The position numbers and the translations under genes were made by a program. Below the pieces are notes generated by a model, which was given only the letters and a program-made list of their open reading frames with translations, did not search any database and was not told the origin of the DNA. A DNA stretch of 63,987 bases, the filler included, from Chrysochromulina tobinii (Eukaryota): the NCBI GenBank assembly GCA_001275005.1. It is 6 parts of 6 records of this genome, joined end to end, with 100 filler letters (N's around TTAATTAATTAA, not from the genome) between each part and the next. Parts side by side here need not be neighbours in the genome. Positions count along the whole stretch, not along the records: positions 1 to 12,055 come from JWZX01001385.1; positions 12,156 to 17,198 come from JWZX01001388.1; positions 17,299 to 34,529 come from JWZX01001389.1; positions 34,630 to 40,044 come from JWZX01001390.1; positions 40,145 to 56,993 come from JWZX01001391.1; 1 more part is not named here. One strand, 5' to 3'. Shown in pieces: positions 1 through 63,987 of this stretch; positions within the stretch are counted from its first letter, which is position 1; every line of letters starts with the position of its first letter.

Positions 1-3000
1 GGCGCGGTCCGCGGGCGTTGCGTTGCAGACGGCGGATGCGCCGACAGTGCGCAAGTGGCTGCTAGGTGCGGAGGCTCGTCAGTCGGGGCTGAGCCGCGAG
101 GAGGGCCTGGCGCTGCTGGCGCACTGCCTGAGCGATATGATCGACGGCTCGGTTGACGTGGGCGTGCTGCACGGCCTGAGGCTGCTGCCACTCGCTAGTG
201 GCTCGTTCGGTGAGCTGCAACTCGCCGACGCGCCCTCGCTCTTGCTTTGCGAAGCTTCCGAGCGTAAGCTGTTTTGCCATCAGCCTGCGCTGCTCGTGGC
301 GGTCGACTTGGACGGTCCTCTCGGCCAGGTGCTCGGGCGCGTAGCCGCCTCGGGACGCACGAATGTCTCTCGCTTCTCCGCGGCGCTTGTGGCGCGTCTG
401 CTGCCCGCGATGCTCCCGTCTGGGTGGCGCGGAGCCGAGGTGGTTGCACTCCGCGCCGTGTCGGCCACGGCGCCTGTTGCCGATGGCACCCTCGGCGCCG
501 CGGTCGAGGAGTGGCCTCCGGCTGATGGCGACGGGGAGCCAACTATGGAGTGGCTGCTGGCGCTCTGGGAGTACCTCGGCCATTCGCATGCTCAGGCGCC
601 GCTCGCGCCCCTCGCTGGCTGGCCCCTGCTGCCTGCCGACGGCGATGTGGCGTATGCAATACCTAAGGGTGGATTGCAAGCCTCTCGCATGCTCGACTTG
701 GAAGGCTGCCCCGCGGAGCTGAGCCGGTGCCTGCGCGGTGCAGGCTGCTTGGCGCTGCACGGGAGCGTGAGCCATGCGCACCCGCAGCTGCGCCAATGCG
801 CACCGACGGTGTCAGCGTGCTCGGTGCTCCGTGCACTTCAGGTTGCGGCCACAAGCGCTGCCGTGGGTAGCTTCGACAGGAGCATCGGCGGCCTCTTCGT
901 ATCTGTCGGCCTGTCCGAACGACGCGCACTCCGGGCGATGCTCGCGGAGAGGCGCCATGTCGAGCAGCGAGAACTCTCTGGCGCCGACCATGGCAGATTA
1001 TTGGGCGTGCTCCGCGAGCTGCCCATCTACGAGGTACATGCATCCTCTCTGCCAATGGCTCATTCGGCCGCCGAAGGCGAGCCTGTGGAACGGTGCGCCG
1101 AGGAGAGTGAGGCCACAGGGTTTGGTTGCGTGGCGCTCGATTTGGAGATCCATCGTCTCGCGCCCGAGGGCATCCAGATGTCGCTGCTGGACGAGCGCTT
1201 CGTGCGCTGCGTGGTCACAGGCGAGTCGGGCCTCGTGCTCTTCGCGGGCATCCCGCAGATCGGGCGCAGCCGCTTCTACCGCGAGCATGTGTTCCCTCGG
1301 CTGGGTGAGCTGCAGGCGAGCGAGCGCGACCGCGCGATGGTGGGTGCTCTGTACGAGCTGCACGCGTTGAGTGCGGAGGACGCGGGGTTTGTGGACGCGT
1401 TGCGAGAGCTGGCGTTCGTGCCGGTGGCGCGCGGCGGTCTGCGCCGCGCCAGTGAGCTGTTTCATCCGCGTGTTGGGGAGGCGGCGGAGCTGCTGGATGG
1501 CGCGGAGGTCTACCCGAGCGGCTTGTTCGCCGAGGCGGACGCATTGAGCGTGCTCGAGCGACTGGGCATGCGCGCGCTCGTGACGCGGAGCGCGGTGCTG
1601 CAGAGCGCGCGCGCCATCGAAACCTTGTCGCGCCTCGACACGGGCGATGAGGGCGACGTGGCGCGCCGTCGTGGTTTTAAGCTGCTCGCCTTCATCAACA
1701 CGCACCTCGAGCGCCTTCCTGTCGACGTCGATGAGTTTCAGCCGCTCCTCGACGACCTTGAGTTCACACGTGCGCTCGCCAAGACGGCGTGGATGCCAGT
1801 GCTCCGGACGGCGGCGCACCCTCAGTTGCCGTGGGCGGCGCGGCAGAGCGCTGTCGCGGCGCCTGAGGCGCTGCGCCCTCTCAAAGACATGTGGCTCGTG
1901 TCGCACTGCCTGGGGGTCTTGGAGGGCGAGCTCACCTGCGAGCCGCTCGTGTGCGCCTTTGGGTGGGCCGCGCCGCCGCGGGCGCCGATCGTGTGCGCGC
2001 AGCTGGTGCAGCTCGCCAAGATTTACAGCGCGGCGACCGTGTCGGAGCTCATGCTGTGGAATGAGCTGTGCGAGCCCGCGTACGCGCAGCTCACGGCGCT
2101 TGCGTCCACGCCCGAGTTTGCACCAGTCGAGACGATGCTGCGCTCGCGCCCGTGCCTCTGGATCGATCGTGACGTGGGATTCCTCTCGCCCGAGCATGTG
2201 GCCTTCTCCGAGTCTACCGTCGCGTCCAGGTACCTGATGACCTCTGACGAAACCTCTGATTGCCTCTGATGACGTCCGAGTGCATCCCTCGTCAGGTACC
2301 TGATGACCTCTGATGAAACACCTCTGATTGCCTGTGATGACGTCCGAGTGCATCCCTCATCAGGTACCTCGCGCGCGTGACGCCGCAGCTGCTCGCCTTT
2401 GAGCCACTGCTCCGCGCTCTCGGTGTGCGCGAGTCCCTCTCGCCGCGTGACTACGTGCACGCGAACACGTGCTTCGTGCGCGACGCCAAGGAGCGGCCCC
2501 TCGCGCCCGAGACGCTCAAGGCGTGTGTCGCCTCGCTTGGCGCCATCGTCACGTCCGCGCAGGCGGAGGGCAGCGCCGTGCAGGGCAGCGCCGATGTGCT
2601 CACCCAGCACGGGGCTGTCTTCGTACCGGACACGGCGTGCGTGCTGCGTCCCGTCGCTGAGCTCACCTTCGATGACGCGCCGTGGATGTCGACGGCTCTA
2701 CGCGCGCAGCCCGACGGCGCTGGCCTACGGTTCGTGCGCATGGCCAACGCCCCACACAAGCCGACGCATGCAAGTGCTCACCACGGCGCGCGCCCTCCCC
2801 CCCCCCCTTTAGGTTCGTGCACGAGAGTGTGTCGAGCTCCCTGGCCGAAGCGCTTGGCGCCCGCTCGCTCCGCTACATGCTGCTGCTCGAAGAGAAGCTC
2901 ACCGATCGTCTTCCATGCCCGACGACGGAGCAAGTAGGCCGTGCGCTCGCCGAAGGCGCGCCCGGGATGGCGCCCGGGTTGCACGTGCTCATGGACTTGA

Positions 3001-4076
3001 TCGAAGTCGCTGAAGCGCTCGGCGCACACGCCGTGCATCTGCTGCTCGATCGGCGCAAGCACGGCACGCATTCGTTGCTCTCGCCCTCCCTCAGCGCCTT
3101 CCAAGGCGAGGCGCTGTGCGTCTACATGCCCGGCGTCCTCCTCGACAAGGAGCGCCTGTGCCGGCTGCAGCTCCCGTACGACGCGCGTACCGGTACGTCC
3201 AAAGGGGGCGCGGCCGTGGCGGGCGCCGTCCCGGGCACCGCCACCGAGCACAACCGGGTGCGCCAGCGGCTGCTCGGCATGTACGTGCTCTCGGAGGTGG
3301 CGTGCGTCGTGAGCGGCGGCTCCATGGTCTTCTTCGACCCGAGTGGCAAGTACCTGCCCGCGTCCGTCACGGGCGCCGTCTCGAGCGCCCCCACGGGCGC
3401 CGTCTCGAGCAAGTACCTGCCCGCGTCCGTCACGGGTGGCGGCGACGCATCGAGCGCCGTCTCGAGCGCTTCCGCGGGCGCCGTCTCGAGCGCTTCCTCG
3501 AGCGCCGTCTCGAGCGCTTCCTCGGGCGCCGTCTCGAGCAAGGACAGGGGCGCCGACTCGAGCGCCGTCGGGCGAGCGTACCCGATCGTACCGGGCGACC
3601 TTCCCCAGCGGTTCCCCGACCAATTCGCACCGCTTGGCGTCTTTGGCTTCCGTCCGCACGCAGGCAAGCCTTTGGACGGCACGCTGCTGCGCCTGCCTCT
3701 GCGGACACACCTGCTCGCGGTGCACAGCCAGCTGTGCACGCAATTCTGGCGCGTGCCACGCGTGCGCAGCCTGGTGCAGTCGCTGCAGAGGCACGCGCCC
3801 ACCCTCCTCCTCGGGCTCAGCCACGTCGACGTCGTCTCGGCGGCGGAGTGGCCCCCAACTGACGAGGCACCCACGCGCACGCTGCAGGTCTCCCTCGCGC
3901 CCAGCTCGCTCGATGGACTCGCCTCGCGCGGAGCCCTGCTCAAGGAGACCTCGTGGCGCCAGGTCTCCCTCATGGGCTTCTTCGGCGCCAAGCAGCACAA
4001 GGAGGGCATGCTCACGCTCGATGTGACGATCATCTCGCGCGAGCTCGAGCGTCGTGGTGAGCGCGAGCTCGAGCGT

Positions 4077-4108
<32 letters not shown>

Positions 4109-7100
4109 CTCGCGCAGCGCAACAACGGTCGCGAGCGGCGACCAGCCGACTTCCAGGCCCTCGACGGAGTCGCCGACGCGCGAGTTGCCCACCGCCCACC
4201 ACGACGTGCCGCCCGCCACGACGCGCGAGTCGCCCACCGCCCACCCCGACGCCCCGCCCGCCACGGCGCCAGCCACCGCGGCTCTGCCGAGCGTCGTGGT
4301 GGGCGAGGCGGACGTGGTGCTGCTCGCCGTGGCCACGGGGCCAGCCGTCGAGGGCGCCGAGCTCGTGGATGGCCACGTCATCCATCGCGATGGCGAGGCG
4401 CTGGGTGCGCATCCATTGCATGCGAGTGCTCAGCACAGCGCGTTCGGCCGCCCCGGGGATGCGCAGCCGACGGGTCCATTGCATGCAAGTGATCACCACA
4501 GCGCGTTCGGTGGCCCCGGGGATGCGCAGCCGACGGGTGCGCGCGCACACCACGACGCCCTCGATGGCATCGTCGTCGACGACGATGAAGATCTGGACGG
4601 CATCGACGATGAGCAGGCGGACGAGGACGACGGCGCCGCGCTGCTTCGGTGCCCCGAGCAACTTCACACCGACCGTTGGCTCATGTGTGAAGTGCTCGCG
4701 GCTGGGCGCACACGGACCCTCGCTCTCGACGGGCGCTTCGCCGCGCGCGGCGCGATGCCCTACGCCGCCGTGGCCGCCCACCTGCTCCACGATGGGCACG
4801 TGCCTCAGAAGCCATATGGCGGGGAGCTTGCTGCGCCGCTACCTCTGACGCTTCGGACCGGGCTTCCGGTCCACGTCATGGGCCGGTTCGAGATGCATCC
4901 GGTGAGGCGGGCCGTGCCTCTGACGAAACCTCCGAGCGCCTCTGACGAAACCTCCGATCGCCACCCCCCCTCAGGTGACGCGGGCCGTGCCTCTGGCCGC
5001 GGAGAGCTCTCACGCGGACGAGGCGATGCGCGTCGAGTGGAATCGCGAGCTCCTTGGCGCCGTCGCGAGCGCATATGCGTCGCTGCTGGGCCTGCTCCCC
5101 CGCCAGATGCAGCGCCAGCCGCCCGAGACCATGTACCGGTACTTCCCGACCGGCAGCGCCGTCGCAATCGAGGAGCTCCAACCAACGCTGCTCACGCCGC
5201 TGTACGCCGCGACGGCGGACTCGCCCCTCTTCCTGGCGCAGGTACGTTGATGGCCACTGAGGACCTGCCTTGCATGCGAGTGCTCACCACAGCGCCATGC
5301 TGCCCCTCTCTCTGGCGCAGTCGCGCGATGTCGAGGACGGCGAGCGTGCGCCGCCTCGGCGACTGTGCAAGCTCGAGGAAGGCCTTCTGCTCCCGAGCGG
5401 TCTCGACGCGCGGCTCGAGGCGTTCGTGCGCCAGCACTTTACCATCTTCGACCTGCCGCAGCCTCTCGCTGAGCACCTGATCCACCACGGGCCACCTGCC
5501 GCTCGGCCGTTCACGCCGCTCGCGATGCGCCAGGTGCGTTGATTGCCACTGATGACCTGCCTTGCATGCAAGTGCTCACCACCGCTCGGCCGTTCACGCC
5601 GCTCGCGATGCGCCAGTACCTCAAGCGTAAGCTCGCGGACCCAAAGAAACGCGAGCGCCGCCTCTCCATGGGCGCCTGGGACGCGATGCACTCGGCCCCC
5701 TTTGTGCTCGATCTACTCGCGCTGTGCGTCGACGACCTCAAAAAGGGCACGTACGCCGAGCTCGACGAGCTCTATCTGCTTCCCCTCGCCAAGGGAGCCC
5801 AGGTGCGTTGATGGCCACTGATGACCTGCCTGGCATGCAAGTGCTCACCACAGCGCCGTGCTTCCCCTCGCCAAGGGACCCCTCGCCCGTCTCGGCGCGC
5901 CCGAGCGCTACATCGTCGCCTCCGGCGAGCAGCAGAAACTGCTGCCGCACCTGCTGCCCCAGTTTGTCTCGCCGCTGTGCGTGGAGCATCCCAAAGTAGG
6001 CGTCCTGTTTGCGAGCAGGTGGGCTTGCCGATGATGACCACTGATGACCACTGATGACCTGCCTCGCATGCAAGTGCTCACCACAGCGCCCTGTTTGCGA
6101 GCAGCTCGGGCCACCTTGGACTGCTCGCTGCGGACTTTCGGCGCGCGACGAAGCTTCGAGAGCTCGATCTGCAACTTCTCGCTCGCGAGATCCGGATGCC
6201 GGCGTCGCAGGCGCCCGCGCCGGAGTGGCTCCATGCCTTCTGGGGCACCGTCGCCGCCCACGCCCCCGCCGCTGCGCAGGGCATCGGAGCTTCCCACCTC
6301 AAGGAGCTGACCGACCTCTTCGGGCCGCGTCGCAAACTGCTGCCGCTCGCCTCCGGGGAGGTGGCGGCTCTTGAAGACCTTGCCACCGTCCTCGCTCTCC
6401 CCGAGGACCTTGCGAGCACTCCACTCGTCACCACGCCGGGAAGCGTCGTCGGCGTCGGGGTCGCCGGTGCGCCGACGCGTTCGTCCGCGCCGCCCCCGCC
6501 TTCGAATGGTTCGAATGGGCTGTACGATGCGGACACGCTGGACGCGTTGGACACCTTGGAACGTGCCAACGCCCCTCGCGACGCGCCCGGGACGGCGCCT
6601 CGAGACGCGCCGCCGCCGGTCGTCGGTGCAGCCATCCTCACGGAACGGTCCCTCGACGGAACTGACGGAACTGACGGAACTGACGGAACTGACGGAACTG
6701 ACGCAGCCATCCTCACGGTACGGTCCCTCCTCGCGACCCTCGCGATGCCGCTGCTCGCGCCCGCTTTCGTGCGCGCGCCCGGGACGGCGCCTCGCGCGGT
6801 CTCCGAGGGCGCCGCCGCAGCGGCGGCCGCCGCCATCGGCATCGCGCCGGCCCTCGGGCAGGGCTACTTCGCCGCCGATGCGTCTGACGAGCACCATGTG
6901 GCGGGCGCACTTGTCGACAAGCTGGGGAGCGCGCACTCGGCGGGGGTGGTGCAGTGGGGAGCCTTGCATGCAAACCCGGCGAGCACGCGCGCGCTCGTCG
7001 CGACGATTGCGCGCGCGCATGCGGCGCGGGGTGGGCAGCGGCTGCTCAGCCCGAGCCGCAAGGCCGTGCTCGCCAAGCTGCCCATCTTTGAGACGTGCGC

Positions 7101-10100
7101 GCCGGAGATGGTCATGCGCGGCGCCGGGCGGGCCGAGGCGCGAGGGTACGAGGGCGCGAGGGCGCCCGAGACGACGCGTTTCGTCAGCCTCGACGAGCCG
7201 CGCTACCTGCTGGCGGCTCGCCATCCCCTGTTTTCCCCTTCGGCCGCGCAGGCGGTCCACTTTCTCGCCCACGACGCGCCCGCACCAGTGCTCGCCCTGC
7301 TCGAGGACATGGGCGTGCGTCGGCTCGAGGATCACGACGTGTGCGAGCTCTTCGTGCTGCCGACCTTCTCCTCCCTGGCGTCGTCCAAGCAGCGCGCGGT
7401 GCGCGAGCACCTGCTGCGCCACTGGCAAGCCTTCCGGCAGCACGACCGGCTGCGCGAGGCGCTCAGGACGACGCCATTCGTTCCGGTAGGCGAGCGCCTC
7501 CTTCGGCCTTCCGAGGTGCTCGACCCTCGCGTCGATGTGCTCTCGTACATCTTTGGTGGCGAGTCGGTCTTTCCCGAGGCCGAGTGCTGCACCGACGAGT
7601 GGCTCGCGATGCTCGCCGCCCTCGGCATGCGCACCTCGATCGACCGCAACGCCTTCCTCGAGTGCGCGCGCAAGGTACGCTGCAGCTGCGCCCCCAGTCA
7701 CAGCATGCAAGTGCTCAGCACGGCGTCGCTGCAGCTCGGCCCCCAGTCACAGCATGCAAGTGCTCAGCATAGCGTCCTCCCTTCCCCCCTTTCCCCCTTT
7801 CACAGGTGCAGCAGCTCGGCGGCGCGCAGCCATTTGGCACGCCACGCGCCGAAGCTCCGCCCACGCCCGACGTGCTCTCGCGCGCCGCTTTGCTGACCTC
7901 TCATTTGATCGCTCACTTCGGCGCGCTCACCTCCACCGCCGAGGACGACGACGACGGCAACGACGGCGGCGACGACGACGCCGCGCGCGCGACGGGCGCC
8001 GCCGACCGCTCACCCTCAGCCTCGATCTCGATCTCGAGCTTCTGCGCCTCGCTGAGCCGCGTGCGCTTCATCCCGAGCCATGCGCCGTCGGCGGGCGTCG
8101 CAGCGCATGCAGGCGAGCCGACGCTCGCGTGCTTCGCCGAGCTCGCGCTGCACCAGGTGCGTTGATGGCCACTGAGGACCTGCCTTGCATGCAAGTGCTC
8201 ACCACAGCGCCGTGCTGCACCAGGACCGCCACCTGGTGTGGAGCGTCGCGCCGCTACTCAAGCGCGAGCTCACACCGCCGAGATCGCACTGGGGGGAGCT
8301 CGGGCTGCTGCACCCGCCCCCCCCCTCGCTCGTCCTCGCGCACGGGCTCACGATCTCCGCCGAGGCGCCGGACGCGTGGCCTTACCCCGAGGACCCCGCG
8401 GAGCTCGTCGTGGGCTCGATCTGGGCCTTCCTCAACGAGCGATGGCACACGATCCCCGCCGACCTCCGCGCGCGCCTCACGACGGCACCGTTGCTCCTAT
8501 GCGGCGCCGCCTTCGTCTCGCCGCAGCGTGCCTTCCGAAGCTGCCCCGCTTCGTGTCAGCCCCTCTTCCAGCCGACGGCGGCCCTCTCGAGCGTACCGGC
8601 ACCAGCCGAGTTTGTGCTCGAGTCTCTCGGGGTCGTGGCCGAGCCCACGCTGCAGCACTACACGCGGCTGCTGCGCGAGCTGCCCGCCGAGTGCTCGGGA
8701 CGACGCCTCTCGCCGCCCGAACGGCGCGCGCTACTCGCAGGTGGGCTTGCCACTGATTGCGATTGATTGCCATTGATTGCCTCTGAGTGCCTCTGAGTGC
8801 CTCTGATTGCTAATGAGTGCGAATGAGTGCGAATGAGTGTCTCTGAGTGCCAATGAGTGCCTCTGAGTGCCTCTGAGTGCCTCTGATTGCTTCTGAGAGA
8901 CCTCGCCGGAGCGCTGCTCGCTCCTCGCAGCCCTCAAGCTCGCCGCGAACGCGCCCGGCTTTGCGCCCGACGGCCGGCTGGCCGTGCTGACCGCCGACGG
9001 GTGCGCTGTGGCCGCGGACAAGGTCGCCGTCGACGATGCGCCGTGGCTGCTCCGTCGGCTTCGCTCGGGCGTTGTGCACGTGGCCTCGTGCGCCCTCGAG
9101 CCCGCACTGCGCGCGAAGCTCCGCCTCCGACCCCTCTCAGAGGTCATCCGAGTGGTCCTCGCCCCTGGTTCCGAGCCGACGATCGAGAACACGTGCGACG
9201 ACTTCGGTGCGGCCGAGCTCAGCGCAGCGCGCGGATCCGCTCGCATGCACGTGCTCACCACGGCGCCCCTCGTCTCCCCACAGGTGCGGCCGAGCTCACC
9301 GCGCGGATCCGCTCGATGGACTTTGCGGCGGCGGCGTCGCGACTGCTCGCCGCACACGCGGGCTGGCGAGATCGCGACCTCGTCGCGACGCCACGCGGGC
9401 TGCGCGCCGAGGCGATCGGGCTCGCGCTGCGCCCGTACCGAGTCACGCTCGTGCGCACGCTGCGCACGAGGCTGCAGCTCACCAGCAGCGGCGAGGACGT
9501 GACCGCGGCTGCTCCCTCCGACGACGGCCCCGGCCCCGGCGCGGCTGGCGCGGCTGGCGCGGCTGGTGCGGCTGGCGCGGCTGGTGCGGCGTCGACGAGC
9601 GCGGCGGCCTCTGCCCACAACGACGCGACTGCCCACGACGACGCGTGGTACGTCGACCGTAGGGGTTCGGAACTCCTACTGCTCGCCACGGCGCCGGCAG
9701 GGCTGAGCCGCGAGCTACTCCTCGCACAGGCCGTGTGTGAGGTGCTCGGGATCGACGCACCCACAAGCCTCGCGCCGTTACTTGCTGTGAATGCATCGCA
9801 GGCGCTCCCCACGCTCGCGCGGTTGAGGGTAGTGCCGCCGCCGCAATGGGCCGCCGCGAGTGCCATCGGCAGCGCAGGAACGCCTTGCACCCCCGAAGAC
9901 GAGGCCCTGCTTCAGCTCCGTCCCATGCGCGCCTACTTTGCGGGCGAGGTCGTGTGCATCTCCGCAAGCCAGCTCGGCGCCCACTACGGCGCTGCAGGGG
10001 TCGACGAGGCGGACGGGTACGTGTATGCCGAGGTGGACGTGGCCGTACCCGCCGCGACGGCGCCACACGCCGACGGGCGCGGCGGCGGCGGCTCCTTCGA

Positions 10101-10686
10101 CGGTGGCGGCGGCGCACTCTTTGGCATGCATTCTGGTGCACAGGTGACACTCCGGGTAGGCAGCCAGCGCACACGCATGCAATGCCTCTCTCTCCAGGTG
10201 CACTCATTCCGCTCGCTACGGCGCGAACGCGCCGAGGCGAGCGGTGCGACTGCCGTCGGCGGCCGCGCTCAAGACGGCGCCGACGGCGCGATGCCGGGCG
10301 CGATGCCGGGCTCGTCGACGGGTGCGCCGCCCGGCCCCTCCTCCGCTGAGCTCGTGGAGGCAGTCTCGGCGGTGCTGCGGCGCGCGGGCGTGCCGTTGGG
10401 GCTCGAGACGACCGAGCTGCTCGAGGCGAACCTCGCGCTCAAGACGGCGCTGACCGCGAGCCGCTCCGAGCTCGAGGAGCAAGCGCTCGAGACGACGCGT
10501 TGTCGCGAGCAGCTCGAGGCGATGGAGCGCGTCGTCACGTGCCAGGTGTGCATGACGCGGCGGACCGACACCCTGCTCGGCGGGTGCGGCCACCTCCTCT
10601 GCGCCACGTGCGCCAGGCAGGTCGGCGAGCGATGCCCCTATTGCCGCGCCGCGGTCACGGGGCAGATGATGCGCATGCGCTGGTGA
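1..10686 (+). CDS. SACS: Sacsin-like protein with C-terminal RING finger (5'-truncated; 11 inferred introns: 2230-2363, 2730-2812, 4902-4974, 5242-5320, 5534-5616, 5803-5875, 6019-6104, 7675-7805, 8157-8223, 8741-8930, 9207-9283)
   Basis: Sacsin-repeat motifs: LRRASELFHPRV..LERLGMR, LRFVHESVS..LG, a degenerate HATPase-like block LMDLIEVAEALGA..LLLDRRKHG..SLLSPSLSAFQGEAL, GTLLRLPLRT, TGLPVHVMGRF and LLRPSEVLDP. It ends in CQVC..CGHLLCATC..CPYC (RING), as plant-type sacsins do. Removing the GT-AG introns joins the ORF fragments in frame. Confidence 0.85.
2230..2363 (+). other. Tandem pair of near-identical introns (66 + 68 nt) joined at an AG|GT junction
   Basis: ccag|gtacctgatg...cgtcag|gtacctgatg...catcag|gtacctc; removal restores S-R-Y-L-A-R. 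Confidence 0.85.
5242..6104 (+). mobile_element. Cluster of four related introner-like introns (family B: 5242-5320, 5534-5616, 5803-5875, 6019-6104)
   Basis: Shared core gt(g/a)cgttgatggccactga(t/g)gacctgccttgcatgcaagtgctcaccacagcg (the 6019 copy has a variant 5' end), followed by a copy of upstream exon sequence. The same core is at 8157-8223 and, on the minus strand, at 51341-51415. Confidence 0.8.
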
Positions 10687-11835
10687 GGGCTGGTGAGGAG
10701 GCGACGGCACCAGGGCGGGGGGCTGGGAGCTCCGACGAGGGCTTGGAGCACTCCCTTCACACCGACGAGTCTATTCACACCGACGAGGGCTGGGAGCACT
10801 CCATCTTTCTCCTCCAGTCGGTTTGGGAGCCACAATGGCAGGTAGCGAGCGAAAAGAAGACATACTGGGGGGGCTTGTAACACCTCGGGTCCACTCGGGA
10901 GCACACCATCTTCCGAAGACACGGACAGCAGGGAGTTGACTGCATGAGGCATGAGGCTTGAGCGTTGAGTGCCGTCAAGAAGGACTGAGTTGCTGCACCG
11001 TCATGGCTCATGTGTCAACCGAGGCAACCGTGTACGGGTCGACGCGAGTAGGGTAAGGGTTGACACAAGCTGACACAACTACCGCGATGGTCGTGAGTAC
11101 TCTCTGTTCGCGACTGCCACACATCGATTGCGCGACGTCGGTCCGCGGCCGGAGGGTTCGGTTTACGCGATCCAGCGAAGCCCGAGAGCCTAGCCCGTGC
11201 GGGCCGCGCCCTAACATGTCCACACAGTCTGATCGGAACACCGAACACATCACAGCAGCTCCTCACACACTCCAGTGCAGGTCCAGAGTCGCCACGACCC
11301 TTTCGAGATGGTGGTAAGGGACGATGCGCCCAAGCCAGCCACCGCGCACCCCGACATTGCCACGTCGTCTACAGACAAGACACTCTTTCTCACCATGACC
11401 CTCGAAGGTCGAAGAGGACGCGCCGCGACCCTCCTGGAGTAAGCAGCACAGGGGAACCCCAGGACACCACCCCAGCGCCATGAATTTCTACAGCCGCAGC
11501 CAACTACGCATGAGTGCACGCATTCGAGTGCACGCCCCTGAGTGAAGGCGGGCGTGCATGTATGTATGTGAGCATGTATGTGAGCAGCCAGACTTGCAGC
11601 CTTACGCGCAGTCAGTCTCGTCGTACCCCAGGCCACCCGAGGCCATGCGAGCTGAGCACCATCATCCAGCCAAGAGCAAAAGCAGGTGCGCAGCGCGCGC
11701 GAGCGTGTCGAATCTTCAAGTCAAATTATCAAGCTCTTCAGCGACGAGGGCCTCGACTTCGTCTCCAACAGGGGCCGAGGGAGCCTCCGCCTCGGCACCC
11801 GCTGTCGGCGCGGCCGCACTTGGAGGCGCCTCAGG

Positions 11836-12055
11836 TGCAGCCCACGGGTCGTTTGCTGGCGCGGCAGGGGGGGCTGGCTCAGATGCAGCCCACGGGTCGT
11901 TTGCTGGCGCGGCGGGGGGGGCTGGCTCAGATGCAGCCCACGGGTCGTTTGCTGGCGCGGCGGGGGTGGCTGGGTCAGGGGCATCCTCAGAGAGAAACGG
12001 GTTTGCTCCTGAGAGAAACGGGTCGTTTGCTGGCGCGGCGGGGGGGGCTGGGGGG
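11836..12055. repeat. 48-nt tandem repeat (about 3 copies plus a partial one) at the contig end
   Basis: tgcagcccacgggtcgtttgctggcgcggc(a/g)gggg.ggctgg recurs at 48-nt spacing. Confidence 0.8.
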
Positions 12056-12155
12056 NNNNNNNNNNNNNNNNNNNNNNNNNNNNNNNNNNNNNNNNNNNNT
12101 TAATTAATTAANNNNNNNNNNNNNNNNNNNNNNNNNNNNNNNNNNNNNNNNNNNN
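12056..12155. other. Artificial contig-joining spacer
   Basis: N-run + TTAATTAATTAA (stops in all six frames) + N-run, 100 nt. Identical spacers are at 17199, 34530, 40045 and 56994. Confidence 0.97.
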
Positions 12156-15100
12156 CCGCCGCTTCGAGCTCGCTCTGCTTCAGCGCCGCCTCGAGCGCCT
12201 CCTCCTGCTCCGCCTGCCTGCGGCGCTGCTCGGCCTCACGCCACGCAGCCTCACGATCCCGACGCGCCGCTTCCTGCTCGACGGCAGCCATCTGCTGCTC
12301 AGCCTCTTGTGACGCCTTGGCGGCCGCCTGCTGAGCCTTGGTGCTCAGCTCGAGTGCAGCCGCCGTGTCGAGGAATGCATGCCGAAGCGTCTGACTCGCG
12401 CTCAGGCGCCGCGCGAGGGCCTCCTCGCTGGTCGCCGCGTCAGCAAGAAGGCTCTCGAGTAGGTCCGGCAAGTGCGCGTCCGCCTGCTTCGCCGCTTCGC
12501 GCGACCATGCACTGAGCATGCGATCGTCGTCGACGTCGAAGCGGCGGATGCATTTCTGCTGCTCCTCGGCAGTCGGTGGCAGGCAGCACGCAAAGAGGCA
12601 GCAGACGCCGTAGGAGAACATGTCGCCCATCGCGGTAGGCTTCGCGTCTCGCTCGCGGCCCTCTCTGCTCGCCTTGAGGATCTCGGGCGCCACGTAGAGC
12701 TCGGTGAAGGCGATGCCACCGACCGTGCTCGCCCTCATGCTGTTGCGCGCGCCCTCGGTCTGTTGGCGGCGCGCGGACTCAAAGTCGGCCAGGTGCGCCG
12801 TCGCGCGCTCGCCCTCGAGAGACACGAGGACATTCTCAAGCTTGACGTCGCCGTGCGCGAGGCCGTGGCTGTGCAGGTGGCGGAGCGCCTCGCACAGCTG
12901 CCCAAGCAGCACCTTGCGCTGCCACACCTCGGGCCTCCTACTTCTCCTATCGCTCAGCCCCAAGTTGCGCAAACCCAGCTCCAACCAGCTCTTCTCGGGA
13001 ACTGTCCCGTTCAGCCAGTGGAGCATGTCACCTCCGTTGTAGTAGGGCAGCTGCACGTACGCGGCGTAGCTCGGCTCGTAGACGACGAAGACGGCGTCGA
13101 CGGAGGCGATGAACTGGCATTCTGAGAGCTGACCGAGCAGTTTCACCTGATGAGGGAGGTCATCAGTGATGAGGGAGGTCATCAGTGATGTCATCAGGCA
13201 TTCTGAGAGCTGACCGAGCAGTTTCACCTCTTTGAGCAGCGCCTTCCACTCGGATGCATCGTTCAGCTTGTACTCCTTGAGCACACAGAGCTCAGCCTTC
13301 GCCCCGTCACCGGCGTAACTCGCTTGCCACACCTCGTGTCTCCCGTCCTTTTTGCTGATACGTACTCTGTCGTCGTAGTGTGTCAGCTCGCGCTCGACGA
13401 GCACGCGCCGCAGCTCGTCCGAGTCGACCCCCTCCGCCGCGCCCAGCTTGAGCAGCGGCTCCATCGCGAAGAGCTCCGGAAAGTGCGCGGCGGCCACCTG
13501 GGCCAGCCTCATGCGCTCCACGTGCAGCGCGCGCTGGGCGCACTGCACGTCACGTCGCGCTTGGCGGGTGGCTTCGATGGCTGCATCCGCAGCATGCGGA
13601 GCGTTCAGACGGCGCTTCGCCTTATTCTCTTCGGCAAGCCTGTCTTCGAGCACGTCCGTCACGCCGTTCCATGCCTCATGCAGCGCGTGCAGCTTGTCGG
13701 TGCTTGGCCGTTCCGCGTGGCGGCTCAAGTCCTCGCGCTCTTCGCGCACTCTGCTCAACTGCGTCACCCACTCGTCGAGCATGGGCAGCACTTGTTTGTG
13801 CAGACGCTCGAGCCACACCTGCTCTCAGAGAAGCACTCAGACGCACTCAGAGCCTATCAGACGCGCCCATCAGAGCCAATCACAGCCAATCAGAGCCCAT
13901 CAGAGCCAATCCGCCACACCTGCTCGGCAAGCGTGAGTGCGCACTCCCCATGCTGCTGCTGCTGCTGCAACGCGGCCGCCTCCGCGGTCAGGCTCCGCCG
14001 CTCCTTCTCGCCCTCATCGTGAGCGCTCAGCGCATCCTCGAGCACACGGACCAAGGCGACCCGTGCCTCGTTTCGCACCTTTGTGGCGTCGCGCAGTGAC
14101 TCGTCCTCATTGGCCGCCACTGCGGCCAAGAGGCGCACGCGATCCTGCGCCTTGCAGAGCTCCGAGCGGGCGTTGGCCATCTTGCCGAGTGCCATCCTCC
14201 AGTGACTCACCTTGTCCTCGGCTCTCTCGGCCGCCGCTCTCTCAACCGCAAGCCTCTCGGCCGCCGCCCTCTCGGCCGCCGCCTTCTCCTCCGCAGCCTT
14301 CTCCGCCGCCGCCTTCTCGGCCGCCGCCTTCTCGGCCGCCGCCTTCTCGGCTGCCGCCTTCTTGTCGGCCGCCGCCTTGTCGGCCGCCGCCTTCTTCTCG
14401 GCCGCCGCCTTCTCGGCCGCTGCCTTCTTCTCGACCACCGCCCTCTCGGCCGCCGCCTTCTTCTCGGCCGCCGCCTTCTCGGCCGCCGCCTTTTCCGCCG
14501 CCGCCTTCTTCTCGACCATCGCCTTCTTGTCGGCCACCGCCTTCTTGTCAGCCGCCTTCTTCTCGGCCGCCGCCTTCTCGGCCGCCGCCTTCTTGTCGGC
14601 CGCAGCCCTCTCGGCCGCCGCCTTCTTCTCGTCAGCCGCCTTCTTGGGTGCCAGCGTCGAGGCAGGCGGAGCTGAGGATGGCGGCACCGGCGCCTCGTTC
14701 ATGGATAGGAGTACACTCACTGCTGCATCCACGTCGTGCTCGCATTGAAAGAGAACAGCGGCCAGGGTCTCCTCGGAGATCTCGGGGAAGATGGCATGCA
14801 GGCGGGCCGCCGCCTTCTCGGCCGCCGCTTTCTTGTCTGCGGCCGTTGTCTTGGCCGCCGTTTTCTTGGCCGCCGCCTTGTTGGCTGCCACCCTCTCGGC
14901 CGCCGCCTTGTCGGCTGCCGCCCTCTCGGCCGCCGCCCTGGACTCGATGTCGAAGTCCAGAGCGGGGTCCTGCACCCCCCTCCTTTGATTGGGCCGCCGA
15001 TTACGTTTGCGGCGCAGCCGACAAAGGCGCAGCACGATGGCGACACCGATGCAGACGCCAATGACAGCGATCCCACCAACCACGGCGCCGATAATGATGC

Positions 15101-17198
15101 CCGTTGGGTCGCTCGGCGTCATCATCGGCGGCGTCATCATCGGTGGCGGTGGCGGCGCCCGGCAAGTTGGGACTGAGCCATCGACGCCGGTGAGGGTCGT
15201 TGCCCAGGAGCAGACTGTGCCACCGCTGGCGACCCTGACATTGTGCCCCGAAGCTGCTCCATTGGTAGCTTGATTGGAATACACTTGGGAGTTGACGATT
15301 GAGACAGTGCCGGTATAGACATAGACACCGCCACCAAAGCCAGCTGTATTGCCAGTGATGGTGCACGTTGACAAGGTCACCGTGCCACTTTCGATAAACA
15401 CACCGCCACCATAAACACCCGTGTTGCCAGTGATGATGCACGATGACAAAGTCACAGTGCCACTGCTGATGAAAACACCACCGCCAGATGTATGAGTAAA
15501 TCCAGAAGCTGTGTTGCCGGTGATCGAGGAAGACGTTATCGTGACCGTGCCGGAAGAGACGTAGACACCGCCGCCATAATCATAAGCTGTATTCCCGTCG
15601 ATCGAGGAAGACGTTATCGTGACCGTGCCGGAAGAGACGTAGACACCGCCTCCATCACATTGGTACGAGCCACAATAGCCAGCTGTGTTCCCACTGATGG
15701 TGCAGGACGAGATGGCCACTGTGCCACCCTGGACATAAACACCGCCACCCGGAACATATCCATCTTTGACGTAGCCTCCCGTGATGCTGAGCCTGATCAG
15801 CTGCACGATGCCCGACGAGCCCGGGTTGATGTTCAGCACACGGCGCGGACTCGAGGAGCTCGCTTGTGCGTTCAGGGTGACCGAGCCTGCCACCGCCGCC
15901 TCAAGGATGACGCTCCTGGTGATGCTGAGCTCGGCGAAGAGGTTGTAGGTGCCGGAGGCAAGGACGATGCGGCTGACGGCGGTGTTGGCGAGTGCGCTGG
16001 TCAGGCCGGCGCTGGTGCTCACCGCCAAGGTGCCTGGCGCATACGGCGGCGGGGGAGACGGCGATGGCGGCGGTGGCGAGGGCGACGGTGGCGGTGGCGA
16101 GGGCGGTGGTGGCGGTGGCGAGGGCGGTGGTGGCGGTGGCGAGGGCGGTGGTGGCGGTGGCGAGGGCGGTGGTGGCGCGAGGCATAATGGAGCGCCGCTG
16201 TACGGGCATGAACTCCACGCAGGAGCAGGATCAAGAATGGTTCCCGTGGGGTAAGGCCCAGGACAGGTCCATGCATCAGGAGAGCAGGAACCAGCGGGAA
16301 CGACAGATCGGGTCCATCTCCCAGTCGCGCAGTCGAACCACACGTATCCATTCAGCATGGACCCAGTACTAGTCTGCGCTTGGTAGACGTACATTCGTCC
16401 TCCACTGGCAACGCTTGAACAAGCACTGCATGTGTAGAAAGTGACGGTCTTGAAGTAATACTCATTCGTGTAGACAGGATGTATGAAATACGTCGATGAA
16501 CAAACGCCGCAACCAGAGCAAAGCGGCAAGCCATACTGTGGCGGTGACGGCGGCGGCGGTGGTGGCGGGAGCAAACGCGGGCCGCAGTCAATGCAGTCGG
16601 TCCCGAGGGCGCAGAAGGATGTGTACTCACAGCCTTGTGGGCAGCCTTCAGAGCCTGGCCCACCGTCATCGCAGGTGCCTTGATTGGCGTAAGAACACGT
16701 ATTGGTGCAGATCAGATTTGAGGGCGGCGGTGGCGGTGGCGGCGGCGGTGGCGGTGGCGGCGGCGGTGGCGGGTAGTAAGAATAACAGCACTTGTAGCAA
16801 GAGGAAAGCCATAAAAATCCGCAGCCCGAGGTGCTCACCATAGTAGGACCATACGAAATGCAGCCTGGCCATGAAACGCATCTGGAAGAGATGGGGACGT
16901 CGCCGCCGTATGGGCACTGACATGCGCTGGTAAAGCTCACCATCATGGCGAGGCAGATGATGCTGGCGAGTCCAGGCGCGGACCCAAGGCGGACCGCCGA
17001 GCCGCGCCGAGCCGCGGGTCGGCGCGCAAGAGAGGTGACGACCCAGACGCGATGAGGCCCAGGTGTCGGAGGTGAGGCCGACGTGAAGGACAGCGGACGC
17101 CCCGCCCCGAGTAGGCTTGTGAGCTCCTCGGACAGTGGCGACATGGCGGGCGTCGTGATGGTGCCGTTCCCCTCCTTGACGAAGAGGGGCTCCTCGGA
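12156..17198 (-). CDS. Receptor-like Ser/Thr protein kinase: Cys-rich modules, poly-Pro linkers, beta-helix repeats, TM, CUE domain, AAEK coiled coil, kinase (introns 13819-13919 and 13147-13227; reading frame open to both contig edges)
   Basis: Intron 13919-13819 joins the 1084-aa and 572-aa ORFs in frame ([10 protein letters not shown]). Motifs: [22 protein letters not shown] repeats; [25 protein letters not shown] followed by a basic stop-transfer; CUE-like [32 protein letters not shown]; kinase [30 protein letters not shown]. Confidence 0.8.
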
Positions 17199-17298
17199 NN
17201 NNNNNNNNNNNNNNNNNNNNNNNNNNNNNNNNNNNNNNNNNNTTAATTAATTAANNNNNNNNNNNNNNNNNNNNNNNNNNNNNNNNNNNNNNNNNNNN
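17199..17298. other. Artificial contig-joining spacer
   Basis: N/TTAATTAATTAA/N, 100 nt. Confidence 0.97.
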
Positions 17299-17965
17299 CC
17301 CCTGAGTGTGCTCTACACGTGGGTATGTCGCATGCTGTCAGATCGTGACGTTTCAAAAAGTCGATTTTTTGGGCTGACCCCTCTATTAGTATCGATCTAT
17401 TTTACGCCCGCGACCGGCCGCAGCCGCGCGGCAGGTAGCCGATCGGCCCGACCGCGGCCGCGGGGACACGCACCGTCGGACGCGCGCGGGCAAACGGCAA
17501 AGTAACGAAACGCGGCGCGGGGAACGCACTCCGGAAGCCACAACCCGACCTCACCGCGGCGAGTCGCGGTACCGTTACACACACTCGTGTGGATGCATAG
17601 CAACCAGAGAGGGTTCGACTCGCAGTACGAACCTAACCGCACAGCAGTCCAGCGCTCAGCCGCACATACCCGCTCCCAGAATCTCTGTGCATTTACCAGG
17701 GCGCCGGCACCTTGGCCGCTTGAGCTTGTCTCCTGAGGCCCAGTCGATGGCGCCCACCTCGGCGCCCATCTCACGGCCAGCTGCAGGTGCAGGTCAACGG
17801 CGCGGGCGCGTCGCGGAAAGCTAATATGGGGCCCTCGGTGCGATCTAGGTGCGATCTAAGTGCGATCAAGCAGGTTGGGTGAACAGTTCGTCTCGTTGAC
17901 CTCGTGTTCGACCCACTTTTATAGGAAAGTTCCTCAGGAACTTCCTCAAATCCTTCGAGACGAGT

Positions 17966-19693
17966 CTACTTGCGTTCAGGCGTGGGGATGTGGCAGATGG
18001 TCTCGTCCTTCATGGCCGCCTCGGCCACCTCGACGGCCTTCTCGACGGTCTCCGCATTCCGATCTCCATGTCGCCAGATCTGGTACTGAGCGCGAATCCA
18101 TGCGTCGAGCTCATCGTAGCCCATCGCCTGCCAATTGTCTGGAGGAGCCACCCCGTTGAGACGGGTCCAGAGATCGACGTTGCGGCGCTGCATGCGCGAG
18201 ATGTCGTCCTTGTCGCCGCAGCTGTGGAAGGCGGCCTTCTGCGAGGGCGGGGGCGCGTCAGGCAGATGCATCGGTGTGTCGCGCGGCGTCGTCTCGGTCA
18301 ACAGCTCCGAGAACGAACCAGCCCACGAGTCGCGCTTCGTCAGGTACTTGGGGAGGCCGAAGAGGTCGACGATGGTGGCCGAGATGGCCGAGTGCTCCCA
18401 GGCGGTGCCGTTGGTCTTCAGGGGACCCCCCTTTTTGGGTGGGCCCACGATGACTCCCGCGGGGACCCACGGCGACATGAGGAAGGATACCACGCGCGAG
18501 CCGACGCGTTTGAAGTCGAATGGCTTATAGCAGCCGGACTTGATGACGCAAGACGACTCGTCGGGCACGATGCCCTCGTGAGGGGGTATCACGTGGTCGT
18601 AGAAGCCACCAGCATCGTCGTACGTCACGAGGAAGAGAGTCTTGTTCCAACCGGGGCCGGCGCGCAGGCTCTCGTACACGTCCTTGACGAGCCGCTCACC
18701 GAGGGCAACGTCGTTACAAGGGTGGTCCGAGTTGCCCTTTCCGTTGCGCGGGTCGTTACCAGGAAAAACAAACGAAAAGGAAGGGAGCGTACCATTCGCC
18801 GCCTGCCCCCAGAAGTCGGTGTAGCCCAGGAACTTGTCGACGTGGCGCTGGACGCCATCCATGTCGGTGTCGGCCGAGTGCGGCGTGTGGTTAGAGTAGA
18901 TGCCAAAGCTCACGCCCCCTTCGGCCATGTTGTCGTAGATGGTGCGCTGCGGGAACGAGGCCTTCGAGCCGCCACAGTCGTCCCAGTGGACGTTGTCATC
19001 GAGGCCGCACGAGGTGGCCGACTGCGCGTACAGATGGTTGGGCGTCGAGAACGAGGGGACGGACGAGTGATAGTTGTTGAAGATGGAGAATTCGCGGGCA
19101 ATCGCCGACTTGACCGGCACGGTACCTTTGCCGAAGAGGGTGACCGCCACGCCGAACGCGCCATGGTCGTAGCTGTACTTGTCGTCCTGCTCGCCGTACG
19201 GATACTTGAACTCATCGCTTCCTGGCTTGAAGTGAAGGCCGAACATCTCGAAGTTAGGCCCTACCGGGCAGACGTACGTCGCACTGCCACACTTGAGTGT
19301 CGCGCCACCCTTCGAGGGATCGGCGGGGTCGATCGGAAGGAAGTGGCCATCCTTGACGAAGTCGCCGGTCGGAAGGTCGTCACATGCCCAAATGTGGTCG
19401 GCTGCACGGCGCGACGCGCGAGCGCGCGGTCAGACAGTGAGCGTGCTCACAAGGCAAGCGGCTGAGTGCGGCCGTCGACTGGGGCGCGCGAAGCGGCCGT
19501 GCATTCGAGCGGCTTTCAACTCACGAGTCCGGTTCTCCATGAAGAGCACGACGAAGTGATCGATCTTTTCATTCTTCTGGCCCGCATTGGGGTTGTCCAG
19601 GCCTTCGGCGGGTGGGATATCTCTGGGGGGGCGGTACGGCTTGCCCGTGGTTGCCACAGCGACAGCTGCGACGGCTGCGAGATAGAGCACCAT
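17966..19693 (-). CDS. Secreted phosphoesterase / non-specific phospholipase C family (exons 19693-19525 and 19401-17966)
   Basis: Signal peptide MVLYLAAVAAVAVA; IDHFVVLFMENR|TPDH after splicing; STPNHLYAQSATS, NSDHP, TLFLVTYDDAGGFYDHVIPP, RVGSRV..SPW and EHSAISATI are phosphoesterase (NPC/AcpA) motifs. Confidence 0.9.
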
Positions 19694-20634
19694 GTCGGCG
19701 AATCCGACGTCGTCGGTCTTCTCATTCCGCGCCGACGGAGATATCTTGTCAAAGAAAATCTATTCATATATTTGTAATTTTAATTTGATAATATAATGTA
19801 CCGTGAGCATTGTATTCGAGTACTCCGAGGAGTACAGTACATGTACCGGTAACAGTGCGACAGTACACGAGTCGCGAAGAGCTGAAATTTCGTTATTTCG
19901 AATCGGATGAGAGATGTTCGCAGGTATCTGATATGTCCATGAACATGAACAACTTAGGACCGTTGCCGTGTTGTAGAGCTTAGTTTTTCTTAGTGGTGCC
20001 ACTGGTGGTGCACGATTAGAGCTGAAGCGCGTGTATTATAATAATTCCCAACCGATAAGTACCCACCAAAATCAATCAATAAAAATCAACACATCACCGT
20101 ACTAGGTGCTTCCGAAAGGGCGGCGCCGGTGCTACGTCCTCCGGTCCTCGCGGACCTGCGCTCCTTCAAGGGCGCTCCTTGCGGCGAAGCCCGGCCCGGG
20201 GGCTAAACGGCCCGGGCGGAGGGGGGGCGGGGAGCGGCTTCGAGACTCTCGAGGCCGCGGCTTGGACCACCCCGGACTTCGCCCATGACCGCGCGGACCG
20301 CGGTCCGTCATGTTCGTTGTTCTCGCCCGCATGTCACCGAATATATCGATATATCGCACTATAGCCATTAGCCTGAACCCTGATTCTCCCTTAATTCTCC
20401 CACTTTACCCAGGGGCCTGTGGGCCACCACCTGACACCTTGCCTGAGAAAAACACAGTACACCGCAGCTACTCCAGCGACCGTTCTCGTCGCGGCGGCTC
20501 TTGGGGCTAAGTATGCCGCCTATGCACGGCACGCAAGTGACGCATCACTCTGATTCATGGTGTCGAGTTTTCCCGCACTGTGCGCGAGAATGGCGCTCTC
20601 TGCACGCTGAATCGAGCAAGATATTCCAGCGACC

Positions 20635-22083
20635 CTAGTACGACCGAAGCGTGTAGCTCGGCCTGCCGGCCACGAGGCGCACGGCGGTTTTGGTCCACAG
20701 CGGCACTCCCTCGGGGGAGACGCTTGGAAGCGGTTCGGTCCAACGATTGCAACTCCCGACGAGCTTATGTTTGAACACGATGGTGCTCAGACGGAGATCA
20801 GCGTCAGCGAGATTTCTGTCCATTCGTACATCGGCGGCTTTCTGCACCTTCTCCACGGTCAGCGATCGGCGGCATGCGGCACTCTCGCTCTCGACGAGCA
20901 TCAAAGGCGCGACGGAGCTGGTGTGCTGAGAGAGCTGCGCCGCACGCCGCCTTGCCGACGACACCGTCAACGCGCTGCTGGAGTGCGCCGCGCGCACTCC
21001 GCCAGCGCCAGCGTGCGGTAAAGCTGACGATGTCGAGCCGAAGCCAATCAAGCTCTTACTCGTGCTGAGCAAGCCTGCGAAGGACATCGAGGTGAGCGGT
21101 GCCGGCGCGGGGAAGGCTGTCGAAGGGGCAGCCGTCGCGGGGGCAGCCGTCGCGGGGCGCAGCTCTAGACGTCTGAGCAGAGCGTCCGGCAGGCTTTTTG
21201 TCATCATCGGAGGTGCGGTCTGCGGCCGGCGCGGCGAGTCCGCCGGCAATTCGCTGTTCGATCGCGGAGACTGAGTGGTTGAGCGCGGAGATTGGTCCTT
21301 AGAGCGCGGAGATTGGTCAGTAGAGCGCGGAGACTGTTCCCTAAAGTTTGACGCCTCACGTGTCTGCACGCGCGCGAACGACAGCATCTCGCCACTGACA
21401 GTGCCGGGGGTGGTGCCTGGCCGGCGGATGGCTGCAGCCTGCTGTGCAAAGTCGCCGCGGAGCGAGTAGGATTTGTTTTTCGCATGCAACGAGATCGCGC
21501 CCGCGTTGCCGACCTGAAACTTCCGGGCCAGCCTGATCGTCGATCCCTGGCGCACCTGCCTGTGCAGCTCGTGGTACGTAAGGGACCCATCGCCGTTCAC
21601 GTCCATGTCGTCGAAGACGCGATTGAGGTCGTCGTACTGGATGTCGAAACCGAGGAGCCCCATCACCTTGCGGAACTCGGCCTTATCGATTTTGCCGCTT
21701 CCGTCCTGGTCGAATTGGCGGAACAGGTTCATCACCTGCTGTGCAGATGCAGCCAGCGCGTCGCGTAGGACATACTTGATGAACTCGGTGCGCGTGACCT
21801 CGCCTGAGCCGTCAAAGTCAAACTCGTCGAAGACGGCACCGCTCACGTGAGCTGGCACTTTCACGCCGAGCGCGAGCACGGCCTGGTGCAGCTCCTCCTT
21901 GTTGAGGGTGCCCGATCCATCAAGGTCGATCATCTCAAAGAGCAAGCCAATCGTCCGCGCGGACTGGCACAGCAAGTCCTTAACTTTCTTCTTGCCAACC
22001 CTCATAGCATTGATTTTTGCGGCCCTCTGCTCGTGTGCACGCTCAGCGGTTTCGCGCGACTCCTTGAGGTCAACGTGGACCAT
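20635..22083 (-). CDS. EF-hand calcium-binding protein with low-complexity tail
   Basis: Four EF loops: DLDGSGTLNKEE, DFDGSGEVTRTE, DQDGSGKIDKAE, DVNGDGSLTYHE; QSPRS repeats in the tail. Confidence 0.85.
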   Translation of the reverse strand: MVHVDLKESRETAERAHEQRAAKINAMRVGKKKVKDLLCQSARTIGLLFEMIDLDGSGTLNKEELHQAVLALGVKVPAHVSGAVFDEFDFDGSGEVTRTEFIKYVLRDALAASAQQVMNLFRQFDQDGSGKIDKAEFRKVMGLLGFDIQYDDLNRVFDDMDVNGDGSLTYHELHRQVRQGSTIRLARKFQVGNAGAISLHAKNKSYSLRGDFAQQAAAIRRPGTTPGTVSGEMLSFARVQTREASNFREQSPRSTDQSPRSKDQSPRSTTQSPRSNSELPADSPRRPQTAPPMMTKSLPDALLRRLELRPATAAPATAAPSTAFPAPAPLTSMSFAGLLSTSKSLIGFGSTSSALPHAGAGGVRAAHSSSALTVSSARRRAAQLSQHTSSVAPLMLVESESAACRRSLTVEKVQKAADVRMDRNLADADLRLSTIVFKHKLVGSCNRWTEPLPSVSPEGVPLWTKTAVRLVAGRPSYTLRSY

Positions 22084-22379
22084 GGTGGTCGTGCGAATGT
22101 GCGATGATCACGGACTGGACGGGGTGCGTGCGTCGCGAGGAAACGTCGCGGCAGCGAAAAGTTGCGAAGCGCGATGCGTACGTATACCCGGTACTCAAGC
22201 ATTTCTAGCGGTACTGTTGCGTGCACATCTACGAAGATTTGTGGCTAGGTTTGTTCCTCAAATTCACGGAGGTCGTCGGAGGTCGTCGGAGATCCGTATA
22301 CGTCGACCTACCGGTGCACTACTGACCTCTACTTTTCCATGGAAAAATCTCGTCCGCACACCGCTCGCTCGCAAGAGGG

Positions 22380-25300
22380 ATGTCGAAGGCGCCCGTATCG
22401 CCGGCTCGATCGGTCTCCGATGAGTGGCGCGCCGGGCCGTTGTCGAAGCTCTTCTTCTCCTGGATATTCCCTCTCCTGCGCCTCGGCGCCCAGCGTCCGC
22501 TTCAGCGTGAGGACCTGGGCTTTGCCAACCCTTCAGACGAGGTGAAGCAGCATGCGGAGAGGCTGGAGGCCTGCCTTCGCACTACGGGTGGCAAGAGCTT
22601 TCGCGCTCTGACCAAGGCGTTCAGCTCTCACATGATCAAAGGTGCACTATGCAAGGGCCTTGGAGATTCCGCATCCTACGCCCAGCTGTGGGCCGTGAAG
22701 ACGATCATTACCTATGCGGAGATGCGTGAGGCTGGCGTGGTGGAAGGCACCGTAGCATGGCCGGCCCGTCCGATTGCATCGTACTTTACCAACGCGCCGG
22801 CGGCGGCAATGGCACGCCCTGGTGCACCCCGCGTGGTGGATCTCGCCGTCCTGCTGCTGCTCCTTGGCCCAATGGTCTCGGGCCTCGGGCTGCATTGGTT
22901 CTATCACTATGTGATGCTTGATGGTCTGCACGCGCGTTCGGCCCTCAAGTCGGTCCTCTTCCGCAAGCTGCTGCGCGTCCCGGCGGTGGGCGGGCAGCAC
23001 GCGGATGGCTCGATCACCGCCGCAACAGACGGCCACTTGACGAGCGGCCTGAGCGGGCCTGCCAAGGTGAAGGAGGACGACGGCGGCTCGGGGAAGCTGC
23101 TCAACCTGCAGAACGGCGACGCTCGCGCGGTGGAGAACGTCTACCACATGTGCGTCTACTGGATCTTCGTCCCGATCCAGATCGCGATCTACCTCTTTGT
23201 CCTCTCCCTCGAGATCGGCGCCTCGGCCGCCGTCGGGCTCGCATGCATGAGCCTGGCGGTACCCGCGCAGGTGAGTGGTGCTGGTGGCGTCGGAATGCGT
23301 CCGATTGCGTCTGAGTGCGTCCGATGACCTTCGATGTTTGCCTCCGATGGCCTCTGATGGCCTCTGATGGCCTCTGATGGGTTCTGGCGTCGCCGGCGCA
23401 GGTCCTGCTGAGCGGCCGCATGAAGAAGGCGCAGGGCAGCCTGCTCTCAGCCTCCGACCGCCGGATGCGCAGCGTCAAGGAGACTGTCCATGGTATCCAG
23501 GCCGTGAAGGCCTTTGGGTGGGAGCCGGCGTTTGGAGAGCGAGTTCGCCGGGCGAGGGATGAGGAGCTCAGGCACAACTTGGTCGTGCAGCGCCTCTCGG
23601 CGGTCTCAAGTGCTGTCATGGAGGCGTTGCCTATCGTGTGCGCCCTGGCGTCGCTCGCGAGCTATGGGCTCTTCTACCCGGACTCACCGCTCACGGCCTC
23701 GCGCGCGTTCATGTCGCTCCTGGTCTTTAACCAGCTACGCATGCCGCTGATGATCCTTCCATTTACGATCCTCGTCACTATTGGAGGTCTCGCTGCAGTG
23801 AAACGCATTGACGAATTCCTGTCGGTGCCCGAGGTCGAGCCTCTCCCCGACCACACGAGAGGCGGCGGCGGAGGGAAGCAGGGGGAGGCCGGGGGGGATG
23901 CCCACGACGACGCCTGTACGGTCCGGATCGTGGGGGGCGTCTTCCAGTGGCCCAAGTCGTTGGTGAAGCGGCCGAGCGCGCCCAAGCCACGCACAGGCGA
24001 CGAGGAGGCGGAGGCCGGTATACCCATAGCCGCAGGCGCGACGACGGCGCCCGTGACGGCGCCGTTCCAGCTGGGCGGCGATCGGGGCGCGCCGATCGAG
24101 CTTCGCTGCGCCCCGGGACTGACGGTGATCCTTGGGAGCGTCGCCTCGGGCAAGTCGGCGCTGCTCAACGCATGCCTTGGGGAGATGAGCGTCGTGCGCG
24201 GCGCCGTCTCCGTGCGCGGGCGCATGGCGCTATGCCCGCAAACACCCTGGATCTTCAACGCGAGCCTCAGAGACAATGTACTCTTTGGAGCACCACCGTT
24301 GATGACCGCTGATGACCGCTGATGGCCGCTGATTGCCGCTGATGCCCGTTGATGGCCGCTGATGAACATTGATTGCCTTCCTCATCAGGTGCTCTTCGGC
24401 GCGCCACATGATGCGGCGCGCTACCAGCGCGTCCTTGAGGCGTGCGCTCTCGAAGCCGACCTGGCGGCGCTGCCGTCGGGTGACGCCACAGAGATTGGCG
24501 AGAGGGGCGTCACGCTCTCGGGCGGACAAAAGGCGCGCGTCTCCCTAGCGCGCGCGCTGTATGCCGACGCGGACGTGTACCTCCTCGACGACGTGCTCAG
24601 CGCTGTGGATGCACATGTGGGCCGTCACCTCGTCGATCAGGCGCTCGGGGCGACGCTCGTGGCCAACGGGCGTACGGTCCTCCTCGCGTCGCACCAGCTC
24701 AGTGTCATCGACCGCGCGGATAGGGTCCTCATCCTGCGCGACGGCCACGTGGCTTTTGACGGCACGCCCGCGTCGTGCCGAGCGTCCGAGGCCTTCGCGG
24801 CCATCCGTGGCGAGCACGACAGCAAGGCCGACCTTAGCATGGGTGCCGTGCCGAGGTGGACGGCAACCCCCGAGATCGGCCTCGTGTACGTCAAGGAGGG
24901 TGCGCCAGCTGCGCCCGCCGACGGAGCCTCAAGCAAGGGTGTTGGTGCAGGGTCCAGAGGGTCCGAAGGCGTCGACGGCGGCGACAGTGGTGGCTCGGAG
25001 GCGCAGGGGGGGCAGAGTGCCGTCATGAGCGCTCAAGAGGGCGCGTCCGCCGACCTCGGCAAGCTGACGGCCGCCGAAGATCGCGAGACAGGCTCAGTCT
25101 CTATGCGCGTACTCGCCACGTACGGCCGGCTCGGCGGCAGCGCGCTCGCGGCCCTCGCCCTCGCCCTTCTGGTGCTCAAGTCGGGGGCCGCTGTCGGCTG
25201 TCAGGGCTGGGTGGCCGCTTGGACGGCGAAGACATCGTCGCCGGCGAAGGTATCGTCGCCGGCGAGTGCCAACGCGACCTCGGCGCTTGGGCTTGGGCCG

Positions 25301-27642
25301 CACGAGCCGCCTGTGGCGTACGCGCCCTTCGCGAGCGCGCAAGACGAGACGATGTGGTACATTTCCATCTACGCCCTGCTCTCTCTCGGCGCACTCATCT
25401 TCGTGCTCGTACAGCAGCTCTCGTGCGTCACGCTCTCAATCAACGCTTCGGCCCGCGTGCATGCGCACGCCTTCCGCGCCATCTCTCGCGCGCCGATTAG
25501 CTTCTTCGAGACGACGCCGACGGGACGCATCCTGGCGCGCTTCGGCAACGACATGAACGTGGTCGACACGATGCTGATGAAGTCGCTCAACCAGTCCGGC
25601 TCGCAGTTCTGCGTGCTCGTTGTCGTCTTCATCATGAACGCGTGCCTCGTGCCGTGGCTGGTCGCAATCTCGCTGCCCCTCATCGTCGTCTGTACGCGCC
25701 CTACACCACAACGCACCGCCATTGCCCCACCCCCGCCACTCCCCTCCCACCCTCGCCCCGCCCCCCCTTGCCCCAATTCCCAGCCCCCTTCCATCGCTCC
25801 CCCTCCTTCTCCTCCGCTGCTCACTACGGCGCGTGCTCCTCGGCCGCAGACACCGTTCTCGCGCAGCTCTACCGGCGCTCCTCGCGCGAGCTCAAACGGC
25901 TCGAGAATATTGCCGAGACGCCCGTGTACTCGGGCTTCGCGTCCTGCATGGACGGGCTTCTCACAATCCGTGCGTTCCGCGGCTCCGCGGAGCGCCTGAC
26001 GCAGCAGACGGACCGGACGATCGACGATTGGGTCGCCTGCTGGCTCAAGAACAACATCGCCAACCGATGGATGGGCATACGCCTCGACATGATCGGTGCC
26101 GGCCTCTCGGGTTCAGTAGGGCTCTTCGGGCTGCTCTGGGCCGATGGCGTCATTGGTGACGGGGCGGCCGCGTTCAACGCGGGGGTCATCGGTCTGATGC
26201 TCAGTTTCACGGCCTCGCAGGCCTCCATGCTCAATTGGATGGTGCGCGGTGTCGCTGAGGCTGAGCAGCACGCCACGTCGTTTGAGCGCTGCCTGACGAT
26301 GGCAAATGTACCGCCCGAGCGCTGGGGCGACGAACACGACGACGGCGGCGACGACAGGGCGGCGGCGGAGGAGGGTGCTCAGGACGGCGCGCCCACCAAG
26401 TCGACCTCCAAGGGCGCCCGGGACGGCGCCCGGGACGGCGCCTGTGACGCTCGCAAGGGCGGCAGGCTCTCCTCGGCCGAGATGACAGCCATCCCAACGG
26501 CCGGTGCCAGCGTCGCGGTGGCGGCGGTGCTCTCCTCGGCCGAGATGACAGCCATCCCAACGGCCGGTGCCAGCGTCGCGGTGGCGGCGGTGCCGCCCAC
26601 CGCCGCCACGATCGCCCACACGAACTGGCCGACAATCGGCGCGATCGAGATCTGTGAGCTCTCGATGCGCTACCGGCCGGGGCTGCCCCTCGTACTCAAC
26701 GGCGTCTCGCTCTCCATCCGCGGCGGCGAGCGCATCGGCATCTGCGGCCGCACGGGCAGTGGTCAGTCGCTCTCGAAGTGCCCTTGATGGCCCCTTGATG
26801 GCCCCTTGATGGCCTCTTGATGGCCACACTCATGGCCACTGAGTGCCTCCCTCATCAGGCAAGTCCTCCCTTTCAAAGTGCCTGCTCCGACTCGTCGAGT
26901 ATGCGGGCGGCGACATCCTCATCGACGGCCGCTCAGCGAGCGCGTTGCCGCTCCGTACGCTGCGTCGTAGCATGGCGATGGTTCACCAGGACCCGAGTCT
27001 CTTTTCGGGCTCGCTGCGACACAATCTCGACCCGACCGCCTCCTTTGGCGAGAAGGAGCTCCGTGACGCCCTCGGCAAGTCCTCTTGATTGCTGCTTGAT
27101 TGCCTCTTGATGGCCACTGGATTGCCACTTGATGGCCACTTGATTGCCACTTGATGGTCACTGGATTACCGCGACGCCCTCGGCAAGTTCTCCCTCGCCC
27201 CCCTCTCGGCTCCTGTTTGCCTCTTGTTGCCACTCATCGCAATTGATGGCCTCCCTCATCAGGCAAGGCCTCCCTCGGACATCTCGCCCTGGATGACGAA
27301 GTGGACGAGGGCGGCGCTAATTTGTCTGCTGGCGAGCGGCAGCTCGTCTGCCTCGCACGCGTGCTGCTCGTACGGCCCAAGATCCTGCTACTCGACGAGG
27401 CCACGTCCTCGCTCGATCGGCGCACCGATGAAGCCGTGCAGGCGGCCGTGCGCGCGCTCTCGGGCGTCACCATCCTGAGCATCGCCCACCGGCTCGAGAC
27501 CTTGATGGAGTATGACAAAGTCGTCGTGCTCGACCAGGGCCGGGTGGCGGAGATGGGCCCTCCACGGGAGCTCGCCAGCCGTGCCGACGGTCTTTTTGCC
27601 GCCCTCCTGCGGCGCCAGCGCGGCGGCGAGACAGCGCAGTGA
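22380..27642 (+). CDS. ABCC: ABC transporter, subfamily C (MRP-like); introns 23271-23401, 24278-24388, 25692-25849, 26762-26858, 27075-27262 (GC-AG)
   Basis: LSKLFFSWIFPLL; NBD1 GSVASGKS, GERGVTLSGGQKARVSLARALY, YLLDD; FFETTPTGRILARF; NBD2 GRTGSGKSSL, NLSAGERQLVCLAR, LLLDEATS, IAHRL. Confidence 0.93.
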
Positions 27643-27956
27643 TGCTGATCCTGATGGGGCGCGCGGCGCGGCGGCTGAGAGACACTGATCACTGTGGCGA
27701 ACGAGAATTCTATGTTAAATCGAGCTTCGCTTGTGGCGCTGTTGGCTGTAACGCGACCGGTAGGAGGCGAGGTTTCCGGCCGGGGTAACCCGCGGACAAC
27801 ATGCCGATGCGATGGATCGGATTGGGATTGTGCACATGTCGTATTCGGTGAACGCGTCGTCGAACGCGCTCGAAAAAGCCCGCAAGTAAACTGTGAGCTC
27901 ACACAGTGCACAGTAACGCAAACTAAGTACGTGGCCGCGATGCGCACTCACTCACA

Positions 27957-29057
27957 TCAGCCGAGCGCGCGCAGGTCGCGCAGGTTGCGCTGTGACGGCG
28001 GCTGCCTGGCAGACGAGGCTCCCCCGAGGATGACCGATGATGAAGTAGTGCTCCCACTCGAACCATCCCGCGGTGCGCCTATGTCTGCGAGGCGCTCGTT
28101 GCGATGTGCAATGTCTTCGGCGGTGGTGAAGACGGAGGAGGTGGAGGCGCAGCATGCGCTCATCCCGGCGCGCGAGCCGCCCACGTCGAGCGACCCGAGC
28201 GCACCGCCACCGCCGGTGGGCATGGAGGTACAACCCCCAAGTGTATCGGCGTACTGCCAGTGCAAGTGGGAGCGCGAGAGAAAGTTGAGGACGAGGCGAC
28301 GCGCCTGCACGTGGGGCTGCACGAGCGGGAGCAGCTGCTGCATGTAGCTGTTGAGCGCAAACTGCCTATAGCTCACCACTCGGCTCGTGCGCAGCCGGTA
28401 GCGCGCGGGTAGCGGCGGCCGGACGATCTCCTCAGGGAGAATCTTGGCGAGCTGCCGGTCGAGCTCGATCCAGTCGGAGAAGCGGTGCGATACCTGCCAG
28501 CAGCGGCAGCCGCGCACGACGGTGAGCGTGTACGCGGGCACCGTCTGGCCGCCCGAGCGCAGCTCCACCGTCCCATTCACGATCGCGAAGAAGACCGCGA
28601 GGGACCGGTACTTGGTCCGCTGCAGGTATCCTCGTAGGATGCTCTGCACCCGCGTGGCGGCCTCAGTGCGCCGCTGCACGGCCGCGGCCTCCTTGGGGTC
28701 CCAGAACTCGCGCGTCAAGAAAGAGGGCATCGCGACCGGCGCGGCAGGTGGCGCAGCAGGCGGCCGGTTGTGGGTCAGCCGCGCGCTGCGTACGCTCGAA
28801 AAGCTCATCAACGACGACGTCGAGGACGTGGAGAGCTCACGCAGGCGGCCTTCCATGGGCAGCGAGCCCGAGCGCAGCATGCTATTGCCCGCCAGCACGC
28901 GCGGCTCGCCCAAGCTCTCGTCGGTCGGCAGTTTGCGAAGCGCCCGCAGCTGCGCATGCAGCTTGCCCGAATGCGCCCGCCACTGCGCCAGGCTTATCTC
29001 AGTCGCGCGCAACTCGGAGGCGAGAGTCGCGATGATCGCGTTCTCCTGCGACGTCAT
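27957..29057 (-). CDS. IQ-motif and PX (phox) domain protein
   Basis: IQ-like AATRVQSILRGYLQRTKY; PX-like YTLTV..WQVSHRFSDWIELDRQL..PPLP..RQFALNSYMQQLL. Confidence 0.75.
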   Translation of the reverse strand: MTSQENAIIATLASELRATEISLAQWRAHSGKLHAQLRALRKLPTDESLGEPRVLAGNSMLRSGSLPMEGRLRELSTSSTSSLMSFSSVRSARLTHNRPPAAPPAAPVAMPSFLTREFWDPKEAAAVQRRTEAATRVQSILRGYLQRTKYRSLAVFFAIVNGTVELRSGGQTVPAYTLTVVRGCRCWQVSHRFSDWIELDRQLAKILPEEIVRPPLPARYRLRTSRVVSYRQFALNSYMQQLLPLVQPHVQARRLVLNFLSRSHLHWQYADTLGGCTSMPTGGGGALGSLDVGGSRAGMSACCASTSSVFTTAEDIAHRNERLADIGAPRDGSSGSTTSSSVILGGASSARQPPSQRNLRDLRALG

Positions 29058-29281
29058 TGAAAAGGACGTGCGAAGTGGCACTCCAAGCACGCGGAGTCGC
29101 CGGAAGAGGAATTGCGAGGCAAGATCAGCAAGATTTCAGTGTGAAGAATGATAAACATTGGCTGTGAAGATAGCTTTTTTTGCTCATTTTATCCGCACGA
29201 ATGCCTCGTACAGTACATGTACGAGCGCAGGATGCCGGCTCGCCTCCAATCTCGGCCAATTTCGCAGGGAGCCGCCGATCT

Positions 29282-30505
29282 ATGTACACCGGGACAGCCC
29301 TTTTTCTCGTCGCCGGCGCCCTCGTCAATCCACGTATGAGCGCCGCCGATTTGAGGGCTCGGCGTGCCGGCACGGTCACCAGCAGCTCGGATGTCGCCGC
29401 GCTCCGCGCCGCCGTCGCCAACACGAATGCCAAGGTTGCCTCGCTTACGCCCTTTGACGACAGTGAACTCGACCGCCTGCTTGGCAGTCTTCGGGAGCTC
29501 GCCGGTCAGACAGCAGGTAGCATCGACTGGGTAGCGCTGCGGGAGCTATATCGTAAGTCTGCGCACAAGAACTACAAGGACTGGACCACCACCGCGGCCG
29601 ATGCCACCGAACTTCAAGGCATCCTCGGCACCCCGAATGATGCGGCCTTTCAGACCATCTTCAAGCGGGTGCTGGGCGATGGCAACTTTGAAGGGGCGGT
29701 TCGTTTCGCCACGAGCCGTGCCGCTGGCAGCAAACCTTTCATCGTGCTCGTCTCTGGCCTCAACGGCATTCGCAAGACAACGAGCGTGCACCAGCCGTGG
29801 TTCCAGGCATGCCTTGCGTCAGCGCTCGAGGGCCAGGGCTACGATGGGCCTGTGGACGAGCTGCCGTGCGGGGCAAACAGCTTCTTCCGCCAGCTAGATT
29901 TTATGCTCACCACGTTGGCCGCCAACGACTTTGCGACACTCTTTGAGCTCGAGGAGGTCGGTCTATACGCCGAGGTCAAGGCGAGCATCTTTGCACGCTT
30001 CCGCACCTCGGCAGAGATGCTTGGCGTGCTGCTCGTGCGTGCAGCGCAGGCCAAGGGTGCGAACGTGATGGTCGAGACGAGTGGGCGCGACGTGGGGATG
30101 TACAAGTACATCGACGCCCTCTTCCCGGAAGACCATTACCAAAAGTTGGTCATCCACTTCTCCATCAACGAGCTCAGGTTTGCAGAGATGTCGGTGGACA
30201 CGCGCATGGCCAAGGAGATGGCGGATGGAGCGGCAGCACTCGCGGCACAGCCGGGCGCCGGACTGAACGCGATCATCCGCGCGAATGCGGGCGGCCCGTA
30301 TGGCTCGCAGGTCTTGAAGGGCGTGCAGGCTGACAGCGACGCTTTGTGGGCGCAGCTGCGCCGCGGCGAGGCGGGCGACGTGGCGAAGAGCTGGCTCAAG
30401 GCGAGCATCGGTATTGAGGCGCACGCTGAGCGTGACTGGACGGTGCGTGCGCTCGTCAACGGAGAGCCCAGGGGACAGACGTACACATTTGAAAAGCAGC
30501 GATGA
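29282..30505 (+). CDS. Zeta-toxin-like P-loop NTPase/kinase with N-terminal targeting peptide
   Basis: IVLVSGLNGIRKTT (Walker A variant) and GANVMVETSGRD resemble the zeta-toxin family; hydrophobic N-terminus MYTGTALFLVAGAL. Confidence 0.6.
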   Translation: MYTGTALFLVAGALVNPRMSAADLRARRAGTVTSSSDVAALRAAVANTNAKVASLTPFDDSELDRLLGSLRELAGQTAGSIDWVALRELYRKSAHKNYKDWTTTAADATELQGILGTPNDAAFQTIFKRVLGDGNFEGAVRFATSRAAGSKPFIVLVSGLNGIRKTTSVHQPWFQACLASALEGQGYDGPVDELPCGANSFFRQLDFMLTTLAANDFATLFELEEVGLYAEVKASIFARFRTSAEMLGVLLVRAAQAKGANVMVETSGRDVGMYKYIDALFPEDHYQKLVIHFSINELRFAEMSVDTRMAKEMADGAAALAAQPGAGLNAIIRANAGGPYGSQVLKGVQADSDALWAQLRRGEAGDVAKSWLKASIGIEAHAERDWTVRALVNGEPRGQTYTFEKQR

Positions 30506-30842
30506 CTAAGACGAGGGGCTTGACCTCTGAGACGAGCTGGCAAGGGCGACTTAAAATGGCTCCAACCCACCCACTGCATGCGTGCATTCGGTCTGGTGAC
30601 GTCTCACTGGTGTCGTCTCGGGTCGGGTCAGTCAGTCAGCCAGTTATTTCGCGCCCACCCCGCATTCCACACACATTCCAGATTTCCCGGCATGATTCCG
30701 GCACACGCACCGACGACGACTTTCTCAAGGAACCCCATATCTACACTCCTTGAGGCCCACGCCCCTCCTCAACACCTAATCTTGCGTGCCCTTCCGAGGC
30801 CGAGTATTCACAGAATAAATTTCACACTTCCATCCGACGCCC

Positions 30843-31547
30843 ATGCGTCAGCTCTTATTTGCGCTTGTGTGTGCACCCGCGGCCGCGTTGGTGGCGACCA
30901 GGTTGCAGACCGTGCAGGTCACCCGTGCAAGCGATGCACGACCCATTGCGCTCTCGTCGCTGTGGACCGAGGACGAGCGTGCCGTCCTGGTCTTCCTTCG
31001 TCACTTTGGGTGAGTGTTCTGCTGGGAGCTCGCGAAGCAAGTTCGCCGCGACGTGCTCCCAGCGTTGACGGAATCCGGCGTGAAGCTCTTTGCCGTGGGC
31101 ATCGGCTCTGCAGAATCTGCCAAGAAGTTTGCCGAGTCGATTGATTTCCCCGCCGACCTGCTGTTCGCTGACACGTCTGAGAACGTGGACGCGCACACCG
31201 CGATCGGCACACGCAACACTGGCCGGGATGCAAACGGCAAGCAGATCTTTGAGGGTGTCGAGTCGATGTGGTCGGAGAAGACCAACGCCGCGTTGAAGGC
31301 GCGCGGTAAGGAGGATCTTGATAGTATCGTGGGCAATCTCTTCAGGCCAGGACCGTACAAGCCACTCATGCCCGAAGGAAGGGGGCTCTTTGATCCGAAG
31401 GTGATGGAGAAGACGATGGTGCAAGGCGGCACATTCGTGTACGACGGCGCTACCGAGCTCTTCGCCCACTACGACTTCTCCTCGGGGGACCACGCAGATC
31501 TGAATCGAGTCGTCCGCATCGCCACCGAGGGGCGGCGGCGTGCGTAG
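30843..31547 (+). CDS. Selenoprotein of the AhpC/TSA-like (SelU/FAM213/PRXL2) family; Sec at TGA 31011-31013
   Basis: ATG 30843 is in frame with the 31014-31547 ORF: MRQLLFALVCAPAAA...AVLVFLRHFG-TGA-VFCWE, so TGA occupies the first Cys of the family CxxC motif. C-terminal QGGTFVY..GDH motif. A SECIS lies downstream. Confidence 0.85.
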
Positions 31548-31607
31548 GCGGGGCAAAAGGGCTTGTGGCGGCGTGGCCTGTGGCATCTGGCCCAAGCAAG
31601 TGTAGCG

Positions 31608-31677
31608 GAGAGAAACTATGAGGTCTGTGACTGCCAAACCATGCGGCCGTCCAGACGGAGCCACCGATGTTCTCTCT
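31608..31677 (+). promoter_or_regulatory. Eukaryotic SECIS element
   Basis: ATGAG (31618) + stem GTCTG-t-GAC-t-GCC + apical AAA (31636) + GGC-c-GTC-CAGAC + GGAG, giving a tandem GA/GA core; lower helix gagagaa/ttctctc. Confidence 0.8.
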
Positions 31678-32163
31678 CTCTCTCTGGGGCTGCGCAACCA
31701 TTACAAAGCTCGCGCTTAAGCTCTCGCGCGGCCTGTGGCACCACGCCACCCGCACGCCTGCGCCGTGGTCAGGGCTACTCCCAGGACCCTGGCTCTTACA
31801 AATTCGGTGTGCGGCGGTCGTGTAGCGGTCGTGGCGCGTACGGCCTTTCCCCTTTCGCACTCCGCTTCCTTGGAAACAGAAACAAATTATACCGAAGCGT
31901 AATAATTTCCCTTTTCCGATTTCCCTTTGTGATCTTGTGAACATGCTTGTGAATCGACTTGCCGTTGGGTTCTCGCGCTCCTAAAACCGAACGTCAATAC
32001 CGCAATAGACAATACGTGCGATACCTTGTACGCCCCGGATACCCGCGGACCCACACGCCGCGACTTACACACGGTACGCGACGTGATAGTGCATAGTTGT
32101 AAATCGGTAGGCTGACCTTCCAGTACAGCTCTCGTTTCGTCCGCCAAGTGCAAGTCGGTGCGC

Positions 32164-33252
32164 TCACCGCTGCACTTCGGATTCCACTTGCGCTTCGTGT
32201 TCGAAAATGTTGCACGCGACGCTGATACGCAGGTGGCCTCCCGGGGGCGGGCTGGGACGTAGGCTGCCTCCCAGCGGCCCAGGCGTCCCCTCAGGGGATG
32301 GCATCGCACGCGGCATCACCGCGTGCGTCACGTGTAACGGAAAAAGCCACAGCTCCCCCGGCACGGGAGCAATAGGCAACACGGAGTAGGCGAGCGTGGT
32401 CGGCTCTGGCCTTGTCTGTAGCAAGAGCGCGCCAGCCAGCGCAGCCTCAGCGGACGTCTCACGGGGATCGCCCTCGGCGGCCGGAAGTGAGATTCCATGC
32501 CGCGCAGCGATGGCACGCAGGTCGGCGATGCTCTTGGCCATCAGGATCTCGCTATTCGGCGCACCGCCGCGCAGTAGCGCGAGGCTCAGGGCGGCTGTGG
32601 ACACAGGCACATCGGACGCGGGCCTAGGCCTCGTAGGTGCCATGTCAGCTCCGCTCGCCGCATAGTACACGGCCGACCAGCCGTCACGGCTGCCTTGGTC
32701 GTGCAAGCAATTGAAATCGTACTTGCCTGAGGCGTTCAGCCACCCGTAGACTTCAGCATCGAGCCATGTGGGCTCGATGACCTTGATGGCCTCGAGGACG
32801 AGATCGTGCACCCCACGATACCACGCGTCGGCGGCGTCCGCTTTCAATGGGAATGAGACGCTGTCACTATGGAAGCCGCCTTGGTTGGAACGCATGATGC
32901 CGCAGGCGCCCGCATACTTCTTGGCGCCGCACGCACACAGTGCCGGATTGATATCTTCGGCCACGCCTGGATGGATGATGAACTGATGCACGGTGATGGT
33001 GCAAGCCTCTCTATTACGCGTGTCGGGCGTAGTGACAACTCGATGGCTCAGAAACGTAGAGGAGTCTCGCAAGTTGCAGACTTTTTGAACGATTGCTGGC
33101 CACTGGTGGCTCCCGCGCTGCTCAGTCCAGGCGCCACGTGCGTCTCTTGAGCCCTTGATGTGCGACAGGAGCATGTTCGCGGCCGTGCGCATGGGCATAC
33201 CAGGAGTGAATAGCTGCCTCTGGTTCTCAGTGTGTCGTAGCTGGCGTGGCAT
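32164..33252 (-). CDS. Putative 2OG-Fe(II) oxygenase (TIGR02466-like)
   Basis: RSNQGGFHS, WLNAS..FNCLHDQ..WSAVYY, PVPGELWLFP..THAVMP, RISVACNI. The start codon is uncertain. Confidence 0.7.
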   Translation of the reverse strand: MPRQLRHTENQRQLFTPGMPMRTAANMLLSHIKGSRDARGAWTEQRGSHQWPAIVQKVCNLRDSSTFLSHRVVTTPDTRNREACTITVHQFIIHPGVAEDINPALCACGAKKYAGACGIMRSNQGGFHSDSVSFPLKADAADAWYRGVHDLVLEAIKVIEPTWLDAEVYGWLNASGKYDFNCLHDQGSRDGWSAVYYAASGADMAPTRPRPASDVPVSTAALSLALLRGGAPNSEILMAKSIADLRAIAARHGISLPAAEGDPRETSAEAALAGALLLQTRPEPTTLAYSVLPIAPVPGELWLFPLHVTHAVMPRAMPSPEGTPGPLGGSLRPSPPPGGHLRISVACNIFEHEAQVESEVQR

Positions 33253-33452
33253 GTTGACGTGGTTTGCCTCGCTATGGCGTGTGGGGGATGGTCGATGGAG
33301 GCGGAGGTGGCCGAGAAACACGTCGGCGAAATGCCCAAAAAGCCTAAGCAACTATATGAATTCGCAACGCCGCCGCCGGCGGCGACGCGTATGAGACACG
33401 TGTGAAGTGAGGGGAGTGTGTGAAGACGCATGAGATCGACACGTACTGACTG

Positions 33453-34529
33453 TCACGGTATCCTAGGGAAGGACCAGGGTAGGACCGATGCCGGAGGCCA
33501 GTAACCTATGAGGCTGACAGAGGAGAGGAGCCGGGATCGGGGGATAGAAGGGACCCGGACGGCTACAAATGTCACCCATGGTCCCATAAGCCACATAGGG
33601 GCCTCGGAGGAGGTGCGGCATGGTCCTGAGTGGACAGACACGCGCAAGGAGACTATGGACCGGCGAGAGCCGGGGAGGTGGGGTCCGCCGCGGGGGGGTG
33701 GGAACAGGTCCCAACCGTCCAGATAAGGGATAGAGGCGCCCTGGGCGGAGCGAGAGCGGGCCGAGCGGAGACCAAGCTCGATCTCGCAGAGGCGGTCGAT
33801 GCACTTGCGCACCTTGGCCTTGTGCGCGTATCGGGCGGGCATGGCGGAGACGCGGGCTTCGTGCCGCTGCAGCATGGCTGCGACCGGCTCGAGGTCGTCG
33901 CTCTGAGCGGTGGAATCGGCAAAGCGGCCGACCTCGTTGGCGTCGACAGAGCGCATGGAGGGATCGGATTCGACGACGTTAAGAAGGAAGCGCTTGAAGG
34001 AGTGGTGGCGAAGGAGGGTAGCAGCGTCGTGGGGGACACCGGCGGCGAGGAGGACGCCGTGGAGAGAGGCGAGGGCACGGGGTGAAGAGGGTGGAGATAG
34101 GGCCCACCGGGAGGCGAGGGTGGGAGAACCGTCCGGCGAGTCGGTGTCGAGGAGAAGGCAACGAACGTCGGAGGCGGCGTCGAGCATCGGCAGGATGGCA
34201 TCGAGGGTGGCGGAGGAGCCGTCGAGGGCGTCGACGACAGCCCAGAAGGGGCGCGGGCGCATCTTGGAGCGGTCGGGATTCTTGTCGGATATGACGGATC
34301 CGAACATGACCCGGAAGGAAGGGTTGGTGGGAGGCCACGGGACGACAGCGTTGATGACGCAGGAGGAGGCTTGCTCGTAGCGGAGCGCGGCCTTGCCCAT
34401 GGTGAACCACGCGGCTGCGTGAGCACGCACGAAGGGAGACTGAGCGGAGGCGGCGAGAGAGGAAAGGGCCTCCATCACGGCGAGAGTGATGCTCTCCTTC
34501 GGGTTGTCGCGACTGGGGCCGATGGAGCG
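33453..34529 (-). CDS. Hypothetical protein, 5'-truncated at the contig edge, possibly a repeat-derived fragment
   Basis: The frame is open from the contig edge for about 358 codons; strong purine/pyrimidine strand skew; no recognisable motif. Confidence 0.3.
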   Translation of the reverse strand, partial: RSIGPSRDNPKESITLAVMEALSSLAASAQSPFVRAHAAAWFTMGKAALRYEQASSCVINAVVPWPPTNPSFRVMFGSVISDKNPDRSKMRPRPFWAVVDALDGSSATLDAILPMLDAASDVRCLLLDTDSPDGSPTLASRWALSPPSSPRALASLHGVLLAAGVPHDAATLLRHHSFKRFLLNVVESDPSMRSVDANEVGRFADSTAQSDDLEPVAAMLQRHEARVSAMPARYAHKAKVRKCIDRLCEIELGLRSARSRSAQGASIPYLDGWDLFPPPRGGPHLPGSRRSIVSLRVSVHSGPCRTSSEAPMWLMGPWVTFVAVRVPSIPRSRLLSSVSLIGYWPPASVLPWSFPRIP

Positions 34530-34629
34530 NNNNNNNNNNNNNNNNNNNNNNNNNNNNNNNNNNNNNNNNNNNNTTAATTAATTAANNNNNNNNNNNNNNN
34601 NNNNNNNNNNNNNNNNNNNNNNNNNNNNN
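34530..34629. other. Artificial contig-joining spacer
   Basis: N/TTAATTAATTAA/N, 100 nt. Confidence 0.97.
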
Positions 34630-37600
34630 TACCTAGAGGCGACGGGTTGGAGTTGCACCCGGTCACGCCCGACAAGATGAGGCTGATCTCGACCATCTTG
34701 CCGTTGCGGCACGCCATCTTGGAGAGGTTCACGAGGGCCGCATTTGCTTCTTGCCGGCGGCGCCCGAGCACGTCGCCATTCATCACCCCCACGCCCGCGT
34801 CGGCGTCTGCGTCCCCACTGGACGATGCAGCGTAGACCTCGTTCAGCTTCTCCCTTAAAGCTTCTCCCTCAAGCGCCGAAACTCGGGGCGCGTGAGGAGC
34901 TTGAGGAGCTTGGGAGATTGCTCAATGAGCCGACGCAGATACAAGGGCGCCAGCGAAGGAGGCGGCTTGCGCGTGTTGAAGAGGGACTCGTGGACTACGA
35001 GCTCAAGGGTGAGCAGCTTCATGAGATCCTCATGCACCGACGCTTCGATCAGCACGTCGATCACGGTCGGCGCAACGTCCGCGCCATCCGCCGCCTTTGT
35101 CGCCGAGGTGTCGTTGGTACTCAGAGGCACGAGGAGTGAGTCGGCGAGCGCTTTCAAAGTGGCTCGGTCAACTGGGCACGCCGCTGCTGCTGCGGTGTTC
35201 CAATCCTGTCCGAGGCAGGACGTAGGCGGCGCCGCAGGCAAGGGCGCAGGCGAAGGCGCTGGCGGTGGCGCTGACGGAACCTCGAACATCGGAACGGTCT
35301 GGCCGCTAGACCACGTGCAGAGCCGCTGGCCAAACGGCCCATAAGTGCCAGCAAGCGTGCTCGTCGACCAAATAGCGCCGGAGGCCGAGTCGTCGCCCGC
35401 GGCCGCCTCAGCCTCGGTGGCAATCGCTGGCAGCTTGCGTCGGCGAAGCTCAAGTACGAGCGCTCGCTTGTCGATTGGACGAAAGCGTTCGTCGGCCTCG
35501 ACTGGCGCCGGTGGCTGGATGTCCATGTCGAGGGTGAACCCAATGTGGCGCTTTGCGTCCTCCTCGTGGAGCCTTGCAAACACGCCAGGGTCGTGGTCGA
35601 CAGACATTGGGTCGTAACCGCCTGCGTAGCAGTTGCTGCAGCGCCAGTTGACCGACACGTGCTTTTCGACGGGCGCGGCCGGCGGAGTCGCGCCAACGGC
35701 GCACGGCGAGCAAACAGCACCGAGCAGCCGCAGCTGGGCGATCGTGGTCATGGGCACCGGGTGCGGTCGCCAGCATGCCATGCGGCAGAAAAACTTGCCG
35801 CACTTGCCGGATGTGCACGTGTGGCAGTGCACGTGCTCGTTGCGATTCATCTGTGTGATGCGCGCCGAATGCACAAAGTCGTCGAACGCGGCAGCCTGGG
35901 TAGCCGCGTCGGCCCTGAAGCTGGCAGAAGCGGGCAGAGGCGCGGCGGCATCGAGTCGTTTCTGCACCTTGAGCGTCGACTGCAGCTCTGAGATTGTGTG
36001 GTACTCGAGCGGCGCCTCGCCCGTGATGTGCGAGTCGATCGCTGCGCACGCAGCGCGCTGCAGCTTCGGGTACGGCGCGACGTCGGCGAGGAGCTCGGGC
36101 GAGAGGGCCCCGTGGCTCTTGCCGTGTATGTGCTGCGCATCTCGCTTGTTGCACTCAGTCACGTCCGACCAGAAGGCCGAGATGCCACCTATGCCTTTGA
36201 CCGCCTCATCGGAATCGAGCCGGACCGACTTGATGCGTTCGAGATCGTGACCAATCAAGTGCGTGATCACTGTGCCGATCCGCGAGTGGAACACCGCGGC
36301 AGTGGCCACCGGGTTGGCGTAGGCTGCACGCTGGAGCATCGGCTCGGTCATGTCAAAGTGGCCGACGACGCGCTCGGAGCCCGTCTGGCCGCGCAGCGCC
36401 TTCAGGAAGTCGTCCGGCACAACGGTCGGAAACTCGGACACGGAAGTCGACGAATGCATGTACCGGATCGTGAGCGGGTCGTGGACATCATCGGGCGCCA
36501 AGGAGGTGAATTGGCTGCCGTGGCCCGCGTACCGGCTCAGGTTCAGGAGCCAGGTAATCTCGGAGGCGCGCTCCTTGGAGCTCCAACGCATCTTCGAGGC
36601 GCTCAACGTGATGAAGTTGACCAATCGCGTCAGCAGCTCTGTCGCCTCGGGAGATTTTGGGTTCGCCTGTGCTGCGGCGAGCTTCTTAGGGAACTCGGGA
36701 TCACGGATCACCTTGCTGTACTCGTCGAATGCGGCCGGGCTCGAGTGCACTCTGGACGCCACGGATTTGTTGACGTCATGTCGCATCCGAACGTTCGCCA
36801 GGTGGAACAGAAGGGACATGGACTGGGCGAAGCGCACATCGTAGAAAAGCACCATGCGCTTGAGGTCACGATCCGAGAGAGGCGTACCCCGCTGGAACCC
36901 CTGCCGCAGCGGGAACAATGCCCACCATCCCCCATAGAGCCCCTCGGCGGCGTCCGAATAGTCGCTGAGAGGTTGCTCGTCGCGACCGATGAGAAGCTCC
37001 GGAGCCCGCGCTGCATCGACACCTGTGGGGGCGACGACCCTTTTGCCGCGCCCTCCGCCCGTGCTTTCGTCGCTGCCGAGTCCACTGCTGTCGCAACCGT
37101 CACCGCCGTCTTCGCCTCCAACGTTTTCGCCATTTCGCACGAGCTTGGCGAGGCTGTCGAAATAGAGCTTCAGCTCCGAGCCGCCCTCCTGGAAGACGCC
37201 AGCGTACACATGCTCAACAGCGTTGGCGTCGTCTCCGGCGTCGAGCGCAACCCCGTCAGCGTGAGCAGCGTCCATAGCGCCAATGCGCACGTTGTGCACG
37301 TCGTTCGCGGCAGCCGCGCGCGCCTCCAAGCGACGCGAGACATCGCCGTCGAGCAAAGTCTGCTTCGCGACGTGCGCCGATACGCGTGCCTCGAGCCCGA
37401 GCGCGCGGAGCGACTCCACTGACACGCCAGGCGGATCACCCCCATGAAGCAAGAACCGGATGCGGAGCGCGTTCAGGAGCACCGCGGGCGCCAGACGCAG
37501 GTCGGGAACCATGAGCGCCGTGCGCTCGAGGGTTGAGCGCCTGCCCTTGGGTCCGACAAAGATGCACTGAACGCGCTCGAGAGCGGCATCCAGCGCAGCG

Positions 37601-39669
37601 CTGCCGTCAAAGGGCCCGGGCACACGAGTGCTGCCGCCGACGATCACGTGCTGCGGGAACACGATCGTGTTGCTCTTCAGCCGCACACGTGCGGCACCTT
37701 GGTCCTCGGTAGGTGAGACCACCTTGACGGTGATGTGGTACATGCGCGTCTCGGCGAGCATGAGCTGCTCGAGCGTTGACACGTCACCGAGGTCAACGAG
37801 CACGTTGTCAAGGCCGCCTGCAACGCGCGTGCGTCCGAGGTCGTGCCCGGCGGCAAAGGAGCCGGGAGGTGCGTCGGCGCGGTAAAAGTCAGGATTGTGC
37901 CTCACAAAGTGCGCCGATAGGTGTTTTGGAGCGCTGGGGCCGTCACACTCGTAGCACGGCTGCTCGGATGATGCGCTGCGCCGGCGGCAGCATGACGAGC
38001 AGAGACTGTGATGGCCGTTTGCATCCACAGCCTCCGCCGCTGCATGGAACCATGAGTCGCCTCGGCGCACCAAGTGATGGAAGGCGCTCCGGCGCACGCA
38101 CACCGATGAGAGCGCATCATGCGAGCGCGGGTTGACGACGATGTCAATCTCTCGGGGCTCCCGATCGCCAGACAGCATGGCGTCCTCCTCGGCCGCGTTC
38201 GGATCGTACCGATCGAGGAGCTCGACGGCCCCCTCAGGCACTCGCATCCAATGGTCTGGAGGCAAGCGCTCGAGTGGGAGCGCCGCCCGTCGAGTTGCAT
38301 CGTACGGATCTACTACGAGCGTGTACTTCTCATCGGGCGACCGGTAGCCGCACCCGGCGCACACGACCATGGCCTCGCAGCTCTCGCGCGCCGAAAGCAC
38401 GGCACTGAGCATCTTCGAGACGTCTTCGGAGGAGAGGTGGGCGTACTTGAGGATGTCCTCGTGCGTATCGCACTGCGCCGCCCACTCCTCGAGCCGACGA
38501 GCGTCCTCAAGAGTGAAGGGACGCGGCGCCATCCCGGGCGCGTCGCTCGCCATGATGCCCGCCGCGGTGGCCGCCTCGAGGATGCCCGCCGCCGCCAGGT
38601 CGAGAGACTCGGGCCGCAGGCGCTGCGAGGAGAAGGTGAACATGGATGCGTTCGTTGCGCACAGGTCGTCCAGGAAGCTCTGCTCGAGAGCGCCGGCGGG
38701 CAGCATTGCACGCGCCTGCCAGCGCTGCTGGATGAGTGCAACCGCGCTGGACTGCACAGACTGCTGCGATACGCCGCGGTCATCGAGTCCGAGTTCGACG
38801 CGTACGTGATGCCAAAGACTAGCGATGGCAAATACGCTCAGCCCCTTGACCTCCCTGCCGCATCGTAGGACCAGACGCTCGTCGGCGTTCGCGAACGCGC
38901 CGACCGTCGTCCACGGCTCTGCCGTGGTCAGCGCGACGCCCCACGCACGCACGCGCTCGATCTTTGTGCCTCCCCAGCCTTGAAAGCGACCTGCGAGCGC
39001 CGAGAGCGGCATCTCGCTGAGCGAGTTGACGTCGTCGATCCCAACGGACTGGCGCGCCTTTCGCCGTCTGGCAACTTCCGCATCACGTAACTGTGAATCG
39101 GACTGGCGCGCCTTTCGCTTGCGCGCTGCGTCCGCAGCCCGCGAAGCTGCCTGCGACTCTGATGGTGCACCGTCTTGCGCGTCGAAATTTGCGGCGCCAA
39201 TCGCTGCATTGTGCTTCTTGCAGAATTCGTTGCGCAGTTTGCAAAGTGCTGCGGCAGAGATGCCTGCCTTCTCGCTCCTCAGCCGCACTGCAACAGCCTC
39301 GATCGTCTCGGCAGTGGCTTCGACGAGGTCGATCGGCTGCGCCCACTCTGGGCAGAGGTCGACGAGCTTGTTGGCCTTGGCGCTGCCCCAGCCAGGCACC
39401 AGGAAGACGGCCTCGCACATCGCGGCGGGCACCTGCGCCCACGTCCGCGCCTCCCATGCGATGATCGTCCTCGGTGCAACCCCTGTGGCAACCTTCTTGG
39501 CCACGCTAGCCTGCAGCGCGGGTGCCTCCTCCTCCTCCGCCGACGACGACGAAGAGTCGTCGAGCTGCTTGAAGCGCCGTGCTGCAGGCGGCGCGGCCGG
39601 CTGCGCGGTCGCGACGGCGACCATCGGCGCGTGCGCGTGACGGAGTGCACTCGCCATCGCGTCGCGCAA
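34630..39669 (-). mobile_element. Helitron/Helentron-like rolling-circle transposon Rep ORF (intronless, frameshifted near 34855, truncated by the gap)
   Basis: DUF6570-like VSTLEQLMLA..LKSNTIVFPQ; YDVRFAQSMSLLFHLANVRMRH; motif-1-like QFTSLAPDDVHDP; NPVATAAVFH; HUH motif VTECNKRDAQHIHG; HVHCHTC..CRMACWRP. A downstream frame continues with RNGKMVEISLILSGVTGCNSN. Confidence 0.75.
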
Positions 39670-40044
39670 TGTTGCGATTGCGCTAAAGAAAGTCCAAGTG
39701 CGCGCTTTTTCCGTTGCGAATTCGAAGCTGTGAATCGAAGCCGTGAAAACGAATCGCTACCGCCGAACTTAGATTGTGTTAGATCGTGTTAGAATGTAAA
39801 GACGGGTACATTCAACATTGTACAAGCGGTGCAAGCGAACCCCCGGCGCTCGCCCTCGAAGAAGCCCGCGGAACTCACGCACCCGGACCCGGACAGCGGA
39901 AACCGCGGACGCCACCTACGGACGCCTCCCACGCAGCCGCAGCCGGGCGGATCGGCGGCGGGCGCAGGCCTGCGGCGCACGCCGCAGCCGCGCCGACATC
40001 GGTGCGAGGCAGCAGCCTCTGTGGGTTACGCACATGCACCAGGC

Positions 40045-40144
40045 NNNNNNNNNNNNNNNNNNNNNNNNNNNNNNNNNNNNNNNNNNNNTTAATTAATTAA
40101 NNNNNNNNNNNNNNNNNNNNNNNNNNNNNNNNNNNNNNNNNNNN
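40045..40144. other. Artificial contig-joining spacer
   Basis: N/TTAATTAATTAA/N, 100 nt. Confidence 0.97.
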
Positions 40145-42293
40145 GGCGGACGTGGCGGCAGCGACGGCGGACGTGGAGGCCTCGTATCCGACCAGTGGGC
40201 TGCTTGCACGTCTTCGAGCCCTCGCCAAGGCCGACGACCAGGCGGTTGGCGTCGTGATGGGCGCGGGCGGCGCTCGAGGCGCAGCCCTCATGGCGGCCGA
40301 GAAGCCCCTGATGGTGTTCAAGATCCCAGTCGAGCGCCTGCTCGTGCCCTTTGCTGCCTCGGTCGGCAAGGCGGTCGAGCTCTTCACCGCCCTTGACAAG
40401 GCCTTGTCGGCGGCGACGTTGGAGGGCCATCCCGAGGTGCAGCCAAAAGGTGTCGTGCGTCGCGCCGCGTTTCGTCACGCGCTGCCGGAGCTCCACATCT
40501 CGGCCAGCCGCCAAGAGGCAGATGCGCTCTTCGATGAGCTCGATGTGCGAGGTGAGGGCGAGATCGCGATCTCCGAGCTCGAGCGCGTGACACTACGGAA
40601 GGTGAGCGGCTTGCTCCCGAGTGCCGCCAAGCTCGCGAAGGCGAAGGCGAATGGCAAACGAAGCCGCGCTACGATCTCTACGGAGGAGGCAGACAACCAA
40701 CCCGAACCCCTCAACCCCGCGCGATCTCGTGCAGCCAACGACATGGAGACCCTCGGCTCCGCCTACTACCTGCCTCAAATCGACCCTCGACGCACCAAGG
40801 CCATCCACATTGCCCCCGTGGTCGATCCTGTACGCCACTTCCCGTCCCTTGGAGGGGGTCTCGCGCCTCCGCTCGTCGAGGATGCGATCCGGTACGCCTC
40901 CGCGACGCCCACCGTGCAGTCGGTCCAAAATCTTAGGCATCCGATCCAAATTTGGCAGCCGATCCATAATAGGCAGCCGCCCCACGCGGAAAACGGGCCG
41001 AACACCGATCCACTGCTCACCGCCAAGGGTGGCGCCCGGGTGCGCGCCGAGATGGGCACGCGGGTCCGCGCGCCGCCGGTTCGCCCATCGCACGCGGCAA
41101 CCGCGGCCGCGGGAGCAGGGGTGGCTATCGGCGGAGTGAAGCCGGTGAGAGCGGGGGCGAGAGGGGGGATGGCCGGTGGCGAGGCCGGTGGGGGAGGGGG
41201 GAGGGCCGGGGACGAAGCGGCCGCGCAACACGGGTCGCTCCAGCTGGCTGCGCCGAGCGCCAGCAGCACCGGCGACCATGCCGACCATGCCGCCGCCGCC
41301 GACACTGCCGCCGCCGCGTTTGCCCTACTGGAAGATGATGAGAATCACAATCAGAGGGCATCAGAGGCTGATGAGAAGCGGGAGATCGAGCCGCCGCAGC
41401 AGTTACGGATCCAAACGCTCAAGACGGCACTGAGGGTCGAAGAGGACAGCCAGCAGCAGCATCAGCAGCAGCAGCAGCGGCAGGCTGCTCGAGGTGCGAT
41501 TGCGCTGAGCCCTCGTCAGCGACGCGCACGCCTGAGGAAGAAGTCGCCGTCACGGACCCTCGGCGGTTTCCCCATCGCTCCTTCGCCCTCTGGCGCGCCG
41601 CCTTCGGAAGCTGCCGTCTTGCATCATCTTCTCCCATCGCCACCCCGGAGACCCGTCGTGGGCAACATGCGCGACATGCCCCTCAAGCGCTACATGCCCT
41701 CCAGCCCCGAGAAGCTGCGGCTGGACCCCCAGAAGCTTCCTAATTTGGACCAGAAGCTTCCGTATGCCGTCCCCGCCGACGTTCCCTCGTCGCCCCGTCC
41801 AAAGCGCCCACCCGCCGTGCCTAATCGCCGGCTGCGTGACCCAATTGACGAAATCGTCGATCGTCAGCCCAGCCCAGCCTCCTCTCCTATGAAGCCCTCT
41901 CCTATGAAGCCCAATGCGCCGCAACGGCCCTCAGCAGCGCTCGCCTATGCGAAGAGCGCCTATGCGGGCGCCGGCGGCAGCTACAGTGCGCGCGTCGACG
42001 CCGGTGCTCATCAGCACTCGCCTCTACGCGATCGCCTCCCGCCGCCCAATCGGCACGACTCGAACCCCCCCCGCCATCTCGACACCTCGCGCATCTGGGT
42101 CGAGGCGGAGCTGCAGATGATCCAGCAGGTCCAGATGGTGCACCAGGTGCAGCAGCAGCAGCAGCAGCAGCTGTCGGTAGCCATGCAGCGTATCCATCAA
42201 CTCGAGGCCCTGCTACCGCCCGAGGCGCTCGAGGGGCTGCCTGCCGCACTTGATCCACGTGTGGGAGTCTCGGGCGCGCTCACTGTGCGCTGA
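40145..42293 (+). CDS. Hypothetical protein with an EF-hand-like motif and Pro/Gln-rich low-complexity regions (5'-truncated)
   Basis: 713-codon ORF; ADALFDELDVRGEGEIAISEL resembles an EF-hand; poly-Q tracts. Confidence 0.6.
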
Positions 42294-42949
42294 GGCATGG
42301 CGCGTACCGACACTCTGTGGGGACGCATCGCGGCTCCCCACAGCCCAACACACGTCTCAATCTCGGTCTCAATCTCTCAGAAGGTTTTACTCTCACTCGG
42401 TCGTAACTCGGTCGGGGGGCGATACTCCATAGTACGACCTCCAAGAGCGCCAACTCTCAGTGTAGTTCGGTAGGTCCGTTAATTTCGGAGTTCATATCGT
42501 ATACCCGACCGTGAGACCGCGCGGTGTCGTGCGTTACAGCACGACCGCGCGGATCCGATCTGGATCTGACTCGGAGCCACCCGGCACCCGCGCGCCGCGG
42601 CGGAGCGTCGAACGGGGAACGGCCGGCGCCGGGCGGTGACGCGCCACGCGGCCGAGGGCCGTGGGCCGTGTCTTGCTCTTGGTGAAACAGCGGCGTGGAC
42701 GTGAGCTCTGAGCCGTGCGGTGTTCGAGGTGCGATCACGTGTGCGATGCGGATTGGTCGAATTGACAATTGTGACGTGATAGGCTCGGCGACCGGCGACA
42801 ACGCAACCGTACCGCACACACTCGAAAAATGCGATGTGTCGCCGATATTGTACGCGTCAGTGGGACGACGCTCCCCGTGCCACGACTCCGCCTGTCCCTC
42901 GAACAAGGCAGTCCGCCCGACTGTCCGTCGAGCCCTAGTCGAGCCCTAG

Positions 42950-43084
42950 TCGGGGACTATCTCGGCGACTATCTCGGGGAGTGACGAATCTCGTCGAGCC
43001 CTCGTCGAGCCCTCCGTTCGTCGAGAGCACTCCCCGAGATAGTCGCCGAGATAGTCCCCGAGCTCGACGAGATTCGTCACTCCC
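42950..43084. repeat. Interleaved perfect inverted repeats (34 nt and 23 nt)
   Basis: 42950-42983 is the reverse complement of 43028-43061, and 42977-42999 is the reverse complement of 43062-43084. Confidence 0.9.
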
Positions 43085-43112
43085 TTCGCCGAGAGCACTC
43101 CCGAGGGCCTCC

Positions 43113-45909
<2,797 letters not shown>

Positions 45910-46128
45910 CCTTGTTACCGGTATGCGGACCCGATGCGAGAATTCATCATTTTCCCAAACCGTATCCGTTCAGTTATTTGCCTCGTATGCAGCGAGAGTG
46001 TCTTGTTGCGTGCGGGCCTGTTTCGAGAAGAGGGGGCAGTTTTTCCAACTTGTGGAGGTCATACTTTTGGACTCGCGCAACATTCGCACGTCTTGATCAA
46101 CTACGACCCTGCCCTGCCGGAGGAGCGA

Positions 46129-46856
46129 ATGGGCGTGGGGTATAGCGTTTACTTCACCAAGGAGGAGCTCGAGGAGTACGAGTTCGTTACATGCCTCACC
46201 TCTGCTGACATCCTCGACCTGTATCGCAAGTTTAAGCTGCTGGGCGGCCACCGGGCTAAGGAGAGTGCCCCAGCGGGTGATGTGGAGCGCAATGGCGAGA
46301 AGAAGGCGCCCCTTAAGGCGCTCCTGAGCCAGAAGGAGTTCATCTACAACCCCTTTGCCCGTAAGCACGCCTCCGCCGAGCGCGCCGCGGCCTGAGTTGT
46401 GCGCATGTGTGGTTTGCGGACGCCGCGCTTACGCCGAGCCCCCGCCCGCTCGCAGAACGCCTTTGCGAGGTCTTCTCCTCCGAGCCCGCGTTCTCGCCCA
46501 CCTGGGGCGACCTGAACTTCGACGAGTATGTCGACATGTACAACTGCCTCTCGCCGGACGCCCCCAAGGATGTCAAGATGAAAACTGCCTTCCGGCTGTA
46601 CGACTTCGATGGCAACGGGTACCTCACGACCGAGGACCTCGAGTGGCTGCTGCGCACGATCGCGACGCCGCCGGGCAAGAAGTCGGGCAAGCCGCGCAAT
46701 TGCCTCTTCGAGCAGCACGAGATCAACGACATTGTCGAGCGCGTCATGCGTGACTGCGACATTGACGGCAACCACCGCCTCTCATATGCTGAGTTCTCCA
46801 AGGTGCTCGACCGTGTCCCTGGCTTCACGACCAGGTTTTGCATCGATATCAACTAA
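46129..46856 (+). CDS. CIB: Calcium- and integrin-binding (CIB)/calcineurin-B-like EF-hand protein (intron 46361-46455)
   Basis: MG start; FTKEELEEYEFVTCLTSADILDLYRKF; NPF..RLCEVFS; KMKTAFRLYDFDGNGYLTTEDL; DIDGNHRLSYAEF. Confidence 0.85.
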
Positions 46857-47294
46857 GCCCATCGTAGCTCTAGATGAGGGTCGAGACGGCGCGGCGCTCA
46901 AAATACAAGGCGAACCGGAGAGAGTACAGATAGAGGCATGAGCGCATGACGTCAAGACAACCCAAGAGCGAAGAGGGCGTGTTGCAAACGCCGAGGCGGA
47001 CCCCTTTCGTTTACCTAGTGCATGAAAATAGCATGAACATGTCGACTGCCATACTATACCCGCGCTCCGCGGCCATGGTTGCGTCGCCCTCCGTCGCCCG
47101 ACGGCTCGGGCTGGGGTCCCGCTGGTGACGCCGTGGCTGTTAACGTGACCGCTGTCGCCGGCGCCGCGCCGGGCAGCGCAGTTCGAGTCCGATGATTGGC
47201 CGCGGCACGACGCGATGTGGCCGGCGGCACTCGCCTTGCGCAAGTCTCTGCTGGAGAATAGATCTATGCGCGCGCGCGCCCGAAGCAACGAGCT

Positions 47295-47975
47295 CTAGCG
47301 CAAAAATAGTGTGAGCACCAGCGTCGTCACTGCGGAGCCAGCCAGCGCGGCCCACAGGAGCTTCGAGCGCTCCGACATTTCGCCAGCGCACTGACGTGCG
47401 AGGGCTTCGTGCGCATACACGTCTCGGCCATATGCTTCTGCGTCCCAGGGATAACAATTCCAACAGTTCGGTACATGCTCACCAGCAATGTAAGTGATAT
47501 CCTCAGGCAGCACGCCTTTCTTCGGCTTCAGCTTATTGTGCACGACCAGCACACCGATGGCCGCCGGCGCGTTGTGCTTCTTCAGCTCCTCCACCGCATA
47601 CTGCAGGGTCGCGCGAGTGTCGTCCACCTCGTCTACAATTAAGACGCGCTTGCCCCGGACCAAAGCTCCGAATGTGCCCGGCGTCTCGTCAAACCACTGC
47701 TTGCGAAGAACCGTAGCGTTGGCCGTCTTTGTTGCATCGTCGTATAGCTCCAGCGAAACGGCCAGAATAGGCTTCTTCACCTTTGTGCGCAGCATCCTAG
47801 CCGGGATGAAGCCGCCGCCGCCGATGGCCACGAAAACATCGGGTGCGAACGCCTCAACTTCGGGGACGCAGCGTGCGACGGCGGTCGCAACCTGCGCGTA
47901 CGAGAAGTAGCATTTACCATCGGCTGCAAGCGAGCGGCGAGCCTTCTCGCCGGGATCCTGCTTGGCCTCCGGCAT
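47295..47975 (-). CDS. Xanthine/hypoxanthine phosphoribosyltransferase (yeast XPT1/HPT1-like) with C-terminal hydrophobic tail
   Basis: VAIGGGGFIPARMLR, PRPP loop VLIVDEVDDTRATL, VVHNKLKPK, YPWD. Confidence 0.85.
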   Translation of the reverse strand: MPEAKQDPGEKARRSLAADGKCYFSYAQVATAVARCVPEVEAFAPDVFVAIGGGGFIPARMLRTKVKKPILAVSLELYDDATKTANATVLRKQWFDETPGTFGALVRGKRVLIVDEVDDTRATLQYAVEELKKHNAPAAIGVLVVHNKLKPKKGVLPEDITYIAGEHVPNCWNCYPWDAEAYGRDVYAHEALARQCAGEMSERSKLLWAALAGSAVTTLVLTLFLR

Positions 47976-48136
47976 GTAACTCGCTCGCTCGGCGGACCTC
48001 CGTTCCCCACTAAAACTATTGAAGGCTGAGAATTGGCTGTGAACAATTCGGGTCCCAGCAATGAATGGCCTTTTTTGGCGCACTTTATCATCGTCGCACG
48101 AGGTACATCCAAGTCGTCTCTCGCACTGCTACAGAG

Positions 48137-51100
48137 CTACTCGAGTGCGGGGCGCACGCGCAGCTGCACCTCGGTCGACAGCACCTTGTTCGCCTCGCCG
48201 AGCGCCGTTTCGGATGCGACCACCGCGACCGAACCCTTCGAGGCCACGGTGTCGAGCCGCTCGGCGAACTCGACGAAGTCGGCCGCGGTGGTGGCGAGCA
48301 CCTCGTTGCGCCACCGCTGCCGGTCCTCCTCACTGATCTGCTGCACATACCTGATGAGGGAGGCAATCAGTGGTCCTCAGTGGTAGCTCGTCAGTGATAG
48401 CTCATCAATGGAGGTAATCTGAGGCCCTCCGAGGCACTCCGTGGCAATCAGAGGTCATCCGAGGTCATCCGTGGCAATCCATCGCAATCCATCGCAATCC
48501 GTGCGTACCGCAGCATGCTTGTATAGCCTTTCGAGTCGACGGACGAGGGGCTGTCTAGATCCCCGATGGCGCCGATGATGGCCTTCGAGAGCTCTGCCGG
48601 CCCAATCGGCCTCTCGCGCAGGAAGGCGGCCGTGCCATCATAAGCTGCGAGGGTGTCCACGATATTTGGATCCCGGTAAGATGAGTAGAGCGCAAGCCCA
48701 CTCGTGCGTCCGAAGCCGAGCGAGCAGCCATAGGCGCCGCCCTGCACGCGCACGGCGTCCCATAGGTACGCGGTGCGCAGGTAGCGCGTGATGACCGATG
48801 CGGCGCCTCGCACGATCTCGCCGGGCGCGTAGATCGGGCACCCTTTGGCCACGTAGTTGACCTGCGTCCCGATTTGGAGCCCAGTACGCGTGGGCAGCAC
48901 CAAGCCCAAAGGGCGCACCCAGGGCTGCAGCGCGGCGGCATCGGCCTTGGGCGGCAAGCGCGCGATCAGCGAGGTCACGAGCGCCGTCGCGGTTGGCAGC
49001 GAGGCGGCATCGGCGGACAAGTTGATGATCGCACCGTCGCTCGTGAGGAGCGCAGAACGCATGCGCTCCAGGCGCGATCGCAGCGTGGGCCAGTCCGTCT
49101 CTGCGACCGCGAGCGCCTCCTTGATGGTGCTGTATTGGGGCAGGCCGCTCATGAGGTCATCCACGTACCCCTCTAAAGAGTATTGGGCCGCGAGCGTGGA
49201 CGAGGCGTACGAATTGCCCGCCGAGACGGCGCTCGCCTCGAGGCCCACCTGATGAGGGGTGCAATCAATGGTAATCAGTGGTGGACGAGGCGTACGAATT
49301 GCCCGCCGAGACGGCGCTCGCCTCGAGGCCCACCTGCCACGTGGCAGTAGAGGAGGCACTCAAAGGCACTCAGAGGGCACTCAGGGGCACTCCGTGGGCA
49401 TCAGAGGCACACAGAGAGGCCATCAGAAACAGGGGCAAACAGAGAGGCCATCAGAGGCAATGAACAGAACTCAGAGAGGCAATGAGAGGCACTCAGAGAG
49501 GCCATCACGATGAAAGCCCACCTTGGATTCCTTGAGCATCTCCTTGACGCGCTCGGGCTGATTGAGATTCGTCGAGGTGAGCATCTCGGTCGCGAGATCG
49601 AAGAGGTTGCCGCATTTGGAAACGACGGCCTTGCCGCGCAGCATGAGGTACCCCTGAACTTCGTCAGCGGAGCCCACGGCAGCGAGCCCATTGGGTCCGA
49701 GAAGCGGCTTGCGCATGGTCGTGTACGAGACCCTGAGGCCGCCTGTCTGGCTGCCAATACGGCGCGAGAAGGCGGTCTCATCCGACGTGGCCGTGCCGAG
49801 TTCGGAGAGCATTCGCGTCAGCAGCGGCAGTAACGGCAAGTCATCGAGAGAGAGCCGCCGCAGCTCGAGCGCGACGTCGAGGTACACGATGCCGTCGGTG
49901 GGCAGCTCATGCGTCAGCAGCGTCGCGCCCTCGGCCTGCGGCAGTCAGTCGCAGTCAGTCGCAGTCAGTCGCAGTCAGTCGCAGTCAGTCGCAGCCAGTC
50001 GCAGTCAGTCGCAGTCAGTCGCAGTCAGTCGCAATCGTCGCACCATCGGCAATCAGGTGCTCATCAGGTGCTCATCAGGTGCTCATCCATGGCACTCGAT
50101 GACACGCAACGACACTCACAGGTACTCAACGGCACTCAATAACGGCACACACGTAGTCCAATCAAGTGGTCCAGTCAATCTCACCTGCGGCTCAATCTCG
50201 ATCGGGAGCGGCGCCGATCTCGTCTCGAGATCGCTCGTGGTGAGCACCGGTAGCTTCGCCAGCGCCTCCGGAGGGTCGTGTGCCGCTTGCTGGGCCTGAT
50301 GAGAGAGGGAATCCCTGAGGGTCAGTGATGGCCATCAGCAGGTCATCAGCTGTCAGCTGATGAGAGAGGCAATCCCTGAGGGTCAGTAATGGCCATCAGC
50401 AGGTCATCAGCAGGTCATCAGCAGGCAATCAACTGGCCACCCCAAGGTCGCATTCTCACCTTGAGCTCGGAGGTTTCAGCCGCGAGGCGCGCGAGATCGG
50501 TCGCTTCGAACGTCTGGGCGGCCGCCGCGAGTGCCGCCGCCTCCTGCGCCGCGAGCGCTGCGCCAAGCGCCGTGTCGGGCGTCAACGTCAGCGTGAGTCG
50601 CGACGGGTTGTCGAGCAGAAAGGTCTTGAGCAGCTGCTGGAACACGGGAGTGCCCGCCGCGAGATCTGCTTTGAGCTCCGCGAGGGCGGCTTCAAAGTAC
50701 AACGGGGCAATCGGGTCGCGATTGTAATTCCACTCCCCGAGCGTGGCGTAAAGGAAGGACATGCCCTTCATGGGCGACGCGGAGAGAGATCGCAGCCGGA
50801 ATTCGATCGTGTTCATGCTGGCCTCGATGGCGTCCGCTTCGAAGCCGGTGGCCGCGCATTGCTCGAGCGTCTCCAGGATGAGGTGCGTCACCTTCTCCTT
50901 GGCGTCGTCGCCCAACACGACGCCCTTGAGCCCCACCTGCCACGTGGCAGAGGGTCATCAGCGGCCAATTGGGGCAATCAGCGGTCATCAGGGGCAATCA
51001 GAGGAACTCAGTGCACCTGCCACGTGGCCTGCTGCAGCCCGCTCGAGTAACCGCCGCCCGTGATCGACGCGCCCAGGCCCGACGCCATGAGCGGCCGCTC

Positions 51101-52303
51101 GAGCGCCGAGGCCGACGTGCCAAACAGCAGGTGGTTGAGCACGGAGAGCCCCAGCTTCGTCTTGGGCGCCAGAGGCTCTGTGTTGAGCAGCCACGCGAGC
51201 GTCACGAACTGCGTGGGCGCGACTGGGCTGTTCGGGTCGAGAGGGTACGCCTCGCTCGCCTCGTACGGCGCCGTCGCGAGAGCCTGCACCGGGATCACCT
51301 CGGCAGCACCGTCGAGCGGCGTAAAGTCGCGCAGGTACGCCTGGAGCATGAACAGCCGATAGCGCCGTGGTGAGCACTTGCATGCAAGGCAGGTCATCAG
51401 CGGCAATCATCGTACCTGGAGCATGAAGAGGCGCTCGCTTATTGGCAGCTCGTCGGGGCGCCCGTACAGAAAGAGGCGAGCGTTGGCCGGGTGGTAGTAC
51501 GTCTTGTGGAAGGCCTCGAAGGCCTCATACGTGAGCGCTGGGATCGCGCGAGGGTCGCCGCCCGAGTCGATCGAGTAGATCGGGTGTCCGCGGAACAGGT
51601 GCCGCTGGATGGCGCGATAGTGGCGCGAGTCCGCAGAGGAGTAGACACCCTTCATCTCGTTGAAGACGACGCCCTTGTACGAGAGCGGCTGCGCCTTCTG
51701 CGGGTCCGTCACCTCGTAGTGCCACCCCTCCTGCTTCAGGATCTGCGGCCCGCGCACTGGATCGCGGATGAGAGGATGAAAGCACGCGTCGAGGTACACG
51801 TCGACGAGGTTGCGGAAGTCCTGCGTGTTCATGCTCGCGACCGGGTACATGGTCTTGTCGGGCGCGGTCATGGCGTTCAGGAACGTCTTGAGCGACCCCT
51901 TGAGCAGCTCGACGAACGGCTCCTTGAGCGGGTACTTGCGAGAGCCGCAGAGCACGCTGTGCTCGAGGATGTGCGGCACGCCCGTGTCGTCCTTGGGCAG
52001 CGTGCGGAAGTTGCACGAGAAGACCTTGTTCTCGTCGTCCGCGTCGATGGACAGGACCTCCGCGCCGGTCGACTTGTGACGGTAGAGCGATGCCGTCAGT
52101 GCGCGCTCCGACACGTGCTCGGTCGTCAGCAGGTCGAAGTCGTGCGTCCAGTCATAGGTTGAGGCGTCGGGCGCACGAACAGCGGTCTGGGTGCTCATAG
52201 TAGCCAGGCCGCCGCGCAGCGCCGAGCCCATTGCCATCGGTGAGCGCACCGCGCGCATGGCGGCCGCGCCAGGCAGGAGGGCCATTAGCGACCGGAAATG
52301 CAT
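48137..52303 (-). CDS. PREP: Presequence protease (peptidase M16C); introns 51341-51415, 50937-51016, 50296-50459, 49936-50184, 49249-49521, 48351-48508
   Basis: Transit-peptide-like N-terminus; TGVPHILEHSVLCGSRKYPLKEPF (HxxEH); FLNAMT; KGVVFNEMKG; YYHPANAR; LWDAVRVQGGAYG; SSYRDPN. Confidence 0.95.
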
Positions 52304-52516
52304 CCTTCTCGGAAGCGTCCTGCGGCGTAGGCGCGTTACAAAAGTTTCCGGTTGCGCGAAACGCTCCACACACTCTGAGGCGGAAGGTGTCGGGTGCCAT
52401 GACACACCTTTTTATGAGCAACCAAAAATCTCACCTTCCTGCCAAATTAGGGACGACGGTTCGATGGGTCGCTCCCTGCCAAGTCCATCCACACATCGTT
52501 TGTGACTTTGTGACTG

Positions 52517-54875
52517 ATGGCGCTGTGGAGCTCGAAGTGGCGAAGTGGAGCTCCTCCATCAGCGCCACCGACGTCGCCCCGTCTCCTGGGTACACGTTTC
52601 TCTCCAATTGCGTGGGAGCTTGGCCTGCAAGAGGTGGCGGACGCGTCCACTTGGGAATGGCAGACGGCCTCGGCTGTGGCCGCTTCCCTCATCGTGCTAT
52701 GCACGTGCTTGCTATTGGCTGCCTGGGCGGCGATGCAGTGCCTCGCTCGTCTCCTCAGCCGGGTTGCCAAGGCTGCTGACGATGACGCCGCCGCAGCCGA
52801 GGCAGTTCTATTACCGCCGAGCCACCCGCGCAGCCAAGAGGACAGCGGTAGTGATATTGAATGCCACTCGATGCCTGTGGGGATTTGCGAGGCGAGCAAT
52901 GGCAAGTTGCCAACGAGCGGCGCGCTCACGACAGCGTCCATCGATGCGCGACCAGTCCCTCTGCTGCCACGCAACATACAGCTGCCAGCTCCCCACTGCG
53001 CAACTCCCCACTGCACAACAAGCGGGCCAACGCCCTTGGCCAGCGTGCCGGCGGCGCCAAGCTTGCCTGCCACGCCAGCAGCTGCGCGGCGCTCGGGCGA
53101 GCCAACAAGGTCCCCGCCCTCACGCAAGTACCTCGAAGCGTATTGCCGCGCGCAGTCGCTCACCCGTCCGCCGCTAGAGGCCGCCGCCTCTCACAACGGC
53201 GCTCACAACGGCGCCTCGAACCACGGCGCTCACAACAGCGCCTCTCACAACGGCGCTGGCGCCGGCTCCGTCGGAGATCCTTTCGGAGCTCCCGTGTTTC
53301 GTCAAGATCCTTTCGGAGCTCCCGCGTTCGCGCCTTCGGGTTCCAATCGCGAGCCCGTGTTCGCGCCGTCCCGAGCAATCGGCTTGCCGCTGGTCCCGCC
53401 GCTTCTGCCGCGCCGCCTTCTGCCGGCGCCGCCACCCGAGGCGCCGCCCGAGGCCGCAGCTCCCTACGGCGCCTCGCCTCAGAGCGGTCTGAGCGAGCTG
53501 CCCGAGCTCAGCAGGGAGCTCAGCGGGGCGTCGCCCGTTTCGCCTCGGCCGTACTCGCCCGGTGGCACTGCGACCGCAGGATACTCGCCGCCGACCTTTT
53601 TAGGGCGAACAGTGGGCATGCACGAGGGGCAAGACGCCGTCGCGGGCGCCTTCTTGCCGCAGATCGAGTTCGAGTTGAGTCGGCTCGCGAGGGAGGCGGC
53701 GGAGAGGGCTGCGCCGGCGGTCCGGGTGGCGAAGGAGGAGATCGCGAAGCATTTTGAGGACATCGAGGAGGCAGCAGCAGCGGAGGCGATGGCGAAGGAG
53801 GCAGTGGCGGAGGCAGTGGCAGAGGCGGCCGCGGAGGCGGCCGCGGAGATGGCCGCGGAGATGGCCGCGGAGATGGCCGAAGTGGCCGTGACTCAAGCAG
53901 TCTCACGGGCTGCAGCGGCGAAAGCGGCAGCGGCCGAGGTAGCAGCGGCTGAGAAGGCAGCGGCCGAGGCGGCAGCACACGCGGAGATGGAGAAGGCGGC
54001 TGCGGCGGCGGCGAATCGGGCAGCAGAGAAGGCGGCGCCGGCGCAGGCGCAGAGGGTAGCGGCAGAGAAGGCGGCGGCGGAGCGGCGTGCCAAAGCCCGA
54101 AGTGCCTCCGCCGCTGATGAGCAAACATCTCGTCTTCCCACAGCCCGCGGAAGCAGAAGTGCTCACACAGCCCGATGTGCCTCCGCTGCCAAGGCTCGCG
54201 AGAAAGCCACCGCGCAACCGGTGGCAGTGGCCGTCTCTTCGCCCGTTCGTCGCGCCGCAGCGCAGCAGGTGCTCTTGGCGGTACGCAAGCGCTCACTCGC
54301 GGCGTTCGACGAAATCGACCTCGCCACGCTGGATTTGGCCATCGAGCAGTTGCAGCTCGATCTCGCGACGATCTCGCAGCCGCAGCTCGATCTCGCGACG
54401 ATCTCGCAGCCGCAGCTCGATCTCGCGACGATCTCGCAGCCGCAGCTCGATCTCGCGACGATCTCCTGGTCGGAGAAGTCGAGCCCAAGTCGAGCCCAGC
54501 ACGGCGCCTGCGCCTGTGCGCCCAGCACGGCGCCGGGCTCGAAGGAATCCTCGAGTGCGAAGCTTTCTACGGTGGGGTCCGATTGGAAGTGCTGACGAGC
54601 CTTGATGGGTCCTACTTTTGGCCTGAGTGCCCTTGATTGCCTCCCTCCTCAGGTGAGAGGTCAGCTGAAGGCTCTGAGTGCCCTTGATTGCCCCCCTCCT
54701 CAGGTGAGAGGCCAGCTGGAAGGCTCTGAGTGCCCTTGATTGCCCCCCTCCTCAGGTGAGAGGCCAGCTGGAAGCTCTGGCGCACCATCGCGAGCAGCTG
54801 GTGCAGATTGAGGAGCGTCAACGGCAACTGTTGAAGGGTCCTCCCAGCTTGAGCAGCGCCAAGACCTCATTGTGA
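52517..54875 (+). CDS. Single-pass membrane protein with Pro/Ala/Glu-rich tail; probable last intron 54572-54755 and terminal exon 54756-54875
   Basis: [27 protein letters not shown] coiled coil; [10 protein letters not shown] x4. Splicing through the stacked acceptors gives [26 protein letters not shown]...stop. Confidence 0.6.
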
Positions 54876-55146
54876 AGTCCTCCCTGTGAAGTTCCTACCC
54901 CGGGCGACACTGTGGAGGGCGGGACGGCGCAGCCGGCGGGCAACGACACAATCCACGCTGTGTCTCCACGGGACCTGTGGTGGTGCGTTGCCGAGAGGGT
55001 TTAACGTGAACGTGACGTGACTAGGTACGAATCTTAGTCGCAGGCCTCGCAGAGTTGCGGGTTTGTTGGGTTTCGGGGAGATCTGATTCCCCGAAAGTTT
55101 TGGGTTTCGGCTTCTACTTGGAGGGGGGGTGCGCGAAAAATATGCG

Positions 55147-56993
55147 ATGCCCCTACATGTTGGTCTTCACAGCAGTCATGACGTTGGGCATTCACGAACG
55201 CACAGATCATTCGTTTTACGCCGCCGAGCAAGCCACCCTCGCCGCCCCCGCCTGCGGGCCCGCCCGACAAGGACTCTGTGCTTGAATGAGTGCTCCTTCG
55301 CCTCCGACGGCCAATGCCACGATGGAGGCCCCGGCGCCGAGTTCGCCAACTGTGCCTTTGGCAATGATTGCACCGACTGCGGCCCTCGGATTGCACCAGC
55401 CTGCGACGCCGGCACCGGCTGCGGCATGTGCCTGATGATTGAGACCAGCTGCCCGGCCACACAGGCCCAGGTCCAGCTTCTGCCGGTCTGTTCCAACCCG
55501 AACGTCGCTCGCGTTTGCCAAAACACGTGCTCTGGCAGTGGATATGCCTTCGACGGCGTTTGCGACGACGGTGGCCCCGGGGCGGAGTTCAGCTTCTGCC
55601 TAAGCGGCACCGACTGCTGGGACTGCGGCCCTCGCCTCACCGTCGAGTTGCAGCCAAACCAGCGGTGCCGTGGCAGCGGCATTTGCGGCACTCTCTTGGG
55701 CCTCAACAACTGCGGCATCGAGGACATCTACCGCATGGCCTACCGAATGATTCCCTCCCCGCCGCCCTCGCCGCCCGCGCGGCCACCGCCGCCGCCGCCG
55801 CCCTTGCCGCCGCCGCCGTATGGCTGCACGACCTCGTCTGCAGTCAACTACCGCCCCTTTGCCGTCGTCGACGACGGCTCGTGCATCATCGGCGGGTGCA
55901 GGGACTCGCGCTTCCCCCAGTACAACCCGTTGGCCACATACGACAACGGCAGCTGCCCGCCGCCCATCCCCGGCTGCATGAACACGGCCGCGGCCAACTA
56001 CCAGGCGACGGCCACCTACCAGCCGATCAATGCGTGCATCTTTGCCTACCCGGGTTGCATGAGCTCGACCGCCTTCAACTATAACCCGACCGCGAACGTC
56101 AACTCGGGCTGCGTGCCCCGCATCCCGGGCTGCATCGACTCGAGGGCGAGCAACTACCAACCCGGCTTCAACACCCCCGGTCCTCCCGCCTGCGTCTTCC
56201 TCGGCTGCATCAACTCGAAGGACGCTCGGTACTCTCCGATCGCCACCATTAACGACGGCTCGTGCCCGAACGCCCCAGGCTGCACCGACTCGACTGCGGC
56301 CAACTACAACGCGGTCTACAACGTGCAGCTGGCTGGCTCGTGCACGTACGGCGGCTGCAGGACTGTGGGCAATCCCAACTACAATGCTCGGAACACCTTC
56401 GCCATCCCGGGCTCGTGCGCGGGCGCGGGCCGCCGCCTCGAGGAGGACGCTCCGGGTCGCCGGCTGCAGGGTCCGGGCTGCTTGGACCCGACCGCGGCCA
56501 CGTATTCGGCCTCGGCCACGTCGCACGTTCAGTCAATGTGCGCGTATGTCATCCTTGGGTGCATTTACATCGACGCGTTCAACTACATGCCGGCGGCCAC
56601 GGCGGGCAACCCCCAGGCCTCGTCGGCGTGCATCGCCCGTGTCACCGGCTGCATGTCGCCCACGGCACTCAACTACAACAGCAACGCCAACACTGGTGGG
56701 ACGTGCACGTACGCCGTCAACGGCTGCGCGGACTCGACCGCGACCACCTTCATGGCCGCTGCAACTGTGCACGTCCAGTCGTTGTGCGCGTACAGCATTC
56801 TCGGCTGCACCACACCTGGCGCCAGAAACTTCAACCCGTCGGCCACCGTCAACGTTCCTTCGTTGTGCGCATACGACGTGTCTGGCTGCCCCGATCCGAC
56901 CGCGTCCAACTATGTGGCCGGCGCCAACGTCGCCACTGCGTGCACGTACTCGGTGGCCGTGCCCGGTTGCATGAGCCCGGTGGCCGTCAACTA
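55147..56993 (+). CDS. Cys-rich repeat protein, probably secreted or cell-surface (3'-truncated; start uncertain)
   Basis: Two C..DG.C.DGGPG..C..G.DC.DCGPR modules, a poly-Pro linker, many GC.D..A.NY(N) repeats, and internal RRLEE/RRLQ motifs. Confidence 0.75.
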
Positions 56994-57093
56994 NNNNNNN
57001 NNNNNNNNNNNNNNNNNNNNNNNNNNNNNNNNNNNNNTTAATTAATTAANNNNNNNNNNNNNNNNNNNNNNNNNNNNNNNNNNNNNNNNNNNN
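56994..57093. other. Artificial contig-joining spacer
   Basis: N/TTAATTAATTAA/N, 100 nt. Confidence 0.97.
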
Positions 57094-59914
57094 GCAACTG
57101 AAGAAGCTGAAAGCAGAACACGCGCTCGCCTCACTCAACGGTGGCGGCACGCACGTCTTGCTCGACGGTGGTGACGTGCATGTCAAATATGCCTCGATCA
57201 GCAGCTTGCTTGGCGACTCGCCCCGCTCGCTCAGCGAATCTCTCGACGAATCGCTCATCGGCGTCAGTCACACGCTCGCCTCCCTCGATAACTGTCGCAC
57301 ACTCGCCTCGCTCGACGAAGGTTGTTCATTCATCTCACTCGACGACGGTCGCATGCTCAATAGCCCACACAACGGCTTGGCGCTCGACGGCCAAAGCCTA
57401 GCTGATAGCCTCGACAGCTTGCCGCTCATCTCAGCACTTAACAGCAATGATACACTCGTCGATAGCTTGATTGGCCGCTCAGTGCTCGGCTCGGAAGACA
57501 GCCTCGGCACCTCAGCGCTTGCGGCGCTTGATGACCTCAACGGCTCAGCTCTCGCCTTGGTGCCCAAGCATCTCAGCAGCTCCGGCTCAGCGCTCGAAGG
57601 CCTCTGTAGCTCGCCGCCCAGCTCAGCGCCTTTTGGCCTCGACAGCTCGCTGCCCAGCTCAACTTTTGATAGCCTTGGCAACTCGCAGCCTGGCTTGATG
57701 CTTGGCTCTGTGCTCGGCGGCTTGGCGCTCGGCCCCACGCTTCATGGCCTCAGCGACTCTGCGCTCAGCTCCGCCAGCTCGCTGCCCAGCTCAACTTTCA
57801 ATAGCCTTGGCAACTCGCAGCTTGGCTCAATGCTTGGCTCTGCGCTCGGCGGCTCAGCGCTCAGCCCCACGCTTAATGGCCTCATCGGCTCTGCGCTCAG
57901 CTCCGCGCCCGATAGCTCAGCACTCGGCTCAGCGCTTGCTGGCTCTGCGCTCGGCGGCTCGGCGCTCAGCCCCACGCTTAATGGCCTCAGCGGCTCTGCG
58001 CTCTGCTCCGCGCCTGATAGCTCAGCTCTCGGCTCGGTACATGCTGGCTCAAAGCTCAGCTTGGTGCTCAATGACGTCGGCACCTCGGCACTCGGCTTTG
58101 GCTTCCTTTGCACAGACTCACTGCAGCCACTCTCTTCTGTGTCAGCCACGCCGCCGGAGAGGACGCCTGCCTCACAGGACATGGCAGATTTCGAAAGACG
58201 ATCGCCTGCCTCATGTGGGGGGGAAAGGCCACTGCTTCAATGCGACATCAACAGCGCCGGCTACATCCCAATTGGCGATGGCAACCACAACAGCAGCACA
58301 CTTGATGGCCACGAGCAGCTCATACCCAGCAGCCCGGTCGATTGCAGCATGCTCAGCACAGACAGTGCGCTTCACGAAAGCCAGTTGCTCGTCTACCGCG
58401 GCGCGATCAATACTTCAACTCTCAGCCGTGCTGCCTCACCCAGTCCTGCTCTGCTAGCAAGCAACTGTCTGGACGTGTCTACAGGTGCTGTTGTGCCTCA
58501 GTCAGATGAGCAGCGACAGACCCTCAGATTCAGATGCAAACCTCAGCAGGCGAGAAAGAGTGGCAATCGAGCAAATCAGCAGTGGATGAAGACCTCAGTT
58601 ACACTGCCCCCTACCTTGCCATTCCCGCCTCGACTTGGCCACAGCACATCAGAATATGTGCATGCTGAGCGTGCATTTGTCATGCTCCAAGCAGGACGCA
58701 AGACGATTGATATGCTGCGCAAACGAAAGCCAACAGCTCATCAATGCTACGTCGCACGCGCCATCCTTCGAGCTCGAGACGCCCGATGGGCGCTCCTACC
58801 AAGTGCTTCTGCGCAGCAAATTGCACGTGTCGAAGTGCTCGAGCATGAGGCACGTGAGATGTACGCCAGGCTCAGCAAACATGGTGTGCTCGAGCAACCG
58901 ACCGCGGGAAGTGCATACATCTCTACGCTTGAGGCAGAGGCTTCTCGAGCTCTGCTCGAGGCTCGAGGATCAACCAAGATGCCTCCTGCAGTCCCTCAGT
59001 CAACAATCACTCAATCCACAGATGCTGATGTTTCATCAACAGATCTCGCTGCCTGTGCAGTTGAGTGGCTGCGCGCAAACGTTATCCTTGCAGAACTACT
59101 ACCGCCACAGTTCCGAACTTTTCAAGGCGATGAACTCGTGCAATGGGTCACCATCGACTTCTACAGAGTGAGGACACGGCCACGATTCCGGCCAACTGCC
59201 CATACTCTGCCAGAAGACTTAGTTGCTTTGCTACGGCTGCCATCGCTGATCCCTGAACAAGCGTCAACGATCCAAGCTGAGTGCATCGCACCATGCCTCA
59301 AGTACACCCAGCCAGTCAGTGGCATGCCTGCAAATGGCACGCCAGAATTTGCTATCGAGTGTGCAAAGATGAAAGCCGTCGAAGACGCGCAACGTGCTGC
59401 ATTATCTGCTGCAAAGTTAAAAGCCTCTCAGCTACACCAGACGGCGCTATTGGAAACTGCTCAACGGCGCAACGATGTTGCAGCGGCCTCCGAAAACATC
59501 GCCACAGGTGTCATTACGCTGTCTGCAAAGCCTTCTCACGATCTGAGACTTATCGCTGCCAATGGTGCATACGTTGATCTCGAGAAACTCGACCTGACAC
59601 AGGATCTTTTTCTCGTCCTTTGTGCCATATCGGGCACCGGCATCGATCTTGAACTTGGTTTCATTCATAAGCTGCGTTCCATGGGTGTCTCATTCGACGC
59701 ACGTGCGCATCATGCACGTCAAGTCGCAAGACATCTTCACGTAAGCATTCCAACTCCTATCGAGTTATGCAAAATGCGTGCGGACGAGCTTATCGCTGCT
59801 GCACGCGAAGCACGTGTGCAGACGCGCGGTCGTAGACAGCCCACAGGACGCCCTAACATTGGTTCCAAGGCTGCACGTAATGCCATGCGTCATCGTGCTG
59901 CAACACCACGTTGA
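57094..59914 (+). CDS. Hypothetical ORF inside the repeat (Ser/Gly/Leu-repeat N-terminus, unique C-terminus)
   Basis: 918-codon open frame with no recognisable motif; the frame continues past the stop with scattered further stops. Confidence 0.4.
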
Positions 59915-62900
59915 CGTTGTGCAATTGCATTGTGCTTCATCTTCCATCGCCATGTCGATGAGCTACTCTCGACCATGCACCATGGGCATGCTCGCATGGA
60001 GCACAAACGGAGGAGATCAAGGGAAAAATCACGGATACAACAGCTTAACTGATATCTTGAGCTTCACGGGCACGCATGCCTCTTCTCTAAGGGAAAGCAT
60101 ATCTTATCTGGGGGGGTACAGCTGTGGACCTGCGGTGCTACATAGAAGGCACTCATGCAGTGGGGGCTGCTCTCAACCTGCAGCCTATGTCAGGTCTTAT
60201 ACTCGGTTCTGGACTCGACGAGCGCCTGCTGCGTTCAATGCTTTCCATGGAGTGCATGATCAAGCACATGTCATAAAGGAAGGGGGGGCGTTGCCAAAGC
60301 ACTGCAAAGAATAACTACTGGGTCTTCCATGTGGCGAATATCTGCAGCATACAAGCGCTTCAATGTGCCCGACACGCTATTGGGCGACATGCTATCTGGG
60401 GGGGGTCATGATCATGAATGGAACATGCAACAAAATGGGAATGCATGCAGCTGTACACACACACCTGACGTCACTGCCACCAGTCCTTGACCCGACATGT
60501 GGCATTGGGGGGGGGGAGGTGTGAGCATCTCCTCGCCTCGATCTCGCTCACTTGGCCTCGGTTCTACACTCACTTGGCTGTGGTGCTTGCAATCTTGGCG
60601 AGGCAGTGTGTGAGCATGAATGTGCCATGCGAGAGATTCACCTTCGACTCTCTGACTCGGTGTGCATGCACTCCTCACTCGAATCTCAGTTGGGGGGGGT
60701 GACACGACCGAGATCTCACCGAGCATAGGGTGGCCTCATTGTAGAGTCACCCAGGTTCCGTGTCTGTGTTGTGTGTACGGTATCGGTAAGTATCCGGAGG
60801 CAGACTAGGCCGGACACCACTGGGACTTGATACTTCTCCCTTTTAGGGAAAGTACGAGCCTTGCGTTGGTTGGACGAGAGTCCTCAGCGCACAGTGGTGC
60901 CCGGCCTCAGTGGTGGCCGTCCTTCTCGTGTACGCCTCAGTCCAGCAGAGACGAGGTGTAGCTACACGAGTGTGTAGCCTCAGTCCGGCAGTGGCCAGTG
61001 ACGAGGCGTAGCTACATGATCAATCCAATACTTATCCCAGGTTCTCCTATGGTAGCGGTTCAAGGTACCTTTCCTCCGCAGACGGCTTCGAGTATGTCAG
61101 CCGCCCGCATCGTTGAGCAATCCGATGCAAACGACAAAGCCGATCCACGCTTGGGAAGCCAGGCAGCATCGGCAATGTCGTCGCGCGATGTGAGACATCG
61201 CTCGCGCCCTCCAATCAACATCTCCGGCACCACGCTTGCAGCTCAATCGCCAAGCTGCGACGTGCGCGTTGCACCTACAACTCCACTGCGCATAACATCG
61301 ATGATCGATACTACAACGATGATCAACACCGTCTCTAAAGACGATCAATGCTTAGCAACATCGGCAATGTCGTCGCGCGATGTGAATCATCACAAGCGCC
61401 CTGCAAACACACCTTGCAACGCAAGCACTGTCGACAATTCCAGTGCCAGCACCGACGCATCTTCCGGTGCCCGCTGTGCATGGCTCGCCCCCTGCTCGCC
61501 ATCTCCTACTTCAATCAGCCACGTTGCGCAAGCGGCGGCCAAAAGCTGCGTGCCAAGCAGCCTTCAAGCTAAAATCGGGCCAACTTCGCCAACAACAGAG
61601 TCTTTCTTATTTTGCTCGGCTCATCACCGTGACGGCCCCGGCGACTCACAGCTCAGCTCGATCGAAGGCTCGGCGCTCGACGGCTTAGACAGCTCTCCGC
61701 TCGACCCCGCGACGCTCGACGGCAATAGAGGATGGCCGCTCAAGTCGGCGCTTGACGCGCCCCTTGGCTCGACGCTTGACGGCCTCGGTAGGTCCCTGCT
61801 CGGCTCGGCGTTTGATGGCCCAAGCAGCTCGCCGCTTATGCCAGCGCACAACGGCCTTCATAGCGTACCGCTCGGCTCGAAGCTTGACAGCTCCAGCAGC
61901 AACACGTTGCTTGGATCGGCGCTTGACGTCGTGAGCACTTCGACTCTCAGCTCGACGCTTGGCTTAGCCCCCGACGGTTCACCGCTTGGCTCGGCGCTCA
62001 ATGGCCTCGGCGGCTCGATGCTCAGCTCAGCGCTCGACGGCCTCGAATGCTCAGTTCCTGATGGCCTTGGCGGCCCAGCGATCAGCTTCGTGCTCGAAGA
62101 CTCGGCGCACGCGTCGGCGCCTGATGTTGCGCTCGACGGCTTGACGCTCGGCTCGGCGCTCGGCGGCATCGACCGCAGTTCGCCACTCGAAGACAACGGC
62201 AAGTTGGCTCTCAATACCTGTCTTGTGTCTTCTGCTCCTGGCTCTTCTCCAGGTGGTTCGAGCACCTGCACCTCTTCGTATTGCGCCCGTGAGCCTCAAC
62301 TCAACGAGGAGCCCGCAGAATTTGGACACCGCGATTTACCTTTTCAACCGATCAGTTCTACCCTTATCACAGATTTCAAAACAAGCTGGCAACAGGCAGT
62401 TTGCAATCTTGCATATCTGTGCGGATGCACCACTCCTACTGGAGTTCATCTAGACGCTCTGTATGCGCGACTTCTCATGGCCATCGGTTTTGAGGCGCTG
62501 CACGCCATTGCCGAAGCAGATTTTGAATTCTTCGACGCCTCATTGTGTATGTTGCGCAGTCTGCCGAATACGGAAGTACGCGATCACATCCTATGGTTCC
62601 GTCCACTTGCACCGACTAAGCGAGCAAGCTCCTGTCGACTCATGTGCCCCAACACGGATGACATCCTCAGGCACTCACAGCGTCTTGCCAGCCTCTGTCA
62701 TCAGTCCGAGCACTTACATTTTGCAACAGTCGAGCTTTGGCAGCAGATGAATGCAAGCACTTGCATATGCGCTGATGAGCGAACACGCTGCACCAGCATA
62801 CCTATGTTCAATCCGCAACAGGAAACCCTCTGTGATAATGTGGGTGCCCTTGCAGACGTCTACTCATGGCTGCTTGCCGAACCTGTTGTGGACTGGCATG

Positions 62901-63987
62901 ATCAATGCGACTGCGAAAGTCTATGCTATGCACTGTTCATGAGAAATTCTCTCACAAGCATTACGGGTCAGGCTCTCGAGTCAATGCAAACTGCCTATTG
63001 TTCACGCGGCCTTGGCTTCTCTGAGCGTTACTTGCCCAACGGCGACACGCTTGCCAGTAACTCGCCCTCCGTTAGCAGCGCGATCACCGATAACTCGCCG
63101 CTCGGATCGTCGCTCGATGGCCTCAGGGGCTTGAGTCCCGACCCGCCGCTCCATGGCTCGACGTTCGACTCAGTGCTCGATGATACCGGCAACTCAACGC
63201 TCGTCTTCACGCTCGATGGCTCGAAGCTCAGCTCAGCGCTTGATGGCGGTGGCAGCTCGACGATGCTCAGGTGCTCCGCGCCTGATGGCTTGACACTCAC
63301 CTCAGTGCTTGGTGGCTCGAAGCTCGGCTCGGCGCTCAATAGCCTCGGCGACTCAGGGCTCTGCACGGCGCTTGATAGTCTCGACGGCTCGGCGCTTGAT
63401 GTAGCGCTCAACAGCTCCACGCTTGGCTCGTCGGTCGATGGTCCTGGCAGCTTGATCTCAGCCATGTTCCCACTCCACAACTCGCTGCTCAACTTGGAGC
63501 TCAGTAGCCTCAGCGGCTTGCCGCCCAGCTCGATACTCGACGGCTGCAGCAGCCTGCCGCCCGATCAGGCACTCGACGGCCTCAGCGGCTTCATGCTAAT
63601 CGGCTCAATGCTCAATGCCCCCGACAGCTCAGGCTTGCCTCTTCCATCCACACTTGATGACCTTGGCAGTTTGCAGCTCAAGCGAGCGTGCGAACAAAAG
63701 AACGAACGCGCAATGATTGCCGCGCGCAAGAAGCAGCAACAGCAGAAGGCGTCGAAAATAGCAAAGAAGCAACTGAAGAAGCTGAAAGCAGAACACGCGC
63801 TCGCCTCACTCAACGGTGGCGGCACGCACGTCTTGCTCGACGGTGGTGACGTGCATCTTGGCTCTGCGCTCGGCGGCTCAGCGCTCAGCCCCACGCTTGA
63901 TGGCCTCATCGGCTCTGCGCTCAGCTCCGCGCCCGATAGCTCAGCACTCGGCTCAGCGCTTGCTGGCTCTGCGCTCGGCGGCTCGGC
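57094..63987. repeat. Large degenerate repeat or unclassified element with a 6675-nt direct-repeat period
   Basis: 57094-57181 equals 63769-63856, and 57833-57963 nearly equals 63857-63987. There are arrays of degenerate ggctcggcgctc units, and GC is lower than in the genes. Confidence 0.7.

Follow-up and report, generated by a model that had tools for sequence, protein, structure and literature searches.

Chrysochromulina tobinii introns that appear to combine a copied exon end with part of an intron-shared sequence

Many introns of the freshwater haptophyte Chrysochromulina tobinii appear, from their sequence, to be built of two parts: the end of the adjoining exon is copied, and this copy is fused to either the 5′ or the 3′ portion of a sequence that introns share. 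In the stretch of DNA analysed here (the window: 63,987 nucleotides, filler included, six joined parts of assembly GCA_001275005.1), 30 introns in eight genes were tallied. A copy of the intron's own flanking exon at one end, accepted at a score of at least 6, is present in 20 of the 30, against 20 of 870 pairings of introns with the exons of other introns, and sequence in common with another intron is present in 29 of the 30, against 1.6 in shuffles; a chance origin of the exon–intron resemblance is excluded. A preliminary description had counted about 25 introns of this design in six genes. The design is real, and every example intron cited there was found in its place, but five genes pass the threshold, the sixth, at 54.6 kb, having only nested units.

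Two mirror-image architectures had been proposed. In type A, the intron begins with a copy of the start of the downstream exon, which supplies the GT, and ends in a cassette acceptor; in type B, the cassette supplies the donor and the intron ends in a copy of the end of the upstream exon, which supplies the AG. Both are found, 11 of the 20 exon-copying introns being type A and 10 type B (one is counted in both), but their modules are mixed, in that the type A introns at 2730 and 9207 carry the branch module of type B. In other words, the A/B split is modular, not strict. The duplications, earlier put at 6 to 53 nt, are indeed variable and measure about 8–56 nt; duplication and cassette together total 67–86 nt, and the inserts hold 33–75 nt in common with other introns. 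Similarity among introns reaches one end only, the other end being locus-specific, and terminal inverted repeats are lacking, as had been noted, with a best local score of 6–7 in five of the 30 introns and lower in the others. Variable duplications, the lack of terminal inverted repeats and one-ended similarity together argue against cut-and-paste insertion, in keeping with the original suggestion of insertion at staggered breaks; none of the three outcomes named there as refuting appeared.

The introns and their genes

Eleven introns are assigned, from the reading frame and the proteins of relatives, to a sacsin-like gene with a C-terminal RING (2–10686, + strand; PF25794), whose 5′ end is cut by the contig. 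Predicted splicing gives a stop-free frame of 3202 amino acids; stop-free frames of 1525, 788 and 1054 amino acids are obtained in the same manner. Comparison with the exons indicates type A introns at 2730–2812 (9-nt repeat, branch module and pyrimidine tract), 4902–4974 (21-nt copy, one mismatch) and 9207–9283 (~37-nt copy, branch module), and type B introns at 5242–5320 (19-nt copy, two mismatches), 5534–5616 (perfect 35-nt copy, polymorphic in relatives' ORFs), 6019–6104 (15-nt copy) and 8157–8223 (10–11-nt copy), all on the + strand, as are the remaining features of this gene. A probable type B intron at 5803–5875 has a 17-nt copy that ends 9 nt before the donor, and all 11 relatives' ORFs that cross the site hold a further local duplication of ~66 nt. 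This intron was set aside as proof of a carry-over of template exon bases, since sacsins from distant organisms align both with and without the three residues, and no clear case of such carriage was found. The intron at 2230–2363, at a position shared by P0396 and P0568–P0577, is made up of two tandem units of ~68 nt and has a 9-nt direct repeat and an acceptor module. The intron at 7675–7805, with two 49-nt units containing the branch module, appears to be older, P0382 having the same position with a different interior, and 8741–8930 reads as a decamer-array intron with a decayed type B end. The branch module also occurs twice, in frame, within a 63-nt tandem in coding DNA (4403–4536), where an intron is not required; a candidate intron at 4405–4529 was dropped, having arisen from a 1-nt error at 2729/2730.

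On the − strand, a kinase gene holds a putative type A intron at 13147–13227 with a perfect 33-nt repeat (AG counted), and a decamer-array intron at 13819–13919 has a 13-nt repeat split across both ends. A gene for an ABCC-type transporter (22380–27642, + strand; Pfam), with the frame of 1525 amino acids, has introns at 23271–23401, 24278–24388, 25692–25849, 26762–26858 and 27075–27262, the last with a GC donor. In the SRPK gene (− strand), exon comparison points to type A introns at 44132–44206 (perfect 44-nt repeat) and 45176–45246 (25-nt repeat), and the intron at 44326–44609 has three terminal 67-nt units, each an apparent exon-start copy with acceptor cassette. The intron at 54572–54755 (+ strand), its boundaries set by the reading frame, ends in three units of 52 nt, which amount to a simple local tandem duplication spanning the acceptor.

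Splicing and occurrence in relatives

Six introns lie in the PreP gene (− strand), and RNA contigs omit four of them, at the predicted lengths, as the preliminary description required of its junctions. These are 48351–48508 (decamer array and acceptor module; 158 nt skipped in X19), 49249–49521 (273 nt, X19), 50937–51016 (type B, 15-nt repeat; 80 nt, X15 and X19) and 51341–51415 (type B, 12–13-nt exon copy, 48-nt donor cassette of sacsin type; 75 nt, X19). The other two, 49936–50184 (decamer array, 8-nt repeat) and 50296–50459 (two 61-nt units, acceptor module at the end), are predicted. Removal from RNA at GT/GC–AG, the mark of a spliceosomal intron, is therefore seen for four PreP introns, while open frame and homology suggest it for the others. 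The last 85 nt of the 273-nt intron (49249–49333) are an exon copy (53 nt plus CAG) and a cassette, added at an older acceptor. Since RNA contigs remove 49249–49521 as one net unit, these 85 nt extend the intron at an acceptor that was already present, and no exon intervenes; the 53-nt copy listed earlier is real, but it extends an older intron rather than forming one of its own. Similar nested extension is suggested for the units at 2296, 44326–44525, 50296 and 54653–54755.

It had been allowed that the positions might be ancient. Five window introns are absent, at the protein level, from metagenome ORFs of some close relatives, and long-contig haptophyte PreP orthologues (placed by a quick tree) read through all six PreP sites. 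Intron 2730 is read through in all 11 P0396-cluster ORFs and in P0539; 5534 is absent in seven of 13 cluster ORFs and present in six; 45176 is absent in one (P0341) of 13 non-self ORFs; and 50937 and 51341 are both read through in P0201. Intron 4902 also occurs in P0389 and P0539, and 6019 in the P0382 group (87% identical). For P0582, P0584, P0585, P0586, P0590 and P0342, site status was read by eye, automatic read-through there being duplicated copy or annotation, and read-through of 7675 in P0563 and P0564 (short contigs, probably paralogue or transcript) was left out of the counts. Conversely, relatives seem to carry the same donor cassette at two sites that are empty in the window. At the empty site AAG|G (3149–3150, + strand), their ORFs stop in K-V-R-stop, which reads as a type B donor cassette, an intron being suggested by these protein tails. 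In the P0389 ORF, read from protein, a 27-nt duplication encloses local sequence copied in inverted orientation. A metagenome scan with PreP exon 1 gave 80 loci at 50–68% identity, with no close genomic orthologue among them. Where contigs lack 5534 (35-nt repeat) or 45176 (25-nt repeat), the assembly could have collapsed.

Direct repeats are hard to assemble, and the duplications might be assembly errors. This reading, like that of old introns resembling exons by chance, is largely refuted and scarcely credible: RNA contigs skip the predicted lengths, separately assembled X9 DNA contigs run into the duplicated segments, and relatives' ORFs from many contigs end in identical intron tails, chance being excluded as above.

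Templates and possible origins

Of the two cassette motifs, one is found 12 times where 0.26 would be expected and the other 18 times where 0.18 would be. In two genes, five donor cassettes that agree at 43–46 of 48 positions all begin at GT, that of 51341 matching the sacsin cassettes at 43–45 of 48, and the modules contain a short hairpin and palindromes. The decamer motif is in sense orientation in 66 of 67 intronic matches, the exceptions in the window being one antisense intronic and one intergenic copy. All 12 matches of the acceptor motif are intronic and sense, with none in the window's 8.8 kb of intergenic DNA; the acceptor and branch modules have no antisense-intronic or intergenic copy in the window, where shared intron 14-mers are likewise absent outside introns, a Helitron-like ORF included. 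Intronic repeats of 10–11 bp have reportedly been seen in Emiliania huxleyi. What is inserted is intron sequence and not random pieces of the genome, and the sense-only, intronic copies lead us to favour an RNA template.

The reading that we favour, tentatively and at a little under an even chance, is that an existing intron, most likely in the form of its excised RNA, is copied in part to patch staggered breaks in transcribed genes. The two strands would be nicked about 8–56 nt apart. In type A, the 3′ end of the template strand would prime at the intron RNA's 3′ end, giving a copy with its end exactly at AG and a variable stopping point; in type B, priming would occur inside the intron RNA via a few matching bases, the copy reaching the RNA 5′ end exactly at GT. 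Fill-in would duplicate the DNA between the nicks, the duplicate supplying the missing GT or AG, and selection would retain those products whose splicing is exact and that attain ~67 nt in length. The preferred templates would probably be introns from the same gene, the copying could be done by a repair polymerase or by the reverse transcriptase of a LINE, and recombination between the repeats might afterwards amplify the unit or excise it precisely. More broadly, introns may spread without a transposon, in that excised intron RNAs patch breaks, half an intron and a duplicated target make a new intron, and each intron so formed can in turn act as a template; this we hold possible, if rather short of probable. 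Against patching with RNA, DNA-level copying is active in the lineage (the inverted copy in P0389; the tandem duplications at 54653–54755 and, in relatives, at 5803), none of the long type A introns was observed to be spliced, the window yielded no reverse transcriptase, and the sense orientation and exact ends in exons could be explained by selection alone.

A close rival, in itself doubtful, is DNA template switching of the MMBIR or polymerase-theta kind, in which a broken or stalled strand switches by microhomology to the DNA of another intron, often one of the same gene, copies 30–75 nt and returns behind its start, selection keeping spliceable products; templated insertions by microhomology have been described (PMC8421209). 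Microhomology at the free junctions is in excess (59 nt summed over 20 events against 34 ± 5, the junctions being placed by eye and one, 49249, 2 nt short), and the best cassette match lies within the same gene in 13 of 29 cases (5.6 expected, p 0.003; with sacsin left out, 6 of 17 where 2.9 are expected, p 0.09, not significant). Both features speak equally for patching with RNA. The inverted copy in P0389, the plain tandem duplications in introns and exons and the in-frame exonic cassette at 4403–4536 point the same way. Yet this mechanism predicts random, mostly exonic captures and antisense or intergenic cassettes, of which the window has the two exceptional decamers, as well as frequent in-frame extra codons at junctions, for which 5803 is the only candidate.

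Target-primed reverse transcription typically gives variable duplications and truncation. The cassettes might be truncated copies of a non-autonomous mobile element with a SINE-like or MITE-like master, which would suit the near-identical 48-nt cassette in unlinked genes, the many contexts in the genome (in DNA run X9, 74 contigs show loose ends where the cassette has its edge, place 51362) and the introners of marine Chrysochromulina MAGs (PMC9860276). We consider it unlikely: there are no terminal inverted repeats, no fixed repeat length, no poly(A) tail in the sequence and no Rfam match at gathering score or tRNA, 7SL or 5S head; type B retains its 5′ end, the opposite of retroposon truncation, modules are mixed between types, and same-gene matches are over-represented. 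A classical retroposon is unlikely since the copies are sense-only and almost intron-only. The scanned window ORFs have no reverse transcriptase domain, ORF 57095–59911 has no usable match in the Atlas, and cassette scans gave one, no and no matches in viral contigs (the single one, L001, at a contig end) and five bacterial matches in prokaryotes, treated as chance. A structured-RNA role was set aside, only 13147 of six introns folded as DNA falling below shuffles (z −2.0). Less probable still is a reverse transcriptase that switches between host mRNA and intron RNA, its cDNA then converting the gene, a route proposed in PMC3443670: the final structure would be identical, sense-only and gene-only, but conversion should mostly remove neighbouring introns, and ORFs without 5534 keep those 213 and 186 nt away.

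Relation to known systems

What gives rise to new introns is an open question, for which recent surveys, in the sections drawn on here, credit transposons (PMC9860276, PMC12130899). Their method needs introns to resemble one another at both ends and screens out families rich in repeats; for C. tobinii, 0 introner families are given (PMC12130899, supplement file 7). Patching of breaks with intron copies, rather than a transposon, would give introns a new mode of origin that is open to testing: a break-repair footprint as in Daphnia with an identifiable intron-derived insert would make a mass source of introns missed by such screens. If true, this would be a self-propagating, reversible intron cycle, observed while natural populations still vary for it and beyond the reach of published introner screens. 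It is testable now, as the alga is cultured, relatives occur in many lake metagenomes, and young introns keep the duplication and template junction.

The comparisons that follow are bounded by the portions of the cited reports on which they draw. In the broad sense of introner, similar introns do occur in unrelated genes (29 of 30; 43–46 of 48 across two genes) and vary in presence among close relatives (five read through, two extra sites, at the protein level), whereas similarity at both ends (PMC9860276) is not found. The fixed short target-site duplications and terminal inverted repeats of MITE-like introners are lacking, and the target duplications set these introns apart from Helitron-derived introners, which have none. 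With non-LTR retroposons or SINEs they share variable target duplications. A common 3′ end with 5′ truncation is seen in type A and the reverse in type B, which points neither way; the two decamers aside, both orientations and copies outside genes (8.8 kb of intergenic DNA in the window) are missing, as are an RNA-family head and a poly(A) tail.

One splice site is co-opted from the target duplication in Aureococcus, Symbiodinium and Polarella (classes 4, 5, 6, 8 and 10; 10.1101/2020.10.14.339549), and family 5 of a Chrysochromulina sp. TARA MAG, described as without inverted repeats, carries its 5′ site and co-opts the 3′ site (10.1101/2022.06.06.494994), resembling type B. As in those introners, the intron brings one splice site with it and takes the other from the duplicated target, mRNA length being kept. 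Co-opting introners, however, have fixed 4- or 8-nt duplications and insert a whole element, whereas C. tobinii has about 8–56 nt, one shared end, an inner junction that is variable and shows microhomology, and modules common to both polarities.

The models for Micromonas introner elements (R-loop reverse splicing, PMC4540971) and Hypoxylaceae sister introns (filler RNA, PMC8469720) likewise involve the coding strand only (here 66/67 and 12/12), intron RNA as proposed source and clustered gains. Both describe clean insertion of a whole intron, for Hypoxylaceae without flanking duplication, in contrast to the half intron and long duplication found here. Gain by tandem genomic duplication of AGGT (PMC3443670) similarly has the duplicate supply a splice site and fits the nested extensions at 54653–54755, but de novo C. 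tobinii introns also hold the 33–75 nt of intron-shared sequence. Neointrons of Daphnia pulex, attributed to staggered double-strand breaks (PMC4202315; similar Drosophila cases, PMC2809761), repeat the exon end directly at the far end of the intron, as do 20 of the 30 introns here, and are polymorphic and later lengthened by internal duplications. Daphnia repeats are 4–12 bp, with inserts mostly of no known source, whereas those of C. tobinii are longer and accompanied by an insert shared with introns of other genes.

Intron catalogue and exon duplications

Introns were delimited by hand across the six contigs from their GT/GC-AG ends and the reading frame, giving a catalogue of 30 introns in eight genes, each named by its start coordinate. 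C. tobinii is a freshwater haptophyte, whose genome description (PMC4580454) gives 59 Mb, 63.4% GC and an annotation averaging about one intron per gene. Removal of the introns leaves stop-free frames of 3202 amino acids in the sacsin-like gene (2..10686, +), 1525 in the ABC transporter (22380..27642, +), 788 in SRPK (about 44-45 kb, -) and 1054 in PreP (about 48-51 kb, -). Retaining any single one of the 11 introns of the sacsin-like gene brings in a premature stop, and alignments of PreP homologues fall into six or seven blocks, which break at or are gapped across all six PreP introns.

The exon duplications at the intron ends are real. At a score of at least 6, 20 of the 30 introns match their own flanking exon at one end (11 type A, with a copy of the exon start at the donor; 10 type B, with a copy of the exon end at the acceptor; 1 both), against 20 of 870 control pairings with the exons of other introns; at a score of 10 the figures are 11 of 30 and 2 of 870. 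Perfect repeats in the clear cases measure 8, 8, 8, 9, 9, 11, 13, 13, 15, 15, 16, 25, 33, 35, 44 and 56 nt, a spread which means that the duplication has no fixed length, and the variable-length exon copies of the preliminary description are thereby borne out. Ten introns lie below the threshold, three of which (19402, 25692 and 46361) carry no repeat.

Copy and exon differ mainly by synonymous third-position changes at 24278-24295 (4/4), 51341-51358 (2/2) and 26761-26785 (most), and this is not so at 4902, 5242 and 6019; about half would be expected to be synonymous were both copies drifting. For the synonymous-biased copies, a diverged allele or paralogue would be an alternative source of the duplicate. 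At 4902-4907, the sole mismatch of a 21-nt copy makes position +5 of the donor a G, a change that would give a stronger splice site; two ORFs from relatives (P0389, P0539) retain the exon reading there. The GC-donor intron 27075-27262 also has the end of its upstream exon copied in its interior (about 27170-27188), for which a type B event followed by a type A event is a candidate reading.

The cassettes, in other words the parts common to different introns, are pervasive, with a same-sense match to another intron in 29 of 30 cases (1.6 for shuffled introns). Four modules can be distinguished: donor, arrays of a 10-11-nt unit with CTGA, a probable branch module (12 matches against 0.26 expected) and acceptor (18 against 0.18). 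Five donor cassettes, four from the sacsin-like gene and one from PreP, are identical at 43-46 of 48 positions. Two architectures are indeed seen, as first described, although their separation is not strict, since two introns of type A, 2730 and 9207, contain the branch module. This module is found in 8 of 11 sacsin-like introns against 1 of 19 others (p 0.0002), and lies in introns ten times and in in-frame coding DNA twice. The decamer is in sense orientation in 66 of 67 intronic matches, with 11 further matches in ORFs and one intergenic, and the acceptor motif is intronic and sense in 12/12 matches. In DNA run X9 the cassette edge at 51362 has different flanks in at least 74 contigs, such that the family is widespread in the genome.

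Within the window only two PreP introns, at 49334-49347 and 50937-50950 (-), contain the 14-nt palindrome CTGCCACGTGGCAG, 12 bases of which are coding sequence of PreP; it is possibly a tag of intron-to-intron copying 1.6 kb apart, unless it proves to be an acceptor common throughout the genome. Cassette DNA also stands in frame at 4403-4536, where the sacsin-like protein has a variable linker; P0389 and P0539 add inverted local copies at this place. The end of a viral-collection contig (L001, 1380-1549) is an intron-like stretch that combines the branch module with repeats of 10 nt and a duplication of its own, and is probably haptophyte host DNA.

Splicing and occurrence in relatives

Splicing was followed in assembled contigs of three of six matching RNA runs, which may be one campaign, and one of 14 matching DNA runs, X9, which may be the same strain as the window; counts are among the matches listed. 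RNA contigs skip segments of 75, 80, 273 and 158 nt, which correspond in length to PreP introns 51341-51415, 50937-51016, 49249-49521 and 48351-48508, as had been predicted; among these matches the 80-nt skip appears in two runs and the others in one each. From the 273-nt skip it follows that the 53-nt exon copy at 49333, itself sound, lengthens an existing intron and is not the separate new intron originally proposed. None of the RNA contigs listed shows the removal of a long type A intron of de novo origin. One X15 RNA contig (record 3) still carries 60 nt of the last intron, which means that unspliced RNA, or DNA, is also present. X9 contigs enter the duplicated segments 45199-45246 and 49307-49333 without differences. 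AG|GT junctions with no exon between lie inside introns at 49333/49334, 2295/2296, 44526, 44459, 44392, 54652 and 54703, and may serve as recursive splice sites or else as alternative acceptors.

The introns of relatives were read at the protein level, from metagenome ORFs running into introns. In the P0396 cluster (91-92% identical), every one of the 11 ORFs begins inside the 2230 intron, passes straight through the 2730 site and ends K-V-R-stop at window position 3149, where the window reads AAG|G and is intron-free; V-R-stop is the translation of the donor cassette. Intron 2730 has a 9-nt repeat, too short for assembly collapse. P0539 lacks an intron at both 2730 and 3149 and keeps 4902. 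P0201 (96%) passes through both the 51341 and the 50937 site, ending in GASMTSDDP at a site without an intron in the window, near the cassette reading GALMATDDL. Intron 5534 is absent from 7/13 ORFs, with 5242 and 5803 kept, and present in 6/13; intron 45176 is absent from 1/13 non-self SRPK ORFs, with the next intron kept. The absence of these last two could reflect assembly collapse or precise loss between repeats. At the protein level, the anticipated presence/absence polymorphism is seen at 2730, 50937 and 51341 and, with that caveat, at 5534 and 45176, and the protein tails point to recent intron gain.

Four full-length PreP ORFs (P0003, P0004, P0007, P0016), on 9-23-kb contigs, are free of inserts at all six sites; a quick tree places three with Emiliania and Haptolina and P0016 just outside, and we infer that all four are unspliced genomic calls. 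Many introns are shared: a window intron site or tail forms one end of 15/15 ORFs listed for the second ABC cluster and of 14/15 for the first. Introns 6019 and 7675 are common to relatives at 87% identity. The 3' region of the sacsin-like gene, with the 7675 intron, seems to exist in a second, partial copy (P0554-P0567, KOO34603.1); P0388, a kinase fused to this region, is possibly from a chimeric contig.

Possible routes of intron gain

Duplicate and cassette overlap at their free junction by 59 nt in total over 20 events, a sum estimated to be some 7 nt too high as junctions were placed by eye; shuffled duplicates give 34 +/- 5 and random exon ends 29 +/- 5, with 0 of 2000 of each reaching 59 nt. 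This microhomology, the structure and the splicing of four introns are established directly; gain, read from protein tails, and its pathway are inferred. The best match lies in the same gene for 13/29 introns against 5.6 expected (p 0.003), or 6/17 against 2.9 without the sacsin-like gene (p 0.09). Among 13 young stand-alone introns, picked by eye, the longer the duplicate, the shorter the cassette (rho -0.91), and the two together measure 67-86 nt. Nested units are as short as 52 nt, in keeping with selection for a minimum length of the intron.

Our tentative preference is for a staggered break patched by copying intron RNA; general traits of target-primed reverse transcription and of polymerase theta serve as background in weighing the routes. 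The nicked template strand would copy sense intron RNA, starting at the 3' end of the RNA in type A, or inside it and running to its 5' end in type B; fill-in would then create the duplicate, such that both types could arise from one geometry. Such copying would account for the exact GT/AG ends, the orientation and the intron-derived nature of the inserts. DNA template switching, which is possible if somewhat less probable, accounts for both the microhomology and the bias towards local templates. It is directly supported by the several units that are plain tandem duplications and by P0389, in which EHLHAM, a reverse-strand reading of local downstream DNA, occurs twice and is flanked by copies of a stretch of nine residues. 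Both fit better than a master mobile element, which is unlikely, or reverse-transcriptase switching with gene conversion, which is more doubtful still. Taken jointly, copying from existing introns with no dedicated element is probable.

Among other loci, a Helitron-like ORF (34855-39657, -; 1600 aa; Helitron_like_N PF14214, E 8e-10) has no intron called and no 14-mer in common with the window introns. Long ORFs in repeat-like DNA at 33453-34529, 57095-59911 and 60965-63985, possibly mobile-element genes, have no Pfam match, and 57095-59911 has no Atlas match. A large kinase gene (13890-17144, -) has Pro-rich, beta-helix-like and KAAAE-repeat regions N-terminal to its kinase domain.

Relation to known introns and introners

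Elements that take one of their splice sites from a target duplication are already described in the accessible parts of the literature (10.1101/2020.10.14.339549), as are a co-opted site with a 4 bp duplication and no inverted repeats in marine Chrysochromulina MAGs (PMC9860276), exon-end repeats of 4-12 bp in Daphnia (PMC4202315) and RNA-based gain models for Micromonas (PMC4540971) and fungi (PMC8469720). The 2022 survey screened C. tobinii, with 'tobin' only in the genome list among the rows listed (PMC9860276), and the available part of the 2025 survey gives it 0 introner families (PMC12130899). There, wherever a duplication is called among 15 haptophyte rows it is 2-5 nt long, and one Emiliania family is noted for 10-bp terminal direct repeats. 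No description of long variable duplications with half-intron cassettes was found in the literature, mainly openly readable papers. The intron system of the window is real and recent, and no described introner family explains it; it works like break-repair intron gain, an intron serving as the patch.
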